NCBI GenBank assembly: GCA_965248535.1
Contig: CBDFJR010000005.1
Coordinates: forward strand, 1,184,001-1,248,000
DNA: 64,000 nt
Source: Phormidesmis sp.
GTDB taxonomy: Bacteria; Cyanobacteriota; Cyanobacteriia; Leptolyngbyales; Leptolyngbyaceae
Direction of reading: 5' to 3'
Positions 1 to 64,000 of this stretch are shown in pieces. The translations under genes were made by a program, and so were the position numbers. The first letter of the stretch is position 1. Every line of letters starts with the position of its first letter. The notes under the pieces are model-generated. The model made no database searches. It saw nothing but the letters and a program-made list of their open reading frames with translations, and had not been told where the DNA came from.

Positions 1-667
1 TTCAGATCCGCAAATGCAACGCTATCACCTACAGGTTGTTGAACGCTTGACGCGTCGGTTAGGAAGACTCGTGGATGATCTGTTATTTCTGGCTCGACAA
101 GACAGCAGCACAGCCCAACCTAGACGGGCTTTGATCAATCTGGATGATCTGCTGACCGAAGTCTTAGAAGAACAGCAAACGATCGCTACAGAAAAAGAAA
201 TTTCGTTAAGTCTTAATAGCAGCATTGCGCTAGAAGAACTAACCGTAGGTCAATCAATGATTTTGAAATCATTGCCTCGTGTTGAGCATTCACTTTCTCT
301 GTCCTGCGATCGCGATCAGCTATCTCGATTATTTACTAATCTAGTTAGTAACGCTTTGCAGTATACGCCTTCAATGGGAAGCGTAACGCTAGAGCTACAG
401 CAGTTTAAACGTACAAATGGATCATTTCTACAAGTGAACGTGATTGACACCGGAATCGGAATTTCAGAAGAGGCTTTGCCGCAATTGTTCGATCGCTTCT
501 ATCGCGTTGACCCCGCCCGAACTAAAGCCACCGGAGGATCGGGATTAGGGCTAGCGATCGCTCAAGCCATTGTCGAAAACCATCAGGGACAGATTCAAAT
601 CAGCAGTAAATTGGGTCAAGGAACCACTGTCACCGTCATGCTTCCGCAGCAAGAAATTGCAAGCTAA
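1..667 (+). CDS. Sensor histidine kinase, C-terminal part (5' end outside window)
   Basis: HATPase_c motifs NLVSNALQY, DTGIGI, FDRFYRVD, GGSGLGLAI; frame is open to the window edge. Confidence 0.9.
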   Translation, partial: SDPQMQRYHLQVVERLTRRLGRLVDDLLFLARQDSSTAQPRRALINLDDLLTEVLEEQQTIATEKEISLSLNSSIALEELTVGQSMILKSLPRVEHSLSLSCDRDQLSRLFTNLVSNALQYTPSMGSVTLELQQFKRTNGSFLQVNVIDTGIGISEEALPQLFDRFYRVDPARTKATGGSGLGLAIAQAIVENHQGQIQISSKLGQGTTVTVMLPQQEIAS

Positions 668-1722
668 ACCTCTACTAATTGGGCTTCGGCTGCTTCGGTT
701 TCTTGCCAGCCAGACTGGTTTAGACGCTCGATCGCCCGATCAATAATCTCTAATCCCTGACCGACATTCTCAATCAGACTCAGTTTTCCGCGCAGATCGG
801 CCGCGCCGTCAAAGCCTTTGGCATACCAGGTCATGTGTTTTCGGGCTTGTCTAACTCCCCGATCGCCCTTGTATTCCCATAGCATTTGCAAATGTTCGCG
901 GGCGCATTCTAGACGCTCGATCGGGGTGGGTTTGGGTCTCTCAATTCCCGTCTTAAAAAAGTGATCGACTTCGCCGACTAAAAATGGATATCCCAGCGTT
1001 CCACGAGAACACATCACGCCATCGGCTCCGGTTTGCTCTAGGCATTTAACGGCAGCCTCAACTGAAAACATATCGCCATTTGCGATCACAGGAATCGAGA
1101 GAATGTTTTTCACTCGACCGATCCATTCCCATTTAGCGGGCCCGTTATAGCCTTGAGCGCGAGTCCGCCCGTGGACGGTGATCATCTGTGCTCCAGCATC
1201 CTCCATGCGTCGAGCAAAATCAAGAATGTTGATCTCCTGATCCGTCCAGCCGATGCGGGTTTTAACCGTCACTGGAACCTTGACGGCTTTCACCACGGCC
1301 CGCACGATCGCTTCTGCCGTTTCGGGGTCTCGCAGCAAAGATGAGCCGCCGCCATTTTTGGTGATCTTATTCACCGGGCAGCCCATATTGATATCGATCG
1401 TGTCGGCCCCTTCGGCAACCGCCTTCTCGGCCGCCTCTGCCAAAAAATCGGGACGACAGTCAAAAAGCTGAATGCTAATCGGGCGCTCGTTGGGGTCTAC
1501 CTCCATGATGATCGGCAACGCTTTGACATAGTGCAAGCCCGTAGCGTTGACCATCTCGGTATACATCATTGAGTCGGGCGCATAGCGACGCACCAGACGA
1601 CGAAACACCAAATCGGTCACACCAGACAGCGGCGACTGCAAGACGCGGCTTTTGACCTCTAGAGAGCCAATCTTGAGGGGTGCAGCCAGTCTAGCTTTAA
1701 GGGTCGGAGATAGAGAAACCAT
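664..1722 (-). CDS. dusB: tRNA-dihydrouridine synthase DusB
   Basis: IDINMGCPV, GGSSLLRDP, VTVKTRIGW, TVHGRTRAQGY, PVIANGD motifs. Confidence 0.95.
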   Translation of the reverse strand: MVSLSPTLKARLAAPLKIGSLEVKSRVLQSPLSGVTDLVFRRLVRRYAPDSMMYTEMVNATGLHYVKALPIIMEVDPNERPISIQLFDCRPDFLAEAAEKAVAEGADTIDINMGCPVNKITKNGGGSSLLRDPETAEAIVRAVVKAVKVPVTVKTRIGWTDQEINILDFARRMEDAGAQMITVHGRTRAQGYNGPAKWEWIGRVKNILSIPVIANGDMFSVEAAVKCLEQTGADGVMCSRGTLGYPFLVGEVDHFFKTGIERPKPTPIERLECAREHLQMLWEYKGDRGVRQARKHMTWYAKGFDGAADLRGKLSLIENVGQGLEIIDRAIERLNQSGWQETEAAEAQLVEV

Positions 1723-1776
1723 AATTCACGAACGTAGCGATCCATCTTCAGGATAAAGGATTTGTGCCGATCGCTT

Positions 1777-2328
1777 CTAAGCGCGAGGATAAAGCCAGCC
1801 ATAAAAAACGCGCGTCAGTCGCGGCATGACCCAGTAGGTGAGCAACACAACCGAAATGCTGATCAGCACCAAAGACTGCAACCAGGTTGGCAAATTGACG
1901 AGAAAGCGTGAAAAGAAATAGCCCACAATCAGCGAGACGAGGTAGACCGCGATCGCGGTCAAAATCGCCATCTTATAACGGGCCGGAGGCGCTTGAGCAG
2001 GTCTTCCGGGCAGGGTAAACCAGGCTTCTAGCCCCTGCAAAACCTGCACTTTTTCCGATCCTTGAATCAGGGGTTTAGCCCGATCGAGCCAATATTTACG
2101 AACGTCAGATTCGATCCATGTTTTGAGATTTTTATAGTGATCAAATCTGAGAATGATTACATATTCAGGATAGGTGTGGTCATGCGGTTGAATAATGTTG
2201 ACTCCAGCGTGTCCTTCAAATTGATGAGCGGCAACTGTGATGTCTTTTTGCCATTGTTCGTAAGCGGCTTCGCATCCAGGTTTCACTACTTGAGAAATGA
2301 TGGCAGTGACAGGCAAATTTTCATCCAT
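1777..2328 (-). CDS. Antibiotic-biosynthesis-monooxygenase-like domain with C-terminal membrane hairpin
   Basis: N-terminal VKPGCEAAYEQW ABM-like segment, GLEAWF motif, two C-terminal hydrophobic helices. Confidence 0.7.
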   Translation of the reverse strand: MDENLPVTAIISQVVKPGCEAAYEQWQKDITVAAHQFEGHAGVNIIQPHDHTYPEYVIILRFDHYKNLKTWIESDVRKYWLDRAKPLIQGSEKVQVLQGLEAWFTLPGRPAQAPPARYKMAILTAIAVYLVSLIVGYFFSRFLVNLPTWLQSLVLISISVVLLTYWVMPRLTRVFYGWLYPRA

Positions 2329-2467
2329 AGCTCAGGGTGCAACGTCTTGAGGCGGGCGATCGCTAAAATTTTATTAGAGTTCATATTCTCATAGAATAGT
2401 CGCGGACTTTAGCGATTCAACATTTTGGTATCCGGTGCTGTTCCCAACTGTTGGCTACACTTTGGAA

Positions 2468-2779
2468 CTACAGCGCATCCGCCCGATGAATTGACTCGAT
2501 CAGTTCCTCAACCTCTTCGTCGCTAGGGCATTGTTGCACTTGAGATCTAAACCACTCCAATTCTTCCAATTCTGTGTCTTGCACCTGATATACCAGCAAG
2601 GCCCCTGCCACCCGCGCTAGAGTGAGTGGTTCATACGAGATGTGACTGAGCAGATTCTGAGCATCTCGACATAGCCGTTCTGCGGCAACCTCATCGAGCT
2701 GTTTTCCCATCTGCAAGGCGATTTCCTGCAAGCTTTGCTGAATCGATCGCTGAAGATCTGGTGGAAGAGATTGGTTCAT
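2468..2779 (-). CDS. Hypothetical protein
   Basis: 103-aa ATG ORF, helical and acidic, fills the intergenic space. Confidence 0.65.
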   Translation of the reverse strand: MNQSLPPDLQRSIQQSLQEIALQMGKQLDEVAAERLCRDAQNLLSHISYEPLTLARVAGALLVYQVQDTELEELEWFRSQVQQCPSDEEVEELIESIHRADAL

Positions 2780-2867
2780 AGTCTTAGCGTAAAGGATACA
2801 AACGCTTCAAGATTTATCCTCAAGAAGATTTGTAGCGCAGCTTAGATTCTACGTCAGCATTTTCAGC

Positions 2868-2910
2868 TTGACAACAATCTCTTTTCCTGTAGAGTAGTAC
2901 AAACACTCTA
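2868..2910 (+). promoter_or_regulatory. Sigma70-type promoter of lexA with an overlapping inverted repeat
   Basis: TTGACA 2868-2873, 16-bp spacer, TAGAGT 2890-2895; TAGAGT-N9-ACTCTA inverted repeat 2890-2910 containing AGTAC. Confidence 0.5.
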
Positions 2911-2920
2911 TAAAGCAGTT

Positions 2921-3574
2921 ATGACTCCAAAGCAGCAGCGTTTAATCGATTGGCTTGCAAATCACCTGCGCCAGTTTGGGTACAGTCCGGTAATTCGAGA
3001 AATTGCGGCGGGCTTAGACTACACTTCTCCTGCTCCCGTTCAGTCGCTGGTTAGAATTCTGATTAGAAAAGGCGTTCTGGCTCAAGTTGAGCGGGCATCT
3101 CGAACGATTCGATTTACTGAAGAATGGCTGCGAGAGAATGGCGAAAAGTATGGAATTGCTGTTCCTGGGTTTCGGCTTCCGATCGTCGGCACGATCGCGG
3201 CTCACAGTTTAGTTGAAACGTTCTCAGATGATGCCGTTGAATGGCTAGATTTTCCCGGACGCAAACCTTTGGGAAGTGACTATTGGTTTGTGTTGCGAGT
3301 TTGGGGAGACAGTATGGTGGGTGCCTTGATCGATCACAACGATCTAATTGTCATGAAATCAGAACCAAACCTTGATGCAGTCAAAAATGGTGCAATTGTT
3401 GCGGCGAGAGTGGGAACACAAACCACACTCAAATATTTCCATCGACAGGGCACTAAAGTTGTTCTACAACCTGCAAACTCTGCCTATGATCCTACGTCTG
3501 TTGAGGCTGATCAAGTTGACATTCAGGGTGTGTATGTGGGGTTAGTGCGGAAATTATGGGAGGACAGACTATGA
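2921..3574 (+). CDS. lexA: LexA-family repressor (Ala-Gly cleavage site replaced by Ala-His)
   Basis: LexA HTH (GYSPVIREIA...SPAPVQS), S24 peptidase Ser (GDSM) and Lys (TTLK); IAAH where IAAG is expected. Confidence 0.88.
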   Translation: MTPKQQRLIDWLANHLRQFGYSPVIREIAAGLDYTSPAPVQSLVRILIRKGVLAQVERASRTIRFTEEWLRENGEKYGIAVPGFRLPIVGTIAAHSLVETFSDDAVEWLDFPGRKPLGSDYWFVLRVWGDSMVGALIDHNDLIVMKSEPNLDAVKNGAIVAARVGTQTTLKYFHRQGTKVVLQPANSAYDPTSVEADQVDIQGVYVGLVRKLWEDRL

Positions 3575-3936
3575 CTTACAGGGCTTGCAATGTTGATGTG
3601 TATCTATCTGACGAAGAAGCTGAAGACGATCGTGAAGAATGGGACTGCACAGACTATGAAAACTGGCTTACTGACCACTACTCTGAGTTAGCAGATCTCT
3701 ATCAGCAGGTGTCAGATGACGAAGAGACTTTCCGGCACGATCGTCTTGTTAAAGACTATGAGTTTCAGGCACGAGGCGGCTTTTTGCCCAAAGATACAGT
3801 AATGGCAGAAGTAGAGCCAGGATGCTGGTCGCGAAGTACCGTTCTTTTAGTGGGTGTGGCGATGTTAGTTGTAGCGGTGGAGCGATCGGACTCCATCCAA
3901 GCAGTAACCAAAATGAATTCTTCATGGATGGATTAG
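3571..3936 (+). CDS. Acidic hypothetical protein, translationally coupled to lexA
   Basis: ATG at 3571 overlaps the lexA stop (ATGA); Asp/Glu-rich N-terminus, hydrophobic C-terminal stretch. Confidence 0.55.
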   Translation: MTYRACNVDVYLSDEEAEDDREEWDCTDYENWLTDHYSELADLYQQVSDDEETFRHDRLVKDYEFQARGGFLPKDTVMAEVEPGCWSRSTVLLVGVAMLVVAVERSDSIQAVTKMNSSWMD

Positions 3937-3991
3937 GTGATTCAACCCGATTAGAGTAATCGTCTAGAGCTATCTTTTAATCATCACATCG

Positions 3992-4393
3992 CTATTGCTT
4001 TTTAGTAGCAATGGCGATTTTTACACCATTGATTTTGCGAATCTGATCCATTGCTGAAACCACAAATCGATGCTCTACTTTCTCATCTGCGTGAATCACG
4101 ACGACTAGTTGCTGATTTGCCTGCACTAGCGATCGCACTCCGGTTTCTAGCTGACTTAACTGAATTGATTGCTTATTGAGCGCAAGTTGTCCATCGGGTT
4201 TAATCGTGACAGCAATTTTTGTTTGCTGCTGTGGCTTGGCAGTTGTGGCTTGCGGAAGATTTACGGGTAGACCTTCCGATCGGGTCAAAAACAGCGTAGA
4301 CATAATGAAGAACGTCAAAATCGAAAACACTACATCCAGCATCGGAATAATGTTTAGCTCTAACGAAGATTCGGGTTCTTGGGGCACACGCAT
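3992..4393 (-). CDS. exbD: Biopolymer transport protein ExbD
   Basis: LNIIPMLDVVF TM motif, LPVNLP, IHAD. Confidence 0.93.
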   Translation of the reverse strand: MRVPQEPESSLELNIIPMLDVVFSILTFFIMSTLFLTRSEGLPVNLPQATTAKPQQQTKIAVTIKPDGQLALNKQSIQLSQLETGVRSLVQANQQLVVVIHADEKVEHRFVVSAMDQIRKINGVKIAIATKKQ

Positions 4394-4424
4394 TGCTTTT
4401 TCCTCAACTCACTCAGCTTAAAAC

Positions 4425-5120
4425 TTATTCTCTAGCAGCCAATTGACGAATCGCATCTGACAACTCAGACATGATCATCGATTGCGGACTGCCTCGATCG
4501 TATTGACGACGATAAACTAACTCCATCTGTCCGCCATACTCTTGAATCAGCGCCATCTGGCGGCTGTAGATATTTCTAAAGGTGGTTGCAAACACTAGAC
4601 AAGTCGCAGCCACCACTAAGCCGACTGCTGTTGTAATCAGTGCTTCGCTGATTCCTGAAGACACGCCTGCCGTTTTCGTTCCACCAATATCGCCAATATT
4701 TAGAGAACCAAACGCCGCAATCAACCCGCTAATGGTTCCGATCAACCCCAGCATGGGTGCTAACCCAACGACCAGTTCTAAAAGCCCACTGAATCGCTTC
4801 ATCGTCGGGATTTCCGCTTGCAGTTCGCTTTCCATTGCTAAACGAAACTCTTCTGGAGTTGGGCTGTCTAGCTCTAGTGCGGCCGCAAAAATTCGCGCCA
4901 TTGGCAAATCAATATTGCGCTTAATTTTTTCTGGTACGAGTTCAGGCTGATGTTGATAAAGTTTGACTAGCTCCTTCGCAAAGAGCGGGTGTTGCCGAGC
5001 AACGCGCAGCCAAAACCGAATTCGTTCAGCAATGCAAGTGGTGGCGGCAACCATGAGTAAAAGGGTGATGCCAACGAGAATTTGACCTGTGATTGGCATC
5101 CGAGAAAAAACTTCAAACAT
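4425..5120 (-). CDS. exbB: ExbB/MotA/TolQ proton channel
   Basis: APMLGLIGTISG and GISEALITTAVGL motifs; adjacent to exbD. Confidence 0.93.
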   Translation of the reverse strand: MFEVFSRMPITGQILVGITLLLMVAATTCIAERIRFWLRVARQHPLFAKELVKLYQHQPELVPEKIKRNIDLPMARIFAAALELDSPTPEEFRLAMESELQAEIPTMKRFSGLLELVVGLAPMLGLIGTISGLIAAFGSLNIGDIGGTKTAGVSSGISEALITTAVGLVVAATCLVFATTFRNIYSRQMALIQEYGGQMELVYRRQYDRGSPQSMIMSELSDAIRQLAARE

Positions 5121-5248
5121 GAATACGCTCCAAAAATCTTCTCAAACCCGAAAGGTTTGCCATATCTGCTCTACAAATCTTAAATCTTGCTACACTGACC
5201 TAATTGCAGCGGTAATGAATCATATCATTTAGTAGTTTTCAATAAATT

Positions 5249-6687
5249 ATGAGTTTGTCTAAAACTGCGACTGAGCAACGAGAAAAGGAGGTTGCCCTGC
5301 TGAGACGGTTCATGCGCCTTGGTGTTTTAGGTGCGATCGTCTTTAATTTGTTGGTTGCTCTCGTGATCGGAGCCTTTTGGCACCCACCGCGCCCAGTGGC
5401 AGAGACAGAAGATGAGATTGAAATTGTTGCTGAAGATCAGCCCACAACAGCAGCGCCGATCGCAGAAGCCGATCAAGATGCAGGAGGCGGTGGTGGCGGA
5501 GCGGCTCAGTTCTCACTGTTTAACCCAAATCCTGGCAGGGTTGCAAGCGGTCAGATCGTTGTACCTGATCCGGTTCTTCGGAGTTTGGTAGAGCCGCTCT
5601 CCGCTCCAATTCAAGAACCAGAAACTGCTGATCCAGTGCTGGCTCTGACCCCTACGCCAACTCCTTCAGTCAATCCATCTCCAAAGGCTTCCACTGCGCC
5701 TGCTCCAAGCTCAGTAGTAGGTTCGAAAGGACAACCAGACCAAAACAGTCAGAACAACCCCAGTCGAACAAACGGAAATTCTGGACAGAATAAACCAGGA
5801 ACAAGCCTTGGAAGTGGGAACGGACAGGGGAACGGCAGCGGCAGCGGTCAAGGCAATGGAATCGGCAATGGTAAAGGAAATGGTGTTGGCAATGGTCAAG
5901 GTAATGGCACTGGAAACGGTCATGGTAACGGTCAGCAAGCGAAGAAGCCGACTGAATCTTCTCCAGCTAAGTCTTCAGAAGCGGTTGCAGTTCGACAAGC
6001 CCCACCTCGTGAAGACACAGACCAGCCGAGCGCAGAACGCAAGAAACCGAAATGTAAGGACAACTGCACTTTAGGTGAATATCTGGGTGCAGAAGGCTCG
6101 GCACGATTTGATTTTGATGTTGATAAAGATGGCAATCCGATCAATGTTCGATTGAGGGCATCGAGTGGCAATGCTGAGGTCGATCGCAAAGCCGAAGAAG
6201 CGATTCGTCGCCGCCGATATGAAGCTTCAGAAACCGGATTTCAGGGACAACGAATTCGGGTGACTTCTGAACAGGAAGGATCAGACTTTCAGCGTCAGAG
6301 CCACGATCGTCGTCGTGAGGAAGCCGCACAGCAAGCCGAGAGGGACGCGCAACGAGCCGCAGAAGAGCGCAGAGAAGCCGAGCGTCTACAACGAGAAGCC
6401 GAGCAGAGAAAACCGTCTGCTTCAGCAGTAGAACCCATTAAACCTGCTGACCCTGTTCCCTCTGCTGCGCCTACCCCAGTAGAATCTCCGCCTGTTGCCC
6501 CTACCCCAGTAGAGCCTCTCCGCCTCCGCCTCCTGCACCAGTAGAATCTCCGCCTCCTGCACCAGTAGAACCTCCGCCTCCTGCACCAGTAGAACCTCCG
6601 CCTCCTGCACCAGTAGAACCTCCGCCGCTAGTGGCTCCACCTGCCGCCGCACCTTCGCCTGCTTCACCTGCTCCTACTCAGCCCTAG
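5249..6687 (+). CDS. tonB: TonB-family energy transducer with Gly/Asn- and Pro-rich repeats; apparent frameshift near 6518
   Basis: N-terminal TM, TonB_C-like FDVDKDG...SSGNAEVDRKA; the PPPPAPVE repeat continues in another frame to TAG 6685-6687 (track ORF stops at 6544). Confidence 0.75.
6524..6627 (+). repeat. 24-bp coding tandem repeat (CCTCCGCCTCCTGCACCAGTAGAA, about 4 copies)
   Basis: Near-identical tandem units read directly; encodes PPPPAPVE. Confidence 0.9.
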
Positions 6688-6763
6688 TGGGTTGGGACTC
6701 TGTATCTCAAGCTTTGGTGTAGTCAATAACGATCGTTGAAATAAAACTACGACAGTCTGTCTT

Positions 6764-6792
6764 TTGACATTAATATTTTTCTGCGGTAGGTT
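6764..6792 (+). promoter_or_regulatory. Putative promoter of the receptor-mbnP-mbnH unit
   Basis: TTGACA 6764-6769, 17-bp spacer, TAGGTT 6787-6792. Confidence 0.45.
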
Positions 6793-6852
6793 TTCGCTAA
6801 TAGACACAGAAGAGTGTTCTATCTTAATGTTGAATTCAGTCTGTGGTGCGGG

Positions 6853-9357
6853 ATGGCTAAGTTATTTTTGGCTCTGGGTACGCTCGGTTCAGTTTGTCTT
6901 TGTCTTGTGGAATCTGCGATCGCGCAGAGTGCTGATTTAGTAAAATCTTCAGCCAATAATCTATCGATATCTGTTCCTTATCTTAAGGACTTTGATCGTC
7001 CTTATACTGATGTCAAAACCTGGTTAGCGCAGACTAATCCGGTTCAGATTGTTCGAGTTCAAGTCAAGTCTTCAGATCAAGGATTAGAACTTCGTTTAGA
7101 AACAGCAACTGGGCAAAGTTTTCAGCCTCGATTCGTGCGTCAGGGAAATGCGATCGTGGCTGAACTTGAAAACGCTGTTCTAGCGCTTCCAGAAGAGCAG
7201 AGCTTTCAAGCGAGTCAGCCGATTTCGGGGATCGCTCAAGTTAGCGTTCGGCAAAAAACACCAACCACCGTTCAGATTCAAATTACTGGAACCCAGGATG
7301 CGCCCACTGCAACGATCATGCCTGGAAAATCTGGGTTAGTTTTAGCCGTCACACCTGTAGAGCCTGAAGAAGAAGTAGTGGTGACAGCACAAAAGCGCCC
7401 TGAGCCGCAGCGAGATGTACCCATTAGCTTAACAACGCTCACCAGGCAGCAAATTGAGGATGCCGATGTTAGATCCGTCAGACGTGTAGCAGCCCAGACT
7501 CCAAACTTTTTTACGAGCACGGGCGATCGCGGTGCCAATTTCCAGACAATTCGCGGATTGGGTAACAGTAACTACCTGGTTAGAGATGCGATTAGCTTCT
7601 ATCTGGATGATGTTCCTTATGAGAACATTCACCAGTTCTTACCGGGTGAGTTGTTTGATCTAGAGCGCGTCGAAGTGTTGCGCGGACCTCAAGGCACACT
7701 TTATGGGCGCAGCAGTCAAGCAGGCGTGATCAACGCTATCAGCCGCCCGCCGTCCAATACTCCTGAGTTTCGGGTAGGGGCAGGCTATGGAAACTTTGCT
7801 CAACGTCAGGTATCTTTGTCGTTGAGTGATGCCGTGATCAAAGATACACTCAGATTCCGGCTTTCTGGCTCCTACAATGCACGGGATGGATTTACCAAGA
7901 ATACATTGCTCGGTGGGGATGCGAATCCACAAAGCTCATTGTTTGGACGTGCCAATATCCTCTGGACTCCCTCCAAAGACTGGACGATTTCTTTTAATGC
8001 GAATGGAGGACGCAACGACGATGGAGACAACACCTTTGTCCCAATTACTCAGCGCGATCGCTTTCAAAGCGCCAGCAATATTCCCGGTTCGTTAAATGTT
8101 TCTATCAACACTCAGTCGCTCAAAATTGCCCATGAAGGGTCTGGGGTAAACGTTACCTCAATTACGGCTCGCAATCAGACTAGTCTGAGCTACACAGCAG
8201 ATGCCGATTACACGCCAGACGATCTATTTCGCGGTCGCGGGAATATTTTTTCCACCATTTGGAGTCAAGAGATTCGAGTCCAATCGCCCCAGACTGCAAA
8301 GCAGTTCCGCTGGCTACTAGGAGGGTACTATCAATCGCGATCGTTTGATTTGCTGCTTTCGACTGACTATACGCCGTTGGTTGAACCCTTGGGCTTTCCA
8401 GTGGGGACAGATCGCACCGATGCTCGATTTGATCAGCGCACCTACGCCGTTTTTGGGCAGATCGAAGTTCAGCCTCTAGAAGCGCTGACTCTTACAGCAG
8501 GCTTACGGTATGAAACCTCTCGAGACAACCTGAACCGTAGCAGTTCGTTTACCGATCCGATTCTGGGTGAAACTCCAACCGGATTGCCACTCGATAACTC
8601 TGTGACCGATGGCAGTATTCTATTGCCAAAATTTGCCCTACAGTATCGTCTCAGTCCTGCGGTGATGGTCTATAGCAGTGTTTCACGGGGCTATAAACCG
8701 GGCACTCAAAACTATGCTTCCAACGATCCAACTACGCTGCTGGTGCGTCCAGAAAAGCTGTGGAGCTATGAGGTGGGGCTGAAATCCGCCTGGTTAAACA
8801 ATCGCCTAACTGCGAATTTGGCAACCTTTTGGAGCAATGTAGATGACTACCAGATTCTTTTAACCGATGGAACAGGGCTGTCAACGCTGATTGCCAATGG
8901 CGGTGTCAAGACCAGTGGAATAGAGTTAGAACTCAACGCCAAACTGCTGAAAGGATTGGATCTAATTGCGGGATTTGGCTATACCAATGCTCGTTTCACG
9001 CGCTACACCAATCCGTTTTCAGGACAGAATTTCAACGGAAACAAGCTCACCTATGCACCTGAATTCACCTTCAATTTGGGAGCGCAATACCGTAGTCCTG
9101 GCGGCTTTTTTAGCAGAGTGGACTTTCAGGGAATCGGTACTTACTTCTTTAATGACTCCAATACGCTAAAGCAAGATCCCTTGACGCTGGTGAATGCCCG
9201 GATTGGCTATGAGTGGAGAAGCGGAGGCATTTATTTTTTCGCTAACAATTTGTTCGATAAAGAGTATATCACCACTGCCTTTACTGGATTTTTTGCTGAT
9301 TTAGCGTCTTACGGCGATCGCCGCACCTTTGGCGTTCAGGTGCGATCGACGTTCTAA
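6853..9357 (+). CDS. TonB-dependent outer-membrane receptor with N-terminal AMIN domain
   Basis: Signal peptide, AMIN-like region, TonB box EVVVTAQKR, plug motif ERVEVLRGPQGTLYG, C-terminal Phe; start 6853 preferred over GTG 6814. Confidence 0.93.
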   Translation: MAKLFLALGTLGSVCLCLVESAIAQSADLVKSSANNLSISVPYLKDFDRPYTDVKTWLAQTNPVQIVRVQVKSSDQGLELRLETATGQSFQPRFVRQGNAIVAELENAVLALPEEQSFQASQPISGIAQVSVRQKTPTTVQIQITGTQDAPTATIMPGKSGLVLAVTPVEPEEEVVVTAQKRPEPQRDVPISLTTLTRQQIEDADVRSVRRVAAQTPNFFTSTGDRGANFQTIRGLGNSNYLVRDAISFYLDDVPYENIHQFLPGELFDLERVEVLRGPQGTLYGRSSQAGVINAISRPPSNTPEFRVGAGYGNFAQRQVSLSLSDAVIKDTLRFRLSGSYNARDGFTKNTLLGGDANPQSSLFGRANILWTPSKDWTISFNANGGRNDDGDNTFVPITQRDRFQSASNIPGSLNVSINTQSLKIAHEGSGVNVTSITARNQTSLSYTADADYTPDDLFRGRGNIFSTIWSQEIRVQSPQTAKQFRWLLGGYYQSRSFDLLLSTDYTPLVEPLGFPVGTDRTDARFDQRTYAVFGQIEVQPLEALTLTAGLRYETSRDNLNRSSSFTDPILGETPTGLPLDNSVTDGSILLPKFALQYRLSPAVMVYSSVSRGYKPGTQNYASNDPTTLLVRPEKLWSYEVGLKSAWLNNRLTANLATFWSNVDDYQILLTDGTGLSTLIANGGVKTSGIELELNAKLLKGLDLIAGFGYTNARFTRYTNPFSGQNFNGNKLTYAPEFTFNLGAQYRSPGGFFSRVDFQGIGTYFFNDSNTLKQDPLTLVNARIGYEWRSGGIYFFANNLFDKEYITTAFTGFFADLASYGDRRTFGVQVRSTF

Positions 9358-9491
9358 GAAAAGACAGCGGATGAGATATTTCAAGCAGCACCCGTAGCAG
9401 AGATTGTTCGCGTCGTTTGTTCCTGTCTGGCGATCGGCGATTGTTTGAGTTTCAGGTTCAAGCTACTTTTTAGACAGCAACCGTTTAGAGG

Positions 9492-10403
9492 ATGTCAAAA
9501 TCGATGCAACTCACCAAGCCAGTCTCAACTCTAGCAGCGAGTGTTTCTCTACTAACCGCAGTCATGGGAGCGCTCCCTGCAACTGCCGAAACTCAACCTG
9601 TGATCATCCAGTTTGCCGCTAAAGTGGGTAAACAGCCCTTTGCTTGTGGTTCAAACTATCGGCTCGGCAAACCTGCTACAAGCCAAACGCTCTCTGACTT
9701 TCGATTTTATGTGTCGGAGGTCGCGCTGATTGATGACAAAGGTAAAGCCGTTCCCCTAACGCTCGAACAAGATGGCAAGTGGCAATACCAGAACGTGGCG
9801 CTACTAGACTTTGAGAATAAGACCGGAGCCTGCGCGAATGGAACAACAGAGATGCACGATCGCATTGTCGGCACCATTCCCAAAGGCAACTACACCGGGC
9901 TGAAATTTACCCTCGGAGTTCCACCTCGACTAAACCACGAAGATTCTACCCTAGCTCCCTCGCCGCTCAATCTGACCGGACTGTGGTGGAACTGGCAGTT
10001 TGGCTACAAGTTTGCTCGCATCGATCTACAGAGTCCGACAATGGCTTTGATAGATAGTCGTCAAAAGCATCAGGGACATGGCGACGAAGCCTCTAGCGGT
10101 TTTCCGATTCATCTAGGCAGCGTGGGCTGTCAGGGCGGAGCAATCAGCGAGAAACCCACCCGCTGTACTTTCCCAAATCGAGCCACGATCGTACTAACTC
10201 GTTTCAATCCAGCCAAAAATCTGGTCGTGGCTGACTTAGCGCAATTAACTGCGACCACGAATTTGAACCAGAATCAATCCAAAACCGCGCCTGGCTGTAT
10301 GTCTGAACGAGACGATCGTGACTGCGACGGCATTATGGCAGCGCTTGGGCTACCCTTAAGAAACAAACCCGCGGTCACCCAATCTTTCTTTCGTGTCGAG
10401 TAA
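9492..10403 (+). CDS. mbnP: MbnP-family copper-binding protein
   Basis: Signal peptide, DFRFYVS, NVALLDFE, WWNWQFGYKF (WxW), IHLGS, GCMS; directly upstream of a di-heme enzyme. Confidence 0.85.
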   Translation: MSKSMQLTKPVSTLAASVSLLTAVMGALPATAETQPVIIQFAAKVGKQPFACGSNYRLGKPATSQTLSDFRFYVSEVALIDDKGKAVPLTLEQDGKWQYQNVALLDFENKTGACANGTTEMHDRIVGTIPKGNYTGLKFTLGVPPRLNHEDSTLAPSPLNLTGLWWNWQFGYKFARIDLQSPTMALIDSRQKHQGHGDEASSGFPIHLGSVGCQGGAISEKPTRCTFPNRATIVLTRFNPAKNLVVADLAQLTATTNLNQNQSKTAPGCMSERDDRDCDGIMAALGLPLRNKPAVTQSFFRVE

Positions 10404-11565
10404 AAGACTACAGCAAAGCCGAATTGCGCGAACCATCCTGTTGGCGTTCGCATTCTTGTGTGCGATCGCATTCAGTCAGGCACTTGCAACCCCCAACCCC
10501 ACGCTGTCCTACGAATGGAATCTGCCTGCCGGATTGCCAAAGCCGATCGTGCCAGTCGATAACCCAATGACGACTGACAAAGTGGAGCTGGGGCGGCACT
10601 TGTTTTATGAAAAGCGCCTCTCAATCACCGGAACGCATTCTTGTGCCTCTTGCCATGAGCAAAAACGCGCCTTCACGGATGCTCAACCTGTCGGCATTGG
10701 CGCAACCGGAGAGAAGCATCCCCGCAACTCAATGAGCCTTGCCAACATTGCCTACAACTCAGTGCTGACCTGGGCAAATCCTCTGATGACGCGGCTCGAA
10801 ACTCAGGCGTTGGTTCCGATGTTTGGTGAACATCCGATCGAGCTAGGAATGGTGGGCAAAGAAGAGCAGATTCTTTCGATGCTGCGCCAAGATCCCGCTT
10901 ATCGAAAGCGGTTTGCTGCGGCGTTTGGAAGTGACGATCGTGCCATTAGTCTGAGTAATCTTACGAAAGCACTGGCATCGTTTGAGCGCAGTTTGATCTC
11001 GTTTAACTCGCCCTACGATCGCTATCGATTTGGCAGTGACAAACGCGCCATCTCTGAGTCGGCTAAACGGGGAGAACGCTTGTTTAACAGCGAACGTCTA
11101 GAGTGCTTTCACTGTCACGGTGGACTCAATTTTTCAGATTCGATCAAGCATGAGCGACTGGCGTTCACTGAGATTGCCTTTCACAACACCGGACTCTACA
11201 ACATCGACGGCAAAGGGGCTTTCCCAGCCAACAATACTGGAGTCTACGAAATCACTCGACAGCCTTCTGATATGGGTCGATTCAAAGCTCCCACCCTGCG
11301 CAATATTGCGCTTACGGCTCCTTATATGCATGATGGCAGTATTACTACGCTAGAAGAGGTGATTGAGCATTACCGGGTGGGTGGACGAACCCTGAATCAT
11401 GGAGAAAATGCAGGAGTCGGGCGTGAAAATCCGTTCAAAAGCCACTTCATTTCTGGATTTGAACTCACTGAGACAGAAAAACAAGATCTGCTGGCGTTCT
11501 TGCATAGTTTGACGGATGAATCATTGATCCACAATCCAGCCTTGAGCGATCCCAATCGAAGTTAA
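10393..11565 (+). CDS. mbnH: MbnH-family di-heme enzyme (bCcP/MauG superfamily)
   Basis: Two CxxCH motifs (CASCH, CFHCH), KVELGRHLFY, FKAPTLRNIALTAPYMHDGS. Confidence 0.88.
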   Translation: MSSKRLQQSRIARTILLAFAFLCAIAFSQALATPNPTLSYEWNLPAGLPKPIVPVDNPMTTDKVELGRHLFYEKRLSITGTHSCASCHEQKRAFTDAQPVGIGATGEKHPRNSMSLANIAYNSVLTWANPLMTRLETQALVPMFGEHPIELGMVGKEEQILSMLRQDPAYRKRFAAAFGSDDRAISLSNLTKALASFERSLISFNSPYDRYRFGSDKRAISESAKRGERLFNSERLECFHCHGGLNFSDSIKHERLAFTEIAFHNTGLYNIDGKGAFPANNTGVYEITRQPSDMGRFKAPTLRNIALTAPYMHDGSITTLEEVIEHYRVGGRTLNHGENAGVGRENPFKSHFISGFELTETEKQDLLAFLHSLTDESLIHNPALSDPNRS

Positions 11566-11723
11566 TTTTCTCGCTTGTGTTGAGAGTGCGTGGTGTTGGC
11601 GTTTGCGTATTTGTTAGCTCGATCGAGAGCCATGAGACTGCCTGTTGCTATGAGCATTACCTCACTTGGATCGCCATTATTTATCCTAAATCGATCGTCA
11701 GGATTTCTACTCATCCCAATCTT

Positions 11724-13037
11724 CAATAGTTCGGACAGTTTTTGCGGTCAGACGTGGACAGAAAAGCTATCCATCAGCTAGGGTGCAGATTAGAAACAAA
11801 GCGCACCGGATGGATAGCCACAGGGAAGAAATTGTACAGACCTTACTGTCAAAAGTGGGAAATTTCGCAAACCGCAATCGAAGTTTTTAGTGACGTTATT
11901 CTCGACGATTTTGGTGGTGTGTGGCAAAGTGAACTTCACGAATTTGAGTCGATACAGTGAATTGAATGAGAAGACGTATCGACGGCAGTTTATTGAAGAG
12001 GTCGACTTTGCGAAATTGAATGCAACCCTGATTCAAGCGGCAGCCGAACCGGGGCATCAGCAACTTGCAGTAATGGATTGCTCGTTCCTTCGCAAAAGCG
12101 GCAAAGCGACGTTTGGGCTAGACCGCTTCTGGAATGGCTGCAATAGTCGTGTGGAGCGAGGATTAGAGGTGTCGTTGGTGGGAGTGGTAGAGGTCGAAAC
12201 GGAGATGAGCTATGCGCTCCACGCCCAGCAAACCTTCGCTCAATCGGAGATGGCGGGCGTGAGTCGGATGGATCAGTATCTCGGTCATCTCACCCTGGTA
12301 CGCCCTCAACTTCCGCCAACGGTGCAGTATTTAGCGGTCGATGGAGCCTATGCGAAAGAGCGGTTTGTGACGGGTGCCACGCGATTGAAGTTGGCTATCA
12401 TCAGCAAACTGCGGTGTGACGCGAATCTGCGCCATCTCTATACGGGGGTGCAGAAGCAACGAGGCAGACCGCGCAAGTACGACGGCAAAGTTGACTAGAC
12501 AGACCTCAGTCGCTTCACCTTTGTGGAAACCGTGCAACCCCAAGTTGACCTCTACACTGCCCGATTGTGGCACGTCTCCTTGAAGCGGGAGATGCGAGTC
12601 GCCTACCTAGTTGACCGTCGCGTTCCGAATCGAGTCCGCACCTGCCTGCTGTTCAGTACCGATGTTGAGCAAGCCCCCAAGCAGATTATTCAGTTCTATA
12701 AATTGCGCTTCGGGATTGAATTTCTCTTTCGCGATGCCAAGCAGTTTACGGGTCTGAGTGATTGTCAAGCCCGTGACCTCTTGAAGTTAGACTTTCATTT
12801 CAATGCCAGTTTTACCGCCCTCAATCTAGCGAAGTTCGACGCGCATCCCCAGCACACCGGTCAAGACCCATTTGTATTCTCAATGGCAAGCGTTAAGCGT
12901 CGTGCCCTCAATCAACACCTACTTGAACGATTTATTGCCACCTTAGACTTGGAGCCAAGCTTGATTAAATCCCATCCCAACTACTCAACCCTTTGCAATT
13001 ACGGCACTATCGCCGCCTAAAACTGTCCGAAGTATTG
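11724..13037 (+). mobile_element. DDE insertion sequence (IS4/IS701-like), copy 1
   Basis: Terminal IRs CAATAGTTCGGACAGTTTT and AAAACTGTCCGAAGTATTG; no clear target duplication. Confidence 0.88.
11810..13020 (+). pseudogene. Transposase with internal stop (TAG 12496-12498) and a 5' frame break
   Basis: DDE motifs AVMDCS, LAVDGAY, RFGIEFLFRDAKQ; copy 2 reads GAC-CTC-ACA where this copy has GAC-TAG-ACA. Confidence 0.85.
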
Positions 13038-13461
13038 TCATCACAAAGCTTGATTAAAATTCGATAGTTGTAGAGCGATCGTACTGGGCGCTTTCTCTGA
13101 TAAGCTCCCCCCAAATCGATAACAAAGCTCCCAGTGGGAGATAAAATTCGATGGACTTTTTTGCAGAACGCAAAAAGCCAGTCCACATAGGCTTATTGGT
13201 CAACATTGCCATAAGTTTTCTCGCGTTGCAAAGCAAAGGGAGGAGAAGTCATGACTAAATCAATTGAATCAGCCTCAAGCTGCTCTAGCAAGTTAAGGGA
13301 ATTTCCAACATAGGCTGCCCCCTGACTTGTGACATAGAGAGGATTATTTAATATCTACTTTATCTTGACCTGCACTGACAGTACAGATTATAAGTTCTTA
13401 CGCTACAGATACCGCTTGCATTTGTGAGTAACTCTATACCTGTCAGCCCTTTTTCAGAAAA

Positions 13462-15300
13462 TCATAGTCCTAATTCTGGCGATCGCTGCTTCCCCCTCGC
13501 CAGCTTTTTCTCCTGTTGCTTCTGGCAAGCCTGATCAACCGTCTGACGAATGTAAGCCTCAATCTTGTCTGAGCTTCGTCCCTTTTGCGTCATCTCCTGA
13601 ACAAAAGGACTGTGGTGCAGCACTTGAGCGATCTCTTGGGGCGATCGCCCATCCTCAAATGCTCTCCGTGCCGCTAAAGAATTGAGCTTCACCGTATTAC
13701 TTGCCTCAATGCCTTGGCTGTAGCGTTGCCAAAGTTGCTGACCCTCTTTTACTTTTTCTGCGGCGGAATGCCCAACCGTTCCATCATTTGCTGCTGCCCC
13801 TGCTCCAACCGTTGTAAGCGGATCTCGCTGCTGTTGACGATTTGATGGGTTCGGTTCTGCGCGACGGGCGGCAAGGTCTGAATCAAGATCCAAACGATCG
13901 CTGACACCAAAACGCTCGAAAACGTCAGCGCTCCCAGAATCCCGCGATAGGTCACTAACTCCCCGCTCAGAAACAGCTTCAGGGGGAACGCTGATTGGTT
14001 GGGCATCGCTTGCTGCACTTTCTCGACGTGACTGGTGAGCGTCACCAATCGTTGTCCGGTCTTGTCCTCTAGATTGGTCAGTCGCTCTTTCATCGCCAGG
14101 AATGATTGGTTGAAGTCGTGGCACGATCGGCTGATCACTCCCTGATTCTGTCCCACTGTGATCAGTTCGCTCTTGAAGGCGGCGAGTTCCTGGCGCATCG
14201 TCCCCATCTCGCGGCTGATGCGAGTCAACTGCTCTAACTGGTTGAGGTCGAGTTGCGTTTGATGCCGCAACTGTTGATTCATCTCTGATAAGCTGCTGCT
14301 GACCTGATTCTGGCTCTGATCTTGGTTGACCAAGTGCTGATTGATCGCCGAGAGTTCGTAGTGCAACTGCTGGAAGTACGTCAGGTATTGCTTGATCTCG
14401 ATCAGTTCTTCTTCTAGAGTTTGCGATCGCTGGCTCAAAGCTTTCAGCGATTCGCTCAAACTCTGCAACAACGTCCGCGTTGATTCCGGATTCTGAAGAT
14501 TGGAGGGGTCGATCTGCTGCTTGGCAAGTTGCCTCAAATTCTGTGGTGTGGTCATAGCGAAGTCCTTTGTACTTTTGCAGTCCTGGAAAGGTGTAAGCTC
14601 TGCCTAATTGGCTGCCACTGAATGCAATTCCATCCAACTCGTAGCTGATGCCAGTGATTTCCTGATGTCGCGTCTTGCGAAGCCGGATGTTAGTGCCCTG
14701 GTCTTTTAATCGGTGGATGAGTTGCACGATCGAGGGATTTCCTTCAGCCGCCTGGTCAATCTGAGCTTGCAACTTGACTCGAATCGGAAGTTCACCAGTT
14801 CGCTCAAATCGACGCATTTCTCCCGTGGTAGGAGCCGCCTCAACTTTTTCCCAACTCGACTGCACCGATTCCAGCTGGTATTGCTTTTCTAAGGTGCGAA
14901 TTAACGTTTCCGCTCGACGTTTTTCCCAAGAATCGCGAACGGTTGCACCGTCAGTTAATCGAATGCGACACAGCCCAATGTGAATGTGATCGTGGTCTTG
15001 GTCATGATGGCGATAGACGACATATTGACAGTTTTCGTAGCCCATTCCGGTAATGTAGTCTTGCGCGATCGCATTCCAGCGATCGTCATCGAGATGCTCA
15101 TGCTTTGGCAGCGAGAGAGAAACGTGGCAAACGGCTTTCTTCAATCTGAAATTCAATTCTCGCGCCACTCGAAACTCAGCCGCCAGTTCGCGAGGCGTTT
15201 CTCCCACCATGTTGCCGCCGATCTGTTGGGCGAACTCTTTGCCATGCAGGTAGTTCAGGAGTCCTCGAAAACTCTTTCCTTGAACAATTTTACCAATCAC
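13462..15300 (-). CDS. Relaxase/mobilisation nuclease (MOBP-like)
   Basis: N-terminal GKSFRGLLNY (Tyr), HVSLSL, 3H motif HHDQDHDHIHI, GISYELDG..FSGSQLG. Confidence 0.9.
   Translation of the reverse strand: MIGKIVQGKSFRGLLNYLHGKEFAQQIGGNMVGETPRELAAEFRVARELNFRLKKAVCHVSLSLPKHEHLDDDRWNAIAQDYITGMGYENCQYVVYRHHDQDHDHIHIGLCRIRLTDGATVRDSWEKRRAETLIRTLEKQYQLESVQSSWEKVEAAPTTGEMRRFERTGELPIRVKLQAQIDQAAEGNPSIVQLIHRLKDQGTNIRLRKTRHQEITGISYELDGIAFSGSQLGRAYTFPGLQKYKGLRYDHTTEFEATCQAADRPLQSSESGINADVVAEFERIAESFEPAIANSRRRTDRDQAIPDVLPAVALRTLGDQSALGQPRSEPESGQQQLIRDESTVAASNATRPQPVRAVDSHQPRDGDDAPGTRRLQERTDHSGTESGSDQPIVPRLQPIIPGDERATDQSRGQDRTTIGDAHQSRRESAASDAQPISVPPEAVSERGVSDLSRDSGSADVFERFGVSDRLDLDSDLAARRAEPNPSNRQQQRDPLTTVGAGAAANDGTVGHSAAEKVKEGQQLWQRYSQGIEASNTVKLNSLAARRAFEDGRSPQEIAQVLHHSPFVQEMTQKGRSSDKIEAYIRQTVDQACQKQQEKKLARGKQRSPELGL
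13749..14555 (-). CDS. Nested out-of-frame gene inside the relaxase: coiled-coil protein with C-terminal TM helix (MobB/MbeB-like accessory)
   Basis: 268-aa ORF; AAAGGA 7 nt before ATG; Leu/Gln/Glu heptads; hydrophobic GILGALTFSSVLVSAIVWILI. Confidence 0.7.
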   Translation of the reverse strand: MTTPQNLRQLAKQQIDPSNLQNPESTRTLLQSLSESLKALSQRSQTLEEELIEIKQYLTYFQQLHYELSAINQHLVNQDQSQNQVSSSLSEMNQQLRHQTQLDLNQLEQLTRISREMGTMRQELAAFKSELITVGQNQGVISRSCHDFNQSFLAMKERLTNLEDKTGQRLVTLTSHVEKVQQAMPNQSAFPLKLFLSGELVTYRGILGALTFSSVLVSAIVWILIQTLPPVAQNRTHQIVNSSEIRLQRLEQGQQQMMERLGIPPQKK

Positions 15301-15314
15301 AACGTTGCGTCTTT

Positions 15315-15701
15315 CTATTCAGGTTCGTCTTCGTGATTTGGATCGATAGCCATCACCGCCAACCGAATTTCTTTGATTTGAGTCTTTAATTCTGCAATCA
15401 CAGTTGGATCAATCTTACAACTCTGATAGGTGTGAGTTGCCAGGTTAGATGCTCTCGCAATCTGGTTCAGATTGTTATTAATTCTGCCTAACTCCAAGTA
15501 GATCAGACGATTCATTTCGGGAACTCGTGGACGACTTCGCCGTTGCGGAACGGGTTGCCCTAGTCCCGCTTTCAACAAATACTCACTCATACTCAGCGAC
15601 CCGGCTCGATCGTCGAGATAAGACCGTTCAGACTCGCTGACCCAAACCGTAATGTGCTTGTCTCGAACTTCGCCCGTGGGAGATTTTCGCTTTCTTGCCA
15701 T
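15315..15701 (-). CDS. mobC: Relaxosome accessory protein MobC
   Basis: RHH-like N-terminus and ELGRINNNLNQIAR motif; directly upstream of the relaxase. Confidence 0.88.
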   Translation of the reverse strand: MARKRKSPTGEVRDKHITVWVSESERSYLDDRAGSLSMSEYLLKAGLGQPVPQRRSRPRVPEMNRLIYLELGRINNNLNQIARASNLATHTYQSCKIDPTVIAELKTQIKEIRLAVMAIDPNHEDEPE

Positions 15702-15884
15702 GTGCAAACGCAACTCAAAAATCAGGTTGAATCTGACTCAGAAACACTGCTTGCTCCTAACCTTGATCGCTCAATGTACCCCATTTGCCAATTCTGTTGA
15801 GGGGCGATCGTCAAGACTGAACGTGAGATCAATCTGCGATGCAACCCTTCTGAACTTATCGCAAAAAATTGTCTCTCTGCCTCT

Positions 15885-16060
15885 AAGTACCTACTTTTTA
15901 ACTTTATTTAACTTCTATTTACCTTTAATTGCCTTCTAAATACCTTCTTCTCTTGAAAATCTCTCAAATTAGCGATAGGGTTGTGGAAAGCAGCGGCAGT
16001 CACCTACTTTCTACCTTGTGAATGTCACTGCTTAACTTTTCAGGGTTAACCGCTACCTTC
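15885..16060 (+). repeat. Short phased TA(A/C)CTT-like repeats upstream of parM; candidate parC/operator
   Basis: TACCTA, TAACTT, TAACTT, TACCTT, TGCCTT, TACCTT at about 10-11-bp spacing 15888-15946; further copies at 16002-16060. Confidence 0.45.
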
Positions 16061-16117
16061 GACTGTCTTGACTACTAGATCGAAAGACCTGAATCGTCTC
16101 GAACAAGGAATCCTCTC

Positions 16118-17266
16118 ATGACTGCTTCACCGCCAGACGTGATTATGACGATCGACACCGGAACGTCTCAGAGCAAGGTGTTCTGGAAGCATTGGTCGCA
16201 AGGCAACACAGAACTTCTGCTGATGGGATCTGAGTTTTTGGAGATTGCTTCCAGCGATTTACTCGACACTGGACTCTCTGGAGGCAGACCCGAAAACGAT
16301 GCTTTCCTCGAACTCGCTAACGGCAAAACCTATGTGTTGGGAATGAAGGCTCAACAAATGCGCGGCAAACCACCTGCGGGGTTGAGTAAGTATGAGTTTG
16401 CAGCGTACAAAGCTTTGGCAATCATTGGCGCGATCGCGGAAACCGCAAATTTGCCAGATAGTTTTACGATCGCGCTGTCTGCTCTATTGCCTTACAAGGA
16501 ATATCAGGATCGCAAAGCCTTTCATGATCTGCTTACGAGTAACCTGGCTGGGTTTAATTTCCGAGGTTGGCATTACTCAGTGTCTGCGCTCACGTTAGAA
16601 GTCAAGCCAGAGGGAGCGGGACTGGCTCAGAGCCGTCGCAACGATGCACCTAAATCCTTTAGCGACAGAAACATTCTGGTAGTCATGGTCGGTCAGCGGG
16701 ATGCCTCACTCCTACCATTCAAACAAGGCACACCTCAAAGCGGTCAGGGAGTTCGGTTGGGGTTTGAGCAGTTTTTGGAAGCGATCGTGTCTCGTGCCTC
16801 GCTCAATCTGGACAACAGAGATGCCGGACGGCTGACGGAGTATCTCTTCCAAACTCAAGAAAATCCCAAAATGGTCGAGCGGATTGCTCGAATGGTCGTA
16901 ACCGAATCTGAGGTCGGGCGCAAGGCAGAACAAATCAGAGAAGCGATCTCAACCGCTAAAAATCGCTATGCGCGGGACTTACTAGACTGGATTAAATCTG
17001 CACTGGGGCAAGACCTTTACGAGTTTGATGAAGCGATCGTCTCTGGAGGTGCTGCTTTGTATCTCAAGGACGAGCTTGAAGCCTTCTTTGCCGAATACAA
17101 CTTAGAGGTATCTTGGGCTGCGAATCTACAAGAGCAAATCAATCAATCGCTGGTTTACCCCATTGATTTGGTTCTAGCTTGCCGCGTCTCGGATGCGTTT
17201 GGGGTGTTTAAGCTGCTGGGCGGCAAAGTGAGTAGACTGGCGGAAGGAATGACGATCGTTCGATAG
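16118..17266 (+). CDS. parM: ParM/StbA actin-like partition ATPase
   Basis: IDTGTSQSK phosphate-1, VKPEGAG, VMVGQRDAS, IVSGGAA actin-fold motifs. Confidence 0.85.
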   Translation: MTASPPDVIMTIDTGTSQSKVFWKHWSQGNTELLLMGSEFLEIASSDLLDTGLSGGRPENDAFLELANGKTYVLGMKAQQMRGKPPAGLSKYEFAAYKALAIIGAIAETANLPDSFTIALSALLPYKEYQDRKAFHDLLTSNLAGFNFRGWHYSVSALTLEVKPEGAGLAQSRRNDAPKSFSDRNILVVMVGQRDASLLPFKQGTPQSGQGVRLGFEQFLEAIVSRASLNLDNRDAGRLTEYLFQTQENPKMVERIARMVVTESEVGRKAEQIREAISTAKNRYARDLLDWIKSALGQDLYEFDEAIVSGGAALYLKDELEAFFAEYNLEVSWAANLQEQINQSLVYPIDLVLACRVSDAFGVFKLLGGKVSRLAEGMTIVR

Positions 17267-17276
17267 GAATGTCTCA

Positions 17277-17774
17277 ATGTCCACGAAAAAGTTTGACTAT
17301 CGGGTCAGAGTCCAAGTTGCAGCAGATAGTCCAGATGGGGTGCTGCTGGACTGCATCAAGAATGAGCGGCATCAATCCTACTCGCACAAGGAAATGCTGT
17401 TATGGGCGCTGCGGGCATACTGGATGCCCACGGCTTACCAGCTTCAACGAGAGCAAGGGGATTCGTCAATTTCAGATGCCCAGATGAAGCGGATCGCCTT
17501 AGATGCCATTCATCAACTTAAGCAGCAAATTTCCTACCTTCAATCGACGTTTGAAGTCGGGCAAGATTATCCAACCGAAGGAGCAACCGTCGCACCTTCC
17601 TCGCAGCCGTTGCGATCGCTCGTCGCAACCCATGCAACTTCAGAAACCATCGCAGCGAGTCCATCAAATCCTGCCAACGCTTCCGAAACAATCTCTATTG
17701 CAGATGGAGAAGTCTCTCAAGAACCCGGTGAGGAATGGTACGACAGCGATGACTTATTCGACTCTCAAGTTTAG
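17277..17774 (+). CDS. Probable ParR-type adaptor
   Basis: Small gene 10 bp after parM, beta-strand-like N-terminus, acidic disordered tail. Confidence 0.6.
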   Translation: MSTKKFDYRVRVQVAADSPDGVLLDCIKNERHQSYSHKEMLLWALRAYWMPTAYQLQREQGDSSISDAQMKRIALDAIHQLKQQISYLQSTFEVGQDYPTEGATVAPSSQPLRSLVATHATSETIAASPSNPANASETISIADGEVSQEPGEEWYDSDDLFDSQV

Positions 17775-17892
17775 CGAGTGAAAACACTGCCTCTAAATTT
17801 GTCCCCGTTTTTTCTCTAAGTTGATACAAAATAAACGCTAAAGAGACGAAATCCCATCAGAGTTCTGAGAGAACTAGCAACGCCGTGGACGT

Positions 17893-18120
17893 TCAAACAC
17901 GATCACTAAAGCGCAAATCATCCAAAGCCTCTTGAATCATCTGGTCAAAGTGTGGATGTTGCCACACCAAACGCTGAATGAGAAGATTAGCGACCACAAA
18001 AACTTCATCTGAACAAATAGACGTACCTTCAGAATCGATTGCCCATTGCTGGATGTGAGTCAGTAGCCGAGTCACTTTGCTGACTTCGCAAATACCTGAT
18101 TGGGAAGATTTCTTTCTCAT
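17893..18120 (-). CDS. Small hypothetical protein
   Basis: ATG (MRKKSS...) with AGGAG upstream, within track ORF 17893-18183. Confidence 0.55.
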   Translation of the reverse strand: MRKKSSQSGICEVSKVTRLLTHIQQWAIDSEGTSICSDEVFVVANLLIQRLVWQHPHFDQMIQEALDDLRFSDRV

Positions 18121-18429
18121 AGTGGTTCTCCTGAGTTTTTCAGAATGATGAATGCCCCGAAAGAACTCACAATCACTTTTCAATCAGGGCAACGATTCAA
18201 GCAAGCTGAGTTGCCGATCGCACTGTCCGGTGAGTTCTGCCCACTGTCGAGCGAAGGCTCTAGAATTTCGGCACTGATCATTTGCCAATTTGGGAGCCAC
18301 CACATAAAACTCCTCAAAGGCAGGATAAATTCCTTCCGTGCGATCGTGGATATAAAATCGTTTGCCGTAGCGTTCCCCAAGCGATCACTCAGGGAACTGA
18401 ACAGGAAATTAAAAGTATTTGCTTTGGAT

Positions 18430-18693
18430 TCACTTCCGGTGAAGACTGCGTAACTGGTCAGACTTCCACCAAACCGCACTTAGCTTGGTCAAGCCATCCA
18501 GTTGATAGAGCCATTGCCCTAGCTGATGATCCGAGGATTCGTATTTCATTCCGATAACGGTTGCAACTTCTCTGGTCAGTTTCACTCTAACCACTTGGAA
18601 AAAGGCAAAATCCGGCAGTGCTGCCTGTTGGTTCAAAATACTGATACTGAGGCGATGGGCATCATCTGAGCTTTGAGGTTTTGTGGTACTCAT
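18430..18693 (-). CDS. Small hypothetical protein, possibly SH3/KOW-like
   Basis: GGAG RBS; FQVVRVK..ATVIGMKY..WLYQLDG beta-rich pattern. Confidence 0.6.
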   Translation of the reverse strand: MSTTKPQSSDDAHRLSISILNQQAALPDFAFFQVVRVKLTREVATVIGMKYESSDHQLGQWLYQLDGLTKLSAVWWKSDQLRSLHRK

Positions 18694-18709
18694 GGTTCAA
18701 ACTCCAAGT

Positions 18710-18743
18710 AAAAAAATCCCCTCAAACGGCGGTTCAAGGGGAT
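18710..18743 (-). terminator. Intrinsic terminator
   Basis: ATCCCCTTGAACCG/CGTTTGAGGGGAT hairpin followed by a T-run on the minus strand. Confidence 0.65.
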
Positions 18744-18778
18744 GAATTTGAGGGGATTAGAAACTATAGGAGCGCAAT

Positions 18779-19696
18779 CTAAAATTCCTGCATATAGGGA
18801 ATTTCATCGCTACCGTAATCAACGTCAGCGCCGTAACTGTCTTCGCTGTAGTCAGCATTATGGTCAGATACAGGAGGTTTTGTTTCTCGATCGGGGTTGC
18901 CAAAGTCTACCCACTCCTCAAACTCCGTCAAAATTTTTACTTTAAGGATTTCGTCGTACCCCACAAAAAAGTTCTGCCAATTCTGAGCGATCGGCTTCCC
19001 ATAATCAGCAACGGAGCAAACCCAGGATTTCGCCTTTTTGCCTTTCAGTTCTGGCTGAACTTGGACTGAAAAAATCGACAATGACAGGAAGCAATCACTC
19101 CTTGCTTTTTTGGCTCCAGTTGCTTGAGCATAAGCCTTGCTCATCTCGCGGCGAAACTTTCCATTTGCCTCGCCAAACGAACCGCAAAACGTTGTTTTTG
19201 TCGTGAATAATAGCGGTGACTGGTGGAGTAACTGCTTCTGCTGATTCACAAGATAAGTTAGGTAGCGCGTCTTCAAAATCATGGTGTCTCGGCTGTAGTC
19301 CTGCTGGCTATAGACTCCGATGAAATTCCCGCTCTCCTTCTCAAACATCAGCAAGGGAGGTTTTCGCAGAATTAGAAATCGGGCAGTTAGGCTGCGATAA
19401 CCTTTGGCAGTGCTACCACTGGAAAACGTAGCAGTGTAAGGTGCCCACTCTCCAGCCGGATCAGCAAAGCTAATTTCCTCTGCATTTTCCAAGGTCAAGA
19501 AGAATCCAGCTTGACTGGGATCTTGTTGATTCAGCATTTGTAGATAAGGAAGCGTTTCGTATCCACCTTCAAATTCAGGTGCATCAAAACCGTTGATCAG
19601 TGAATCGATAGTCTCATCTCCCGATCGTTCCAGCGTTGTCATCTGACTACTAGATTGCGTTGATTGAATAGATTTGTGATTACTGTTACGTGTCAT
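18779..19696 (-). CDS. DUF5895-like cyanobacterial plasmid protein
   Basis: LPYLQMLN..GFFLT, TRYLTYLV...LH.SPL, GSFG, KAKSWVC; acidic C-terminal tail. Confidence 0.65.
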   Translation of the reverse strand: MTRNSNHKSIQSTQSSSQMTTLERSGDETIDSLINGFDAPEFEGGYETLPYLQMLNQQDPSQAGFFLTLENAEEISFADPAGEWAPYTATFSSGSTAKGYRSLTARFLILRKPPLLMFEKESGNFIGVYSQQDYSRDTMILKTRYLTYLVNQQKQLLHQSPLLFTTKTTFCGSFGEANGKFRREMSKAYAQATGAKKARSDCFLSLSIFSVQVQPELKGKKAKSWVCSVADYGKPIAQNWQNFFVGYDEILKVKILTEFEEWVDFGNPDRETKPPVSDHNADYSEDSYGADVDYGSDEIPYMQEF

Positions 19697-19771
19697 TGTT
19701 CAATTTTCCTAAAGAACAAAGAAGAGGACTAAGTTTCTTCTCTTAGCCCCCTCGTGTGGTTCAATGCCCCA

Positions 19772-20053
19772 TCAAAAGTCGCCGTTGTAGTAGCAGGGAT
19801 CAGGGGTATCGACCCAACCAAAGGCAAAGTGTTGAGTTGGCGAGTAGTGAACGATGCGTCCCTGCTCATCTTTCGGCAATTGCTTGAGTTTAGTGACGTA
19901 GCCTTCTAGGTAGCCTGGATCTGCGTAGCGAGGCAGTTGTCCAAAAGCGGCATCGTTCTGCCCATCCAAATATTGCGTTTTGTAGATGTCTTGACGAGTT
20001 TTTTCATCTCGTTGGTCGCGCTCATCGGCGCGGCAGTCATCAATAAAAGCCAT
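19772..20053 (-). CDS. Hypothetical protein
   Basis: ATG after AAGGAG; YLDG..DAAFG.LP....YLEGY pattern. Confidence 0.65.
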   Translation of the reverse strand: MAFIDDCRADERDQRDEKTRQDIYKTQYLDGQNDAAFGQLPRYADPGYLEGYVTKLKQLPKDEQGRIVHYSPTQHFAFGWVDTPDPCYYNGDF

Positions 20054-20252
20054 AAAATCGAGGTACTCCTTGTGAGTCAAGAGAGTGCTTGTGATTTCGA
20101 GTCCAGGGCACTCTTTTAGGTTTTCGTGGGCGATGAATTGTTCAATTTCGTGACGGCTGGGTTATATCCTCGCGGCGTTCATAACCAGTTCTGCGGTATC
20201 AGCAGGTTCCCCGTACTTCTTGGCTTCGGTGTCCAATTGCTTTGTTATTTCT

Positions 20253-20294
20253 ATAATATACGTGGTTAAGTAGAAAGTCAACACAATACGTGGT
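20253..20294 (-). promoter_or_regulatory. Near-consensus sigma70 promoter with 9-bp direct repeats
   Basis: Minus strand TTGACT (20276-20281), 17 bp, TATTAT (20253-20258); ATACGTGGT at 20258-20266 and 20286-20294. Confidence 0.65.
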
Positions 20295-20370
20295 AATTGA
20301 GAAATTTCTTTACGATTCTGTGAAAACTAGAGAAGCGCCATAACCATCATGCAAAGCTAGGGGAGTAAAG

Positions 20371-20655
20371 GTGACAGCAAGACAAATGCCTCAAAAGCGT
20401 AGAAACCCTGCAAAGGGTAAAGTTAATCCAAAGTCGATCGCCAACCTGATTCACGAAGGCAGACCACCCGCCTTTAATGAGGAGAAAAAGCGCCGGACGC
20501 TGACTGTGACCGAATCGGGTTGGGAAGGAGCAATGGCGATCGCAAAAGATCTAGATTGCCGGGGGATCTCTGAACTGATTGAGTTAATTGGTCGGGGACA
20601 GTTGTTTGTCGTTCATTCAGAAAGCTCTGAATCAGCTTTAGATGATAGGGATTAG
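20371..20655 (+). CDS. Small RHH-like DNA-binding protein
   Basis: KKRRTLTVTESGWE...ISELIELIGRG strand-helix-helix pattern; divergent from the promoter above. Confidence 0.6.
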   Translation: MTARQMPQKRRNPAKGKVNPKSIANLIHEGRPPAFNEEKKRRTLTVTESGWEGAMAIAKDLDCRGISELIELIGRGQLFVVHSESSESALDDRD

Positions 20656-20879
20656 CTCTCCTTTTCCGAGGGAAAGCTAAGTTACTGGGTTCAGGCAGTT
20701 GTGTAACGATCTAAGCTACCGCGTTCAGATGATCGCCGTCTATATCAGTAACCAGGTATTGAGTCCAACAATCAAAGCGACTACTGCTTATGTCATAACT
20801 TCAGTCATCTGGAATTGACAAGTTCACCTGTCAAGAAAAACATGAGTTGCTTTACATCGCCTACTTGGTCTGGTTCCGT

Positions 20880-21281
20880 TCAATGATTCGGCTCGTTGAG
20901 GTGTTCAGCGACTTCTCGGTATAAATTCATCACATGGCTGTCTGCAAGCCCGTAATAGACATTGCGTCCTTCTTTTCGATATTCGACTAAGCGCATTGCT
21001 CGAAGAATCCGCAATTGATGAGAGACAGCAGATTCACTCATTTTCACACCTGCTGCTAAGTCACAGACGCAAAGTTCTTGAGTGGCTAACGCCGAAATCA
21101 GGCGAAGGCGACTTGGATCAGCCAACACCCCGAAGAACTCAGCCATGCGTTGAGCCTCGTTGATCGCCAAAATCTCAGGCTGTATTTGACGCACCTGATC
21201 TAGATGGACTAAATGAGTTTCACAGCTTGGTGCATCAGAGTTGGAAACCATTGGCTTTTTGGAACGGCTAGACTTATTCAT
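20880..21281 (-). CDS. ArsR/SmtB-family metal-sensing repressor (SmtB/ZiaR-like)
   Basis: ELCVCDLA, SESAVSHQLR, alpha-5 site DSHV...EH; N-terminal CETH. Confidence 0.92.
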   Translation of the reverse strand: MNKSSRSKKPMVSNSDAPSCETHLVHLDQVRQIQPEILAINEAQRMAEFFGVLADPSRLRLISALATQELCVCDLAAGVKMSESAVSHQLRILRAMRLVEYRKEGRNVYYGLADSHVMNLYREVAEHLNEPNH

Positions 21282-21334
21282 AGTTAGGATTGCTTGCTAA
21301 CTCCCAGTATAAACAAGGAATGGAAATCATTCTT

Positions 21335-21358
21335 ATATATGAACATTTGATCATACAT
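21335..21358. promoter_or_regulatory. SmtB/ZiaR-type operator
   Basis: ATATATGAACA-TT-TGATCATACAT imperfect inverted repeat between repressor and ATPase. Confidence 0.8.
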
Positions 21359-21403
21359 TTGTAGAAAACGCACTATAATTCAGAGTAAGTGTTCTGTAAA
21401 CTC

Positions 21404-23617
21404 ATGATGATCTCAAATCCTGCGCTCAAAACTCAGCAATTGCAAGTGAATGGGATGGACTGCGGCAGTTGTGCCAAAACGATCGAAGCCAGCTTGCAGC
21501 AACTGACGGGAATTGTTGCAGTGTCGGTTAGCTTTGCAGCCGGATCGGTGAAAGTCTCTTATGACCCGCAGCAGGTGAGCGAGACGGCACTCTATGAGCG
21601 GCTTAAAGCTTTAGGCTACACAGTTAAAGAGAATCTAACCCATACCTCCCTTCATTCTCATGATTGTTGTAATGATTATCAGGGGCACAATCATCCAGTA
21701 TCCAAGGATTTGAGGTCAGTCGAACCAAGAGGGTGGAAACTCTGGGTTCGCGATCGCCGATCTCAAAGTGTTTTGCTGGCAGGAGTGGGATTGATTCTGG
21801 GATTAATCGCTCAACAACTCGCATTGCCGATTTGGATGGCACGGGCGTTTTACGGCGTTGGCATTGTGGTGGCAGGAGACCCGATCGCGCGGGCTGGGCT
21901 GATGGAGTTGCGGCTGCGCCGCGCTGATATGAACTTACTGATGACCATTTCAGTCATTGGCGCAGTAGTTCTAGGCGACTGGTTTGAAGGGGCATTAGTT
22001 GTTCTACTATTTTCTCTCGGAACGACGCTTCAGAGCTTTACGTTTGGTCGAACTCGCAACGCTATTCGCGCTTTGATGGACTTGACTCCCGCGACTGCTA
22101 CTATCAAGCGCAATGGGCAAGAAATCACCGTTTCGGTTGAAGCAGTGCAAATCGGTGAAACCTTGACGATTCGACCGGGCCAGCGCATTGCTCTAGATGG
22201 TCGGGTGATTTCGGGTGATTCTGCGGTGGATCAGTCTCCGATCACCGGGGAATCGGTTCCAGAAGATAAAGCGCCGGGTGATCTGGTGTTCGCCGGAACG
22301 CTCAATCAGACAGGCTTTCTAGAAGTGGAAGTCACTCACACATCGAGCGATACAACGGTTGCAAAGATTGTTCATCTCGTCGAAGCAGCGCAGTCGAGCC
22401 GTGCGCCCACCCAACAATGGGTCGATCGCTTTGCCGAAATATATACTCCGATTGTGATCCTAACCGCGATCGCGATTTCAATTATTCCACCACTCATGTT
22501 CGCGCAACCGTTTGACGTTTGGCTTTATCGCGCCTTGGTGATGCTCGTGATTGCTTGCCCTTGTGCATTGGTGATTTCAACTCCGGTTTCGATTGTGAGT
22601 GCGATCGGGGCGGCGACTCGTGAGGGTGTGTTGTTCAAAGGCGGTCATGCCCTCGAAACGGCGGGTAAGTTAAATACGATCGCGTTTGATAAAACAGGAA
22701 CGATCACGCGAGGATTGCCGACCGTTCAAAAGGTTTATTCGTTAGGTGATGTCAGTGTTAATCAGATTTTATTGATTACGGCATCCCTAGAGCAACAGTC
22801 TGAGCATCCGTTTGCAAAAGCGATCGTCACTTACACAACCGAACAAGCGATCGAACTCGCAGCACCTGAAAACTTCAAAGCATTTCCCGGAAAAGGCATT
22901 CAAGCCGCCTTTGGAACTTCAATTTATCTCGTTGGAAACCAAAAATTGCTGGATGATCAAAAGATTATTTTGTCTCCAGAAACCGAATTGGTGCTATCTA
23001 AAATTGAAGCGATCGGGCAAACGCCTGTTTTAGTAGGAACGACTCAAGCAGTCTTAGGCGTAATTGCCTTAGCAGATGGAGTCCGGCTAGAAGCAGCAGA
23101 AGCGATGCGATCGCTAAAAAAAGTGGGAGTGAAAACGCTCGTAATGTTGACGGGCGATCGCGCTCCGGTTGCTCAACAAATTGCTCACCAAGTTAACCTC
23201 TCAGACTATCGGGCTGATCTGCTTCCCGAAGACAAGCTTGAAGCGATTCAGCAGCTTCGACGATCGGGAGTTGTTGGCATGGTGGGGGATGGTATTAATG
23301 ATGCACCTGCACTGGCGGCGGCAGATATTAGCTTTGCTGTCGGGGGCATTGATATCGCGCTCGAAACAGCAGATGTCGTGCTAGTCGGAAGCGATTTGAG
23401 AAAATTAGCTTACGCGGTTGATCTGAGCCGTCGGACTGTCTCCATCATTCAGCAAAACGTCATGTTTTCGCTGGTCACAAAAGGTCTATTTTTACTGTTA
23501 GGCACGTTTGGATTTGTGGGATTAGCGATCGCGGTTCTCGCAGACACAGGGACTTCATTGCTCGTCACCGCAAATGGAATGCGGTTATTCAAACCTCAGA
23601 AAACTCATCAGAAATAA
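21404..23617 (+). CDS. Heavy-metal P1B-type ATPase (Zn/Cd/Pb; ZiaA/CadA-like)
   Basis: GMDCGSC, His/Cys-rich linker, TGES, CPC, DKTGT, EHP, GDGINDAP. Confidence 0.95.
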   Translation: MMISNPALKTQQLQVNGMDCGSCAKTIEASLQQLTGIVAVSVSFAAGSVKVSYDPQQVSETALYERLKALGYTVKENLTHTSLHSHDCCNDYQGHNHPVSKDLRSVEPRGWKLWVRDRRSQSVLLAGVGLILGLIAQQLALPIWMARAFYGVGIVVAGDPIARAGLMELRLRRADMNLLMTISVIGAVVLGDWFEGALVVLLFSLGTTLQSFTFGRTRNAIRALMDLTPATATIKRNGQEITVSVEAVQIGETLTIRPGQRIALDGRVISGDSAVDQSPITGESVPEDKAPGDLVFAGTLNQTGFLEVEVTHTSSDTTVAKIVHLVEAAQSSRAPTQQWVDRFAEIYTPIVILTAIAISIIPPLMFAQPFDVWLYRALVMLVIACPCALVISTPVSIVSAIGAATREGVLFKGGHALETAGKLNTIAFDKTGTITRGLPTVQKVYSLGDVSVNQILLITASLEQQSEHPFAKAIVTYTTEQAIELAAPENFKAFPGKGIQAAFGTSIYLVGNQKLLDDQKIILSPETELVLSKIEAIGQTPVLVGTTQAVLGVIALADGVRLEAAEAMRSLKKVGVKTLVMLTGDRAPVAQQIAHQVNLSDYRADLLPEDKLEAIQQLRRSGVVGMVGDGINDAPALAAADISFAVGGIDIALETADVVLVGSDLRKLAYAVDLSRRTVSIIQQNVMFSLVTKGLFLLLGTFGFVGLAIAVLADTGTSLLVTANGMRLFKPQKTHQK

Positions 23618-23620
23618 ACA

Positions 23621-24544
23621 ATGACACACAATCATAGTCACGGGCATCACGGTCACAGCCACGGCACCAGCAACTACGATCGCGCCTTTATCGTCAGCGT
23701 GGCGTTAAATACTGGGTTTGTGGTGATTGAAGTTGTCTACGGAGTTTTGGCAAACTCTCTCGCCTTGCTTGCCGATGCAGGGCACAACCTCAGCGACGTT
23801 TTAGGACTTCTGCTGGCTTGGGGAGCGAGTGTTTTGGTTCGTCGCCAACCGACACCCCGGCGAACCTTTGGATTTCGTCGATCGTCGATTTTGGCAGCCT
23901 TGATCAATGCAGCGTTTCTCCTAGTTGCCTGTGGCGGCATTGGGTGGGAGGCGATTCAACGGTTTCGCGCCCCCTCTGAGGTAGCAGCAGGAACAGTGAT
24001 TGTTGTCGCAGCGATCGGAATTGCGGTGAATACGATTAGCGCTCTGATGTTCGTTGCAGGTCGCAAAAATGATCTCAACATTCGCGGGGCTTTTATGCAC
24101 TTAGCGGCGGATGCTGTCGTATCGTTGGGTGTGGTGTTGGCTGGGATCGCGATCGTGATGACAGGCTGGCAGTGGCTCGATCCAGCCGTTAGCTTGGGAG
24201 TCACAGCAATCATTGTCTTAGGCACCTGGCAACTGTTTCGGGAATCGTTCAATTTGGTCTTAGATGCGGTTCCAGAAGGAATCGAACCGCTTGCAGTGCG
24301 AACTTATCTCGCTGAACGTCCCGGTGTCGCTCAAGTTCACGACTTACACATCTGGGCAATGAGTACTACGGAGGTTGCTTTAACTGTTCACCTGGTCACG
24401 CCAGAAAAACATCCGGGCGACGCATTCTTAGCGCAAATCTGTCAAGAACTGCACGATCATTTTGGGATTGAACATACGACCATTCAGATTGAACTGGGTG
24501 ACTCTGATTCTATTTGTGCGCTAGCCTCTGAGAACGTAGTTTAA
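23621..24544 (+). CDS. Cation diffusion facilitator (CzcD/ZitB-like)
   Basis: His-rich N-terminus, SLALLADAGHNLSD, HLAAD, VHDLHIW. Confidence 0.93.
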   Translation: MTHNHSHGHHGHSHGTSNYDRAFIVSVALNTGFVVIEVVYGVLANSLALLADAGHNLSDVLGLLLAWGASVLVRRQPTPRRTFGFRRSSILAALINAAFLLVACGGIGWEAIQRFRAPSEVAAGTVIVVAAIGIAVNTISALMFVAGRKNDLNIRGAFMHLAADAVVSLGVVLAGIAIVMTGWQWLDPAVSLGVTAIIVLGTWQLFRESFNLVLDAVPEGIEPLAVRTYLAERPGVAQVHDLHIWAMSTTEVALTVHLVTPEKHPGDAFLAQICQELHDHFGIEHTTIQIELGDSDSICALASENVV

Positions 24545-24552
24545 AGCGAACA

Positions 24553-24753
24553 ATGAAGAGCCAATCTGCTCGGTTTTATGCGATTTTGTCGATCGGGTTG
24601 CCTTTTTCAACATTGTCCTTAATTTCGGTGCTTATCTCTGACGCATTGAAATCAGTTGTTCATTTGATTGCAGTGATCGTGGCTTGGGATCATCTATTTC
24701 ATTCTCTGCCGCTAGAGCAAATAGGATGGGGACTAGGTTTGACAATGACCTAA
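24553..24753 (+). CDS. Small hydrophobic hypothetical protein or gene remnant
   Basis: ATG 8 bp after the CDF stop; hydrophobic. Confidence 0.35.
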   Translation: MKSQSARFYAILSIGLPFSTLSLISVLISDALKSVVHLIAVIVAWDHLFHSLPLEQIGWGLGLTMT

Positions 24754-24905
24754 ATTCTTGATTGAAGCAGTAGCCGCTTCGCAAAAAGAGTCGATCGACG
24801 AAATCATGTAGATTTGGCTGTACTCTGGATTGTACTGAAATGGCGTTGTGCGAAGGACAGTTGTCTCTATGCTGAAGCAAAAACTCACTCTATTACTTGC
24901 TACTG

Positions 24906-26636
24906 ATGCTAAAGAGAACGTTTCCGTCTCCTGAAACCCTGAGACGATTTCCTTTCGGTCTGGCTGATATTGCTGTTATGCTGGGAACCTTGCTGCTCTT
25001 GGCACTGATTGCACGGGTTGGTGCCGGAACGCTCGTGAGCTTTGTGCCGCCCGATGTCGTGCCGGATGTTAGCCTCGATCCTCGCAATCTGCCGTATTAC
25101 GCAGGACGATCGACGCTGAGAATGTTTATCGCGTTGTTCTGTTCAACGGTTTTTACCCTGATTTATGGCTATCTGGCGGCTCACAGTCGTCGGGCTGAGA
25201 AGGTTCTGATTCCCTTGTTGGATATCTTGCAGTCGGTGCCGATTTTGGGATTTTTATCGATCACCGTAACCGGATTCATTGCTCTCTTTCCAGGAAGTTT
25301 ATTAGGGTTGGAAGCCGCTTCTATCTTTGCGATCTTCACCAGTCAAGCCTGGAATATGACCTTTTCGTTTTATCACTCCCTCAAAACAGTGCCGCGTGAA
25401 CTTGATGAAGCGGTGACGCTCTATCATTTGTCAGGCTGGGAGCGCTTTACGAAGCTAGAAATCCCTTCTGCGATGATTGGTCTTGTGTGGAACGCCATGA
25501 TGAGTTTTGGCGGCGGCTGGTTTTTTGTGGCTGCGAGTGAAGCAATTAGCGTCCTCAATCAGAAATACACGCTTCCCGGCATTGGGTCTTATGTCGCCTC
25601 GGCGATCGCGGCTCAAGATCTATCGGCTCTAGGCTGGGCACTTTTAGCGATCGCGGTCGTAATCGTGCTCGTTGACCAACTTTTCTGGCGACCGTTGATC
25701 GCTTGGTCAGACAAGTTTCGACTCGAACAAAGCGCCGCCGCCGCACCCGAATCCTGGCTATATGATCTTCTACAAGCAGCACGAATTCCTCGTCTAGTTC
25801 AGCAGGCCTTCGCGCCGCTCAGTGATGCCATCAATCGGCTGCTGTCGCGTCTCACCCCTCAGCAGTCGGCACGTCCCGTCGTGGCAAGTCAACAGACGAG
25901 GAACGATCGCTTGTTTAACCTCGCACTACTGGTGATCATTGGCGGATTGCTGATCGCAGGCATTCACTTTGTTTTAGTAACAGTTGGCTTAAGTGAGGTA
26001 ATCAAGGCGTTTGGGCTAGGACTCTTAACGCTGATGCGGGTGACGGGATTGCTCATCTTCGCCACGATCGTCTGGACTCCGATCGGAGTCGCGATCGGCT
26101 TTAATCCCAAACTAGCGCGGCTGCTGCAACCCGTCGTGCAGTTTCTCGCCTCGTTTCCTGCCAATTTTATCTTTCCGTTTGCAACGCTGTTCTTTATTCA
26201 GGCTCATATCAGCATCGATTGGGGCAGCATTTTGCTCATGTCGTTGGGCGCACAGTGGTACATTTTATTTAACTCGATCGCAGGAGCGATGAGCATCCCC
26301 ACTGATTTGCGCGAAATGGCAAGAGATGTGGGCTTGAAGCGGTGGCATCTGTGGCGAAAATTGATCATTCCCGGCATCTTTTCGGCTTGGGTGACAGGCG
26401 GCGTGACGGCAAGCGGGGGCGCATGGAATGCCAGCATTATTTCTGAAATTGTCACCTGGGGATCAACAACGCTCACCGCCAATGGACTGGGCGCTTATAT
26501 CGCCAATGCAACCGCGATCGGGGATTGGTCGCGCATCACGTTAGGGATCGGTATGATGAGCTTGTTTGTGGTCGGGATCAACCGCCTGTTTTGGCAGCGA
26601 CTCTACCAATTGTCGGAGACAAAGTACCATCTCTAG
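24906..26636 (+). CDS. ABC transporter permease with duplicated permease domains (NitT/TauT-like)
   Basis: LDILQSVP, WNAMMSFGGGWFF, GGAWNASI; many TM helices. Confidence 0.9.
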   Translation: MLKRTFPSPETLRRFPFGLADIAVMLGTLLLLALIARVGAGTLVSFVPPDVVPDVSLDPRNLPYYAGRSTLRMFIALFCSTVFTLIYGYLAAHSRRAEKVLIPLLDILQSVPILGFLSITVTGFIALFPGSLLGLEAASIFAIFTSQAWNMTFSFYHSLKTVPRELDEAVTLYHLSGWERFTKLEIPSAMIGLVWNAMMSFGGGWFFVAASEAISVLNQKYTLPGIGSYVASAIAAQDLSALGWALLAIAVVIVLVDQLFWRPLIAWSDKFRLEQSAAAAPESWLYDLLQAARIPRLVQQAFAPLSDAINRLLSRLTPQQSARPVVASQQTRNDRLFNLALLVIIGGLLIAGIHFVLVTVGLSEVIKAFGLGLLTLMRVTGLLIFATIVWTPIGVAIGFNPKLARLLQPVVQFLASFPANFIFPFATLFFIQAHISIDWGSILLMSLGAQWYILFNSIAGAMSIPTDLREMARDVGLKRWHLWRKLIIPGIFSAWVTGGVTASGGAWNASIISEIVTWGSTTLTANGLGAYIANATAIGDWSRITLGIGMMSLFVVGINRLFWQRLYQLSETKYHL

Positions 26637-26648
26637 GAAAAAAGCAGG

Positions 26649-27998
26649 ATGCAAAAAGACGAGATGCTGATCGCGGTTGAGCAGGTCAACAAAAGCTTTC
26701 CGAAGCCAGAGGGCAAAGGCGAATTTACCGTTCTCCGTAACATTGACCTGACGGTGAAATCGGGTGAAGTACTAGCGTTGCTGGGTCGCAGTGGCAGCGG
26801 CAAAAGTACCCTGCTCCGAATTATGGCAGGCTTGATTCCACCTAGTCAGGGGCAAGTGATCAGCAACGGTAGACCTTTGCAGGGTGCTAACACCGATGTA
26901 GCGATGGTCTTTCAAAGCTTTGCGCTGCTGCCTTGGCTGACCGTTCAAGAAAATGTAGAACTCGGACTCGAAGCGCAAGGAGTCAAGCGAGAGGAACGAC
27001 ATCAGCGATCGCTCAAAGCAATCGACCTCGTGGGCTTAGATGGATTTGAGAATGCCTACCCCAAAGAACTGTCTGGCGGCATGAAACAACGAGTCGGCTT
27101 TGCGCGGGCCTTTGTGCTGGAACCCAAAGTGTTGTTTATGGATGAACCCTTTAGTGCGCTGGATGTCTTAACCTCCGAGAACCTGCGGGGTGAAATTGAT
27201 GACCTGTGGAACGCGGGAACATTTCCGTCTAAAAGCATTTTGATTGTTACCCACAACATTGAAGAAGCAGTGTATCTTGCCGATCGCATTATCATTTTGG
27301 GCGCGAATCCCGGTGAAATTCGAGGTGAAGTAATCGTTGATTTGCCGCGATCGCACGATCGGACGAGCGATCGCTTTAAAGCGTTGGTCGATTACATCTA
27401 TACGGTGATGACCAATCCCGATGCCAAAGTGACCGGAGAAGTAGCACCCAAAGTGCCCATGCAGCCTGTTACGCCTCGCCCTCCCTATGCCCAGGCACTG
27501 CCCCATGTGCGGATCGGTGGAGTGAGCGGGTTACTAGAACTGATTGCCGATCAGCCCGAAGGAAAAGACGACATTCCTAGGCTTGCAGAGCAGATTCAGC
27601 TAGAAGTAGACAACTTACTTCCTCTCTTAGATGCGGCGGTGCTGTTAGGCTTTGCAGAGTTAAATCAGGGTGATGTTAGCCTTACATCTATTGGGCGTGA
27701 CTTTGCCACCACCACAATTTTGCGAAGTAAAGACCTATTCCGTCAGCAGGTGTTAGAACGAGTGCCGCTACTAGTCAGCATGGTTCGCACCCTGGAGGAA
27801 AAGCGAAATCGATCCATGCGGGCGGATTTCTTTCTAGACTTGCTGGATGAATATTATCCCCATGAAGAAGCCGCACGACAGTTTGCAACCGCAGTCGATT
27901 GGGGTCGCTACGCGGAACTGTTTGAGTATGATGCCAGCGAAGACCGCATTTATCTCCCGGAGTCAGCGATCGCCGGGAGCCGTGAACAATCTGAATAG
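26649..27998 (+). CDS. ABC ATPase, NitT/TauT family, with C-terminal extension
   Basis: GRSGSGKS, LSGGMKQR, FMDEPF; C-terminal WGRYAELFEYD. Confidence 0.92.
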   Translation: MQKDEMLIAVEQVNKSFPKPEGKGEFTVLRNIDLTVKSGEVLALLGRSGSGKSTLLRIMAGLIPPSQGQVISNGRPLQGANTDVAMVFQSFALLPWLTVQENVELGLEAQGVKREERHQRSLKAIDLVGLDGFENAYPKELSGGMKQRVGFARAFVLEPKVLFMDEPFSALDVLTSENLRGEIDDLWNAGTFPSKSILIVTHNIEEAVYLADRIIILGANPGEIRGEVIVDLPRSHDRTSDRFKALVDYIYTVMTNPDAKVTGEVAPKVPMQPVTPRPPYAQALPHVRIGGVSGLLELIADQPEGKDDIPRLAEQIQLEVDNLLPLLDAAVLLGFAELNQGDVSLTSIGRDFATTTILRSKDLFRQQVLERVPLLVSMVRTLEEKRNRSMRADFFLDLLDEYYPHEEAARQFATAVDWGRYAELFEYDASEDRIYLPESAIAGSREQSE

Positions 27999-28159
27999 TT
28001 GAGCTTTGTATCCAAAGGCGAGAGACAAAAATGCTTTAAAGAAATCAAATATTTGTGACTAAGCATGAGGACTCTTCATTCCAGCCCTTATGATCAGACT
28101 CGCACTCAGACGCTCACCTGACGCAGCTAGCCCTGTGTGTGACTTTGCAGGAACCGCTA

Positions 28160-28645
28160 ACGATGTCTACAGATCCCCCCTCTAATTCAGACTCCACTCC
28201 TCCAGTTTCAGCCTCTGCCCCAAACCAGCCTTCACCCCCTGTCATGCCCCCAAAAGTAGTGCGGCAAGAGCGACGGGTGCGAAATTTGATTTTAGACTAC
28301 GCCCTAGGCACGTCGATTTTGGGGCTGATTCCGCTCCCTCGATTATTCACGCTCAAGCTACTGGTTGCCTTTGGGTTGATCCTCAAGCTGATCTGGGACA
28401 TCGGCAAACTGTGGCGCTTTCGCAAAGGGCAAGACCTGCTCGCGATCGCAGGCGTATTTTTCGGAAGTCTGGGCGCTTTAGCCATGTCCTTTACCGCATG
28501 GCTCACGTTTTTTGGACTGGGAGTGTTTGTGCCCTATCTAAAAGGTTTAGCATTTGCGGCTGCCCTATTTACCCTGCCTTGGGGCATTGGGCAGACAGTC
28601 AACCAGTTTTATGCGAGTGGCGATGAGTCAGGAGTCAGGCGGTAA
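28160..28645 (+). CDS. Hypothetical membrane protein
   Basis: Pro-rich N-terminus then several hydrophobic helices; stop overlaps the next start; start uncertain (28139-28163). Confidence 0.65.
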   Translation, partial: TMSTDPPSNSDSTPPVSASAPNQPSPPVMPPKVVRQERRVRNLILDYALGTSILGLIPLPRLFTLKLLVAFGLILKLIWDIGKLWRFRKGQDLLAIAGVFFGSLGALAMSFTAWLTFFGLGVFVPYLKGLAFAAALFTLPWGIGQTVNQFYASGDESGVRR

Positions 28646-29805
28646 TGAACATCAGACGACGACAAATTTTATTAGGAGGGGTTGCGGCGGGTGTAGCGGC
28701 AACCGTAGGAAGCGAGTATGCGGTTCGCCGCGCCGCGCAAGCTCACAGCGCCGAGTGGCTTGCTCTCAACGCCAGCGATCCAACTCGCTTACTCAAACAA
28801 ACCTTTGAAGCAGATGCCAAAAAAATTAATGCAGGTCTTGCCATTCAAGCCTCGGTTGGGCAACCGCATCCCCCCATTCCCTATAGCCGGGAGATGTCGA
28901 GCCTGCTGATTCAATGCAGCAAACTTGCCACTCAGCAATATCTCACCGGAAAAACAATTCCGACCTACGATGGCTCGATTAAGGTGCTGCCCGCTTATTT
29001 TCGTGAACTTGATGGCTACACCCAACTCACGTCTTTTAAAGGGCATGAAGCCGAAGTGGAAGACACGATCGAGGTAGACGTTCCGACAACCGCTCAAAGC
29101 AACCCGCAAGACCCGTTAGAGCAAGGAGCTAATGAAGCCCAAACCACGATCGGACAAACCGTCAAAGAAGCCGTAAAGTTAAGGCAAATTACACCCGTTT
29201 ATTTGGGATTTGTGCTCGTCTCGAAAACTAGAAACATCATTGTATTTCGGGGCACTCAGCGCAATACCGAATGGCTTTATAACGTCTACGCTCGACAGCA
29301 GGATTACCACAACCCAGCAGGCGGAGAATCTCTGGGCAAAGTGCATCGAGGCTTTGTTGCCAATTATAAAAGCATTATCAATCCCATTCCTCGCGACATT
29401 GCCAAGCGATTAGACCCCTCTATACCTTGCTATATTACAGGGCATAGTTTAGGGTCTGCACTAGCAGTGCTTGCATCCGTTGACTTAGCATTGAATCTCC
29501 CAACGCTCAAACCGCAGATTCAGCTCTATACCTATGCCGGGGCACGAGTCGGCGATCCGACCTTTGCTCAGATTCATGCTCAATCTGTTCCTAATCATTA
29601 TCGCATTGTTAACTTGGCAGATATCGTGCCGTTACTGCCACCGATTCAGTCTCCGGGTGGAACCTACGTTCACACGGGGGAAGAGTGGTCATTTCTGTCT
29701 CAGGCTGGCGATTTTCTTCCCAATCACGTTGTCGATACCTATCGTCAGGCGATCTCCCGACGGGTTGAAACGAATCAACACCGGACTTATCCCGTGTCAG
29801 GGTAG
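28645..29805 (+). CDS. Class 3 lipase with twin-arginine-like signal
   Basis: RRRQILLG signal, IVFRGT, VHRGF, GHSLG, DIVP. Confidence 0.9.
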   Translation: MNIRRRQILLGGVAAGVAATVGSEYAVRRAAQAHSAEWLALNASDPTRLLKQTFEADAKKINAGLAIQASVGQPHPPIPYSREMSSLLIQCSKLATQQYLTGKTIPTYDGSIKVLPAYFRELDGYTQLTSFKGHEAEVEDTIEVDVPTTAQSNPQDPLEQGANEAQTTIGQTVKEAVKLRQITPVYLGFVLVSKTRNIIVFRGTQRNTEWLYNVYARQQDYHNPAGGESLGKVHRGFVANYKSIINPIPRDIAKRLDPSIPCYITGHSLGSALAVLASVDLALNLPTLKPQIQLYTYAGARVGDPTFAQIHAQSVPNHYRIVNLADIVPLLPPIQSPGGTYVHTGEEWSFLSQAGDFLPNHVVDTYRQAISRRVETNQHRTYPVSG

Positions 29806-29841
29806 TTTCCAATAGCATTCTGATATCACCTCTACTATTCT

Positions 29842-30552
29842 TCAGGACTCCCAGGATGAAGAGACACGGCTGCTAACAAACTGGAAGCGAACGAAGTTTC
29901 GACTGGCAACTTCTCGCCCAGGGAGTTGCGGGTTTTGCGTCAATGGTTTGATCAAAAAGTCTGGATGCAAATTCCAACCGAATAATCCTGCTAATCCCAT
30001 CACTACTCCAAACACCGTGGGAATCAGAGCTAGACCAAATAACCAACGCTTTTGAGATAACGAGGTGATGGCTAATAGAGAAATCGCGATCGACAGCGCC
30101 GCATCCGAGAGATCAAACTGGTCGTCATGAAAGTTAAGCGTGTCATAAGTCTTTTGGTCGGCTTCAGCGATCGCTCGTTGCTGCTCTTTCTTCTGGTCTT
30201 CTACAGTTGCCAGGTCTTGATACGATTTGATTTGTTGGGTATAAGCGGCTCGATTGGCAGGTGGCTGTGAGAGAATTTGCAGCTGTAGTTGAGCAATGGT
30301 GGCTTTAGCGATTTCAGACCGAAGATTACGAGCTTGATACAGCGACCAGTCATCAATCCGGTTTGCCTGCGCTTGCTGCATTCCTTGGACAATATTGTCG
30401 TCCTTGATTTTGCATACCCCGATAAAGGTAGCAAGCAAGGCAACGGCGATCGCAACAGCAGTGTTTAACTGACTTTTACGTTTCTCTTGATTAAGTGCTT
30501 GGGTTTCTTCAGGCTCGTTGGCTTGAATCAGATCTAGGGGGTCAATGTCCAT
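29842..30552 (-). CDS. DUF4337-like membrane protein
   Basis: TM helix, DDWSLYQARN, coiled coil, two C-terminal TM helices. Confidence 0.75.
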   Translation of the reverse strand: MDIDPLDLIQANEPEETQALNQEKRKSQLNTAVAIAVALLATFIGVCKIKDDNIVQGMQQAQANRIDDWSLYQARNLRSEIAKATIAQLQLQILSQPPANRAAYTQQIKSYQDLATVEDQKKEQQRAIAEADQKTYDTLNFHDDQFDLSDAALSIAISLLAITSLSQKRWLFGLALIPTVFGVVMGLAGLFGWNLHPDFLIKPLTQNPQLPGREVASRNFVRFQFVSSRVSSSWES

Positions 30553-30605
30553 AGCGCTTAGTCAAGTTCTCCTCGGTTTAAGGTTTTAGGGAATGAAGAG
30601 TCGGA

Positions 30606-32282
30606 TCATCCTTTTGCAAAGAGCGATCGCTCAGTACATTTGATATTTTTCGGGTCGTAATAGGGCTGCCACCATTTCTGCGCGGCATCTTTCCCCTGCA
30701 ACACCAGCGGCGTGGCAGTGGTTGCTGTACTCATCGCGACGCGGAAGTGGAAGTGATCAATGAGTCGGATGGCTTCGACTGCATAAGCTGTCACAATGGC
30801 TGGGTCGTAAATAGCTAACAAGTTATCGCCATTGTCCTGCTCACCTCCCGCTGCCAAATTAGACGAACCTGTAAACACCACAGGATTGTCTCCGTTAAAA
30901 TCCACCACAATAAACTTATGGTGGATCACTTGTCCCATTCCCCCTTCCCACTCTTGATCAAACGGGGGTGGCACTTTGCTTTTGAGATAGCTAAACGAAA
31001 CGAGTAATCCATTGCTGGCATCGGGCTTGTACAGATTTAACCCTTTATCCGTCTGAGTCACCCCATAGGAGAAAACATTGGGGTTAGCACCGAGGGCTTT
31101 GAGGTCATCTAACACCACGCCACTCCCTGCCAGTTCCATAATCGCGTAGAGGACTGACCCCTTTGCCTGCTCGATCGCACTGGCCACTTTTTTAAGAGAG
31201 ATATCTGCCGAAATATGGGGTGAAAAGCAGACCGAACACGAGGGAATACCCTGTCCTTTGAGGTCAAACCACTGCGCGGCGATCGCAGATTTTGCAAATC
31301 CTGCCATGCTGCTAAAGGCTTCGTTAAATGCTTGCTCATAGAGGTCAGCGGTCGGAGCATCCTCAAAAACCAGCACATTGTTTGCCTGCACATACAGACC
31401 GCGAACAGAGAAATTTGCAGACCCTGTTAAGACTTTAACCGCCTTGCCATTTTTCTTCTGAATCAGAACTTTACAGTGAGCAAAGCGATGAAAGTGCCCC
31501 ACCTTGATATTAGCTGCTCCAGCAGAGGCGATAAGCTTGGCTTTTGCCAATGGCTCCATTGCTGTCGCCCCTGTGTGCAAAGGCGCATCGTCCAAGACGG
31601 CTCTTAAGCGACTCCCTAACTTCTCCAACGATCGGATCACGTCAGGTTCATCTAAGTCATAGGCAAACAAATCGACGGTAATTTCTGGGTCAGCAAGGCA
31701 CTCCTCAATGAAGCTGAACACTAACTTCCGAGCATGATAGCCCAGCCATTCATACTGCTGTTCGTAAGGCGCGGTATCGTAGTCGATCGACTTCTGAGCC
31801 GGACGAAATGGCGCGTTTTTGAACTTAGCAGCATATGCCTGCGACGAGAGATCGCCCCGCGTAAAGCCGAATTCAAATTTCTCGTACTGCTGGGGCAGGA
31901 GGTCAACCGCAACGGTTGCAGTTGCGCCTGACTTAAGACCCCCACTGGCTTGGAAATACATGGCCGTGACTTGATAGTGGTAAGACCCTGGCACAATGGT
32001 TGCGGGCGCATCGACCCAACGAAATTTCTGAAACGGTGCCTGATTCGACGGGGTAAACACGCGCTGCTGAGGAGTCGTCGTGGCAGTAATGGGAGTTTCA
32101 AAGCCAAGCCGATTCGAGAGATAAAATGGCGTGCCGTTGGGCGGGGTGCATTGAATCGCAAACCCAGCGAAATCTTGGGTGAGAGAGGGGTCTAAGTCAA
32201 ATGCCAGTAGAACAGTACCGTCTCCCGGATAGGCGTTGACGGAGAGTCCTGCACTGAGATGATTTGAATGGATCATTGCCAA
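30606..32282 (-). CDS. Phospholipase D-superfamily protein
   Basis: HCKVLIQK...TGSANF and HHKFIVVD...TGSSN motifs. Confidence 0.88.
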   Translation of the reverse strand: MAMIHSNHLSAGLSVNAYPGDGTVLLAFDLDPSLTQDFAGFAIQCTPPNGTPFYLSNRLGFETPITATTTPQQRVFTPSNQAPFQKFRWVDAPATIVPGSYHYQVTAMYFQASGGLKSGATATVAVDLLPQQYEKFEFGFTRGDLSSQAYAAKFKNAPFRPAQKSIDYDTAPYEQQYEWLGYHARKLVFSFIEECLADPEITVDLFAYDLDEPDVIRSLEKLGSRLRAVLDDAPLHTGATAMEPLAKAKLIASAGAANIKVGHFHRFAHCKVLIQKKNGKAVKVLTGSANFSVRGLYVQANNVLVFEDAPTADLYEQAFNEAFSSMAGFAKSAIAAQWFDLKGQGIPSCSVCFSPHISADISLKKVASAIEQAKGSVLYAIMELAGSGVVLDDLKALGANPNVFSYGVTQTDKGLNLYKPDASNGLLVSFSYLKSKVPPPFDQEWEGGMGQVIHHKFIVVDFNGDNPVVFTGSSNLAAGGEQDNGDNLLAIYDPAIVTAYAVEAIRLIDHFHFRVAMSTATTATPLVLQGKDAAQKWWQPYYDPKNIKCTERSLFAKG

Positions 32283-32469
32283 GCCCCAGATGACCGTTGT
32301 TGCTCTTCCCTTATACTCCTAGAGGCGCTAACTGAAGATGACAAAGATGTGAACAGGAGATTGAGTTGATGTGACAAGCGCGAACAGTGCTCTGGATTAA
32401 CGGCACAGCCGATCTAACTGAGTGAAATAACGCTACACTATCCTTCATTCATCCAGTAAGAGTTTCATC

Positions 32470-32865
32470 ATGCTTAATATTCACCTTCTGCGATGGGCAG
32501 TCGCCCCAGTCGCGATCGGGATGCTCATCCTTTCGGGATGCGGCAAACAAGAACAAGCGTCTGCTCCTGCTGCAAATACTCAGCCTGCGCCTGCCTCATC
32601 CATAGCCGCAAAGTCTCCGATTCCCGCTGCTGCTGCAAGTCCATCCGGAGAAATGAAAGCCCCGGTTGGAGGAATGAAGCCATCCGGAGGGATGAAGCCC
32701 CAGGGAACTCAGTGTGTGGGAGATGCGCCCGTCAAGGGCAATGTCAAAGGAGAGAAAAAGATCTACCACATTCCAGGCTCAAAGGGTTATGACGACACGA
32801 AGCCTGAGACGTGTTTTAAGACCGCTGCCGATGCTGAGAAAGCAGGCTTTCATGCTCCTAAATAG
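32470..32865 (+). CDS. Lipoprotein with C-terminal small metal-binding-like domain
   Basis: Lipobox LSGC, Ala/Pro linker, VKGN..KIYH.PG...CF....AEKAGF. Confidence 0.75.
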   Translation: MLNIHLLRWAVAPVAIGMLILSGCGKQEQASAPAANTQPAPASSIAAKSPIPAAAASPSGEMKAPVGGMKPSGGMKPQGTQCVGDAPVKGNVKGEKKIYHIPGSKGYDDTKPETCFKTAADAEKAGFHAPK

Positions 32866-32971
32866 CAGGGTTGCTCCAAGCATTCATCTAGGCTTTCGTG
32901 ACTCGATTACTAAGACCCGGTGTTTACAGGGATTTATCTTGACTTCTATGAGCTGTCAATATTGTCTAGAA

Positions 32972-33331
32972 CTAGGACGATTCTGAGCGGACTCGCCCTA
33001 AACTCATTAGCAAGACTCCCAGATCTACCAACAGAATTGCTCCCCATTTTTCAGGAATCAGAACGTCGATCGGTAAGGGTCTTGCGATCAGCAAGACCAC
33101 CAAAATTGCAGTTACAGGCAGGGAAATCTGCAATTTATTAGCATCGTTTGCGACATATCCACCTAGCTCAAACAGTCCCGTGAACATAGGCACGGCTTTA
33201 GGAGATTGAGCAATTCTGGCAAACACATTCTGAAGCGACAAACAGACTGTGGTGAGGAGTGCCAAGGTGAATCCTCGCCACCAATGAGCAGCCTTAAGAG
33301 GTGAGAAGTTAGGGGAGGCAGGAGAAGTCAT
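32972..33331 (-). pseudogene. Internally deleted EamA/DMT-like transporter
   Basis: N-terminal LSLQNV helix joined to C-terminal PVTAIL...GVLLMSL; far shorter than a full DMT. Confidence 0.5.
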
Positions 33332-33353
33332 CAGCGATAATTGGATGAAATAT

Positions 33354-33372
33354 AATACTTCGGACAGTTTTT
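33354..33372 (+). mobile_element. Solo terminal-IR remnant of the IS at 11724/61375
   Basis: AATACTTCGGACAGTTTTT matches that element's terminal IR. Confidence 0.65.
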
Positions 33373-33633
33373 GAGGTTGAAATCCTCATTTTATCGTTAG
33401 CATTTAACCTCCATAAGGAGGCTAAAACATATGTTCTACGGTTGGCGGTTCAAAACTGTTCAAACCGTTACTAGACGTGCTGCTGATTCTTACGTATGTT
33501 TCAGAATGGTTTCCGTAATCGTCCACTTGAATATTTCTATGCCCTTTCCTACAGATTTCTACCTCTTTAACGACTTTGTACTGAGACGGGTGCCAGATCT
33601 GAGCTAAATCAAATTATTTCTGATCTTCGCTCC

Positions 33634-33669
33634 AATCTTTCCAAGTTCTTGACATTTGTTATTTAAAGT
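33634..33669 (+). promoter_or_regulatory. Regulon box 1 plus -10
   Basis: AATCTTTCCAAGTTCTTGAC-N10-TAAAGT. Confidence 0.8.
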
Positions 33670-33927
33670 AAAACATGAGGTGAATTTGTGGTGATGACGA
33701 ACACAACAATTTGCAATACTGCTTGACAGTGGGAAATTCATCTAATCATCTTATGCTGACATGATAACTCTGCGATCTCTGAATTTTTCACAGGCAGTAT
33801 CAGCAATCATGTAATTCACCAGGCAAATTTCTCTATTTTAGTTGTGAAAAATCATGAATCTGTAGGTACAAGTAAAAGTCAGGAACTGGAATGAAAAATT
33901 TTCAAAAAATCAAGCAGGAAAAATATC

Positions 33928-34695
33928 ATGAGAAGAGTGTTAAACAGGGTTCCAGAAGTTACAGGTTCCTTCTGGATTGTTAAAGTTCTGGCAACCACGG
34001 TGGGTGAAACTGCGGCTGATTTTCTATCAGTAAATTTAAACCTTGGTTTAAGCGTTACATCGTATGTTATGAGTGGCGTATTGCTGATTGCGCTTCTGAA
34101 TCAGTTTAGGCTCAAACGGTATGTCCCAGTGAGCTACTGGATTGTAGTTGTTTTGATGAGTATTACTGGCACACTGATTACTGACAGACTGGTAGATAAT
34201 TTTGGAGTTAGTTTCATGACAACTACTGTCATTTTTAGTGTTGCCTTGACAGCAGTTTTTGCACTCTGGTATTTAAACGAAAAGACATTAGCGATGCACT
34301 CCATCAACACCGCTAAAAGAGAGTTGTTCTATTGGGCAGCTATCTTATTTACGTTTGCCTTGGGCACGGCAACAGGAGACCTTCTAGCGGAGGCTTCGGG
34401 TCTAGGTTATGCACAATCAGTTCTAGTGTTTGGCGCTTTAATTGCGATCGTAGCGATTAGTTATTATTACTTTCGGCTGAATGCAGTCTTGGCATTTTGG
34501 ATAGCTTACATCTTGACTCGCCCACTTGGAGCATCTATGGGAGATTTATTATCCCAACCTACGACAATGGGTGGTTTTGGTTTGGGTACAGTTAAAACTA
34601 GTATGCTCTTTCTTTCCATAATCGTGAGCTTGATCATTTACTTAAGCCTTAAGCAGAAGAAGCCAGTCGCACTGTCCATCGATCAACAAGATTAA
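33928..34695 (+). CDS. COG4705/DUF347 membrane protein
   Basis: RVPEVT..FWIVKVLATTVGETAAD, ELFYWAAIL.TFALGT, YILTRPLGA. Confidence 0.88.
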   Translation: MRRVLNRVPEVTGSFWIVKVLATTVGETAADFLSVNLNLGLSVTSYVMSGVLLIALLNQFRLKRYVPVSYWIVVVLMSITGTLITDRLVDNFGVSFMTTTVIFSVALTAVFALWYLNEKTLAMHSINTAKRELFYWAAILFTFALGTATGDLLAEASGLGYAQSVLVFGALIAIVAISYYYFRLNAVLAFWIAYILTRPLGASMGDLLSQPTTMGGFGLGTVKTSMLFLSIIVSLIIYLSLKQKKPVALSIDQQD

Positions 34696-34855
34696 TGAAT
34701 GAGCGATCCAGCGGTGACGATTTGCCCCATTGTTCAGCAGAGATCTTGAATCGATACTACGTCTATTGCTCGATTCCAGAAGTGATAAGCTTGCTCGTAG
34801 TAGTGCCGACAAATATCTGCTTGAGTAAGACAGTCATGTTTTCGGGTCGAGATCG

Positions 34856-36037
34856 ATGAAACCTCAACTTCTCAGAAACTTGCCCCGTAACGTTTGGATT
34901 CTGGGCTTTGTGAGTTTACTCACTGATGTCAGTTCCGAGATGATTCACTCGGTGCTGCCGTTGTTTCTCGTTTCAACGTTGGGAGCGAGTGTAGCTACAG
35001 TTGGACTGATTGAAGGGGTTGCCGAGGCAACGGCTTCAGTGCTGAAAGTCTTTTCAGGCGCATTAAGTGATTACTGGGGACAGCGGAAAGGATTAGCGAT
35101 CGCTGGATACGGACTATCGACGCTTGTTAAGCCACTGTTTGCGATCGCGACCAGTCCTGCTTGGGTTTTGTTGGCTCGATTTTCCGATCGAGTGGGTAAA
35201 GGAATTCGAGTCGCTCCGCGTGATGCCCTAGTCGCAGATGTAACGGCTCCTAGCGATCTCGGTGCAGCCTATGGATTGCGTCAGTCGCTCGATACGATCG
35301 GCGCATTTCTCGGCCCCTTAATTGCCTTTGCGTTGCTATCTCTATCCGCGCAGAATTTTCGGCTGGTTTTTTGGGTAGCACTGTTGCCGGGAGTGTTGGC
35401 AGTTGCTCTACTCGCAGTTGGAGTCCAGGAACCCAAAGCGCCGATTCGGGCGAAGCAAAACCCGCTACGATGGTCGGCGCTCAAAAGTTTGAGTCGAAGA
35501 TACTGGTGGTTGGTTGGCGTTGCCCTACTCTTCAATTTGGGAAACTCCAGCGATGCCTTTTTGCTGCTTCGAGCGAAACAGGTCGGAATTGCAGATCCTC
35601 TGATTCCTTTATCTTTAGTGGTGATGAATGTAGCGTATTCGTTGAGTGCTTATCCGATCGGGTTACTCTCCGATCGCGTGGGTCGGATGGGGCTTTTAGT
35701 CGGTGGATTCTCACTCTATGCGCTGACTTATTTGGGATTTGGGTTTGTCCAAGCGCCTTGGCAAATTTGGGGGCTGTTTGCGCTCTATGGGTTGCATCTG
35801 GGAATGAGTCAAGGGTTGCTGCTGGCGATCGTCGCTGACACGATTCCCAGTGCTCTACGCGGCACTGCCTTTGGACTGATTAATCTCGTGACTGGAATCG
35901 CGCTTTTACCTGCGAGTTTACTCGCAGGATTTTTGTGGCAAAGTGTCAGTCCGCAGGCAACTTTTTTAGTAGGAAGTTTATTTGCGATCGCGGCGATTTT
36001 CCTTCTTTTGGCAATCCCTCGCGATAATGTGGATTGA
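34856..36037 (+). CDS. MFS transporter
   Basis: DVSSEMI, GALSDYWGQRK, DRVGKGIR.APRDAL; about 12 TM helices. Confidence 0.92.
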   Translation: MKPQLLRNLPRNVWILGFVSLLTDVSSEMIHSVLPLFLVSTLGASVATVGLIEGVAEATASVLKVFSGALSDYWGQRKGLAIAGYGLSTLVKPLFAIATSPAWVLLARFSDRVGKGIRVAPRDALVADVTAPSDLGAAYGLRQSLDTIGAFLGPLIAFALLSLSAQNFRLVFWVALLPGVLAVALLAVGVQEPKAPIRAKQNPLRWSALKSLSRRYWWLVGVALLFNLGNSSDAFLLLRAKQVGIADPLIPLSLVVMNVAYSLSAYPIGLLSDRVGRMGLLVGGFSLYALTYLGFGFVQAPWQIWGLFALYGLHLGMSQGLLLAIVADTIPSALRGTAFGLINLVTGIALLPASLLAGFLWQSVSPQATFLVGSLFAIAAIFLLLAIPRDNVD

Positions 36038-36061
36038 AGCCTGAGTAATCTAGCAACACTG

Positions 36062-36736
36062 ATGAGAATTTTATTAGTTGAAGACGATCACCGAATTGCG
36101 AAGCCTTTAGCAGAAGATCTGCGACATCAGCACCATGTTGTAGACATTGCGAAAGATGGTTTAGAGGGATGGGAAGCGTCTCAGTTGGTTGCTTATGACC
36201 TGATTTTACTGGACTTAATGTTACCGAAGCTGGACGGCGTTAGCCTGTGTAAACGGTTGCGAACTGCCAAATCCCAAGCCCTAATTCTGATGCTAACAGC
36301 ACGCGACACGACGGGCGATAAAATCATTGGATTGGATGCCGGAGCCGATGATTATTTGGTTAAGCCCTTTGAACTAGATGAATTAGCCGCAAGAATTCGG
36401 GCGTTGTCACGACGAAGTTCAGAAGTCAAACCCTCAACTTTGATTCATGGTCAATTAGAAATTGATCCAAGTACTTACCATGTCACATATGGAGGCGTGC
36501 CTGTATCACTAACGCCTAGAGAATATATGATTCTGGAGTGTTTTTTACGAACTCCTAGTCAGGTTTTAACTCGTTCAGCCATCCTAGACAAGCTGTGGGA
36601 GTTTGATAAATCTTCGGGAGAAGAAACGATTAAAACTCATATTACGAACTTGCGTCGCAAGCTGAAAGTCGCTGGGAGTCCAGAGGATTTTATCGAAACG
36701 GTGTATGGTCTCGGTTATCGACTTCATTCTGTTTAA
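36062..36736 (+). CDS. OmpR-family response regulator
   Basis: LLVEDD, ILLDLMLP, DDYLVKPF, winged helix IETVYGLGYR. Confidence 0.95.
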   Translation: MRILLVEDDHRIAKPLAEDLRHQHHVVDIAKDGLEGWEASQLVAYDLILLDLMLPKLDGVSLCKRLRTAKSQALILMLTARDTTGDKIIGLDAGADDYLVKPFELDELAARIRALSRRSSEVKPSTLIHGQLEIDPSTYHVTYGGVPVSLTPREYMILECFLRTPSQVLTRSAILDKLWEFDKSSGEETIKTHITNLRRKLKVAGSPEDFIETVYGLGYRLHSV

Positions 36737-38151
36737 CCAGTGGTGGGTTTGGGAGGCGATAGGTTCCACGCTCTATGCGAAGCATGAGCGCCCCTGATAC
36801 ATGGACATCCCAAGCGCCTGAGCGAAGCGAAGAAGCCCTCTCTCAGAGCATTTAACAGAATGCCTAAATTTGTTAAATTATTGGAATGTTGAGTCTGACC
36901 TACAGCTACCGAATTTATCCAGACCTCACCCAATCAGCCGAAATGCTGTCTTGGTTGGAGCAATGTAGAAAGGTCTACAACTATGCTTTGCAAGAGCGCA
37001 AGGACTGGATCAATTCGCGTAAATGTGCGGTCAACGCTTGCAGCATCAGAGCAGAATACATCCTTCCCGCAGACGTACCCTACCCCGATTACTACAAGCA
37101 GCAGAACGCGTTGACTCAAGCCAAGAACGAGATTCCTGAACTCAAACAAGTTCAGTCTCAAGTGCTGCAAGACGCGCTGCGCCGAGTCGATAAAGCCTTC
37201 AAGTTCATGAAAGAGCGGGATTTTGGGTTCCCACGCTTCAAGAAGTTTGGGCAGTATCGCTCGGTTGTGTTTCCGCAATTCAAAGCGAATCCCCTGAGCA
37301 GGAACTGCATCAAGTTGCCGAAGCTTGGGGACATCCCGATCAATCTGCACCGCCCGATTCCCGATGGATTCGAGGTGAAGCAGGTCAGAGTGGTGAAGAA
37401 AGCGTCGCGCTGGTACGCCCAATTGATTCTGCAATGCAATGTTCAAGTGCCCGACATCCTGCCCCATGGTGAACCCATCGGCATTGATTTGGGACTGGAA
37501 AAGTTCTTGGCGGTTTCGACCGGAGCGTTGATTCAACGACCCCGCTTTTTTGTGGACTTGCAAGGCAAGCTGAAATGGCTGCAACGCAAGTTAAGAAACA
37601 AAAAGAAGGGTTCTGCGAATTACCGGAAAGCCCAAGCCAAGATTCGCACTCTGCACGAACACATTCACGACACCAGGCGAGAGTTCCACTTTCAAACGGC
37701 TCACCAGCTTTGTGATCAAGTCGGGATGATCTTTGCTGAAGACCTCAACTTCAAAATGATGAGTCGAGGGATGTTGGCAAAGCATTGTTTGGACGCTGCG
37801 TGGGGGAGCTTCCTCGACATCCTCAAATGGGTGAGTTGGAAGCGAGGGGTGTTCTTTGCCAAGGTAGACCCCAACGGGACAAGTCAAACTTGCCCCAACT
37901 GTGGAGCGCAGACCGGAAAGAAAGAACTGAGTCAGCGTGTGCATGAGTGTGGTGAGTGTGGATATGTCACTGACCGAGATGTAGCTGCCGCCCAAGTGGT
38001 GATGCAGCGTGGACTTGTAGCCGTTGGGCAAACGGTGATACTGCCTGTGGAGGAAGGTTGCTTGGGAACCCCGATGAAGCAGGAAAGCTCGGTTGCGAAG
38101 CCGAGAAGCCAGCGCGCTATTGCGAAGCAATGAGCGTCTGGAGAATGTCAC
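36737..38151 (+). mobile_element. IS200/IS605-family non-autonomous element (tnpB only)
   Basis: Follows TTTAA (36732-36736); related subterminal hairpins at 36769-36790 and 38113-38136 (TGC-GAA-GCA core); right end TCAC 38148-38151; no tnpA. Confidence 0.8.
36886..38133 (+). CDS. tnpB: RNA-guided endonuclease TnpB
   Basis: YSYRIYP, RuvC-I GIDLG, RuvC-II FAEDL, Zn finger CPNC/CGEC, RuvC-III DRDVAAA. Confidence 0.95.
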   Translation: MLSLTYSYRIYPDLTQSAEMLSWLEQCRKVYNYALQERKDWINSRKCAVNACSIRAEYILPADVPYPDYYKQQNALTQAKNEIPELKQVQSQVLQDALRRVDKAFKFMKERDFGFPRFKKFGQYRSVVFPQFKANPLSRNCIKLPKLGDIPINLHRPIPDGFEVKQVRVVKKASRWYAQLILQCNVQVPDILPHGEPIGIDLGLEKFLAVSTGALIQRPRFFVDLQGKLKWLQRKLRNKKKGSANYRKAQAKIRTLHEHIHDTRREFHFQTAHQLCDQVGMIFAEDLNFKMMSRGMLAKHCLDAAWGSFLDILKWVSWKRGVFFAKVDPNGTSQTCPNCGAQTGKKELSQRVHECGECGYVTDRDVAAAQVVMQRGLVAVGQTVILPVEEGCLGTPMKQESSVAKPRSQRAIAKQ

Positions 38152-38157
38152 CTCAGT

Positions 38158-38193
38158 AATCTTTTCAAGTTCTTGACATTGTTTCTCTACGAT
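38158..38193 (+). promoter_or_regulatory. Regulon box 2 plus -10
   Basis: AATCTTTTCAAGTTCTTGAC-N10-TACGAT upstream of uppP. Confidence 0.8.
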
Positions 38194-38222
38194 AAGAGCG
38201 TTGTTTTAACTCTCGGCGTAGA

Positions 38223-39116
38223 ATGATTTCTTACCTTATGGTCACTTCCGCTTGTTCGAGCGATGTTGATTTGGGATTTGTGCAACTCGGCTGGTTTAAG
38301 GTCATGATCTTGGGCATTGTTCAAGGCATTACTGAGCTACTGCCAATTAGTAGTACGGCTCATCTGCGAATTGTTCCAGGTTTGCTGGGATGGCAAGATC
38401 CAGGCAGCGCCTTTAGTGCTGCGATGCAGTTAGCTAGTCTGACGGCGGTTGTCACTTATTTCTGGAAAGACCTTAACCGTATGACTGGCGCAACCATTCG
38501 AGCCATTGCACAACAAGACTATCAGGATCAAGATTTTCGACTCGCGATCGGGCTACTCGTTGGAACCATTCCCATTGGAATTACTGGGTTGCTGCTGAAA
38601 AAAACGCTCAATGCCTGTAATTCTCCGTTTCGCGCCCTTACCGTCGTTGGGATTGCATCGATCGTCATGGCTCTGTTACTGGCAATCGCAGAGAAACGCG
38701 GCAAGCGAAATCGGGAGTTCAATAAACTTTCGATGCAAGACGGAATTTGGGTAGGTCTTGCTCAAGCTTTGGCGCTCATTCCTGGAGTCTCTCGTTCTGG
38801 CTCGACGCTCACCGCAGGACTTTTCTTAGAAATGGATCGTGAAACGGCTGCCAGATTTTCCTTTTTACTCGGATTGCCAGCCATCATTTTAGCAGGCGCA
38901 CTCGAACTGCATACACTATTCAAAGCTGGGCTTGACCTCTATGGGTGGATGATTCTACTGGTCGGACTGGTTACAGCTAGTCTTTCTGCATTTGCTGCAA
39001 TTTACGGACTCCTTCACTATTTAGAAAAACGCTCTACCTGGGTATTTGTTTGGTATCGTCTGATTATGGGTGTATTCCTACTCGTCGGAGTTAGTGCGGG
39101 ATTTCTTCGCAATTAG
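38223..39116 (+). CDS. uppP: Undecaprenyl-diphosphate phosphatase (BacA/UppP)
   Basis: GIVQGITELLPISSTAH, PGVSRSGST, AARFSFLL. Confidence 0.95.
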   Translation: MISYLMVTSACSSDVDLGFVQLGWFKVMILGIVQGITELLPISSTAHLRIVPGLLGWQDPGSAFSAAMQLASLTAVVTYFWKDLNRMTGATIRAIAQQDYQDQDFRLAIGLLVGTIPIGITGLLLKKTLNACNSPFRALTVVGIASIVMALLLAIAEKRGKRNREFNKLSMQDGIWVGLAQALALIPGVSRSGSTLTAGLFLEMDRETAARFSFLLGLPAIILAGALELHTLFKAGLDLYGWMILLVGLVTASLSAFAAIYGLLHYLEKRSTWVFVWYRLIMGVFLLVGVSAGFLRN

Positions 39117-39157
39117 TTACCCTTAGTGTTAGCTGTTCTCTATTGCCTTCAGCATTT

Positions 39158-40405
39158 GTGTTTAAGCAGATTCAGTATCGCTTGTTGGTTTCCTACCTCA
39201 TCGTTTTCACAGCGATTTTAGGAACGTTTGCGATCGCTGTTCGCATTGTTTACGGGTATAGTCTGAAGCAGCAACTCACCGACAAACTCGTCGCATTAGG
39301 ACAAGGAGCAGTATCCAGCGCAGACGTAAATAACGGTCGGCTCGAAGTCGGGCATGACATTTCTGCTCAAGATTTAATTACGCGGGGTCAAGCACTGCAA
39401 TGGTTTGATCTTCAGGGTCGATTGATGACTCAGCAAGGAAAAACGGTGACGACCTTACCGTTTTCGAGCAGTGAAACTTCTCAAGTTCAGAGATCACACC
39501 CTCGTATCCAATCGATCACGTTACCCATTGTCAGCAGCGACAATCAACACCGCTTTGGATATGTTAGAGCGAGTCAATCTCTCGAAGAATTAGATGAAAA
39601 TCTGCGAAAGCTCGACTGGGGTTTAGGAAGTGGAATTGTGATGGCACTGATTCTCAGCGGTATTGGAGGGGTTTGGTTAACTCGCCAAGCCATGCAGCCG
39701 ATCGAGGAAAGTTTTGAGCGTCTGAAACAATTTACGGCGGATGCGTCCCATGAATTACGAAGTCCGTTGATGGTCATTAAAAGCAATGTATCTGTCGCTC
39801 TAAAATATTCAGATGGGATGCGCCCAACTGATGCCGAAAAGTTTGATGCGATCGCGAGTGCGACTCATCAAATGACTCACCTCACCGAAGACTTATTGTT
39901 ACTAGCGCGGACTGATAAGGTAGCAGTTCCAGATCGACAACCTGTTAATTTAACCCAAGTTTTAGAGCAGATAGTTGAGTTATACCAGCCTCAGGCCCAG
40001 ACCAAGCAAATCAGCCTGCAAGCTCACCTTGCTCAGTCTGCTTTTGTGCTAGGTGACTCAGCACAACTGATTCGATTGTTCATAAATCTAATTGTGAATG
40101 CTTTGCACTACACTCTAGAGCGAGGAAAGGTCGAGGTAAAGTTAAATCGAACTGGGCAAAGCCTTGTGGTTGACGTGAGCGATACGGGAGTCGGAATTGC
40201 TCCAGAACATCTAGCGCGGGTGTTTGACCGATTTTGGCGGGCGGATCAGTCGCGCTCTCATGAGGATGGCGGGTCTGGGTTAGGACTCGCGATCGCGCAA
40301 TCGATCGCTCAAAGTCATGGCGGGACAATCAGCGTCAGTAGTCAGGTTGGGGTTGGCACTTGTTTCACCGTGCAGTTGCCTCTCTTAACAAGACTATTTC
40401 CCTGA
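39158..40405 (+). CDS. Sensor histidine kinase (probable partner of the regulator at 36062)
   Basis: Two TM helices, ADASHELRSPL, DTGVGI, GSGLGLAI; GTG start preferred over TTG 39143. Confidence 0.92.
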   Translation: MFKQIQYRLLVSYLIVFTAILGTFAIAVRIVYGYSLKQQLTDKLVALGQGAVSSADVNNGRLEVGHDISAQDLITRGQALQWFDLQGRLMTQQGKTVTTLPFSSSETSQVQRSHPRIQSITLPIVSSDNQHRFGYVRASQSLEELDENLRKLDWGLGSGIVMALILSGIGGVWLTRQAMQPIEESFERLKQFTADASHELRSPLMVIKSNVSVALKYSDGMRPTDAEKFDAIASATHQMTHLTEDLLLLARTDKVAVPDRQPVNLTQVLEQIVELYQPQAQTKQISLQAHLAQSAFVLGDSAQLIRLFINLIVNALHYTLERGKVEVKLNRTGQSLVVDVSDTGVGIAPEHLARVFDRFWRADQSRSHEDGGSGLGLAIAQSIAQSHGGTISVSSQVGVGTCFTVQLPLLTRLFP

Positions 40406-40426
40406 TTGCCAGTCCAGTGCGACTAA

Positions 40427-41290
40427 TTATGGTACTTTCTCTAGTAGAACAAACCCAGTATATTGTGTGATGGTTTGCCAATATCGTCTAGCAAAACAGC
40501 GGATTAAAATTTCAGCAACTCCGACTAAGTGGGTTTGCCGATTGCAAAGACAAGCCGCTTGCCAAATCGATCGAAACTCCTTCACTCTCCAGCCATAGGG
40601 TCGAAAAAAATCTGTGCCCTCATCAGGAGCAAACAAAAAGGTTGCCTTCCCATTCGCGAAGTATTGGTCAAATAGCCTTTGTCGGTCAGATTTTTGAGCC
40701 TGCTGTAATATCATCGACGAGGCTAACTCAAACATCCACCAGCGAAAATTCGATTGCTGATGTAAATCGGCTGCAAGAGATGCAACTTGTGCTTCAGTCA
40801 GATAAGACAACAAACCTTCTGTAATCACAAGAGCTTGGTTTGCCGAGGCGTTGACCTGTGCAAACAGATTTTTTCTCAAGGCGACATCAGTAAGGTCTAG
40901 CTTGATTCGTTCTACCCAACAAACGGGCTGTTCGCTCTTCAGTATCTGCTCTTTGTGCGTCAGAATGCCTGGGAAATCAACCTCAATCCAGCGCAGGGAA
41001 GCCGGAAGATTTAACCGATAGGGACGGGTATCTAATCCAGCCGCTAGGTTTAGAACAGTGTCAACGCTGCCTGATTCTACAAGGCGTGTGATCATCCCAT
41101 CGATCGTGCAGGTGCGAATTGCCATTGCAGCGATTCCTTGTTGTTTCTCCCCCAGCACTTCAACCATCATTGCTCCTTCTCCGCCGGCCAAGCGACGCGC
41201 AAATAGATCTTGAAACAGTGCATCTGGACGTTCACTTTCTAAGGCGCGATACATAGCAACTAAGTGGGCCGTTGCAGAAATATTATTCAT
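40427..41290 (-). CDS. SAM-dependent methyltransferase (LCM/O-methyltransferase-like)
   Basis: RALESERPDALFQD, LAAGLDTRPYRL, WIEVD, ITEGLLSYL. Confidence 0.9.
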   Translation of the reverse strand: MNNISATAHLVAMYRALESERPDALFQDLFARRLAGGEGAMMVEVLGEKQQGIAAMAIRTCTIDGMITRLVESGSVDTVLNLAAGLDTRPYRLNLPASLRWIEVDFPGILTHKEQILKSEQPVCWVERIKLDLTDVALRKNLFAQVNASANQALVITEGLLSYLTEAQVASLAADLHQQSNFRWWMFELASSMILQQAQKSDRQRLFDQYFANGKATFLFAPDEGTDFFRPYGWRVKEFRSIWQAACLCNRQTHLVGVAEILIRCFARRYWQTITQYTGFVLLEKVP

Positions 41291-41673
41291 AGTTCATCAG
41301 AATCAGCAAAGTCCGAGAGTGCAAAAATTGGCTTGCGATAAGCGAGATACCGAAACTCCGATTCTTGAAAATGCTGCTTTACAACTTTTAATCCCTGCGA
41401 TCGTAGTATCGGAGCCATCTGTTCTGCTACATTAAAGAACAGTGGCTGCCATCCGTAGGCTTCAGTAAAGGTTAGAAACTCATACAGCGCCACTATAATC
41501 TGTGAATTGCGCCCTTTGAAGTTTTCGCCAGAAATGCTCACCACGAGCCGCTGAAATGCCTCAAAAACAGTTTGTTCATGAATCGCTCGGAGATGTTCAG
41601 ACTGCTCGATTGCCAAGATAGTGTAGCTAATAGAAGGAGATATGTATGCTCTATTATTCCTACAGAATCGCAT
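41287..41673 (-). CDS. Hypothetical protein resembling a fragment of an MprF cytoplasmic domain
   Basis: EF..F.EAYGWQPLFFNV...GLKVVK resembles FQQFCDLNDWYAAFYEV...GLRSLQ in the gene at 47736; start uncertain. Confidence 0.4.
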   Translation of the reverse strand: MRFCRNNRAYISPSISYTILAIEQSEHLRAIHEQTVFEAFQRLVVSISGENFKGRNSQIIVALYEFLTFTEAYGWQPLFFNVAEQMAPILRSQGLKVVKQHFQESEFRYLAYRKPIFALSDFADSDEL

Positions 41674-41795
41674 CTGGTGATCAACGAAAATCTGTGAAAT
41701 TACTTCTATAGTCAATAGATTGTTCGCATTCTGCTTTGACAGTTCTGTTGAAGCGACTAACGGTCGGCGAGTTATTGAAGTATTTATCAATTTAG

Positions 41796-41954
41796 TCACG
41801 GAAACCTTGCCTGCTGGCAAGTTGAATAATCAGGATCACACGAACGACTCATTGTCACAACAAGGTTGATCAGCATTGCTGCAAAGACTATTGTTGCTAG
41901 GCTAATTATCAGGATCTGAAACACCAGTTTGAGCGGGTAATATTTTCCGTCCAT
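41796..41954 (-). CDS. 52-aa single-pass membrane protein (not in ORF track)
   Basis: MDGKYYPLKLVFQILIISLATIVFAAMLINLVVTMSRSCDPDYSTCQQARFP; lies downstream of box 3. Confidence 0.5.
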   Translation of the reverse strand: MDGKYYPLKLVFQILIISLATIVFAAMLINLVVTMSRSCDPDYSTCQQARFP

Positions 41955-42113
41955 TTTCTTCTTCTGCTTGCTTCAGCGGTTATCATGCTTGCGTTAGTCC
42001 ATGGGTGTTACTGAGCTAGAAACTTACAGTGCGTATTTTGTACCGTTAAGGTCGAGATCTTGAAAAGGTTGTCTGCCAAAAAACTTTATAGTGTATGGAA
42101 GTTTGAAACCAAC

Positions 42114-42149
42114 ATTCTAAAGGGTAAAAGTCAAGAACTCGGAAAGATT
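42114..42149 (-). promoter_or_regulatory. Regulon box 3 plus -10
   Basis: Minus strand AATCTTTCCGAGTTCTTGAC-N10-TAGAAT. Confidence 0.8.
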
Positions 42150-42271
42150 CAGTGATCTGCAATGTTTTTGAAGAAAAGCTATAAAAAGACTAACTTTTCT
42201 GCTCTCCTGAGTATTAGATGATAAGCAAAGTCTATAAGCCTTCTAGCAAGGGTTCTATGCTCTAGACAACA

Positions 42272-42313
42272 CTAATTTTGTAGTTGATAATATGGTTTCA
42301 ACTACAAAATTAG
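42272..42313. repeat. Perfect 16-bp inverted repeat with 10-nt loop
   Basis: CTAATTTTGTAGTTGA-N10-TCAACTACAAAATTAG. Confidence 0.85.
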
Positions 42314-42363
42314 GAGAGCCACTTTTCTCGTGCTAAGACTCCTTATTCCTCACAATTCTAGTC

Positions 42364-42399
42364 AATCTTTCCGAGTTCTTGACTTTTTTCATCTATTTT
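42364..42399 (+). promoter_or_regulatory. Regulon box 4 plus -10
   Basis: AATCTTTCCGAGTTCTTGAC-N10-TATTTT. Confidence 0.8.
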
Positions 42400-42468
42400 A
42401 AGAAAGCATCGCTTCGATAAAAGGATTTTAGTCGATCCCAGCCTCTTATTCCTTTGCTTTGTATTCCT

Positions 42469-43629
42469 ATGCCCCTTGGGTCAATCCGTTCGGTCTCACC
42501 TTTTTTGGTACTTGACCGATACATTGCATCTCAATTAGCAAGTCCCTTTTTGTTTGGCGTTGCAGCATTGTCTTCAATTCTGGTGTCAGTTGGCGCACTC
42601 TTCGATCTGATTCGCAAAATGACGGATGCTGGGCTACCTCTGTCGATCGCGTTCAAAGTCTTTTCCTTCCAAGTGCCTGAATTCGTCAGCTTGTCGTTTC
42701 CAATGGCAACGCTGCTATCAACGTTGATGGTGTATGGTCGTCTTTCGACCGACAGCGAACTAATCGCGCTTCGCAGCGCTGGCATTAGTGTTTACCGACT
42801 AATTGCACCCGCGATCGTGTTGAGCTTGTTGGTGTCAGCTTTAACGTTTGGGTTCAACGAAGCGATCGTTCCTGCGGCTAAGTATCAAGCATCTGTCACG
42901 CTGGATAGTGCCTTGAAGCGGGATAAACCTGCGTTCCAGCAGAATAATATTGTTTATCAACAGTATGGCGACGTAAAGCAAGCTGATGGTAGCAAGGTGC
43001 AAGTTTTAGAGCGAATTTTCTATGCAAAACAGTTCGATGGTAAGCAAATGAAAAGTCTGACTGTGTTAGATTTTTCCCAAAATGGACTCTGCCAGATCAT
43101 TACTGCCCAAACTGCGACGTGGAATACCTCTCGCAGCACCTGGGATTTCTTTAATGGCACGATTTATGTAATTGCACCCGATGGGTCTTATCGCAATATT
43201 CTTAAGTTTGAACAGCAGCAACTACAGCTTTCTCGGACTCCGTTAGATCTTGCCAGTCGGCAACCAGATGAAGGTGAGATGAATATTGAGCAGATTCAGA
43301 ATTATCTCAAGTTGGTCAAGCAAAGTGGAGACGAGAAACTTGTGATCAAATTACGTTTACGGATTCAGCAGAAAATAGCGTTTCCGTTGGTCTGTCTAGT
43401 TTTTGGTTTAACAGGCGCAACACTCGGCACTCGCCCTCAACGCGGCGGTAAAGGAACTAGCTTTGCCATTAGTATCGTAATCATTTTCACGTACTATTTA
43501 CTTTCATTTATCTGTGACTCATTTGGGCAACTTGAGATTTTATCTCCTGTTATTGGAGCTTGGTTGCCTACGATCGCAGGATTACTGGCAAGAGCGTTTC
43601 TTTTATTGCGGGCAGAAGAGTACCGCTGA
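42469..43629 (+). CDS. LptF/LptG-family permease
   Basis: LDRYI, YGRLSTDSELIALRSAGIS, beta-jellyroll region, GAWLP; start uncertain. Confidence 0.9.
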   Translation: MPLGSIRSVSPFLVLDRYIASQLASPFLFGVAALSSILVSVGALFDLIRKMTDAGLPLSIAFKVFSFQVPEFVSLSFPMATLLSTLMVYGRLSTDSELIALRSAGISVYRLIAPAIVLSLLVSALTFGFNEAIVPAAKYQASVTLDSALKRDKPAFQQNNIVYQQYGDVKQADGSKVQVLERIFYAKQFDGKQMKSLTVLDFSQNGLCQIITAQTATWNTSRSTWDFFNGTIYVIAPDGSYRNILKFEQQQLQLSRTPLDLASRQPDEGEMNIEQIQNYLKLVKQSGDEKLVIKLRLRIQQKIAFPLVCLVFGLTGATLGTRPQRGGKGTSFAISIVIIFTYYLLSFICDSFGQLEILSPVIGAWLPTIAGLLARAFLLLRAEEYR

Positions 43630-43770
43630 ATTTGATAACAAGATTCTGTCTAGAGTTGAATTAGGGTTCGAGGCTCAAAACCAATTCAAATTTTGGTCGA
43701 AGTATGGTGTTGTCACAATACGATAGAAATTATCATCCTAACTTAGGGCATTAAGGACTATTCAGCATCA

Positions 43771-45453
43771 ATGAAATATAAAATCATACCAAAAAATCTA
43801 ACACTAAAGTTGTTCTCATTATTCAAGAACATTCCACTCACAAAACCAGACTCAAACCTGAGAACAATATTGATACTGGCATCAATATTTTTTGTTTTCA
43901 TGGTCGTTTTCTCACTCAATCGCTACTACAGTTTTTACTCATCCTACGATCAAGGACTTTTTAACCAGTTGTTTTGGAATGGTCTCCGTGGACATTTGTT
44001 TCAAGGCTCTCTTTCCTCTGGTCAATCAAGCGCTGTTCTAGATGATGGTCAAATAGCTACAGCATCTTACTACCATTTGGGACAACACTTTGTTCTTGAC
44101 TTTTTGCTTTGGCTACCGATATATGCTCTATTTCCTAACGGTGCTACTTTAGTGATTTTACAAATCACATTAGTTACGGCAGCAGGAATGGTCTTGTTCG
44201 CTCTAGCTCGTCATTATCTCCCTTTCTCGATCGCTGTTTTAATGACTGCTAGTTTTTACGGCTCTATCGCTGTGATGGCACCGTCATTGGGTAATTTTTA
44301 TGAGGCTTGCCAGATTCCTCTATTCGTATTCAGTTTACTACTTGCTTTAGCAAAACGTAGATGGCGATTGTTTTGGCTCTTTGTTGCTTTGACATTAGGA
44401 ATTCGAGAAGACACAGGGTTTATCATCTTTAGCATTGGTGCCTACTTAATTTTAATCCGTCGCTATTTTCGCTTAGGCTTGGCTTTATGCCTATTAAGTT
44501 TTAGCTATATTGCTCTAGTAACAAACGTATTAATGCCGTTGTTTTCTAATGATAGTTCCCGTCTATACGTAAAAAGTTACTTTCACCAGTATGCTCAGTA
44601 TGTTCAAGGAGGTACTCCTACTACTCTGCAACTTCTCTGGAGCATCATCAGTCACCCTAAAGAACTGGCAGTGAGTTTATTGACTCCCTTCGATCGGCGG
44701 GTAGAGTACCTTTCACTTCAATGGCTCCCTTTGGCATTTGTCCCTGCGCTCTCTCCTGCAACTTGGGTACTGACAGCCTTTCCATTACTGGAACTGTTGC
44801 TTCAAAAAAGTGATAAAGCGCTTTCCATCAATATCCGCTATGCATTGAACGTCGTTCCCGGACTGTTTTATGGTGCAATTCTGTGGTGGGCAAACCATCA
44901 ACATCAATTTAGACCACGCTTTCGTCGATTTTGGAGAGGATGTATCGCCTTGTCTATCCTTCTAGCAATTACGACAAATGGACAAGGAGCTTTCTACTTT
45001 TTAATTCCAGATTTTGGTCACCCTGCACTCTATATTTCTCTCAGTCGCCAATGGGAACATGCAAGCCAGGTCAAGGCATTAATGAACTTGATTCCGCCGC
45101 AAGCTAGCGTCTCAGCGACCGCCTTTCTGATTCCGTATCTGTCAGGTCGGCGAGAGATTATAGAACTAGCGAATGAGCGCTTGCCGTCTCTGATGATCCG
45201 CAATGACAAAGGAGAAATAAATCCTGTTGACTATATCTTAGCTGACTTATGGCGGCTGCAACGGTACCAAGTCGTCAGAAAACCTGATCGGCAGAGACTT
45301 CAAGCGCTTGTCCCTCTACTAGATACACTTATTGCTCAACAAAAGTATGGCATTCTGAATATACAAGACAAGGTTGTTCTCTTACAGAAAGCAACGACAT
45401 CTTCCCCTCAAGCTCAGACTGATTGGTTAAAGTTGCGTTCAGAATTAAAATAA
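43771..45453 (+). CDS. DUF2079 multi-pass membrane protein
   Basis: SYDQGLFNQLFWN, LGQHF, IREDTG, INIRYAL. Confidence 0.8.
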   Translation: MKYKIIPKNLTLKLFSLFKNIPLTKPDSNLRTILILASIFFVFMVVFSLNRYYSFYSSYDQGLFNQLFWNGLRGHLFQGSLSSGQSSAVLDDGQIATASYYHLGQHFVLDFLLWLPIYALFPNGATLVILQITLVTAAGMVLFALARHYLPFSIAVLMTASFYGSIAVMAPSLGNFYEACQIPLFVFSLLLALAKRRWRLFWLFVALTLGIREDTGFIIFSIGAYLILIRRYFRLGLALCLLSFSYIALVTNVLMPLFSNDSSRLYVKSYFHQYAQYVQGGTPTTLQLLWSIISHPKELAVSLLTPFDRRVEYLSLQWLPLAFVPALSPATWVLTAFPLLELLLQKSDKALSINIRYALNVVPGLFYGAILWWANHQHQFRPRFRRFWRGCIALSILLAITTNGQGAFYFLIPDFGHPALYISLSRQWEHASQVKALMNLIPPQASVSATAFLIPYLSGRREIIELANERLPSLMIRNDKGEINPVDYILADLWRLQRYQVVRKPDRQRLQALVPLLDTLIAQQKYGILNIQDKVVLLQKATTSSPQAQTDWLKLRSELK

Positions 45454-45455
45454 AA

Positions 45456-45653
45456 ACATTAGACCTCCTGTGTGAATCTTTTTGCCCTCACTCTACCCTC
45501 GCTCCTTAGAAGAAGGAACAAGAACTCTAGCCCTTCTCTTTTGGGAGAAGGGTTGGGGATGAAGGTCTTAACTATTCGTACAGAAGACATCATGAATGCG
45601 CGATCGCTCTCACAACCCCGGATGAAAATCTATTTCCAAAGGAGGTCTAATGT
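45456..45653. mobile_element. MITE-like element (198 bp)
   Basis: Perfect 14-bp terminal IR ACATTAGACCTCCT/AGGAGGTCTAATGT; internal hairpin CCCTTCTC-TTTTGG-GAGAAGGG. Confidence 0.75.
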
Positions 45654-45716
45654 AATTGTCATTGGGTCAATGTAATTGCGCTCTATAGTTTTCTACTACC
45701 GTATACTGTTCTCTGC

Positions 45717-46526
45717 TTAGTGTCCCTGTCTTGCTGGCTTCTGCGGAAAGAGCAAGATCCCCAACACGATTAACACTAGCAGGGTTGCCGATGCCGAGTA
45801 GCGGCTTAACTCTAAGCCACCTTTGCTGACGGGTTTGTCTAAAAAGTCACCGACGACTGCGCCCAGCGGCCGAGTCAAGATAAAGGCTGCCCAAAATAGC
45901 GCCGTGCTAGATATTCGTGTTCGGTAGTACGCCGCCGCGATCGCTGCCAGCATCGTCCCAAACACGAGGGCACTTCCCAAATACCCAAGACCCTGGGTAT
46001 CGGCTGTCCAATCGCCCAGCGCCGTCCCTAAGGTTTGCGAAAACATAATCGTGACCCAATAGAATATCTCAGATCTGGGCGACCCCACTGTGTGAACCGC
46101 GATCGACCCCAGCGTGCGATACCACAAGAATAGAGATGCCAAGAGCAAGGTCAGCAAGATTGCCGTACCGCCCGCATAGCCAATGCCCAGAGAACGATCT
46201 ACAAAATCTGCCAGGGTTGTGCCCACGGTTGTAGTGGCGATAATCGTCGTCCAGTACAGGATGGGATTGAATTTCTTCGCGAGAACCTGAGCGATGACTG
46301 CAACGGCAAAGATAACGACGAAGATCCCAGTACTGGTGAGATAGCCAAGATTCATGGACATAGACACAGCATCTCCGCCCGTCTCACCCAGAGTTGTGGC
46401 AAGAATCTTGATGATCCAGAAAAGCAAGGTGACTTGCGGAACCTTGCTGATCAGATCACCCCGGAAGCGTTCATCTGATTGTTGAGATGCCGTCATTCGA
46501 TACTCCTTATGCGGTTGATTTGCCAT
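45717..46526 (-). CDS. Second COG4705/DUF347 membrane protein
   Basis: SKVPQVTLLFWIIKILATTLGETGGD, FILTRPLGA. Confidence 0.88.
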   Translation of the reverse strand: MANQPHKEYRMTASQQSDERFRGDLISKVPQVTLLFWIIKILATTLGETGGDAVSMSMNLGYLTSTGIFVVIFAVAVIAQVLAKKFNPILYWTTIIATTTVGTTLADFVDRSLGIGYAGGTAILLTLLLASLFLWYRTLGSIAVHTVGSPRSEIFYWVTIMFSQTLGTALGDWTADTQGLGYLGSALVFGTMLAAIAAAYYRTRISSTALFWAAFILTRPLGAVVGDFLDKPVSKGGLELSRYSASATLLVLIVLGILLFPQKPARQGH

Positions 46527-46628
46527 AATCGAAAATTGAAATTAACAACGCTTGTAAGGCTTAGACGGATTTGCATTGCAAGTCGTTCATTCCCTTGAGC
46601 AACTGTATCTGAACCTGTGACTTTGCAT

Positions 46629-46664
46629 AGATTAGCGAGAGAAAGTCAAGAACTTGGAAAGATT
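46629..46664 (-). promoter_or_regulatory. Regulon box 5 plus -10
   Basis: Minus strand AATCTTTCCAAGTTCTTGAC-N10-TAATCT. Confidence 0.8.
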
Positions 46665-46695
46665 AGTGAATGACTTTGCTGCTGTGCCGAGTCAG

Positions 46696-46732
46696 AAAAA
46701 TCCCCTCAATTTCCTGATCAAAAATTGAGGGG
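46696..46732 (-). terminator. Intrinsic terminator after the PepSY gene
   Basis: CCCCTCAATTT/AAATTGAGGGG stem with a T-run on the minus strand. Confidence 0.65.
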
Positions 46733-46823
46733 TCAAACTGCTACAAGCTTGCAGTCAACGTTAGATCAGCACTACCTATCCTTGTCAAAGGAGGATTACA
46801 AGACTCGATCGATAGCTTTTTTA

Positions 46824-47409
46824 TCAGCCATCGTCATTGGTTTCACCATCCGTTTGAGGAACCTGGATGCTGCTACGAGGTTGAGTCTTCTCGTTGTTCT
46901 CCCTGGTTGGCGTGTTTGTACCGAGAACTCTACCGTTGCCTGCATCTACGATCACTTCATTCTGTGTCCTACGGAGTTGCGCGGAGCGCTAATCACAACG
47001 CATAAACTAAGCTGCCGTTTTCACTTTCTAGCTTGACATTGCTGGCAGTTCCTTTGACAGTGGCTTCAGCCGCTTGCTGTGCCTGCTGAGACGTGATTTT
47101 AGCCAAGGATTGCAGTTTTTGAGATTCCTGCTGTTCCTTCACGTCGTCATTGGTTTCACCATCTCCGTCACTCGCTTCTGCCTTTTGAGTCGGTTTGTTT
47201 GCTTGAAGTTGAGACTTAAGAGCGTTTTCTGGTGCTTCTGTCGCAGGATTGGCTTCGCTATCTCCGTCACTCTTTTCGGTGACTTGAGCAGCGGGCATGA
47301 CTGCAACAGGAGATTGCATCTGAGCTGCGTTAACCAGTTTAGCTAGACCGCCGAGTCCTAATGTTCCGATCGCAGCAGCCGTCAAAATGAGTTTTGTTGA
47401 AGTTTTCAT
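46824..47409 (-). pseudogene. Secreted PepSY-domain protein, frameshifted near 46965-47000
   Basis: Signal peptide, LAKITSQQAQQAA..VKLESENGSLVY; continuation QNEVIVDAGNGRVL...DGETNDDG* in another frame. Confidence 0.8.
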
Positions 47410-47444
47410 CGAGTCAAATCCACCTAATATCGGTTTGCCATTTC

Positions 47445-47480
47445 ACTGTATGCACTGAAAGTCAAGAACTTGGAAAGATT
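47445..47480 (-). promoter_or_regulatory. Regulon box 6 plus -10
   Basis: Minus strand AATCTTTCCAAGTTCTTGAC-N10-TACAGT. Confidence 0.8.
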
Positions 47481-47627
47481 GGAGTCAAGCTAAAAAAGTT
47501 GTGGCTCCTCATGATTACTCTGCTTTTCAAGCAATCATTGAAGCGCTCTGAGATCAAGTTAATAGAAGGTGAGATCAACAAAGCCAACGGTTGGTGAATC
47601 ACGCCGGAATAATTCTTCACAAGTGCA

Positions 47628-47663
47628 AATCTTTCCAAGTTCTTAACGTTTGCTTTCTACACT
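47628..47663 (+). promoter_or_regulatory. Regulon box 7 plus -10
   Basis: AATCTTTCCAAGTTCTTAAC-N10-TACACT. Confidence 0.8.
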
Positions 47664-47735
47664 TCAAAAAGTAAGCTTGAGTAATTCTCTAAGCCTTGCA
47701 ATGACAGAAAAATAAGCCCAAGAGCAAGGTCAAAA

Positions 47736-49424
47736 ATGGCGTTAACACGACGAGACCAGATTGGACTGTGGACAGCCACGCTCCTCACGAGTTTGACTGG
47801 AATTGCTAATCTAATCTCTGCGGTTACGCCCAGCTTGCCAGAGCGAATCGAGTGGCTCAGGAAAATTTTTCCGTTTCCAGTACGAGCGGGTGGACACTTT
47901 TTTGCTGCCATTAGTGGATTTATCTTGCTCACACTCGCGGCTCACCTACTGCGACGCAAGCGGGTAGCGTGGTTACTGACCGTTGGTCTGCTGGTCATCT
48001 CCATCTTAAGCAACCTGATTAAAGGGTTCGACTACGAGGAAGGATTATTGTCAGGAGTGCTGCTGCTTCAGTTGATTTTGATGAGGCGTGTCTTTACCGC
48101 ACAGTCAGACCAACCTTCGATCGCCCAAGGCATTAGAGTCTTGGTTGGTGCGCTCTTGTTTACCTTGGCTTATGGAACACTGGGATTCTACATTCTGGAT
48201 GGACGGTTTACGATCGATCAACAGTTTGTCAATTTTGGCTTTAGGCAGGCACTTTTGCAGACATTAGCCATGTTTTTTACAGGAGACAATGCAGGTCTAG
48301 AAGCGAAAACCCGATTTGGTCAATTTTTTGCTGATTCTATTTACATGGTTGGTGCGACCACGTTGGGCTATGCATTGTTTATGCTGCTGCGGCCTGTGTT
48401 GCTCCGAGGCGATCCGTCTAAGACATCTGAGTGGGAGCGTGCGAGAGCGATCGTGGATCAGCATGGGCAAACCTCGCTCGCTCGACTGGCACTGTTGGAA
48501 GATAAAGCCTATTACTTTAGCCCGTCAGGTCAAACGGTCATTGCTTATGTCGCAAAAGGACGAGCCGCAATCGCGTTAGGTGATCCGATTGGTTCAGTTG
48601 AAGATCGACAAGAAGCGATTGTTAGCTTTCAGCAATTTTGCGATCTCAATGACTGGTATGCAGCATTTTACGAGGTTCCGCCTGATCAACTTGACCTCTA
48701 CACTTCTCTCGGTTTGCGATCGCTGCAAGTTGGTGAAGAGGCAATTATCAATCTCAAAACGTTTTCACTAAAGGGAAAAGCAAACCAAAATTTGAGAACG
48801 GCTGTTAACCGTCTCACAAAGATAAGATATACGGCTCAGGTTTATGCTCCTCCGATCTCAGACACGTTGCTCCGTCAACTCAAGCCCGTGAGTGATGAAT
48901 GGTTGCAGCACAAACAAGGGGCGGAAAAGCAATTCTCGATCGGTTGGTTTGATCCAGACTACCTACGAGAGTGCTTCATTGGAGTTGTTTTTGATGCAGA
49001 GTATCAGATTATTGCTTTTGTCAATTTGCTGTCAAACTACCATCAGCCAGAAGTAACCGTTGACCTGATGCGGCATCGCCAGGAGGTTCCCAATGGAACA
49101 ATGGACTTCCTGTTTGTTTCACTCTTGCAGCACTTTCAGCAGCTTGACTATGATGGCTTTAATTTCAGTCTTTCCCCGCTAGCAGGGGTTGGAGAAGCAC
49201 CCAATTCCCAACGGACTGAGAAGGCATTGCACTATCTCTCAACGCACTTGAATCAGTTTTACAACTTTCAGGGGTTACGTGAGTTTAAGGAGAAATTCCA
49301 ACCTCAGTGGGAACCTCGCTATCTTGTCTATCCGAGCCTGTCCGCATTACCGGATATCGTGGTCGGGCTGGTGAGAGCCGATTCGGGCGATCGCTGGCTC
49401 GATTATTTCAAACCTGACGCTTAA
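47736..49424 (+). CDS. MprF/LpiA-like aminoacyl-phosphatidylglycerol synthase (short form, about 6 TM plus DUF2156)
   Basis: LLRRKRVAW, ALGDPIG, VGEEA, VDLMRH..PNGTMDFLF, YNFQGLREFKEKFQPQWEPRYL. Confidence 0.9.
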   Translation: MALTRRDQIGLWTATLLTSLTGIANLISAVTPSLPERIEWLRKIFPFPVRAGGHFFAAISGFILLTLAAHLLRRKRVAWLLTVGLLVISILSNLIKGFDYEEGLLSGVLLLQLILMRRVFTAQSDQPSIAQGIRVLVGALLFTLAYGTLGFYILDGRFTIDQQFVNFGFRQALLQTLAMFFTGDNAGLEAKTRFGQFFADSIYMVGATTLGYALFMLLRPVLLRGDPSKTSEWERARAIVDQHGQTSLARLALLEDKAYYFSPSGQTVIAYVAKGRAAIALGDPIGSVEDRQEAIVSFQQFCDLNDWYAAFYEVPPDQLDLYTSLGLRSLQVGEEAIINLKTFSLKGKANQNLRTAVNRLTKIRYTAQVYAPPISDTLLRQLKPVSDEWLQHKQGAEKQFSIGWFDPDYLRECFIGVVFDAEYQIIAFVNLLSNYHQPEVTVDLMRHRQEVPNGTMDFLFVSLLQHFQQLDYDGFNFSLSPLAGVGEAPNSQRTEKALHYLSTHLNQFYNFQGLREFKEKFQPQWEPRYLVYPSLSALPDIVVGLVRADSGDRWLDYFKPDA

Positions 49425-49445
49425 AGTCATGCTGAACTCCTACAC

Positions 49446-49521
49446 AAAAAATCCCAGCTAAAGCCGGGAAGTAAAGGTGAGAGGATAAATCTACAATAGT
49501 TAAAATTGAAAGACTTCCTCT
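49446..49521 (-). ncRNA. Candidate small RNA (about 76 nt)
   Basis: Lies between the box-8 promoter and a GC hairpin plus T6 terminator; no ATG; folds into a 5' hairpin. Confidence 0.5.
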
Positions 49522-49527
49522 AAAAAG

Positions 49528-49563
49528 AGTGTAGTAGAAGAAAGTCAAGAACTTGGAAAGATT
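49528..49563 (-). promoter_or_regulatory. Regulon box 8 plus -10
   Basis: Minus strand AATCTTTCCAAGTTCTTGAC-N10-TACACT. Confidence 0.8.
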
Positions 49564-49576
49564 GGCTGGTTTTACG

Positions 49577-49612
49577 GTTCTTTTCAACTTCTTGACGTTT
49601 GTTCGATACATT
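49577..49612 (+). promoter_or_regulatory. Regulon box 9 plus -10
   Basis: GTTCTTTTCAACTTCTTGAC-N10-TACATT. Confidence 0.75.
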
Positions 49613-49768
49613 ACGATTGTTCTCTCAATTCACCCTACAAAATGCAAAACCTGATCCACTTCTGGGTTCGCCTAGTCAATCCACAACTTGCAACACTCAT
49701 TGCAGCCGTTGGAACGATCTGTCTACTGAGTTGTTTAGTGATCCTACTGAGCTTGAGTTGGCTGTTTC

Positions 49769-50830
49769 CTAAGTACAGGACAAAAGTTTTAGAACTTGGA
49801 CAAACTGCGCTTGACGAGTATCGAGGTTGAGTAAAATCTGGCGGAGGTGATCTAACCCGGTACGAAAGATGCTCCTGGCGTTGCGTCCATGCTTTTTGAT
49901 TTGAATGGGCTGATGTTCCCCGACCCATTCCCCGACTCGATGTGCCCAGCAGAACGCCAAGGTCAAGAGAGCGATGAGCTTCTTGAGTCGTTCCGGGTCT
50001 CTGATTTGGGTTGCCTCCAGACAAAAGCCACGGGTTTTCAAGCAGCCAAACAAGGTTTCGATGCCCCAACGCAGAGCATAGTCAGCAATGGCAGTGGAGG
50101 GTTCATGGTTCGTGGCAACCACCAGCAACGACCCGTCTTCGAGTCGTAATCCTGCCAAGTAAAGCCAATGCCCCCAAAGCCGTCGTTTGCGTGACAGCAC
50201 CTTGGATTGATGAGGCTGCAAATCTTGAAACACAATCGTGGTTTTAAGCGATTGCTGCCCATCAAACAGGAACTCCGACTCGCGAATGCGGATGCGAAAG
50301 CGAGTCACAGGCTCTGCCATTAGCAAGGCAAACCATTGGGTGCCGATAAACTCCCGGTCTGCGGTCAAAAAAGCGATGTCTTCAGGTGCAAAGACGCACA
50401 GAAACTCGACCCACTGATCAAAGCGCTCTTGCGTGTTCGAGTTACCCCGCTTGTCTAATAGATGCCAAAACAGAGGAAACGCTACCCCTTGATGCACGAC
50501 CCCTAACATCAGAATGTTGATGGTCACTGACCCAAACTCCCAGGTGGTGCGGTTCACACTTAAGACCCACGGCTTCGGAATCCCCACCATCGTCACGACC
50601 AACTGGGCGATCTGGTCGTAGTTAATCTCAAACGAGCGCAGAAATCGTTGGATGCGTTTGTCATTCGACTCGGCTTTTGCACGTCCCGCAAATCCAGTTG
50701 CCACCTCTGCCAGGTTCACCGTCTTGACCCGGAACAGGGCAACCAGAAACAAGGACAGAAAGGTAACTCTTGCTCCATGCCAGCCGAGCAGAGGCTGCAA
50801 TGTTTGCCGTAATTGAGTAATCCGATTCAT
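49769..50830 (-). CDS. IS4-family transposase (first catalytic Asp apparently Asn)
   Basis: WVLSVNRT (D expected), LTADREF, YALRWGIETLF. Confidence 0.88.
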   Translation of the reverse strand: MNRITQLRQTLQPLLGWHGARVTFLSLFLVALFRVKTVNLAEVATGFAGRAKAESNDKRIQRFLRSFEINYDQIAQLVVTMVGIPKPWVLSVNRTTWEFGSVTINILMLGVVHQGVAFPLFWHLLDKRGNSNTQERFDQWVEFLCVFAPEDIAFLTADREFIGTQWFALLMAEPVTRFRIRIRESEFLFDGQQSLKTTIVFQDLQPHQSKVLSRKRRLWGHWLYLAGLRLEDGSLLVVATNHEPSTAIADYALRWGIETLFGCLKTRGFCLEATQIRDPERLKKLIALLTLAFCWAHRVGEWVGEHQPIQIKKHGRNARSIFRTGLDHLRQILLNLDTRQAQFVQVLKLLSCT

Positions 50831-50909
50831 AGGGTTTCATCCTGCAAACTCACTATTTGCATGAAACCCTTTCCTACCCTCTTTTAGCAAGCTTTTGTCT
50901 TGTACTTAG
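49769..50909 (-). mobile_element. IS4-family insertion sequence with 9-bp target duplication
   Basis: IRs CTAAGTACAGGACAAAAG and CTTTTGTCTTGTACTTAG; GGCTGTTTC at 49760-49768 and 50910-50918. Confidence 0.92.
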
Positions 50910-51049
50910 GGCTGTTTCAGGAAGTTCTAGAGAAGGAAGCATTCAAATTCGATACAACAGTGTTGCTGAGTGCTGAGTGCTGAGTGTGCATCAGTGGGCA
51001 AATCCCATTCTTGATCAAGTAATGTTGAGCTTAACTCAGCCTCTAATTC

Positions 51050-51208
51050 TTCCCGAACGATGTTCTGGAACGAACGGGGTATGAGACATTCTCTGCTGGA
51101 ATCACAAAATCTGGTACCTACATATTAGGACTTGGCGTTGTGAATGTTGGCGACCCACTATATGATTCTGCTGTGTTGCTAGACAACTTTAAACCTGTCT
51201 CTGCATAG
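51050..51208 (+). pseudogene. C-terminal fragment of a beta-rich, probably secreted protein
   Basis: RTGYETFSAGITKSGTYILGLGVVNVGDPLYDSAVLLDNFKPVSA* with no start. Confidence 0.4.
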
Positions 51209-51397
51209 GCGATAGTCTTGTAGCTACTGTTGAAAATACTAGCTTTAACGCAGATGTTACTTTCCTAACGCTTGCGTTAAATCTGGTTTTCGATTTCCCT
51301 TAAACGTTCTGATCTCGTTCTATGGGTATACAGTAATTTCATTCTAGTTTCATGTGGATGTCGGAAGCTGATATAAGTGGCGATCGTTTTCTCTAGA

Positions 51398-51633
51398 ATG
51401 GACAGACTTAATACGATAAATTTTGACTATGACTTAATTGTGATTGGAGCGGGTCCAGGCGGTCTAGCTGCATCAGAACGAGCCGCCAGCTATAGCGCTA
51501 AGGTCGCTATCGTCGAACGCGATCAAGTTGGTGGCACTTGTGTAGTTCACGGCTGTATTTCTGAAAAATTGATGACTTATGCCGCCAGCTTTCTGCAATT
51601 TTTCCAAAACGCCGACGAGTATGGATGGGGTAA
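51398..51633 (+). pseudogene. gor: 5' fragment of a glutathione-reductase-like flavoprotein, truncated by an IS
   Basis: YDLIVIGAGPGG and GGTCVVHGC; ends at the IS terminal IR. Confidence 0.75.
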
Positions 51634-52898
51634 CTCACATCTTGCAGCAGTCTCAACAAGCTAAGGGGAGGGGCTTGACAAGGATTTCAAACCCTAGGTC
51701 ATCCGCAAGTTTCCGGTGCTTTTGAATCTGATGCAATAGCTTCATCCATAGGACTTGAGGCAAAAGTTCTGCAATTGCTTGGGCACTGACTTCACCCCAA
51801 TCAAGCGGTGCCCAGGTGGGGAACGTTCGAGAGACCCAATGGGCAAGCAGGTAAGCAATGAGGGATAACAGCAACCAACGGTAAATGCCCAGTCGAGTCT
51901 TCTGTCCAAAGCAATGCAAACCAAAGCGATGTTTGATGGTTTTGAAGAAGCCCTCAATGGCCCACCGTTGTCGTCCTAACCGCACGAGGTAGGTTCCAGA
52001 ATAGGGATAGGTGGAGACGACAAAGCGCAATTCCCGCTTGCCATCACTGCGCTTGAGCCAAAACCAGGAAACGGTCAACGGCACCTCGATGCCCGCTAAT
52101 CGCACCTGCTGTCCCCGTTTTGATTGACGGTAAAGCGATTTGAGGGGTTTGCCCGTGTCCATTAGACGAGTGCAGCGCATTCCCACGACCGCTCGCCAGT
52201 GCCGTTTTCGCACCGCCGTGAGAAACTCCACGGTGCCAAACTCGGTATCTGCCAGAACGACGACAGGGAAACGTTTCGTGAGGGTCTGGGGCACACGAGC
52301 GAGGAGTTTACACGCGAGTTGAGGGTGACTCGCAGCACCCTTGCCATGCCAGATACAGAAACTCCAAGGCACCTGCCACGAACCCAGCACTAAGTAGAGC
52401 ACGACAATGTGGAGTCCTCGCTTGCCGTTGAGCACTCGCACCCACGGATTGGGCATTGCCTCATCCTCAGTCGGGTCACTCAGATGACGAAACTTGCCGC
52501 ACTTCTCTAAGGTGGTCAAATCAATCAGAACTTTCAGTGGACTTCCAGAGCGCGGGAGATGCTGTTTCATCTGCTGCAACACCTGCTGGCGAGTCGTTCG
52601 CAGTACGCCGCGGGTTGACCCCTCATACTGATTGAGAAAGCGACTCAACGCGCTAGCAGATTTCGTCTGGCACTGTTGCGGCAACGGATGCCCTTGCGCC
52701 TCTAAAAACAATCCTAAAAGAGAACTGAGACTGGCGTGCTGATAGGAGCTAGGCATCAGATGAAGGAGGGCGTACACTAGTCCTTGGGCGTGTTTCAAGA
52801 TGGTTTCCATAACCGTCCTATTCAACTATTTCTACGCCCTTTCTTACAAACTTTCAGCCGTTTGGCAACCCCTTGTTGAGAATGGTGCAAGATCTGAG
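51634..52898 (-). mobile_element. DDE insertion sequence (IS701/IS4-like), no target duplication
   Basis: IRs CTCACATCTTGCA and TGCAAGATCTGAG; different truncated genes on each flank. Confidence 0.85.
51653..52825 (-). CDS. DDE transposase, apparently intact
   Basis: VLIDLTTLEK, VLADTEFG, RWAIEGFFK. Confidence 0.88.
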   Translation of the reverse strand: MNRTVMETILKHAQGLVYALLHLMPSSYQHASLSSLLGLFLEAQGHPLPQQCQTKSASALSRFLNQYEGSTRGVLRTTRQQVLQQMKQHLPRSGSPLKVLIDLTTLEKCGKFRHLSDPTEDEAMPNPWVRVLNGKRGLHIVVLYLVLGSWQVPWSFCIWHGKGAASHPQLACKLLARVPQTLTKRFPVVVLADTEFGTVEFLTAVRKRHWRAVVGMRCTRLMDTGKPLKSLYRQSKRGQQVRLAGIEVPLTVSWFWLKRSDGKRELRFVVSTYPYSGTYLVRLGRQRWAIEGFFKTIKHRFGLHCFGQKTRLGIYRWLLLSLIAYLLAHWVSRTFPTWAPLDWGEVSAQAIAELLPQVLWMKLLHQIQKHRKLADDLGFEILVKPLPLAC

Positions 52899-53448
52899 CT
52901 TACCTAAAATAGATGGGATAGAGGTCTGCACTCGCATTCGCCAGAGCAAATCTGTCAGAAAAGATCCCTACATTATTATGTTGACGGCTAAAGGTGCTGA
53001 AGTCGATCGCATTGTGGGCTATTCCACGGGAGCGGATGACTACATTACAAAGCCTTTCAGTCCTCAAGAATTAGTGGTGCGTTTACGGGCAGTGTTGCGA
53101 CGCACGATGCGCCATCAGGGAGAGCAAACCACGATCGGAACTCGGCACTTTATTATTGACCAAGAAAAACGGGAAGTGATGGTGCAGAAAACAGATGATG
53201 GTGAGATTGAAGCTGTGAGACTCACAACTGTTGAATTTGATCTTCTAGCACTGATGGCATCTCGCCCGAAGCGGGTGTGGAGCCGTTCTGAGTTGCTAGA
53301 TGCGGTGCGAGAAAATGACTTTATTGGCGATGAGCGATCGATTGACACTTACATTGGACGATTGCGACGCAAGATTAATCCAGATGATCAGCGAGATCGC
53401 TTTATTCGCACTCATACGGGCATTGGATATAGCTTTGAAGACGATTAA
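52899..53448 (+). pseudogene. OmpR-family response regulator lacking its N-terminus
   Basis: Resumes at LPKIDGIEVC right after the IS; GADDYITKPF and winged helix present. Confidence 0.82.
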
Positions 53449-53456
53449 AAGACATC

Positions 53457-54578
53457 ATGAGCCTTCGCCTAAGACTATTTCTGACTAATGTGCTTGTGTT
53501 AGTATCAGCCCTCCTTTGCGCTGCGACTGTTGCTTATGGCTACAAGTCGCAGCAATTTCCGGCTCGACTAGCCAATTTAGAAAGACGGTACAAACAATCA
53601 ACGTCATCAGAGCAAAAGTTAGCAAATCAAGATTCATACAATGACATTGTTGACATCTTTTATCGAGTCAACGATCGAGGGACATTGCTGGCTTTTGCTG
53701 CTAGTTTACTAACAGTGAGTTTGCTGAGTTTATCGCTAACGCATTCGATTTTGAAGCCATTGAGGAAGATTGAACGAGTCGCGAAACAATTTAGTGAGGG
53801 GGATTTAGATGCTCGCATCCCGCCCAGCCAGATTTCAGAAATTCGTCAGCTTGAATTGACGTTGAACAGTGTGGCGGATCGATTGCAAGGCGTTGAGGAG
53901 CGTCGTCAGGAATTAGTGGGGGATTTGGCGCATGAAATGGGGACTCCTCTGACCGTGATTCGAGGCTATTTGGAACTATTAGATTCTTCAGACGGATTCG
54001 AGCTAACGCTGGACATCAAGCGACAGCTCCATGAAGAAGCAGAGCGAATGACACGATTATTAGCAGATCTAAGAATTCTTTCGAGCATTGAGTCAGGAGG
54101 TTTACCACTACGATTGGAATCATTTCCTCCCTCCCCAGTCATTAAGACTGTTGTTGCTGGTTTCTGTAGCCGAGGATGGATCAGCGACTGTGTTCTAGAA
54201 CTATCGGGTGCTGAAAATTTACCTCATATTTTTGCGGACTGCGATCGCTTCAAGCAAATCCTCACGAACCTCATTAATAACGCATTGGCGTACACCCCTA
54301 AAGGCACTGTGACGGTTCAAACTTGGGCAGAACGAGAAAAGCTTTGGGTGATGGTGAAAGACACAGGAATCGGCATTTCTGCTGAAGATCTACCTTCTGT
54401 ATTTCAACGCTTTTGGCGCTCTGATGACTCTCGACATTTGCGCCAGGATGGAAGTGGCATTGGGCTTGCAATCACAGAACGATTGGTCAGAGTAATGGGA
54501 GGACGAATTGAGGTTGAGAGCGAACTGGGTCGAGGGTCAGCGTTCAGATTTTGTTTACCAATCGATACGCCAAGCTAG
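53457..54578 (+). CDS. HAMP sensor histidine kinase (BaeS-like)
   Basis: Two TM helices, HAMP, DLAHEMGTPL, DTGIGI, GSGIGLAI. Confidence 0.92.
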   Translation: MSLRLRLFLTNVLVLVSALLCAATVAYGYKSQQFPARLANLERRYKQSTSSEQKLANQDSYNDIVDIFYRVNDRGTLLAFAASLLTVSLLSLSLTHSILKPLRKIERVAKQFSEGDLDARIPPSQISEIRQLELTLNSVADRLQGVEERRQELVGDLAHEMGTPLTVIRGYLELLDSSDGFELTLDIKRQLHEEAERMTRLLADLRILSSIESGGLPLRLESFPPSPVIKTVVAGFCSRGWISDCVLELSGAENLPHIFADCDRFKQILTNLINNALAYTPKGTVTVQTWAEREKLWVMVKDTGIGISAEDLPSVFQRFWRSDDSRHLRQDGSGIGLAITERLVRVMGGRIEVESELGRGSAFRFCLPIDTPS

Positions 54579-55570
54579 AATCCCCTTAACAAGTAGCGAG
54601 TTAGGTCTGCACCAACACGGCGTTCATCTTCAGGCTCAGGGGGAAGGTTCCAGCGGATCGATTGATAGAGCAAGTGGCGATAGAGGTCAAATGCAGCTTC
54701 GATTAGTTCACTATAGGTTCTGGCAGCATCGATCGCCCACTGATAGGCGAACCAAGCAGAGCAAATCCCTAACAGCAACGACCACGTTGCCCAAAGGTTC
54801 CAACCGAGAAATGTCCAGCCGCAGAAAAGGAGGCTCCACAGCCAAGCACGGGCAGCAGTATTGAGGTCGGCGCGAGCTTCCTGGAGGTCTTTTTTGACTG
54901 CATCGGGAAGCAGCATCCAGAGCCGCGACCAACAGACGATCGCATCGAGTCCATATTTTTCTAAAGGTTTTCGTTCGGCAGCACGTAATAGATTGCCGAG
55001 TCGTGTAGGCATGAGGTCGGTGCTGGTGTTTGGCATTTCTCTGAGGAATTGCCCCAGACGAATCAGGGTTCCTTGTTCGTCTAGGGTCAGCAGTTGTTCG
55101 CAAAGTTGAAGATAGAGATCGCGCTCCCTGACACTGAGTTTTTCACCTCCTTGGCTCTGTTTCAGATGTTCGAGCGCAGCAAATTCTTGTTTCCGTTGTT
55201 CTTCGGTTGCCCTCAGTTCTTGACGCTGTTGGACGAGTCGTTTCCAACGAGCGCGGTAGTGTCGAACGCGTTGTTGACGGAAGCAATGGAGCCACGGGTG
55301 CCAATAGCCCTCTAGAAACCGCAATGTGGCTAGATCAAATCGCTGCATGACAAAAGCAGAAGCGGCAATGATACACAGGCATCCTACCAAAATGGCAATT
55401 TGTAAGGGTTCAGGATGACGAGTGAATTCAGTAACAAGCGTCTGCCAGCCATACCGCTGAATTGCTGTGGCAAAACCGCCAAGCCAGAAGACAAAAGCAG
55501 GGGTGAGTAAGGTAGCAACCCACTGTTCAGCAAATTTGCCGCCGAAGCTTTCGAGGACTTTTGCAGTCAT
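54575..55570 (-). CDS. Uncharacterised 4-TM protein with central coiled coil and PTRLGN motif
   Basis: Two N-terminal and two C-terminal hydrophobic helices; LMPTRLGNLLRAAE..YGLD..WSRL; AAFDLYR. Confidence 0.8.
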   Translation of the reverse strand: MTAKVLESFGGKFAEQWVATLLTPAFVFWLGGFATAIQRYGWQTLVTEFTRHPEPLQIAILVGCLCIIAASAFVMQRFDLATLRFLEGYWHPWLHCFRQQRVRHYRARWKRLVQQRQELRATEEQRKQEFAALEHLKQSQGGEKLSVRERDLYLQLCEQLLTLDEQGTLIRLGQFLREMPNTSTDLMPTRLGNLLRAAERKPLEKYGLDAIVCWSRLWMLLPDAVKKDLQEARADLNTAARAWLWSLLFCGWTFLGWNLWATWSLLLGICSAWFAYQWAIDAARTYSELIEAAFDLYRHLLYQSIRWNLPPEPEDERRVGADLTRYLLRGF

Positions 55571-55579
55571 GGATGCACC

Positions 55580-55966
55580 TTACGATTGAGCGGGCATGAG
55601 GGGAACTAAGTGGGTGGGACACAACGGAATTGCGCTGGTATCTTCTCGATACCAAGTGTGGGCGCACCGAGGGCAGCCATATTTGACTGCGGGTTGTGGA
55701 GAGGAGTCTCCTGGTAAGCCCAAGAAAGAGCGGGTAATATCTGCTTGAGCTTCCCCCTGGAGAAAGCGCTGTATCCATTGCCGTGTCGTGTCTGACTGGC
55801 GCAAGAGAGCGCTTAGTTGAGTAGGTTGAGCTTGATTCTCATCAATTTGAGCAAGGAGGGTGCGGATCTGCCGATCGTACTCTGCGGCGCTCTCAGGAGA
55901 AAGAAGGACGGGAAGTTCAGGGAGAATGGCTTGGGCAGCAGCAATGATTTGGTCGGGTGTTGGCAT
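55580..55966 (-). CDS. Small uncharacterised protein with C-terminal CxxC...CPTH (possible Zn ribbon)
   Basis: Helical N-terminus, LPGD linker, YGCPRCAHTWYR...PLCPTH; 9 bp before the next gene. Confidence 0.8.
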   Translation of the reverse strand: MPTPDQIIAAAQAILPELPVLLSPESAAEYDRQIRTLLAQIDENQAQPTQLSALLRQSDTTRQWIQRFLQGEAQADITRSFLGLPGDSSPQPAVKYGCPRCAHTWYREDTSAIPLCPTHLVPLMPAQS

Positions 55967-56017
55967 AGGAGGAATTCAGATTGAGAGTAGGCGGTTCAGA
56001 TGGGTAGACAGACGACT

Positions 56018-56383
56018 TTATGAGTCTTTAGAGTTCTCTTGCGTGATTGATAGAAGAATGAATTCGAGCTGGGTTGCGATCGGTGAAAGTTCTTGAACTG
56101 CTTGCCAAACGGTCGTAATGTCGATGTTCATGTAGTTATGAATGAGGATGTCACGAAATCCAGCCATCCGTCGCCAAGGAATTTCTGGATATTGTTGGCG
56201 GAGTTCGGCGGAAAGGCGTTTGGTCGCTTCGCCGATGATTTCAAAATTGCGAATCACAGCATCTTGGAGCAACTGAGACTGAAGGAACGCGGCTTGTCCA
56301 GATTGGGTGTAGGTTTCGATAGTATGAATGCAGCGCAAAATGTCACTGAGAAAAACCGGGTCGTCTTGGGCTGGCTGTCTCAT
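56018..56383 (-). CDS. hepT: HEPN (DUF86) ribonuclease toxin
   Basis: DAVIRNFEIIGEA and RX4HXY motif RDILIHNY. Confidence 0.9.
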   Translation of the reverse strand: MRQPAQDDPVFLSDILRCIHTIETYTQSGQAAFLQSQLLQDAVIRNFEIIGEATKRLSAELRQQYPEIPWRRMAGFRDILIHNYMNIDITTVWQAVQELSPIATQLEFILLSITQENSKDS

Positions 56384-56670
56384 AGAGGAATAGCTTCACT
56401 CAGGATGCGATCGCGGCAAAATTCTCGAATCCGATCGGCAGGAACGAGGTCTACTTTCCGTCCCAAGAGATCTTCGAGGTCTTGAATTAATCCGATGTGG
56501 TCGAAAAGGCTCCACTGACGTTGGACATCAACGAGAAAATCCACGTCACTATCGGGGCGTTCGTTTCCACGAGCGACTGAGCCGAAAAGACGCACGTTTA
56601 CAGCATCGTACTGAGCGGCAAGAGTCAGAATTTCGTCTCGTTTGCTGAGGATCAGGTCGCGGAGAGCCAT
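56380..56670 (-). CDS. mntA: Minimal nucleotidyltransferase antitoxin
   Basis: FGSVARG...SDVDFLV, LGRKVDLV; 4-bp overlap with the HEPN gene. Confidence 0.9.
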   Translation of the reverse strand: MALRDLILSKRDEILTLAAQYDAVNVRLFGSVARGNERPDSDVDFLVDVQRQWSLFDHIGLIQDLEDLLGRKVDLVPADRIREFCRDRILSEAIPL

Positions 56671-56687
56671 AGGAGTTGGGAGAGATT

Positions 56688-59657
56688 TTATAATCCAGTG
56701 TAACTGAAGGCTGCCCAGTGGAAAGGGTGAGCAAAGTCGTGATCGCTCGGTGTTCTAAAGGTGAGTTCGTCATAGAGAACACGGGCGGTGGATTCTGGGA
56801 AGCGAGAACTGCCACCAAATTCAGGCAGGGAGGCTTCGAGTCCCTGTACTTTTTCCTCATTGGTGGTGTCGCGCAGCCAAATTTGAGCTTGGCGTAATGC
56901 TTGAGCAGGCGGTAGGGCTTGGTCGCCGCGCCAGAAGTCGTAGAATTTGGTGAGCAGGAGCATGGTACTCAGGTCGGAGACTGACCAGAGGGAGGCAATG
57001 ACTCCAGCGACTCCAGCTTGTAGCAGTCCGGTGGGCAGACTGATGGCTTCATCAGCATTTTCGATGCCAGAAAGTCCAGTTTCGCAGGCGGAGAGGATGG
57101 CAAGGCGAACACCGCCGCGATCGCTCAAGTTAAGAGCAAGGATATCGCGCAGGGTAAGGAGTCCGTCACTCATCTGGAGTCCACTGTTAAGCGGGTCGGT
57201 GAGTTCAGCTTTTCCGTGGCAGGAGAAGTGGACGATCGAGGCTTCTGAGAGTTGCGATCTCTCCGAGATATCTGCTAAAGCAGATCGCACGGCTTCGATC
57301 GTGGCTTCGGTGTGTCGGAGAACGGTGCGCTGTTGAAAGTTAGCGATCGCGGCGTGTACTTCTCGTTCTGAGTTTTTGAGATCTTGAGTAGGGTTGTCGA
57401 TCGCTAGGATTGAATCGGCTGGGGTGCGAGTAGCGATCTCTTGGGCAGCGGAGAGCGATTGGGCATTGGGTGCGTGGGTGAAATGAATATCATCGAGGGC
57501 ATAGTGTCGTCCGGTCGGAGTTGTGGAATTTTCTGTCCAGGCAGCGTGGAGGGGCAGCAGGCTGAAGTATCCGGTGGGGATGAGGGTAGCTCGATGGAAG
57601 TTATGGGTTTTGAGATGACGAATGAGGGGTTCCATCAGAGGTTGCCAGAGTTGATGAGTAACGGAGTCGATCGCATTGAACCAGGCTTGTCGATCGAGGT
57701 GGGACTGTCTATATGCTTTCAGCCACGTATTGTTTAGCAGATCAATCAGTTGTGTTTCAGCAAAGTTGTTCAGCCAGATTGACTCAATATCATCTGGGGT
57801 AACTACGAGAGCTAGGCTGCCTGCTGAAGTGCTAACGAGGTAGACCAAGGGGCGATCGCGGGTTACAGCCCGACGGACATCTTCAAAGGTTGGGAGGGTC
57901 AAGAAAGCTTCGTAACTGGGTACTTGGCGGACTTCTTGAATGAGTGTGTTGAGTTGCTGACGTAGGGCGATCGCGGTTTCTCGCGTGTCTTCAGGGGTTA
58001 GGTTGTGAAGATCGCTAGAGGTCATGCTAGCGCGTTGCTGATTTTCTAGACTGCGGAGTTGGGTGGTGAGGCTTTGATATTGTTCATACAGAACTGGGGC
58101 AAGTTGTTGGAGTTGGTCAAGATCGGCTCGATCTCGGTTTAAGCTTTCACTGAGTCCACGGGCACGACCTTGTTCTAGAACTTCGACAGCCTTTTGGAGG
58201 TTGCCAATGCGGGCGAAAGTATAGGCGCTACGGCGGGGCAGATCAGCAGTCTCAGCCAGTTCAGCGGCTTTGCCGTCGAGGAAGATGCAGGCTTGATAAA
58301 GGACTTCATAAGCACTGAGGGCAGTGTCGTAAGCCTCGGCAGCGTTTGACCAGGTTTGTTGTTCAAAGTGCAGATTGCCAAGATTGCGGGCAGTTCGCCG
58401 ACACTCTTGTGGGAAAGCGTCGGAGGTATAGACTTTCAGGGCGAGTTGATAGGCTGCGATCTCATCTTCAAGATTTTCAGCCCGATCTCCCCGAATGCGG
58501 TTACTGTAGGCAAGTGCCAAGTTATTTTGTGTTCCTGCCCATCGTTCTCGGAAATCATCGGGGGTATAGACTTGCAGAGCGAGTTGGTAGCCAGCGATCG
58601 CCTGTTCGAGATTTTCAGCCCGATCTCCCCAGATGCGGTTATTATAGGCAAGTGCCAAGTTATTTTGCGTCGTTGCCCATTGTTCTGGGAAAGCGGGAGT
58701 TCTTACTTTCAGGGCGAGTTGATAGACCGCGATGGCCTGTTCGAGATTTTCAGCCCGCTCTCCCCGGATGCGTTCAGTGTAGGCATTTGCCAGGTTATTT
58801 TGCGTCGTTGCCCAATCTTGTGGGAAAGCGTCGGGGGTATAGACTTTCAGGGCGAGTTGATAGGCCGCGATGGCCTGCTCGAGATTTTCAGCCCGATCTC
58901 CCCGGATGCGGTTCTTGTAGGCAAGTGCCAAGTTATTTTGCGTCGTTGCCCATTCTTCTGGGAAAGCGTCGGGGGTTCTCACTTGCAGGGCGAGTTGACA
59001 GGCCGTGATGGCCTGTTCGAGATTGTCAGCGCCCTCTCCTCGGATGCGGTTCTTGTAGGCAAGTGCCAAGTTATTTTGCGTCGTTGCCCATTCTTCTGGG
59101 AAAGCGTCGGGGGTTCTCACCTGCAGGGCGAGTTGATAAGCCTCGATACTCAACTCTAGATTGAGCCAGCGAGTACCTAAAGGAAATTGCTGAATTAGAT
59201 TGCCAAACCCAACCAATACAGCCGCTACAAAGATTCGCTGTTCTGCCTCTCCGGTAAACAACCGTGCCATCACTTGAGGCATCACCGCTAGCAATTCCAG
59301 ATTCAACCGTTCCTGCTGCTGTGCCCAGACTGCATAGACCTGTTGCGTATTTCCTTGGTTTTCTGCCACCAACTGCAACGTCTCTAGCAAAAACCTTGCT
59401 GCATCCTCCGTTCCGGTCGAGTTAGCGGTTTCTAAACCCAACGCCTGCGACAACTGCGCCGCAAATCCCCGTAGCCATTTTGCATCGCTATCGCCTTGAC
59501 TCTCAAGATGCACCGCAACCCGCTCCATCTCCTCCAGCAACCCTGCATCCACCAATTCTGCATTTGCCTGCAAAAGCTCTGCCTCCTGCCCCTGCGAACA
59601 GCCCAACAGTTGCTCAATCAATCCCACATACGCCTTTATCCGCTGCTCATCTATCAC
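56688..59657 (-). CDS. TPR-repeat CHAT (caspase-like) protease
   Basis: About six 40-aa TPR-like units; EQGRAR; catalytic HFSCHG and LSACET; ASLWSVSD; PFHWAAF. Confidence 0.93.
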   Translation of the reverse strand: MIDEQRIKAYVGLIEQLLGCSQGQEAELLQANAELVDAGLLEEMERVAVHLESQGDSDAKWLRGFAAQLSQALGLETANSTGTEDAARFLLETLQLVAENQGNTQQVYAVWAQQQERLNLELLAVMPQVMARLFTGEAEQRIFVAAVLVGFGNLIQQFPLGTRWLNLELSIEAYQLALQVRTPDAFPEEWATTQNNLALAYKNRIRGEGADNLEQAITACQLALQVRTPDAFPEEWATTQNNLALAYKNRIRGDRAENLEQAIAAYQLALKVYTPDAFPQDWATTQNNLANAYTERIRGERAENLEQAIAVYQLALKVRTPAFPEQWATTQNNLALAYNNRIWGDRAENLEQAIAGYQLALQVYTPDDFRERWAGTQNNLALAYSNRIRGDRAENLEDEIAAYQLALKVYTSDAFPQECRRTARNLGNLHFEQQTWSNAAEAYDTALSAYEVLYQACIFLDGKAAELAETADLPRRSAYTFARIGNLQKAVEVLEQGRARGLSESLNRDRADLDQLQQLAPVLYEQYQSLTTQLRSLENQQRASMTSSDLHNLTPEDTRETAIALRQQLNTLIQEVRQVPSYEAFLTLPTFEDVRRAVTRDRPLVYLVSTSAGSLALVVTPDDIESIWLNNFAETQLIDLLNNTWLKAYRQSHLDRQAWFNAIDSVTHQLWQPLMEPLIRHLKTHNFHRATLIPTGYFSLLPLHAAWTENSTTPTGRHYALDDIHFTHAPNAQSLSAAQEIATRTPADSILAIDNPTQDLKNSEREVHAAIANFQQRTVLRHTEATIEAVRSALADISERSQLSEASIVHFSCHGKAELTDPLNSGLQMSDGLLTLRDILALNLSDRGGVRLAILSACETGLSGIENADEAISLPTGLLQAGVAGVIASLWSVSDLSTMLLLTKFYDFWRGDQALPPAQALRQAQIWLRDTTNEEKVQGLEASLPEFGGSSRFPESTARVLYDELTFRTPSDHDFAHPFHWAAFSYTGL
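57254..57288. repeat. HIP1 site split by a 27-bp in-frame two-hairpin insertion
   Basis: GC-GATC-TCTCCGAGATATCTGCTAAAGCA-GATC-GC; removing 27 bp restores GCGATCGC. Confidence 0.7.
58405..59150 (-). repeat. 120-bp coding tandem repeats (TPR array)
   Basis: Near-identical units such as GCCAAGTTATTTTGCGTCGTTGCCCA recur about every 120 bp; one unit is 117 bp. Confidence 0.9.
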
Positions 59658-59708
59658 AGATTATCCCATCAAGACTCCATGATGATCTACACAGTCATTG
59701 TTCGCTAT

Positions 59709-59776
59709 ACCGGATTTATACGGATAAAATCACAGTTTCCTAACCGGATTTATACGGATAAAATCACAGTTTCCTA
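59709..59776. repeat. Perfect 34-bp tandem duplication
   Basis: ACCGGATTTATACGGATAAAATCACAGTTTCCTA x2. Confidence 0.9.
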
Positions 59777-60059
59777 ATGGCGCTAGAATCGCTCGAACCG
59801 CCCGACTCGCTGCCTCTGGATTCTTCTCATTCAAGAAATCAAACTGCTTTTGCAAATCAGCCAGTGCTTCTGGTAGCCAAGAGAGCTGAAACATCACGAT
59901 CGCGGCTCTTTGCGTAGATTTGCCGCCCGCTCCACAACCTGCTCATGGGACATTCGGCTTCCAATTTGCTGAAACGTCTGCCATCGCCGTTCATTAGTCT
60001 TGAATGATTTCCGCCTCAGTCAGTTCGACAAATCTCGCAGTCGTATCCACGTCTTCCAT
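59730..60059 (-). pseudogene. Decayed RelE/ParE-type toxin-antitoxin pair
   Basis: Toxin start at 59894 MFQLSWLPEALADLQKQFDFLNEKNPEAASRAV, truncated; upstream frameshifted ORF ending ERRWQTFQQIGSRMSHEQVV...* with TGATG overlap. Confidence 0.6.
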
Positions 60060-60123
60060 TGCGCTATTCGCTTCATTCACGGCAAGTTGCTGAAGATGGA
60101 AAGACTTCAAAGCGTATGAACGA

Positions 60124-61227
60124 CTAAAATTCAGCATACTGCGGCGGACTCGCCCCGACCCGTTGCGTAATTCGAGGATAGTTGACCTTCAGTTGCGGTT
60201 CTGTAATCGCCACAACACCTACCTGATGCCACCAATCATCCCCAAAATCAAACCAATAGCCAAACGGTTCGTTGATCGCTAAACCCAACGCTCCAATTTT
60301 GGTCTTGGCAACATCCCCTGCGATCGGGCTATCAAAATCATCCTTTGAGTTCATGGCTAACCCATAACGATCGGCATTCGGATCGCCGGGACCACTCCCT
60401 TTCAACTGAAACTCATACAGATGCTCCTCTTCGCGATCGAATGCTCTGAAAATGATGTGATGCAGATCTTCTAAGGTTTGATCCCCCCGAATCTCGATCG
60501 TTCGGACGATTTGAGGATTTTTCTTGACAAACTTCTCGGCAATCGGACCACTAAGTAAGGCGACTTCCAAAACATACAACGCTTGGAGGGCTTCTGCGGA
60601 AGGCGGCTGGCTCGTCGATGTCAGTTTACGCTGGGCAGATTTGGCTTTTCGGGATTCAGGAGGATTTTGGGCTGTCATCCCTTCTATTGCGTTCGCGATC
60701 GCATCACTGTTCTCCTTGTGTCCTGGAATGTAGGGAATCAGCCCTTTACGATAGGCTTCCACCTGCGCCCCAAGCGGTGCGCTGCGGATATCCATCAGCA
60801 AACCATTCACCGACAGCATCCAGATCAGGGGATTGCGATCGACCATGCTGGGCAAGCACCAATCCGGGTCAAACTGCCGCATCTTCAACGTATCCCGCAC
60901 GAGCTTTGATTTGCCTTGCCCGGTACTCTCGGCAACCCCAAACCCCCGATAGAGTTCGCTGGCATTAATATGAGGGCTTTGAGAACTATCAAACAGAAAA
61001 TTGACCATCCCGATCGCATGGGTAATACCACAAGCCCACGTCTTTGCCTGTCCTTTGTCGAGTGGAGAAGGGCGCTTGCGGCAAAGCGCAGCCGTGGCTT
61101 GACGAATCAGATGGGCGTATTCCTCGTTGAGATGTTGCCGCGCAAATTCATCAGTCAGTGCAACGATGCTGTTGAACTTCGCTTCCATTGCCTTTGGGAC
61201 ATCTTCGGATTTCTTAGATTTAGCCAT
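60124..61227 (-). CDS. DUF6398-like N-terminus fused to a pRiA4b ORF-3-like domain
   Basis: LCRKRPSPL..WACGI..NFLFD; RTIEIRGDQTLEDLH..AFDR.EEHLYEF, YWFDFGDDWWH. Confidence 0.78.
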   Translation of the reverse strand: MAKSKKSEDVPKAMEAKFNSIVALTDEFARQHLNEEYAHLIRQATAALCRKRPSPLDKGQAKTWACGITHAIGMVNFLFDSSQSPHINASELYRGFGVAESTGQGKSKLVRDTLKMRQFDPDWCLPSMVDRNPLIWMLSVNGLLMDIRSAPLGAQVEAYRKGLIPYIPGHKENSDAIANAIEGMTAQNPPESRKAKSAQRKLTSTSQPPSAEALQALYVLEVALLSGPIAEKFVKKNPQIVRTIEIRGDQTLEDLHHIIFRAFDREEEHLYEFQLKGSGPGDPNADRYGLAMNSKDDFDSPIAGDVAKTKIGALGLAINEPFGYWFDFGDDWWHQVGVVAITEPQLKVNYPRITQRVGASPPQYAEF

Positions 61228-61374
61228 GACGGTAGGGTGAGCGAGAAATTGAGGTGAGAGCGGGGGCAAAAAATGTAGAAGACCTACTTTATTTTTACAG
61301 TACCTCGCTCACCTGCGATTGTCCTCAGCGTGCGATCGCACTCTCATGTTTTGATTTAGTCAAATTAAAGTTAA

Positions 61375-63590
61375 CAATAGTTCGGACAGTTTTTGCGGTC
61401 AGACGTGGACAGAAAAGCTATCCATCAGCTAGGGTGCAGATTAGAAACAAAGCGCACCGGATGGATAGCCACAGGGAAGAAATTGTACAGACCTTAGGGA
61501 CTTGCGGATAAATAATCTCCCAGTCATTCTAGAAAGTAGGAAGCGTAGGTCAGCCGCCGCCCCTATCAATCTCTAGAATTGGAATGTACAGAACCATGTT
61601 AAGCGACTCCATTCAGTCTACTTTCAAAGATGCTGCTCAGAAACTGACTGGCAACCGCAAACGAGACTTCATGGCAAAAGTCACCCAAGACTACTTTGAG
61701 GGTTCAGCCCGTAAAGCAGAAACCGTTTTAGGCTGGTGTCGCCATAGTGTCCAACTGGGTTTGCATGAACAGCGCACCGGAATAGTCTGAGTGGACAACT
61801 ATCAGGCAAGGGGACGACGCAAAAGCGAAGTGGGGAGAAGCGGATATTCGTTCATTGGTAGATGCTCGAGGACCCAAAATTTCAATCGACCTTTCTATTG
61901 CCCGAAGTGGAGCGGCACTTGTGAGTGAGGCGGGTTACGAAGCGCGAATTGACTCGTCAAACAATAAGAGGTGCTGAATCGCCTGGGATATCGCCTAAAA
62001 AAACACAAAAGACCAAACCCTTGAAAAAGATTGCTCAAACGGATGCAATCTTCCAGAATGTCTTTGAACAGTCAGGCATCGGATGATAATGCATTCGTTC
62101 GAATCTCGATTGATAGCAAAGCCAAAGTGAAGAGCGGCAAAGCCAGGACAATCGATCCTCCACAGGCTGATGACCACGACGAGTGGCAAACCGTCTTGGT
62201 GCCCTTTGGAATTCTCAACACTCACACCCACCAATTCGCAATCTACATGGGGCAGTCGGCTGAAACTAGTGATTTTATCGTCAATTGTCTTACCGATTGG
62301 TGGACGCACAATCGACCTAGTTATCCTCAACTCGACGAGTGGGTGATTGACCTTGATGGAGGGGCAGCAACCCGCAGTCGCACACAATTCATCAAACGAA
62401 TGGTCGCTCAGGCAATTGGGGTGACAATCCGATTGATTTACTACCCGCCGTACCACAGCAAATACAATCCAATTGAACGCTGTTGGGCAGTATTAGAGAA
62501 TTATTGGAACGGTGCAATCTTAGATTCAGTCAAGACCGCTCTAAACGCTAGGCGAATAGCCCCAATTGTACAGTGGTCGAAACCACCTATGAAAGAGGAA
62601 TCAAAGCTACCAGAAGAGCTAAAACAGTACCAACCCTTCTGGCAACGTTCTGAAGTATTCATGGGACATCACCATTGTTCCGACTTAGCTGGTAGATTAT
62701 TTACCTGCAAGTCCCTTACTGTCAAAAGTGGGAAATTTCGCAAACCGCAATCGAAGTTTTTAGTGACGTTATTCTCGACGATTTTGGTGGTGTGTGGCAA
62801 AGTGAACTTCACGAATTTGAGTCGATACAGTGAATTGAATGAGAAGACGTATCGACGGCAGTTTATTGAAGAGGTCGACTTTGCGAAATTGAATGCAACC
62901 CTGATTCAAGCGGCAGCCGAACCGGGGCATCAGCAACTTGCAGTAATGGATTGCTCGTTCCTTCGCAAAAGCGGCAAAGCGACGTTTGGGCTAGACCGCT
63001 TCTGGAATGGCTGCAATAGTCGTGTGGAGCGAGGATTAGAGGTGTCGTTGGTGGGAGTGGTAGAGGTCGAAACGGAGATGAGCTATGCGCTCCACGCCCA
63101 GCAACCTTCGCTCAACGGAGATGGCGGGCGTGAGTCGGATGGATCAGTATCTGGGTCATCTCACTCTGGTACGCTCTCAACTCCCACCCACGGTGCAGTA
63201 TTTAGCCGTCGATGGGGCTTATGCGAAGGAGCGGTTTGTGACGGGTGCCACGCGATTGAAGTTGGATGTGATTAGCAAACTGCGGTGTGACGCGAACCTG
63301 CGTTATCTCTACACCGGGGTGCAGAAGACGCGGGGCAGAAAGCGCAAGTATGACGGCAAAGTTGACCTCACAGACCTCACCCGTTTGACTTGGGTGGAAA
63401 CGGTGCAACCCAAAGTTGACCTCTACACCCAACGCGTCTGGCACGTCTCGCTGAAACGGGAGATTCGAGTTGTCTACCTGGTTGACCGTCGTGCTCCCAA
63501 CCGAGTCCGCACCGCTCTGCTGTTCAGCACCGATGTCGAGCAAGACCCCAAGCAGATTATTCAGTTCTATAAATTGCGCTTCGGGATTGA
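61375..63590 (+). mobile_element. Copy 2 of the IS at 11724, interrupted by an ISAzo13-like element and 3'-truncated
   Basis: Same left IR and 5' sequence; homology resumes at 62716 and ends at 63590. Confidence 0.9.
61497..62715 (+). mobile_element. ISAzo13-family element, degraded transposase
   Basis: IRs GGGACTTGCGGATAAATAATCT and AGATTATTTACCTGCAAGTCCC; TTA duplicated at 61494-61496 and 62716-62718; RISIDSKAKV, YYPPYHSKYNPIERCW. Confidence 0.88.
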
Positions 63591-63692
63591 GATAAGCCAG
63601 CCTCAATGCCCTCATACACCTCTGAAACTTTATGACGCGATTGCATTGGATGAGATCGTTTTTTGGACATCACAAAACTCCTGTCTTAAATT

Positions 63693-64000
63693 CTACGATA
63701 AGTCTGTCTGACTGGAATCAGGGCAGCATGTAATTTCAAGGACTTCGCCGCGCCAACGCTGGCGTAAGATTGCGCCCGGTGGCTGCTGGCGATGGGTTCT
63801 GAGTCGCTCCAACTCCGGTTCATCTGCCCAGATAATCCAATGTTTGGGGAACTCCGGTTGCTGACGCGCTTTCACCCAACCGCGTCTGACCCAGTTGTAG
63901 AGGGTGATAGTTGGCATCTGTAAAAGGGCTGCCAAATCGGGCAACCACCATTCCTGCTCTGCCAAAGCAGATTGAATTTGAGGGGCACGCGGCTCAACCA
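63693..64000 (-). CDS. C-terminal end of a probable large serine recombinase of a mobile element (runs off window)
   Basis: EWWLPDLAALLQMP..TLYNWVRRGWVKARQ..WIIWAD..ELERLR HTH-like tail; new sequence starts at 63591 where IS copy 2 is cut. Confidence 0.5.
   Translation of the reverse strand, partial: VEPRAPQIQSALAEQEWWLPDLAALLQMPTITLYNWVRRGWVKARQQPEFPKHWIIWADEPELERLRTHRQQPPGAILRQRWRGEVLEITCCPDSSQTDLS

Follow-up and report, generated by a model that had tools for sequence, protein, structure and literature searches.

A 22-bp tandem box in the cyanobacterial island analyzed here proved to be real, and many cyanobacteria conserve it. Its features are best explained if it is an OmpR/PhoB-type activator site through which the regulator and kinase of the island control an envelope regulon, which we consider probable. 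The island lies within a 64,000-nucleotide stretch of DNA (hereafter the window), and its features are listed in Table 1. For a clade of cyanobacterial two-component systems that has gone unstudied, the analysis supplies a site together with a regulator and a list of targets. About one-seventh of the genomes sampled carry the regulator clade, which is also present on plasmids of the laboratory strains Nostoc punctiforme PCC 73102, Chroococcidiopsis thermalis PCC 7203 and Tolypothrix PCC 7601. No description of the site was found in the literature searched, which covered article texts outside subscription journals.

Table 1 Features of the island, with positions counted from the first nucleotide of the window
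Feature	Position	Strand	Remark
Box 1 and -10 (TAAAGT)	33634..33669	+	Heads DUF347-MFS-regulator; predicted start ~33676
DUF347 (COG4705) membrane protein	33928..34695	+	Four repeats, eight helices; PF03988 E 2.7e-60
MFS transporter	34856..36037	+	Accessory; PF07690
OmpR/PhoB-family response regulator	36062..36736	+	Proposed box reader; PF00072, PF00486
TnpB element	36886..38133	+	Outside regulon; NF040570; inserted between regulator and box 2
Box 2 and -10 (TACGAT)	38158..38193	+	Heads uppP-kinase
UppP/BacA undecaprenyl-diphosphate phosphatase	38223..39116	+	NF001394, TIGR00753 above cut-off; genome's second copy
Sensor histidine kinase	39143..40405	+	ArlS-type periplasmic domain; PF18719, PF00512, PF02518
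SAM-dependent methyltransferase (LCM family)	40427..41290	-	TIGR00027 above cut-off
177-aa ORF	41287..41820	-	No Pfam family; single homologue, likewise between box and methyltransferase
52-aa ORF	41796..41954	-	First ORF behind box 3; one hydrophobic stretch, two cysteines; weakly conserved
Box 3 and -10 (TAGAAT)	42114..42149	-	
Box 4 and -10 (TATTTT)	42364..42399	+	Heads lptF/G-DUF2079
LptF/LptG-family permease	42454..43629	+	Accessory; second copy, 69% to C2 copy
DUF2079 membrane protein	43771..45453	+	Accessory; second copy
Second DUF347 protein	45717..46526	-	PF03988 E 4.3e-64
Box 5 and -10 (TAATCT)	46629..46664	-	
Secreted acidic PepSY protein	46824..47409	-	DGDGETNDD repeats; frame broken near 46993
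Box 6 and -10 (TACAGT)	47445..47480	-	
Box 7 and -10 (TACACT)	47628..47663	+	
Short MprF-type aminoacyl-phosphatidylglycerol synthase	47736..49424	+	Accessory; PF09924 E 4e-87; second copy, 66% to C2 copy
Candidate small RNA, 77 nt	49445..49521	-	5' hairpin; CU-rich segment 49475-49485; terminator stem 49452-49469; U tract
Box 8 and -10 (TACACT)	49528..49563	-	
Box 9 (4 mismatches) and -10 (TACATT)	49577..49612	+	Back to back with box 8
PAP2 phosphatase remnant	49642..51039	+	Codons 1-78 only; split by IS4
IS4 transposase gene	49769-50830	-	NF033591; splits PAP2

Eight matches to the box with at most three mismatches were found in the window, four of them exact and four with a single mismatch, and none appeared in any of 100 shuffled sequences. 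Box 9 is a ninth copy (matrix score 29.3), and a weak tenth copy with four mismatches lies at 42051 on the reverse strand (CAAAAT; matrix score 10.9). The nine boxes are intergenic, TAnnnT follows exactly 10 bases past the box in nine of nine copies, and the 11-bp period extends to 22 bp (TCTTTCC-RAGT/TCTTGAC-WTTT), with T at positions 22, 23 and 24 in 72, 81 and 70 of 84 sites. These results agree with the preliminary description of this DNA, which had claimed nine intergenic boxes (eight with no more than one mismatch, one with four), a fixed 10-bp gap to TAnnnT and a direct repeat of 11-bp period. The genome scan that it proposed confined the box to the island and one paralogous pair: at two or fewer mismatches, nine sites were present in 5.03 Mb, eight of them in the window and the other (C5:2317944, reverse strand) belonging to a paralogue of the box 8/9 pair. 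A weight matrix built from sites of other genomes and then run on this one gave 11 sites scoring at least 14, namely the nine in the window and the paralogous pair.

The spacing is equally strict elsewhere. Among the 84 sites from other genomes, which were chosen by the box alone, TAnnnT stood at exactly +10 in 77, while the next best offset gave 16 of 84. The same spacing was observed in 15 of 18 additional sites from genomes and, among the new sites from metagenomes, in 44 of 56. It is extremely improbable that we are dealing with a mobile repeat or a recombination site whose -10 match is a by-product. The island is indeed mosaic and rearranged, with box-gene units shuffled between loci, but the flank upstream of the box is unconserved (information ≤0.5 bit) while the -10 is conserved, the boxes aim at gene starts (mostly 20-250 bases away), and the six viral matches and the gut-contig matches, which had no gene context, had no -10 either.

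Across 301 genomes, the box was found in 25 of the 41 that carry the regulator clade (E 1e-90 or better) and in 9 of the 260 that do not. The regulator pair is patchy, being restricted to those 41 genomes, and when loci of 12 regulator-only genomes were fetched at 16-17 kb, 11 of these genomes contained weaker, matrix-level boxes; one genome with the regulator (G479) had no box in 17 kb. In a quick tree, a branch with SH-aLRT 99 set the 60 close regulators apart from the rest, and their recognition helix was nearly constant; none of the 14 regulator paralogues in the own genome had a box within 4 kb. For 63 regulator homologues, many from short loci, a box was present within 500 bp in 10 and within 3 kb in 26.

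We also considered the possibility that another factor reads the box, either a conserved chromosomal regulator or a sigma factor encoded behind some Nostocales boxes, and that the local pair is a mere member of the regulon. The regulator was missing in searches of 9 of 34 box-containing genomes. One of these (G515) had eight matrix-level boxes with DUF347, PepSY and PAP2 genes, and the queries used detected neither the regulator nor the kinase in it; in the eight others, no long kinase match exceeding 43% identity was found. In addition, a sigma-70 family gene recurs in eight loci, and the box ends in TTGAC(A/T), resembling a -35 hexamer. However, the box is absent from 251 of the 260 genomes without the regulator, though common regulators are kept there, and in the own genome it occurs nowhere outside the island and the paralogous copy. 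A broken regulator piece lies beside the boxes of another genome (G597), so that loss accounts for some orphan boxes. Moreover, TTGAC(A/T) lies 9 bases from the -10, and its use as a normal -35 was rejected, since no -10 was found at offsets 17-19 among the 84 sites. A different reader thus appears quite improbable.

The proposed arrangement resembles that of PhoB in Escherichia coli, whose pho box consists of two 11-bp direct repeats in place of the -35, about 10 bp before the -10. In our preferred explanation, the site would be read by one clade of cyanobacterial OmpR/PhoB-type regulators, represented here by the regulator at 36062. A periplasmic signal would lead the kinase to phosphorylate it, and a head-to-tail dimer would occupy about -42 to -21, replacing the -35 element and bringing sigma-70 type polymerase to the -10. 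The genes switched on would be those for DUF347 proteins, the secreted acidic PepSY protein and lipid-carrier phosphatases (UppP, PAP2), together with varying surface-modifying enzymes and exporters; read-through would add the system's own genes, and some lineages would also make a small RNA. The starts predicted from the -10 elements lie near 33676, 38200, 42107, 42406, 46622, 47438, 47670, 49521 and 49619. The earlier claim of an OmpR/PhoB-type site is supported, with the box at the -35 position and the local regulator as the most likely reader. On the other hand, the half-site sequence differs from that of PhoB, the regulator scores 179 bits against a PhoB model cut-off of 296, and the targets are envelope genes here but phosphate uptake there.

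The sign of regulation could also be the opposite, the phosphorylated regulator repressing from the -35 region and the signal lifting repression, like ManR at mntCAB. The box does cover the -35 position, and many cyanobacterial promoters function from a -10 alone, in line with this reading. ManR, as far as the available text of the source goes, is a precedent for repression by an OmpR-type cyanobacterial regulator (PMC4361706), and automatic JGI names describe many of the kinase homologues as manganese sensing; a Mn ABC transporter was absent from the recurrent families scanned. However, a spacing exact to one base in a single orientation (77/84) would be needless for a repressor, and none of the nine window promoters appeared in a scan for -35/-10 pairs. 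We regard repression as rather unlikely.

By Pfam, the regulator combines a receiver and a winged-helix domain and is paired with the neighboring membrane kinase. The nearest named relatives are cyanobacterial CopRS, ManSR and RppA/RppB (NrsRS), metal-linked and often plasmid-borne pairs. RppA and RppB gave the best NCBIfam hits, but both models fell below cut-off (NF041734/NF041735; 231.6 bits against 250 for RppA, 284.1 against 400 for RppB), and an annotated RppA (L164) belongs to another clade, at 43% identity. The regulator scored 175 bits with the heavy-metal model TIGR01387 (cut-off 279). The box is unlike the CopR site of CopRS, given as TTCAT-N4-5-TTCAT in the available part of the source (PMC4182526), and the targets differ as well.

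The preliminary description placed regulator and kinase behind boxes in an autoregulated loop. Both are downstream operon members, since the regulator comes third behind box 1, at a distance of 2.4 kb, and the kinase comes second behind box 2, but neither has its own box, and the TnpB element separates the regulator from box 2; autoregulation would therefore have to come from read-through. The ends of that element match a second copy at C5:725484-726904, and it is absent at the equivalent place in the related loci L045/L115 and L114. The mobility also claimed was borne out, as the regulon is mobile and often plasmid-borne: the kinase occurs, with boxes, on 14 plasmids, all cyanobacterial, 12 of which were typed as conjugative or mobilizable. 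A second kinase (35% identity) ends in the first ORF of the window.

The conserved core of the regulon is DUF347, PepSY and PAP2/UppP, and LptF/G, DUF2079, MprF and MFS are rare add-ons. A box lay within 500 bp of 27 of 27 PepSY, 42 of 74 DUF347 and 7 of 13 methyltransferase homologues, counts inflated by the fact that most loci were fetched via the box; related genomes, moreover, are not independent. The gene names proposed earlier agree with Pfam and NCBIfam, and the target list remains envelope-centered; it has to be amended in that the PAP2 gene is an IS-broken 5' remnant and the four add-ons are accessory. An intact PAP2 paralogue with its own box was found at L001:10043-10720. The 52-aa ORF presumably resembles MgrB, but a role as an MgrB-like feedback peptide was dropped, as it had one partial homologue only (in L143, E 0.004). 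At the break in the PepSY frame, two public DNA runs from one study have five extra bases, with which the length difference to L024 becomes a multiple of three. The break is perhaps an assembly error, and the idea that PepSY loss makes the system constitutive was abandoned on this ground.

There is an apparent likeness to several described modules in which the two-component pair is accompanied by a secreted PepSY protein: DbfQRS (Vibrio), BqsRS with PA2658/9 (Pseudomonas), UipRS-UipA (Microbacterium), and UrpRS and UzcRS (Caulobacter). According to the available text of the sources, DbfQRS is autoregulated and responds to membrane damage (PMC12714742), and UipA binds uranyl (PMC8963506, a review); cyanobacteria were not found mentioned in PMC12714742. 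In our case, the co-targets are mainly DUF347 and the lipid-carrier phosphatases. The PepSY gene is several genes from the kinase in the window and within four genes of the kinase or regulator in four other loci (L047, L030, L118 and L162). PepSY had no match among PDB sequences, and a complex prediction with the kinase sensor domain (the L048 pair, with alignments) scored 0.00, the fold of the partner being uncertain, which speaks neither for nor against contact between the two.

With regard to the signal, we tentatively favor toxic metal cations present in excess at the envelope, because the island and its relatives have metal ATPases and CDF or RND exporters as neighbors and because Frankia UppP-DUF347 operons are lead-induced. 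For these actinobacterial operons, which combine the same two families, an export-and-precipitate system has been proposed, and no regulator or site is named in the available part of the report (PMC4531530). General envelope damage or cationic peptides are possible signals, whereas low pH is unlikely, and any other signal just as unlikely. No invariant acidic or histidine metal site was present in the periplasmic domain of the kinase (21 sequences).

A more specific and rather doubtful scenario is that a plasmid-spread cyanobacterial system senses toxic envelope cations and, through a single box, mounts a threefold response. Metal would be trapped outside by the acidic PepSY protein and by phosphate freed by UppP/PAP2; DUF347, a four-repeat membrane protein whose acidic residues are conserved and whose fold has no clear match, would move metal; and an inducible Yfr1-like RNA would take over the porin-repression circuit of the host. 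The structure model of the first DUF347 protein (pLDDT 86.7) had no Foldseek match at E 0.001, its best VIA Z (7.9, four-repeat channel pores) was below the level that counts for helical bundles, and Atlas gave nothing but DUF347 clusters. The regulon links DUF347, an orphan family, and several secreted proteins that lack names with a defined stress response. Its promoter, being sharply defined and transferable, could possibly serve as an inducible part or as a biosensor for metals.

Box 8 has no protein target and faces the 3' end of mprF; judging from the sequence, it most likely drives the candidate small RNA. This RNA has a fold z of -4.3 and a predicted intrinsic terminator. Its 3' module was found again downstream of boxes in 11 of 381 cases, and the 5' stem of most candidate RNAs begins no more than a few bases away from the start that the -10 predicts. 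Rfam gave no match in 33000-51700, and three sub-threshold hits in five other loci were treated as chance. A strict pattern of the 3' module was found in none of the metagenome contigs, whereas a looser one matched 5 of 301 genomes (control, 1), with three known sites and two without a box (L166 and L170), which suggests an accessory rather than a core member. If true, it would be a two-component-controlled envelope small RNA in cyanobacteria, paralleling the enterobacterial MgrR and MicF.

The RNA is a candidate Yfr1-like porin repressor. In the available text of the sources, Yfr1 is a small RNA that targets porin and envelope mRNAs (PMC6778093, PMC6974561). Yfr1 is nearly constitutive, whereas the candidate stands behind a box predicted to be inducible. 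The CU-rich segment between 5' hairpin and terminator is shared with Yfr1/Yfr10, but the motif variant is partly paired in the 5' stem, the 5' part varies in length, and Rfam has no match. The exact 11-nt conserved motif, which we take to be ACUCCUCACAC, was not found, only variants of it (UCCUCUCACCU in the window, ACUCCUCAUACC in L172). In the ranking of predicted pairing with translation-start regions, nine porins gave an AUC of 0.92, with best ranks of 4 and 13 of 2966, but 11 of 200 shuffled seeds performed equally well. The genome also has a separate Yfr1-like locus (C2:1224534), and its own Yfr1-like seed gave an AUC of 0.99 in the same porin ranking.

Taken together, the box and, most likely, the regulator/kinase pair belong to a two-component regulon that is real, conserved and mobile, with a familiar mechanism. 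Eight matches to the 20-bp direct repeat (at most three mismatches) were found in the window and none in 100 shuffles, and the ninth copy, at 49577+, has four mismatches to the box sequence, in agreement with the positions claimed in the preliminary description. TAnnnT stands exactly 10 bases after all nine copies. Across all 5.03 Mb of the genome, where the window occupies C5:1184001-1248000, the single box with at most two mismatches outside the window was C5:2317944-, one member of a paralogous duplicate of the back-to-back pair of box 8 (49544-) and box 9; a weight matrix trained on 174 sites from other genomes gave 11 sites with a score of at least 14, the nine window boxes and the paralogous pair.

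A box-only scan with one genome per species yielded 97 stretches, nearly all with cyanobacterial record titles (six named other taxa and six read 'uncultured bacterium'). Loci L021-L095 provided 89 distinct sites, or 84 after exclusion of five from records with non-cyanobacterial titles. TAnnnT was present at +10 in 77 of the 84 (16 for the runner-up offset, none for offsets 17-19) and in two of the five excluded sites, and a properly spaced -10 was observed in 15 of 18 sites of the last 17 loci and 44 of 56 new metagenome contexts. None of six viral box matches had a -10, and their context was shared by several metagenome sites without one; these viral-context matches are a chance family. The logo lengthens the site to a pair of 11-bp units, TCTTTCC-RAGT followed by TCTTGAC-WTTT, and the sequence on either side is unconstrained; the exact spacing and the 11-bp period proposed earlier both hold in other loci. 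The pho box of PhoB has the same layout of two 11-bp units and replaces a -35; the present box also stands where a -35 would be, and the predicted mechanism is PhoB-like. A box with a correct -10 was seen in L033 (titled Tatlockia) and L058 (titled Melioribacteraceae); L033 holds the regulator and DUF347, the full cyanobacterial set, and is therefore probably a misbinned contig.

The gene at 36062 encodes an OmpR-type regulator with RppA as nearest model, and the kinase is nearest to RppB, both under the cut-off. Identity with RppA/NrsR or CopR was excluded by cut-off, tree and site, and membership of the pair in ManSR appears unlikely. Among 301 cyanobacterial genomes, the box with its -10 (at most two mismatches) occurred in 34, a control pattern in 2, and the regulator in 41 (E 1e-90 or better, a threshold set post hoc where the scores leave a gap). 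The box was present in 25 of the 41 regulator genomes versus 9 of the 260 others; since related genomes are non-independent, a P value carries no weight here. Of the 12 regulator-only genomes fetched (of 16; 16-17 kb each), 11 had weaker boxes followed by a correctly placed -10. In a quick tree of 87 regulators, a branch with SH-aLRT 99 separated the 60 with at least 61% identity from the rest, most of the 60 with the recognition helix (I/V)KTH(I/L/M)TNLR. A box was found within 4 kb of 49 of these 60 versus 7 of the 27 others, many loci having been fetched via the box, and of none of the 14 regulator paralogues in the same genome. The regulator at 36062 is most likely what reads the box, but some genomes speak against this. 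No close kinase was found in the nine box-only genomes. G515 has eight boxes and full target genes, and neither member of the pair was found there; G597 has a broken regulator adjoining its boxes, and G479 the pair with no box in the region fetched.

Both genes had been placed behind boxes in an autoregulated loop. They do lie downstream of boxes 1 and 2, but only as third and second gene: the regulator ends the order DUF347-MFS-regulator, 2.4 kb behind box 1, and the kinase is preceded by uppP in the operon of box 2, with a TnpB element separating the regulator from the latter operon. In relatives, a box lay within 500 bp of 10 of 63 regulators and within 3 kb of 26. Autoregulation would be indirect. 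The DUF347 loci of two small genomes, G270 and G342, possibly represent a sister system with another site.

Coordinates of features in the window and in other loci (positions without prefix refer to the window)
Feature	Position	Observation
Plasmid-like block	13462-24544	in large contig, upstream of island
Lipoprotein-like ORF	32470-32865	'sunset' domain (NF051437); directly before island; no box
Leader of first DUF347 gene	33767-33930	long; 73% identity over 174 bases to L069 DUF347 leader; no Rfam match, no clear ORF
Weak extra box	42051-42070 (-)	4 mismatches; CAAAAT at +10; 79 bases downstream of box 3
Candidate small RNA	49445-49521 (-)	behind box 8
IS4 region	49759-50910	skipped by contigs of both public runs; joints' short side just 21 letters
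Second two-component pair	51377-54578	with short reductase-like fragment and IS701-like transposase; regulator without N-terminus; no box nearby
Box 8/9-region paralogue	L001:9770-10720 = G000:C5 about 2317770-2318720	1.1 Mb from window
Own Yfr1-like RNA	G000:C2:1224534	motif between two hairpins
DUF347 beside more distant regulator	G270:C17:16376-19055; G342:C19:4170-6858	53-55% identity; no strict box

The first ORF behind the box was tallied for 185 relaxed sites, own-genome sites and some shadow ORFs included. Among the sites listed, DUF347 (27) and PepSY (26) were followed by an unnamed secreted family (9), methyltransferase (7), BamA (6), PAP2, glycosyltransferase and DUF2808 (5 each), the regulator (4) and a long tail; 13 had no ORF within 700 bases. 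Among homologues, a box lay within 500 bp for PepSY in 27/27, DUF347 in 42/74, PAP2 in 8/24, methyltransferase in 7/13, UppP in 1/2, MprF in 1/4, LptF/G in 1/1, DUF2079 in 0/2 and MFS in 0/6. DUF347 occurred in 18 of the 41 genomes with the regulator versus 7 of the 260 without. On the basis of tally, proximity and co-occurrence, the regulon core comprises DUF347 and PepSY together with a lipid-carrier phosphatase. Of the target list first proposed, DUF347 (COG4705) and PepSY belong to this core. Only 78 codons remain of the PAP2 gene in the window, which is split by IS4, and MprF, DUF2079 and MFS homologues seldom stand near a box. The window's uppP, mprF, lptF/G and DUF2079 each represent a second copy of a housekeeping gene. 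Its PepSY reading frame is broken; in contigs from two public DNA runs of a single study, the closer of which may be the source, five extra bases stand at the break and restore the frame length, and the break may therefore be an assembly error. The contigs that skip IS4 give a weak hint of IS4-free alleles. In Nostocales (L023, L038, L071, L076), boxes precede a signal peptidase I/sigma-70 factor/TauE/DUF1634 operon, and the regulon may thus hold a second regulatory layer there. In L021, L032, L046, L057, L050 and L059, boxes precede BamA and an HpnI-type glycosyltransferase, following a squalene/phytoene synthase-like gene in L050; a link to hopanoid modification is possible.

The proposed mobility is borne out by 14 plasmids carrying the kinase, all cyanobacterial, of which 12 were conjugative (nine) or mobilizable (three); three annotated plasmid regions had the same partner genes and 5, 7 and 1 boxes. 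As named by reading the sequence, the window's plasmid-like block contains relaxase-like and actin-like ORFs together with small partner ORFs, followed by genes for a heavy-metal ATPase and a CDF exporter, and these plasmid-like ORFs suggest an integrated plasmid carrying the island.

Two signals, which are not mutually exclusive, were considered. For metals count the lead induction of Frankia UppP-DUF347 operons (PMC4531530), the uranyl-binding PepSY protein UipA, which adjoins a two-component pair (reviewed in PMC8963506), the acidic DGDGETNDD repeats of the regulon's PepSY family, the invariant acidic residues E27, D31, D86, D151 and D206 of DUF347, and metal exporters as frequent neighbours. 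For envelope damage, the PepSY-linked DbfQRS reacts to polymyxin B and defective LPS but not to iron (PMC12714742); MprF, UppP, BamA and glycosyltransferases in the regulon also fit, and the sensor of the kinase lacks an invariant acidic or histidine site.

No description of the site or regulon was found in the main texts of the open-access papers searched, nor any paper there on COG4705. A single cyanobacterial paper, on genome cloning (PMC3488255), was listed for the box core. The site, which had not been recognised as a described cyanobacterial box, is apparently undescribed, and the regulon includes an orphan core gene family and, probably, a small RNA.

Box 8 points at the mprF 3' end. 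The 77-nt stretch from the predicted start at 49521 comprises a hairpin at the 5' end, then the segment UCCUCUCACCU, then a terminator for the same strand (fold z -4.3). Its 3' module recurs 3-147 bases downstream of 11 among 381 distinct boxes, in about seven independent sequence types, and among all fetched loci stood without a box in L166 alone, itself fetched by the module pattern. That the module is merely the mprF terminator was ruled out by L143 and L182, where it has no adjoining mprF, and by one contig of run X2, which joins the PepSY promoter region to the small-RNA region with mprF absent. Terminator stem pairing is kept at one position (C-G, U-G, U-A; 11 rows), and fold z was -2.6 to -6.7 in seven of nine RNAs folded; the L024 RNA had -1.1 with unchanged structure. 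The small RNA appears rather likely to exist.

The segment resembles the Yfr1 motif, whose core, CCUC and UCCU, is given in PMC6974561 and PMC6778093. Nine porin start regions compared with 2966 other ORFs gave an AUC of 0.92 (best two ranked 4 and 13), equalled by 11 of 200 shuffled seeds; the seed of the genome's own Yfr1-like RNA reached 0.99 in the same test. The candidate's seed is partly paired in the predicted fold, and porins are tentative, somewhat doubtful targets.

The L001 paralogue, surrounded by a cluster of copper- and zinc-type ATPases, has an intact PAP2 behind its box pair and a residual piece of the 3' end of mprF. The regulon may have its tenth promoter here; the small-RNA copy (fold z +1.5) is decayed, and the -10 of that copy likewise.
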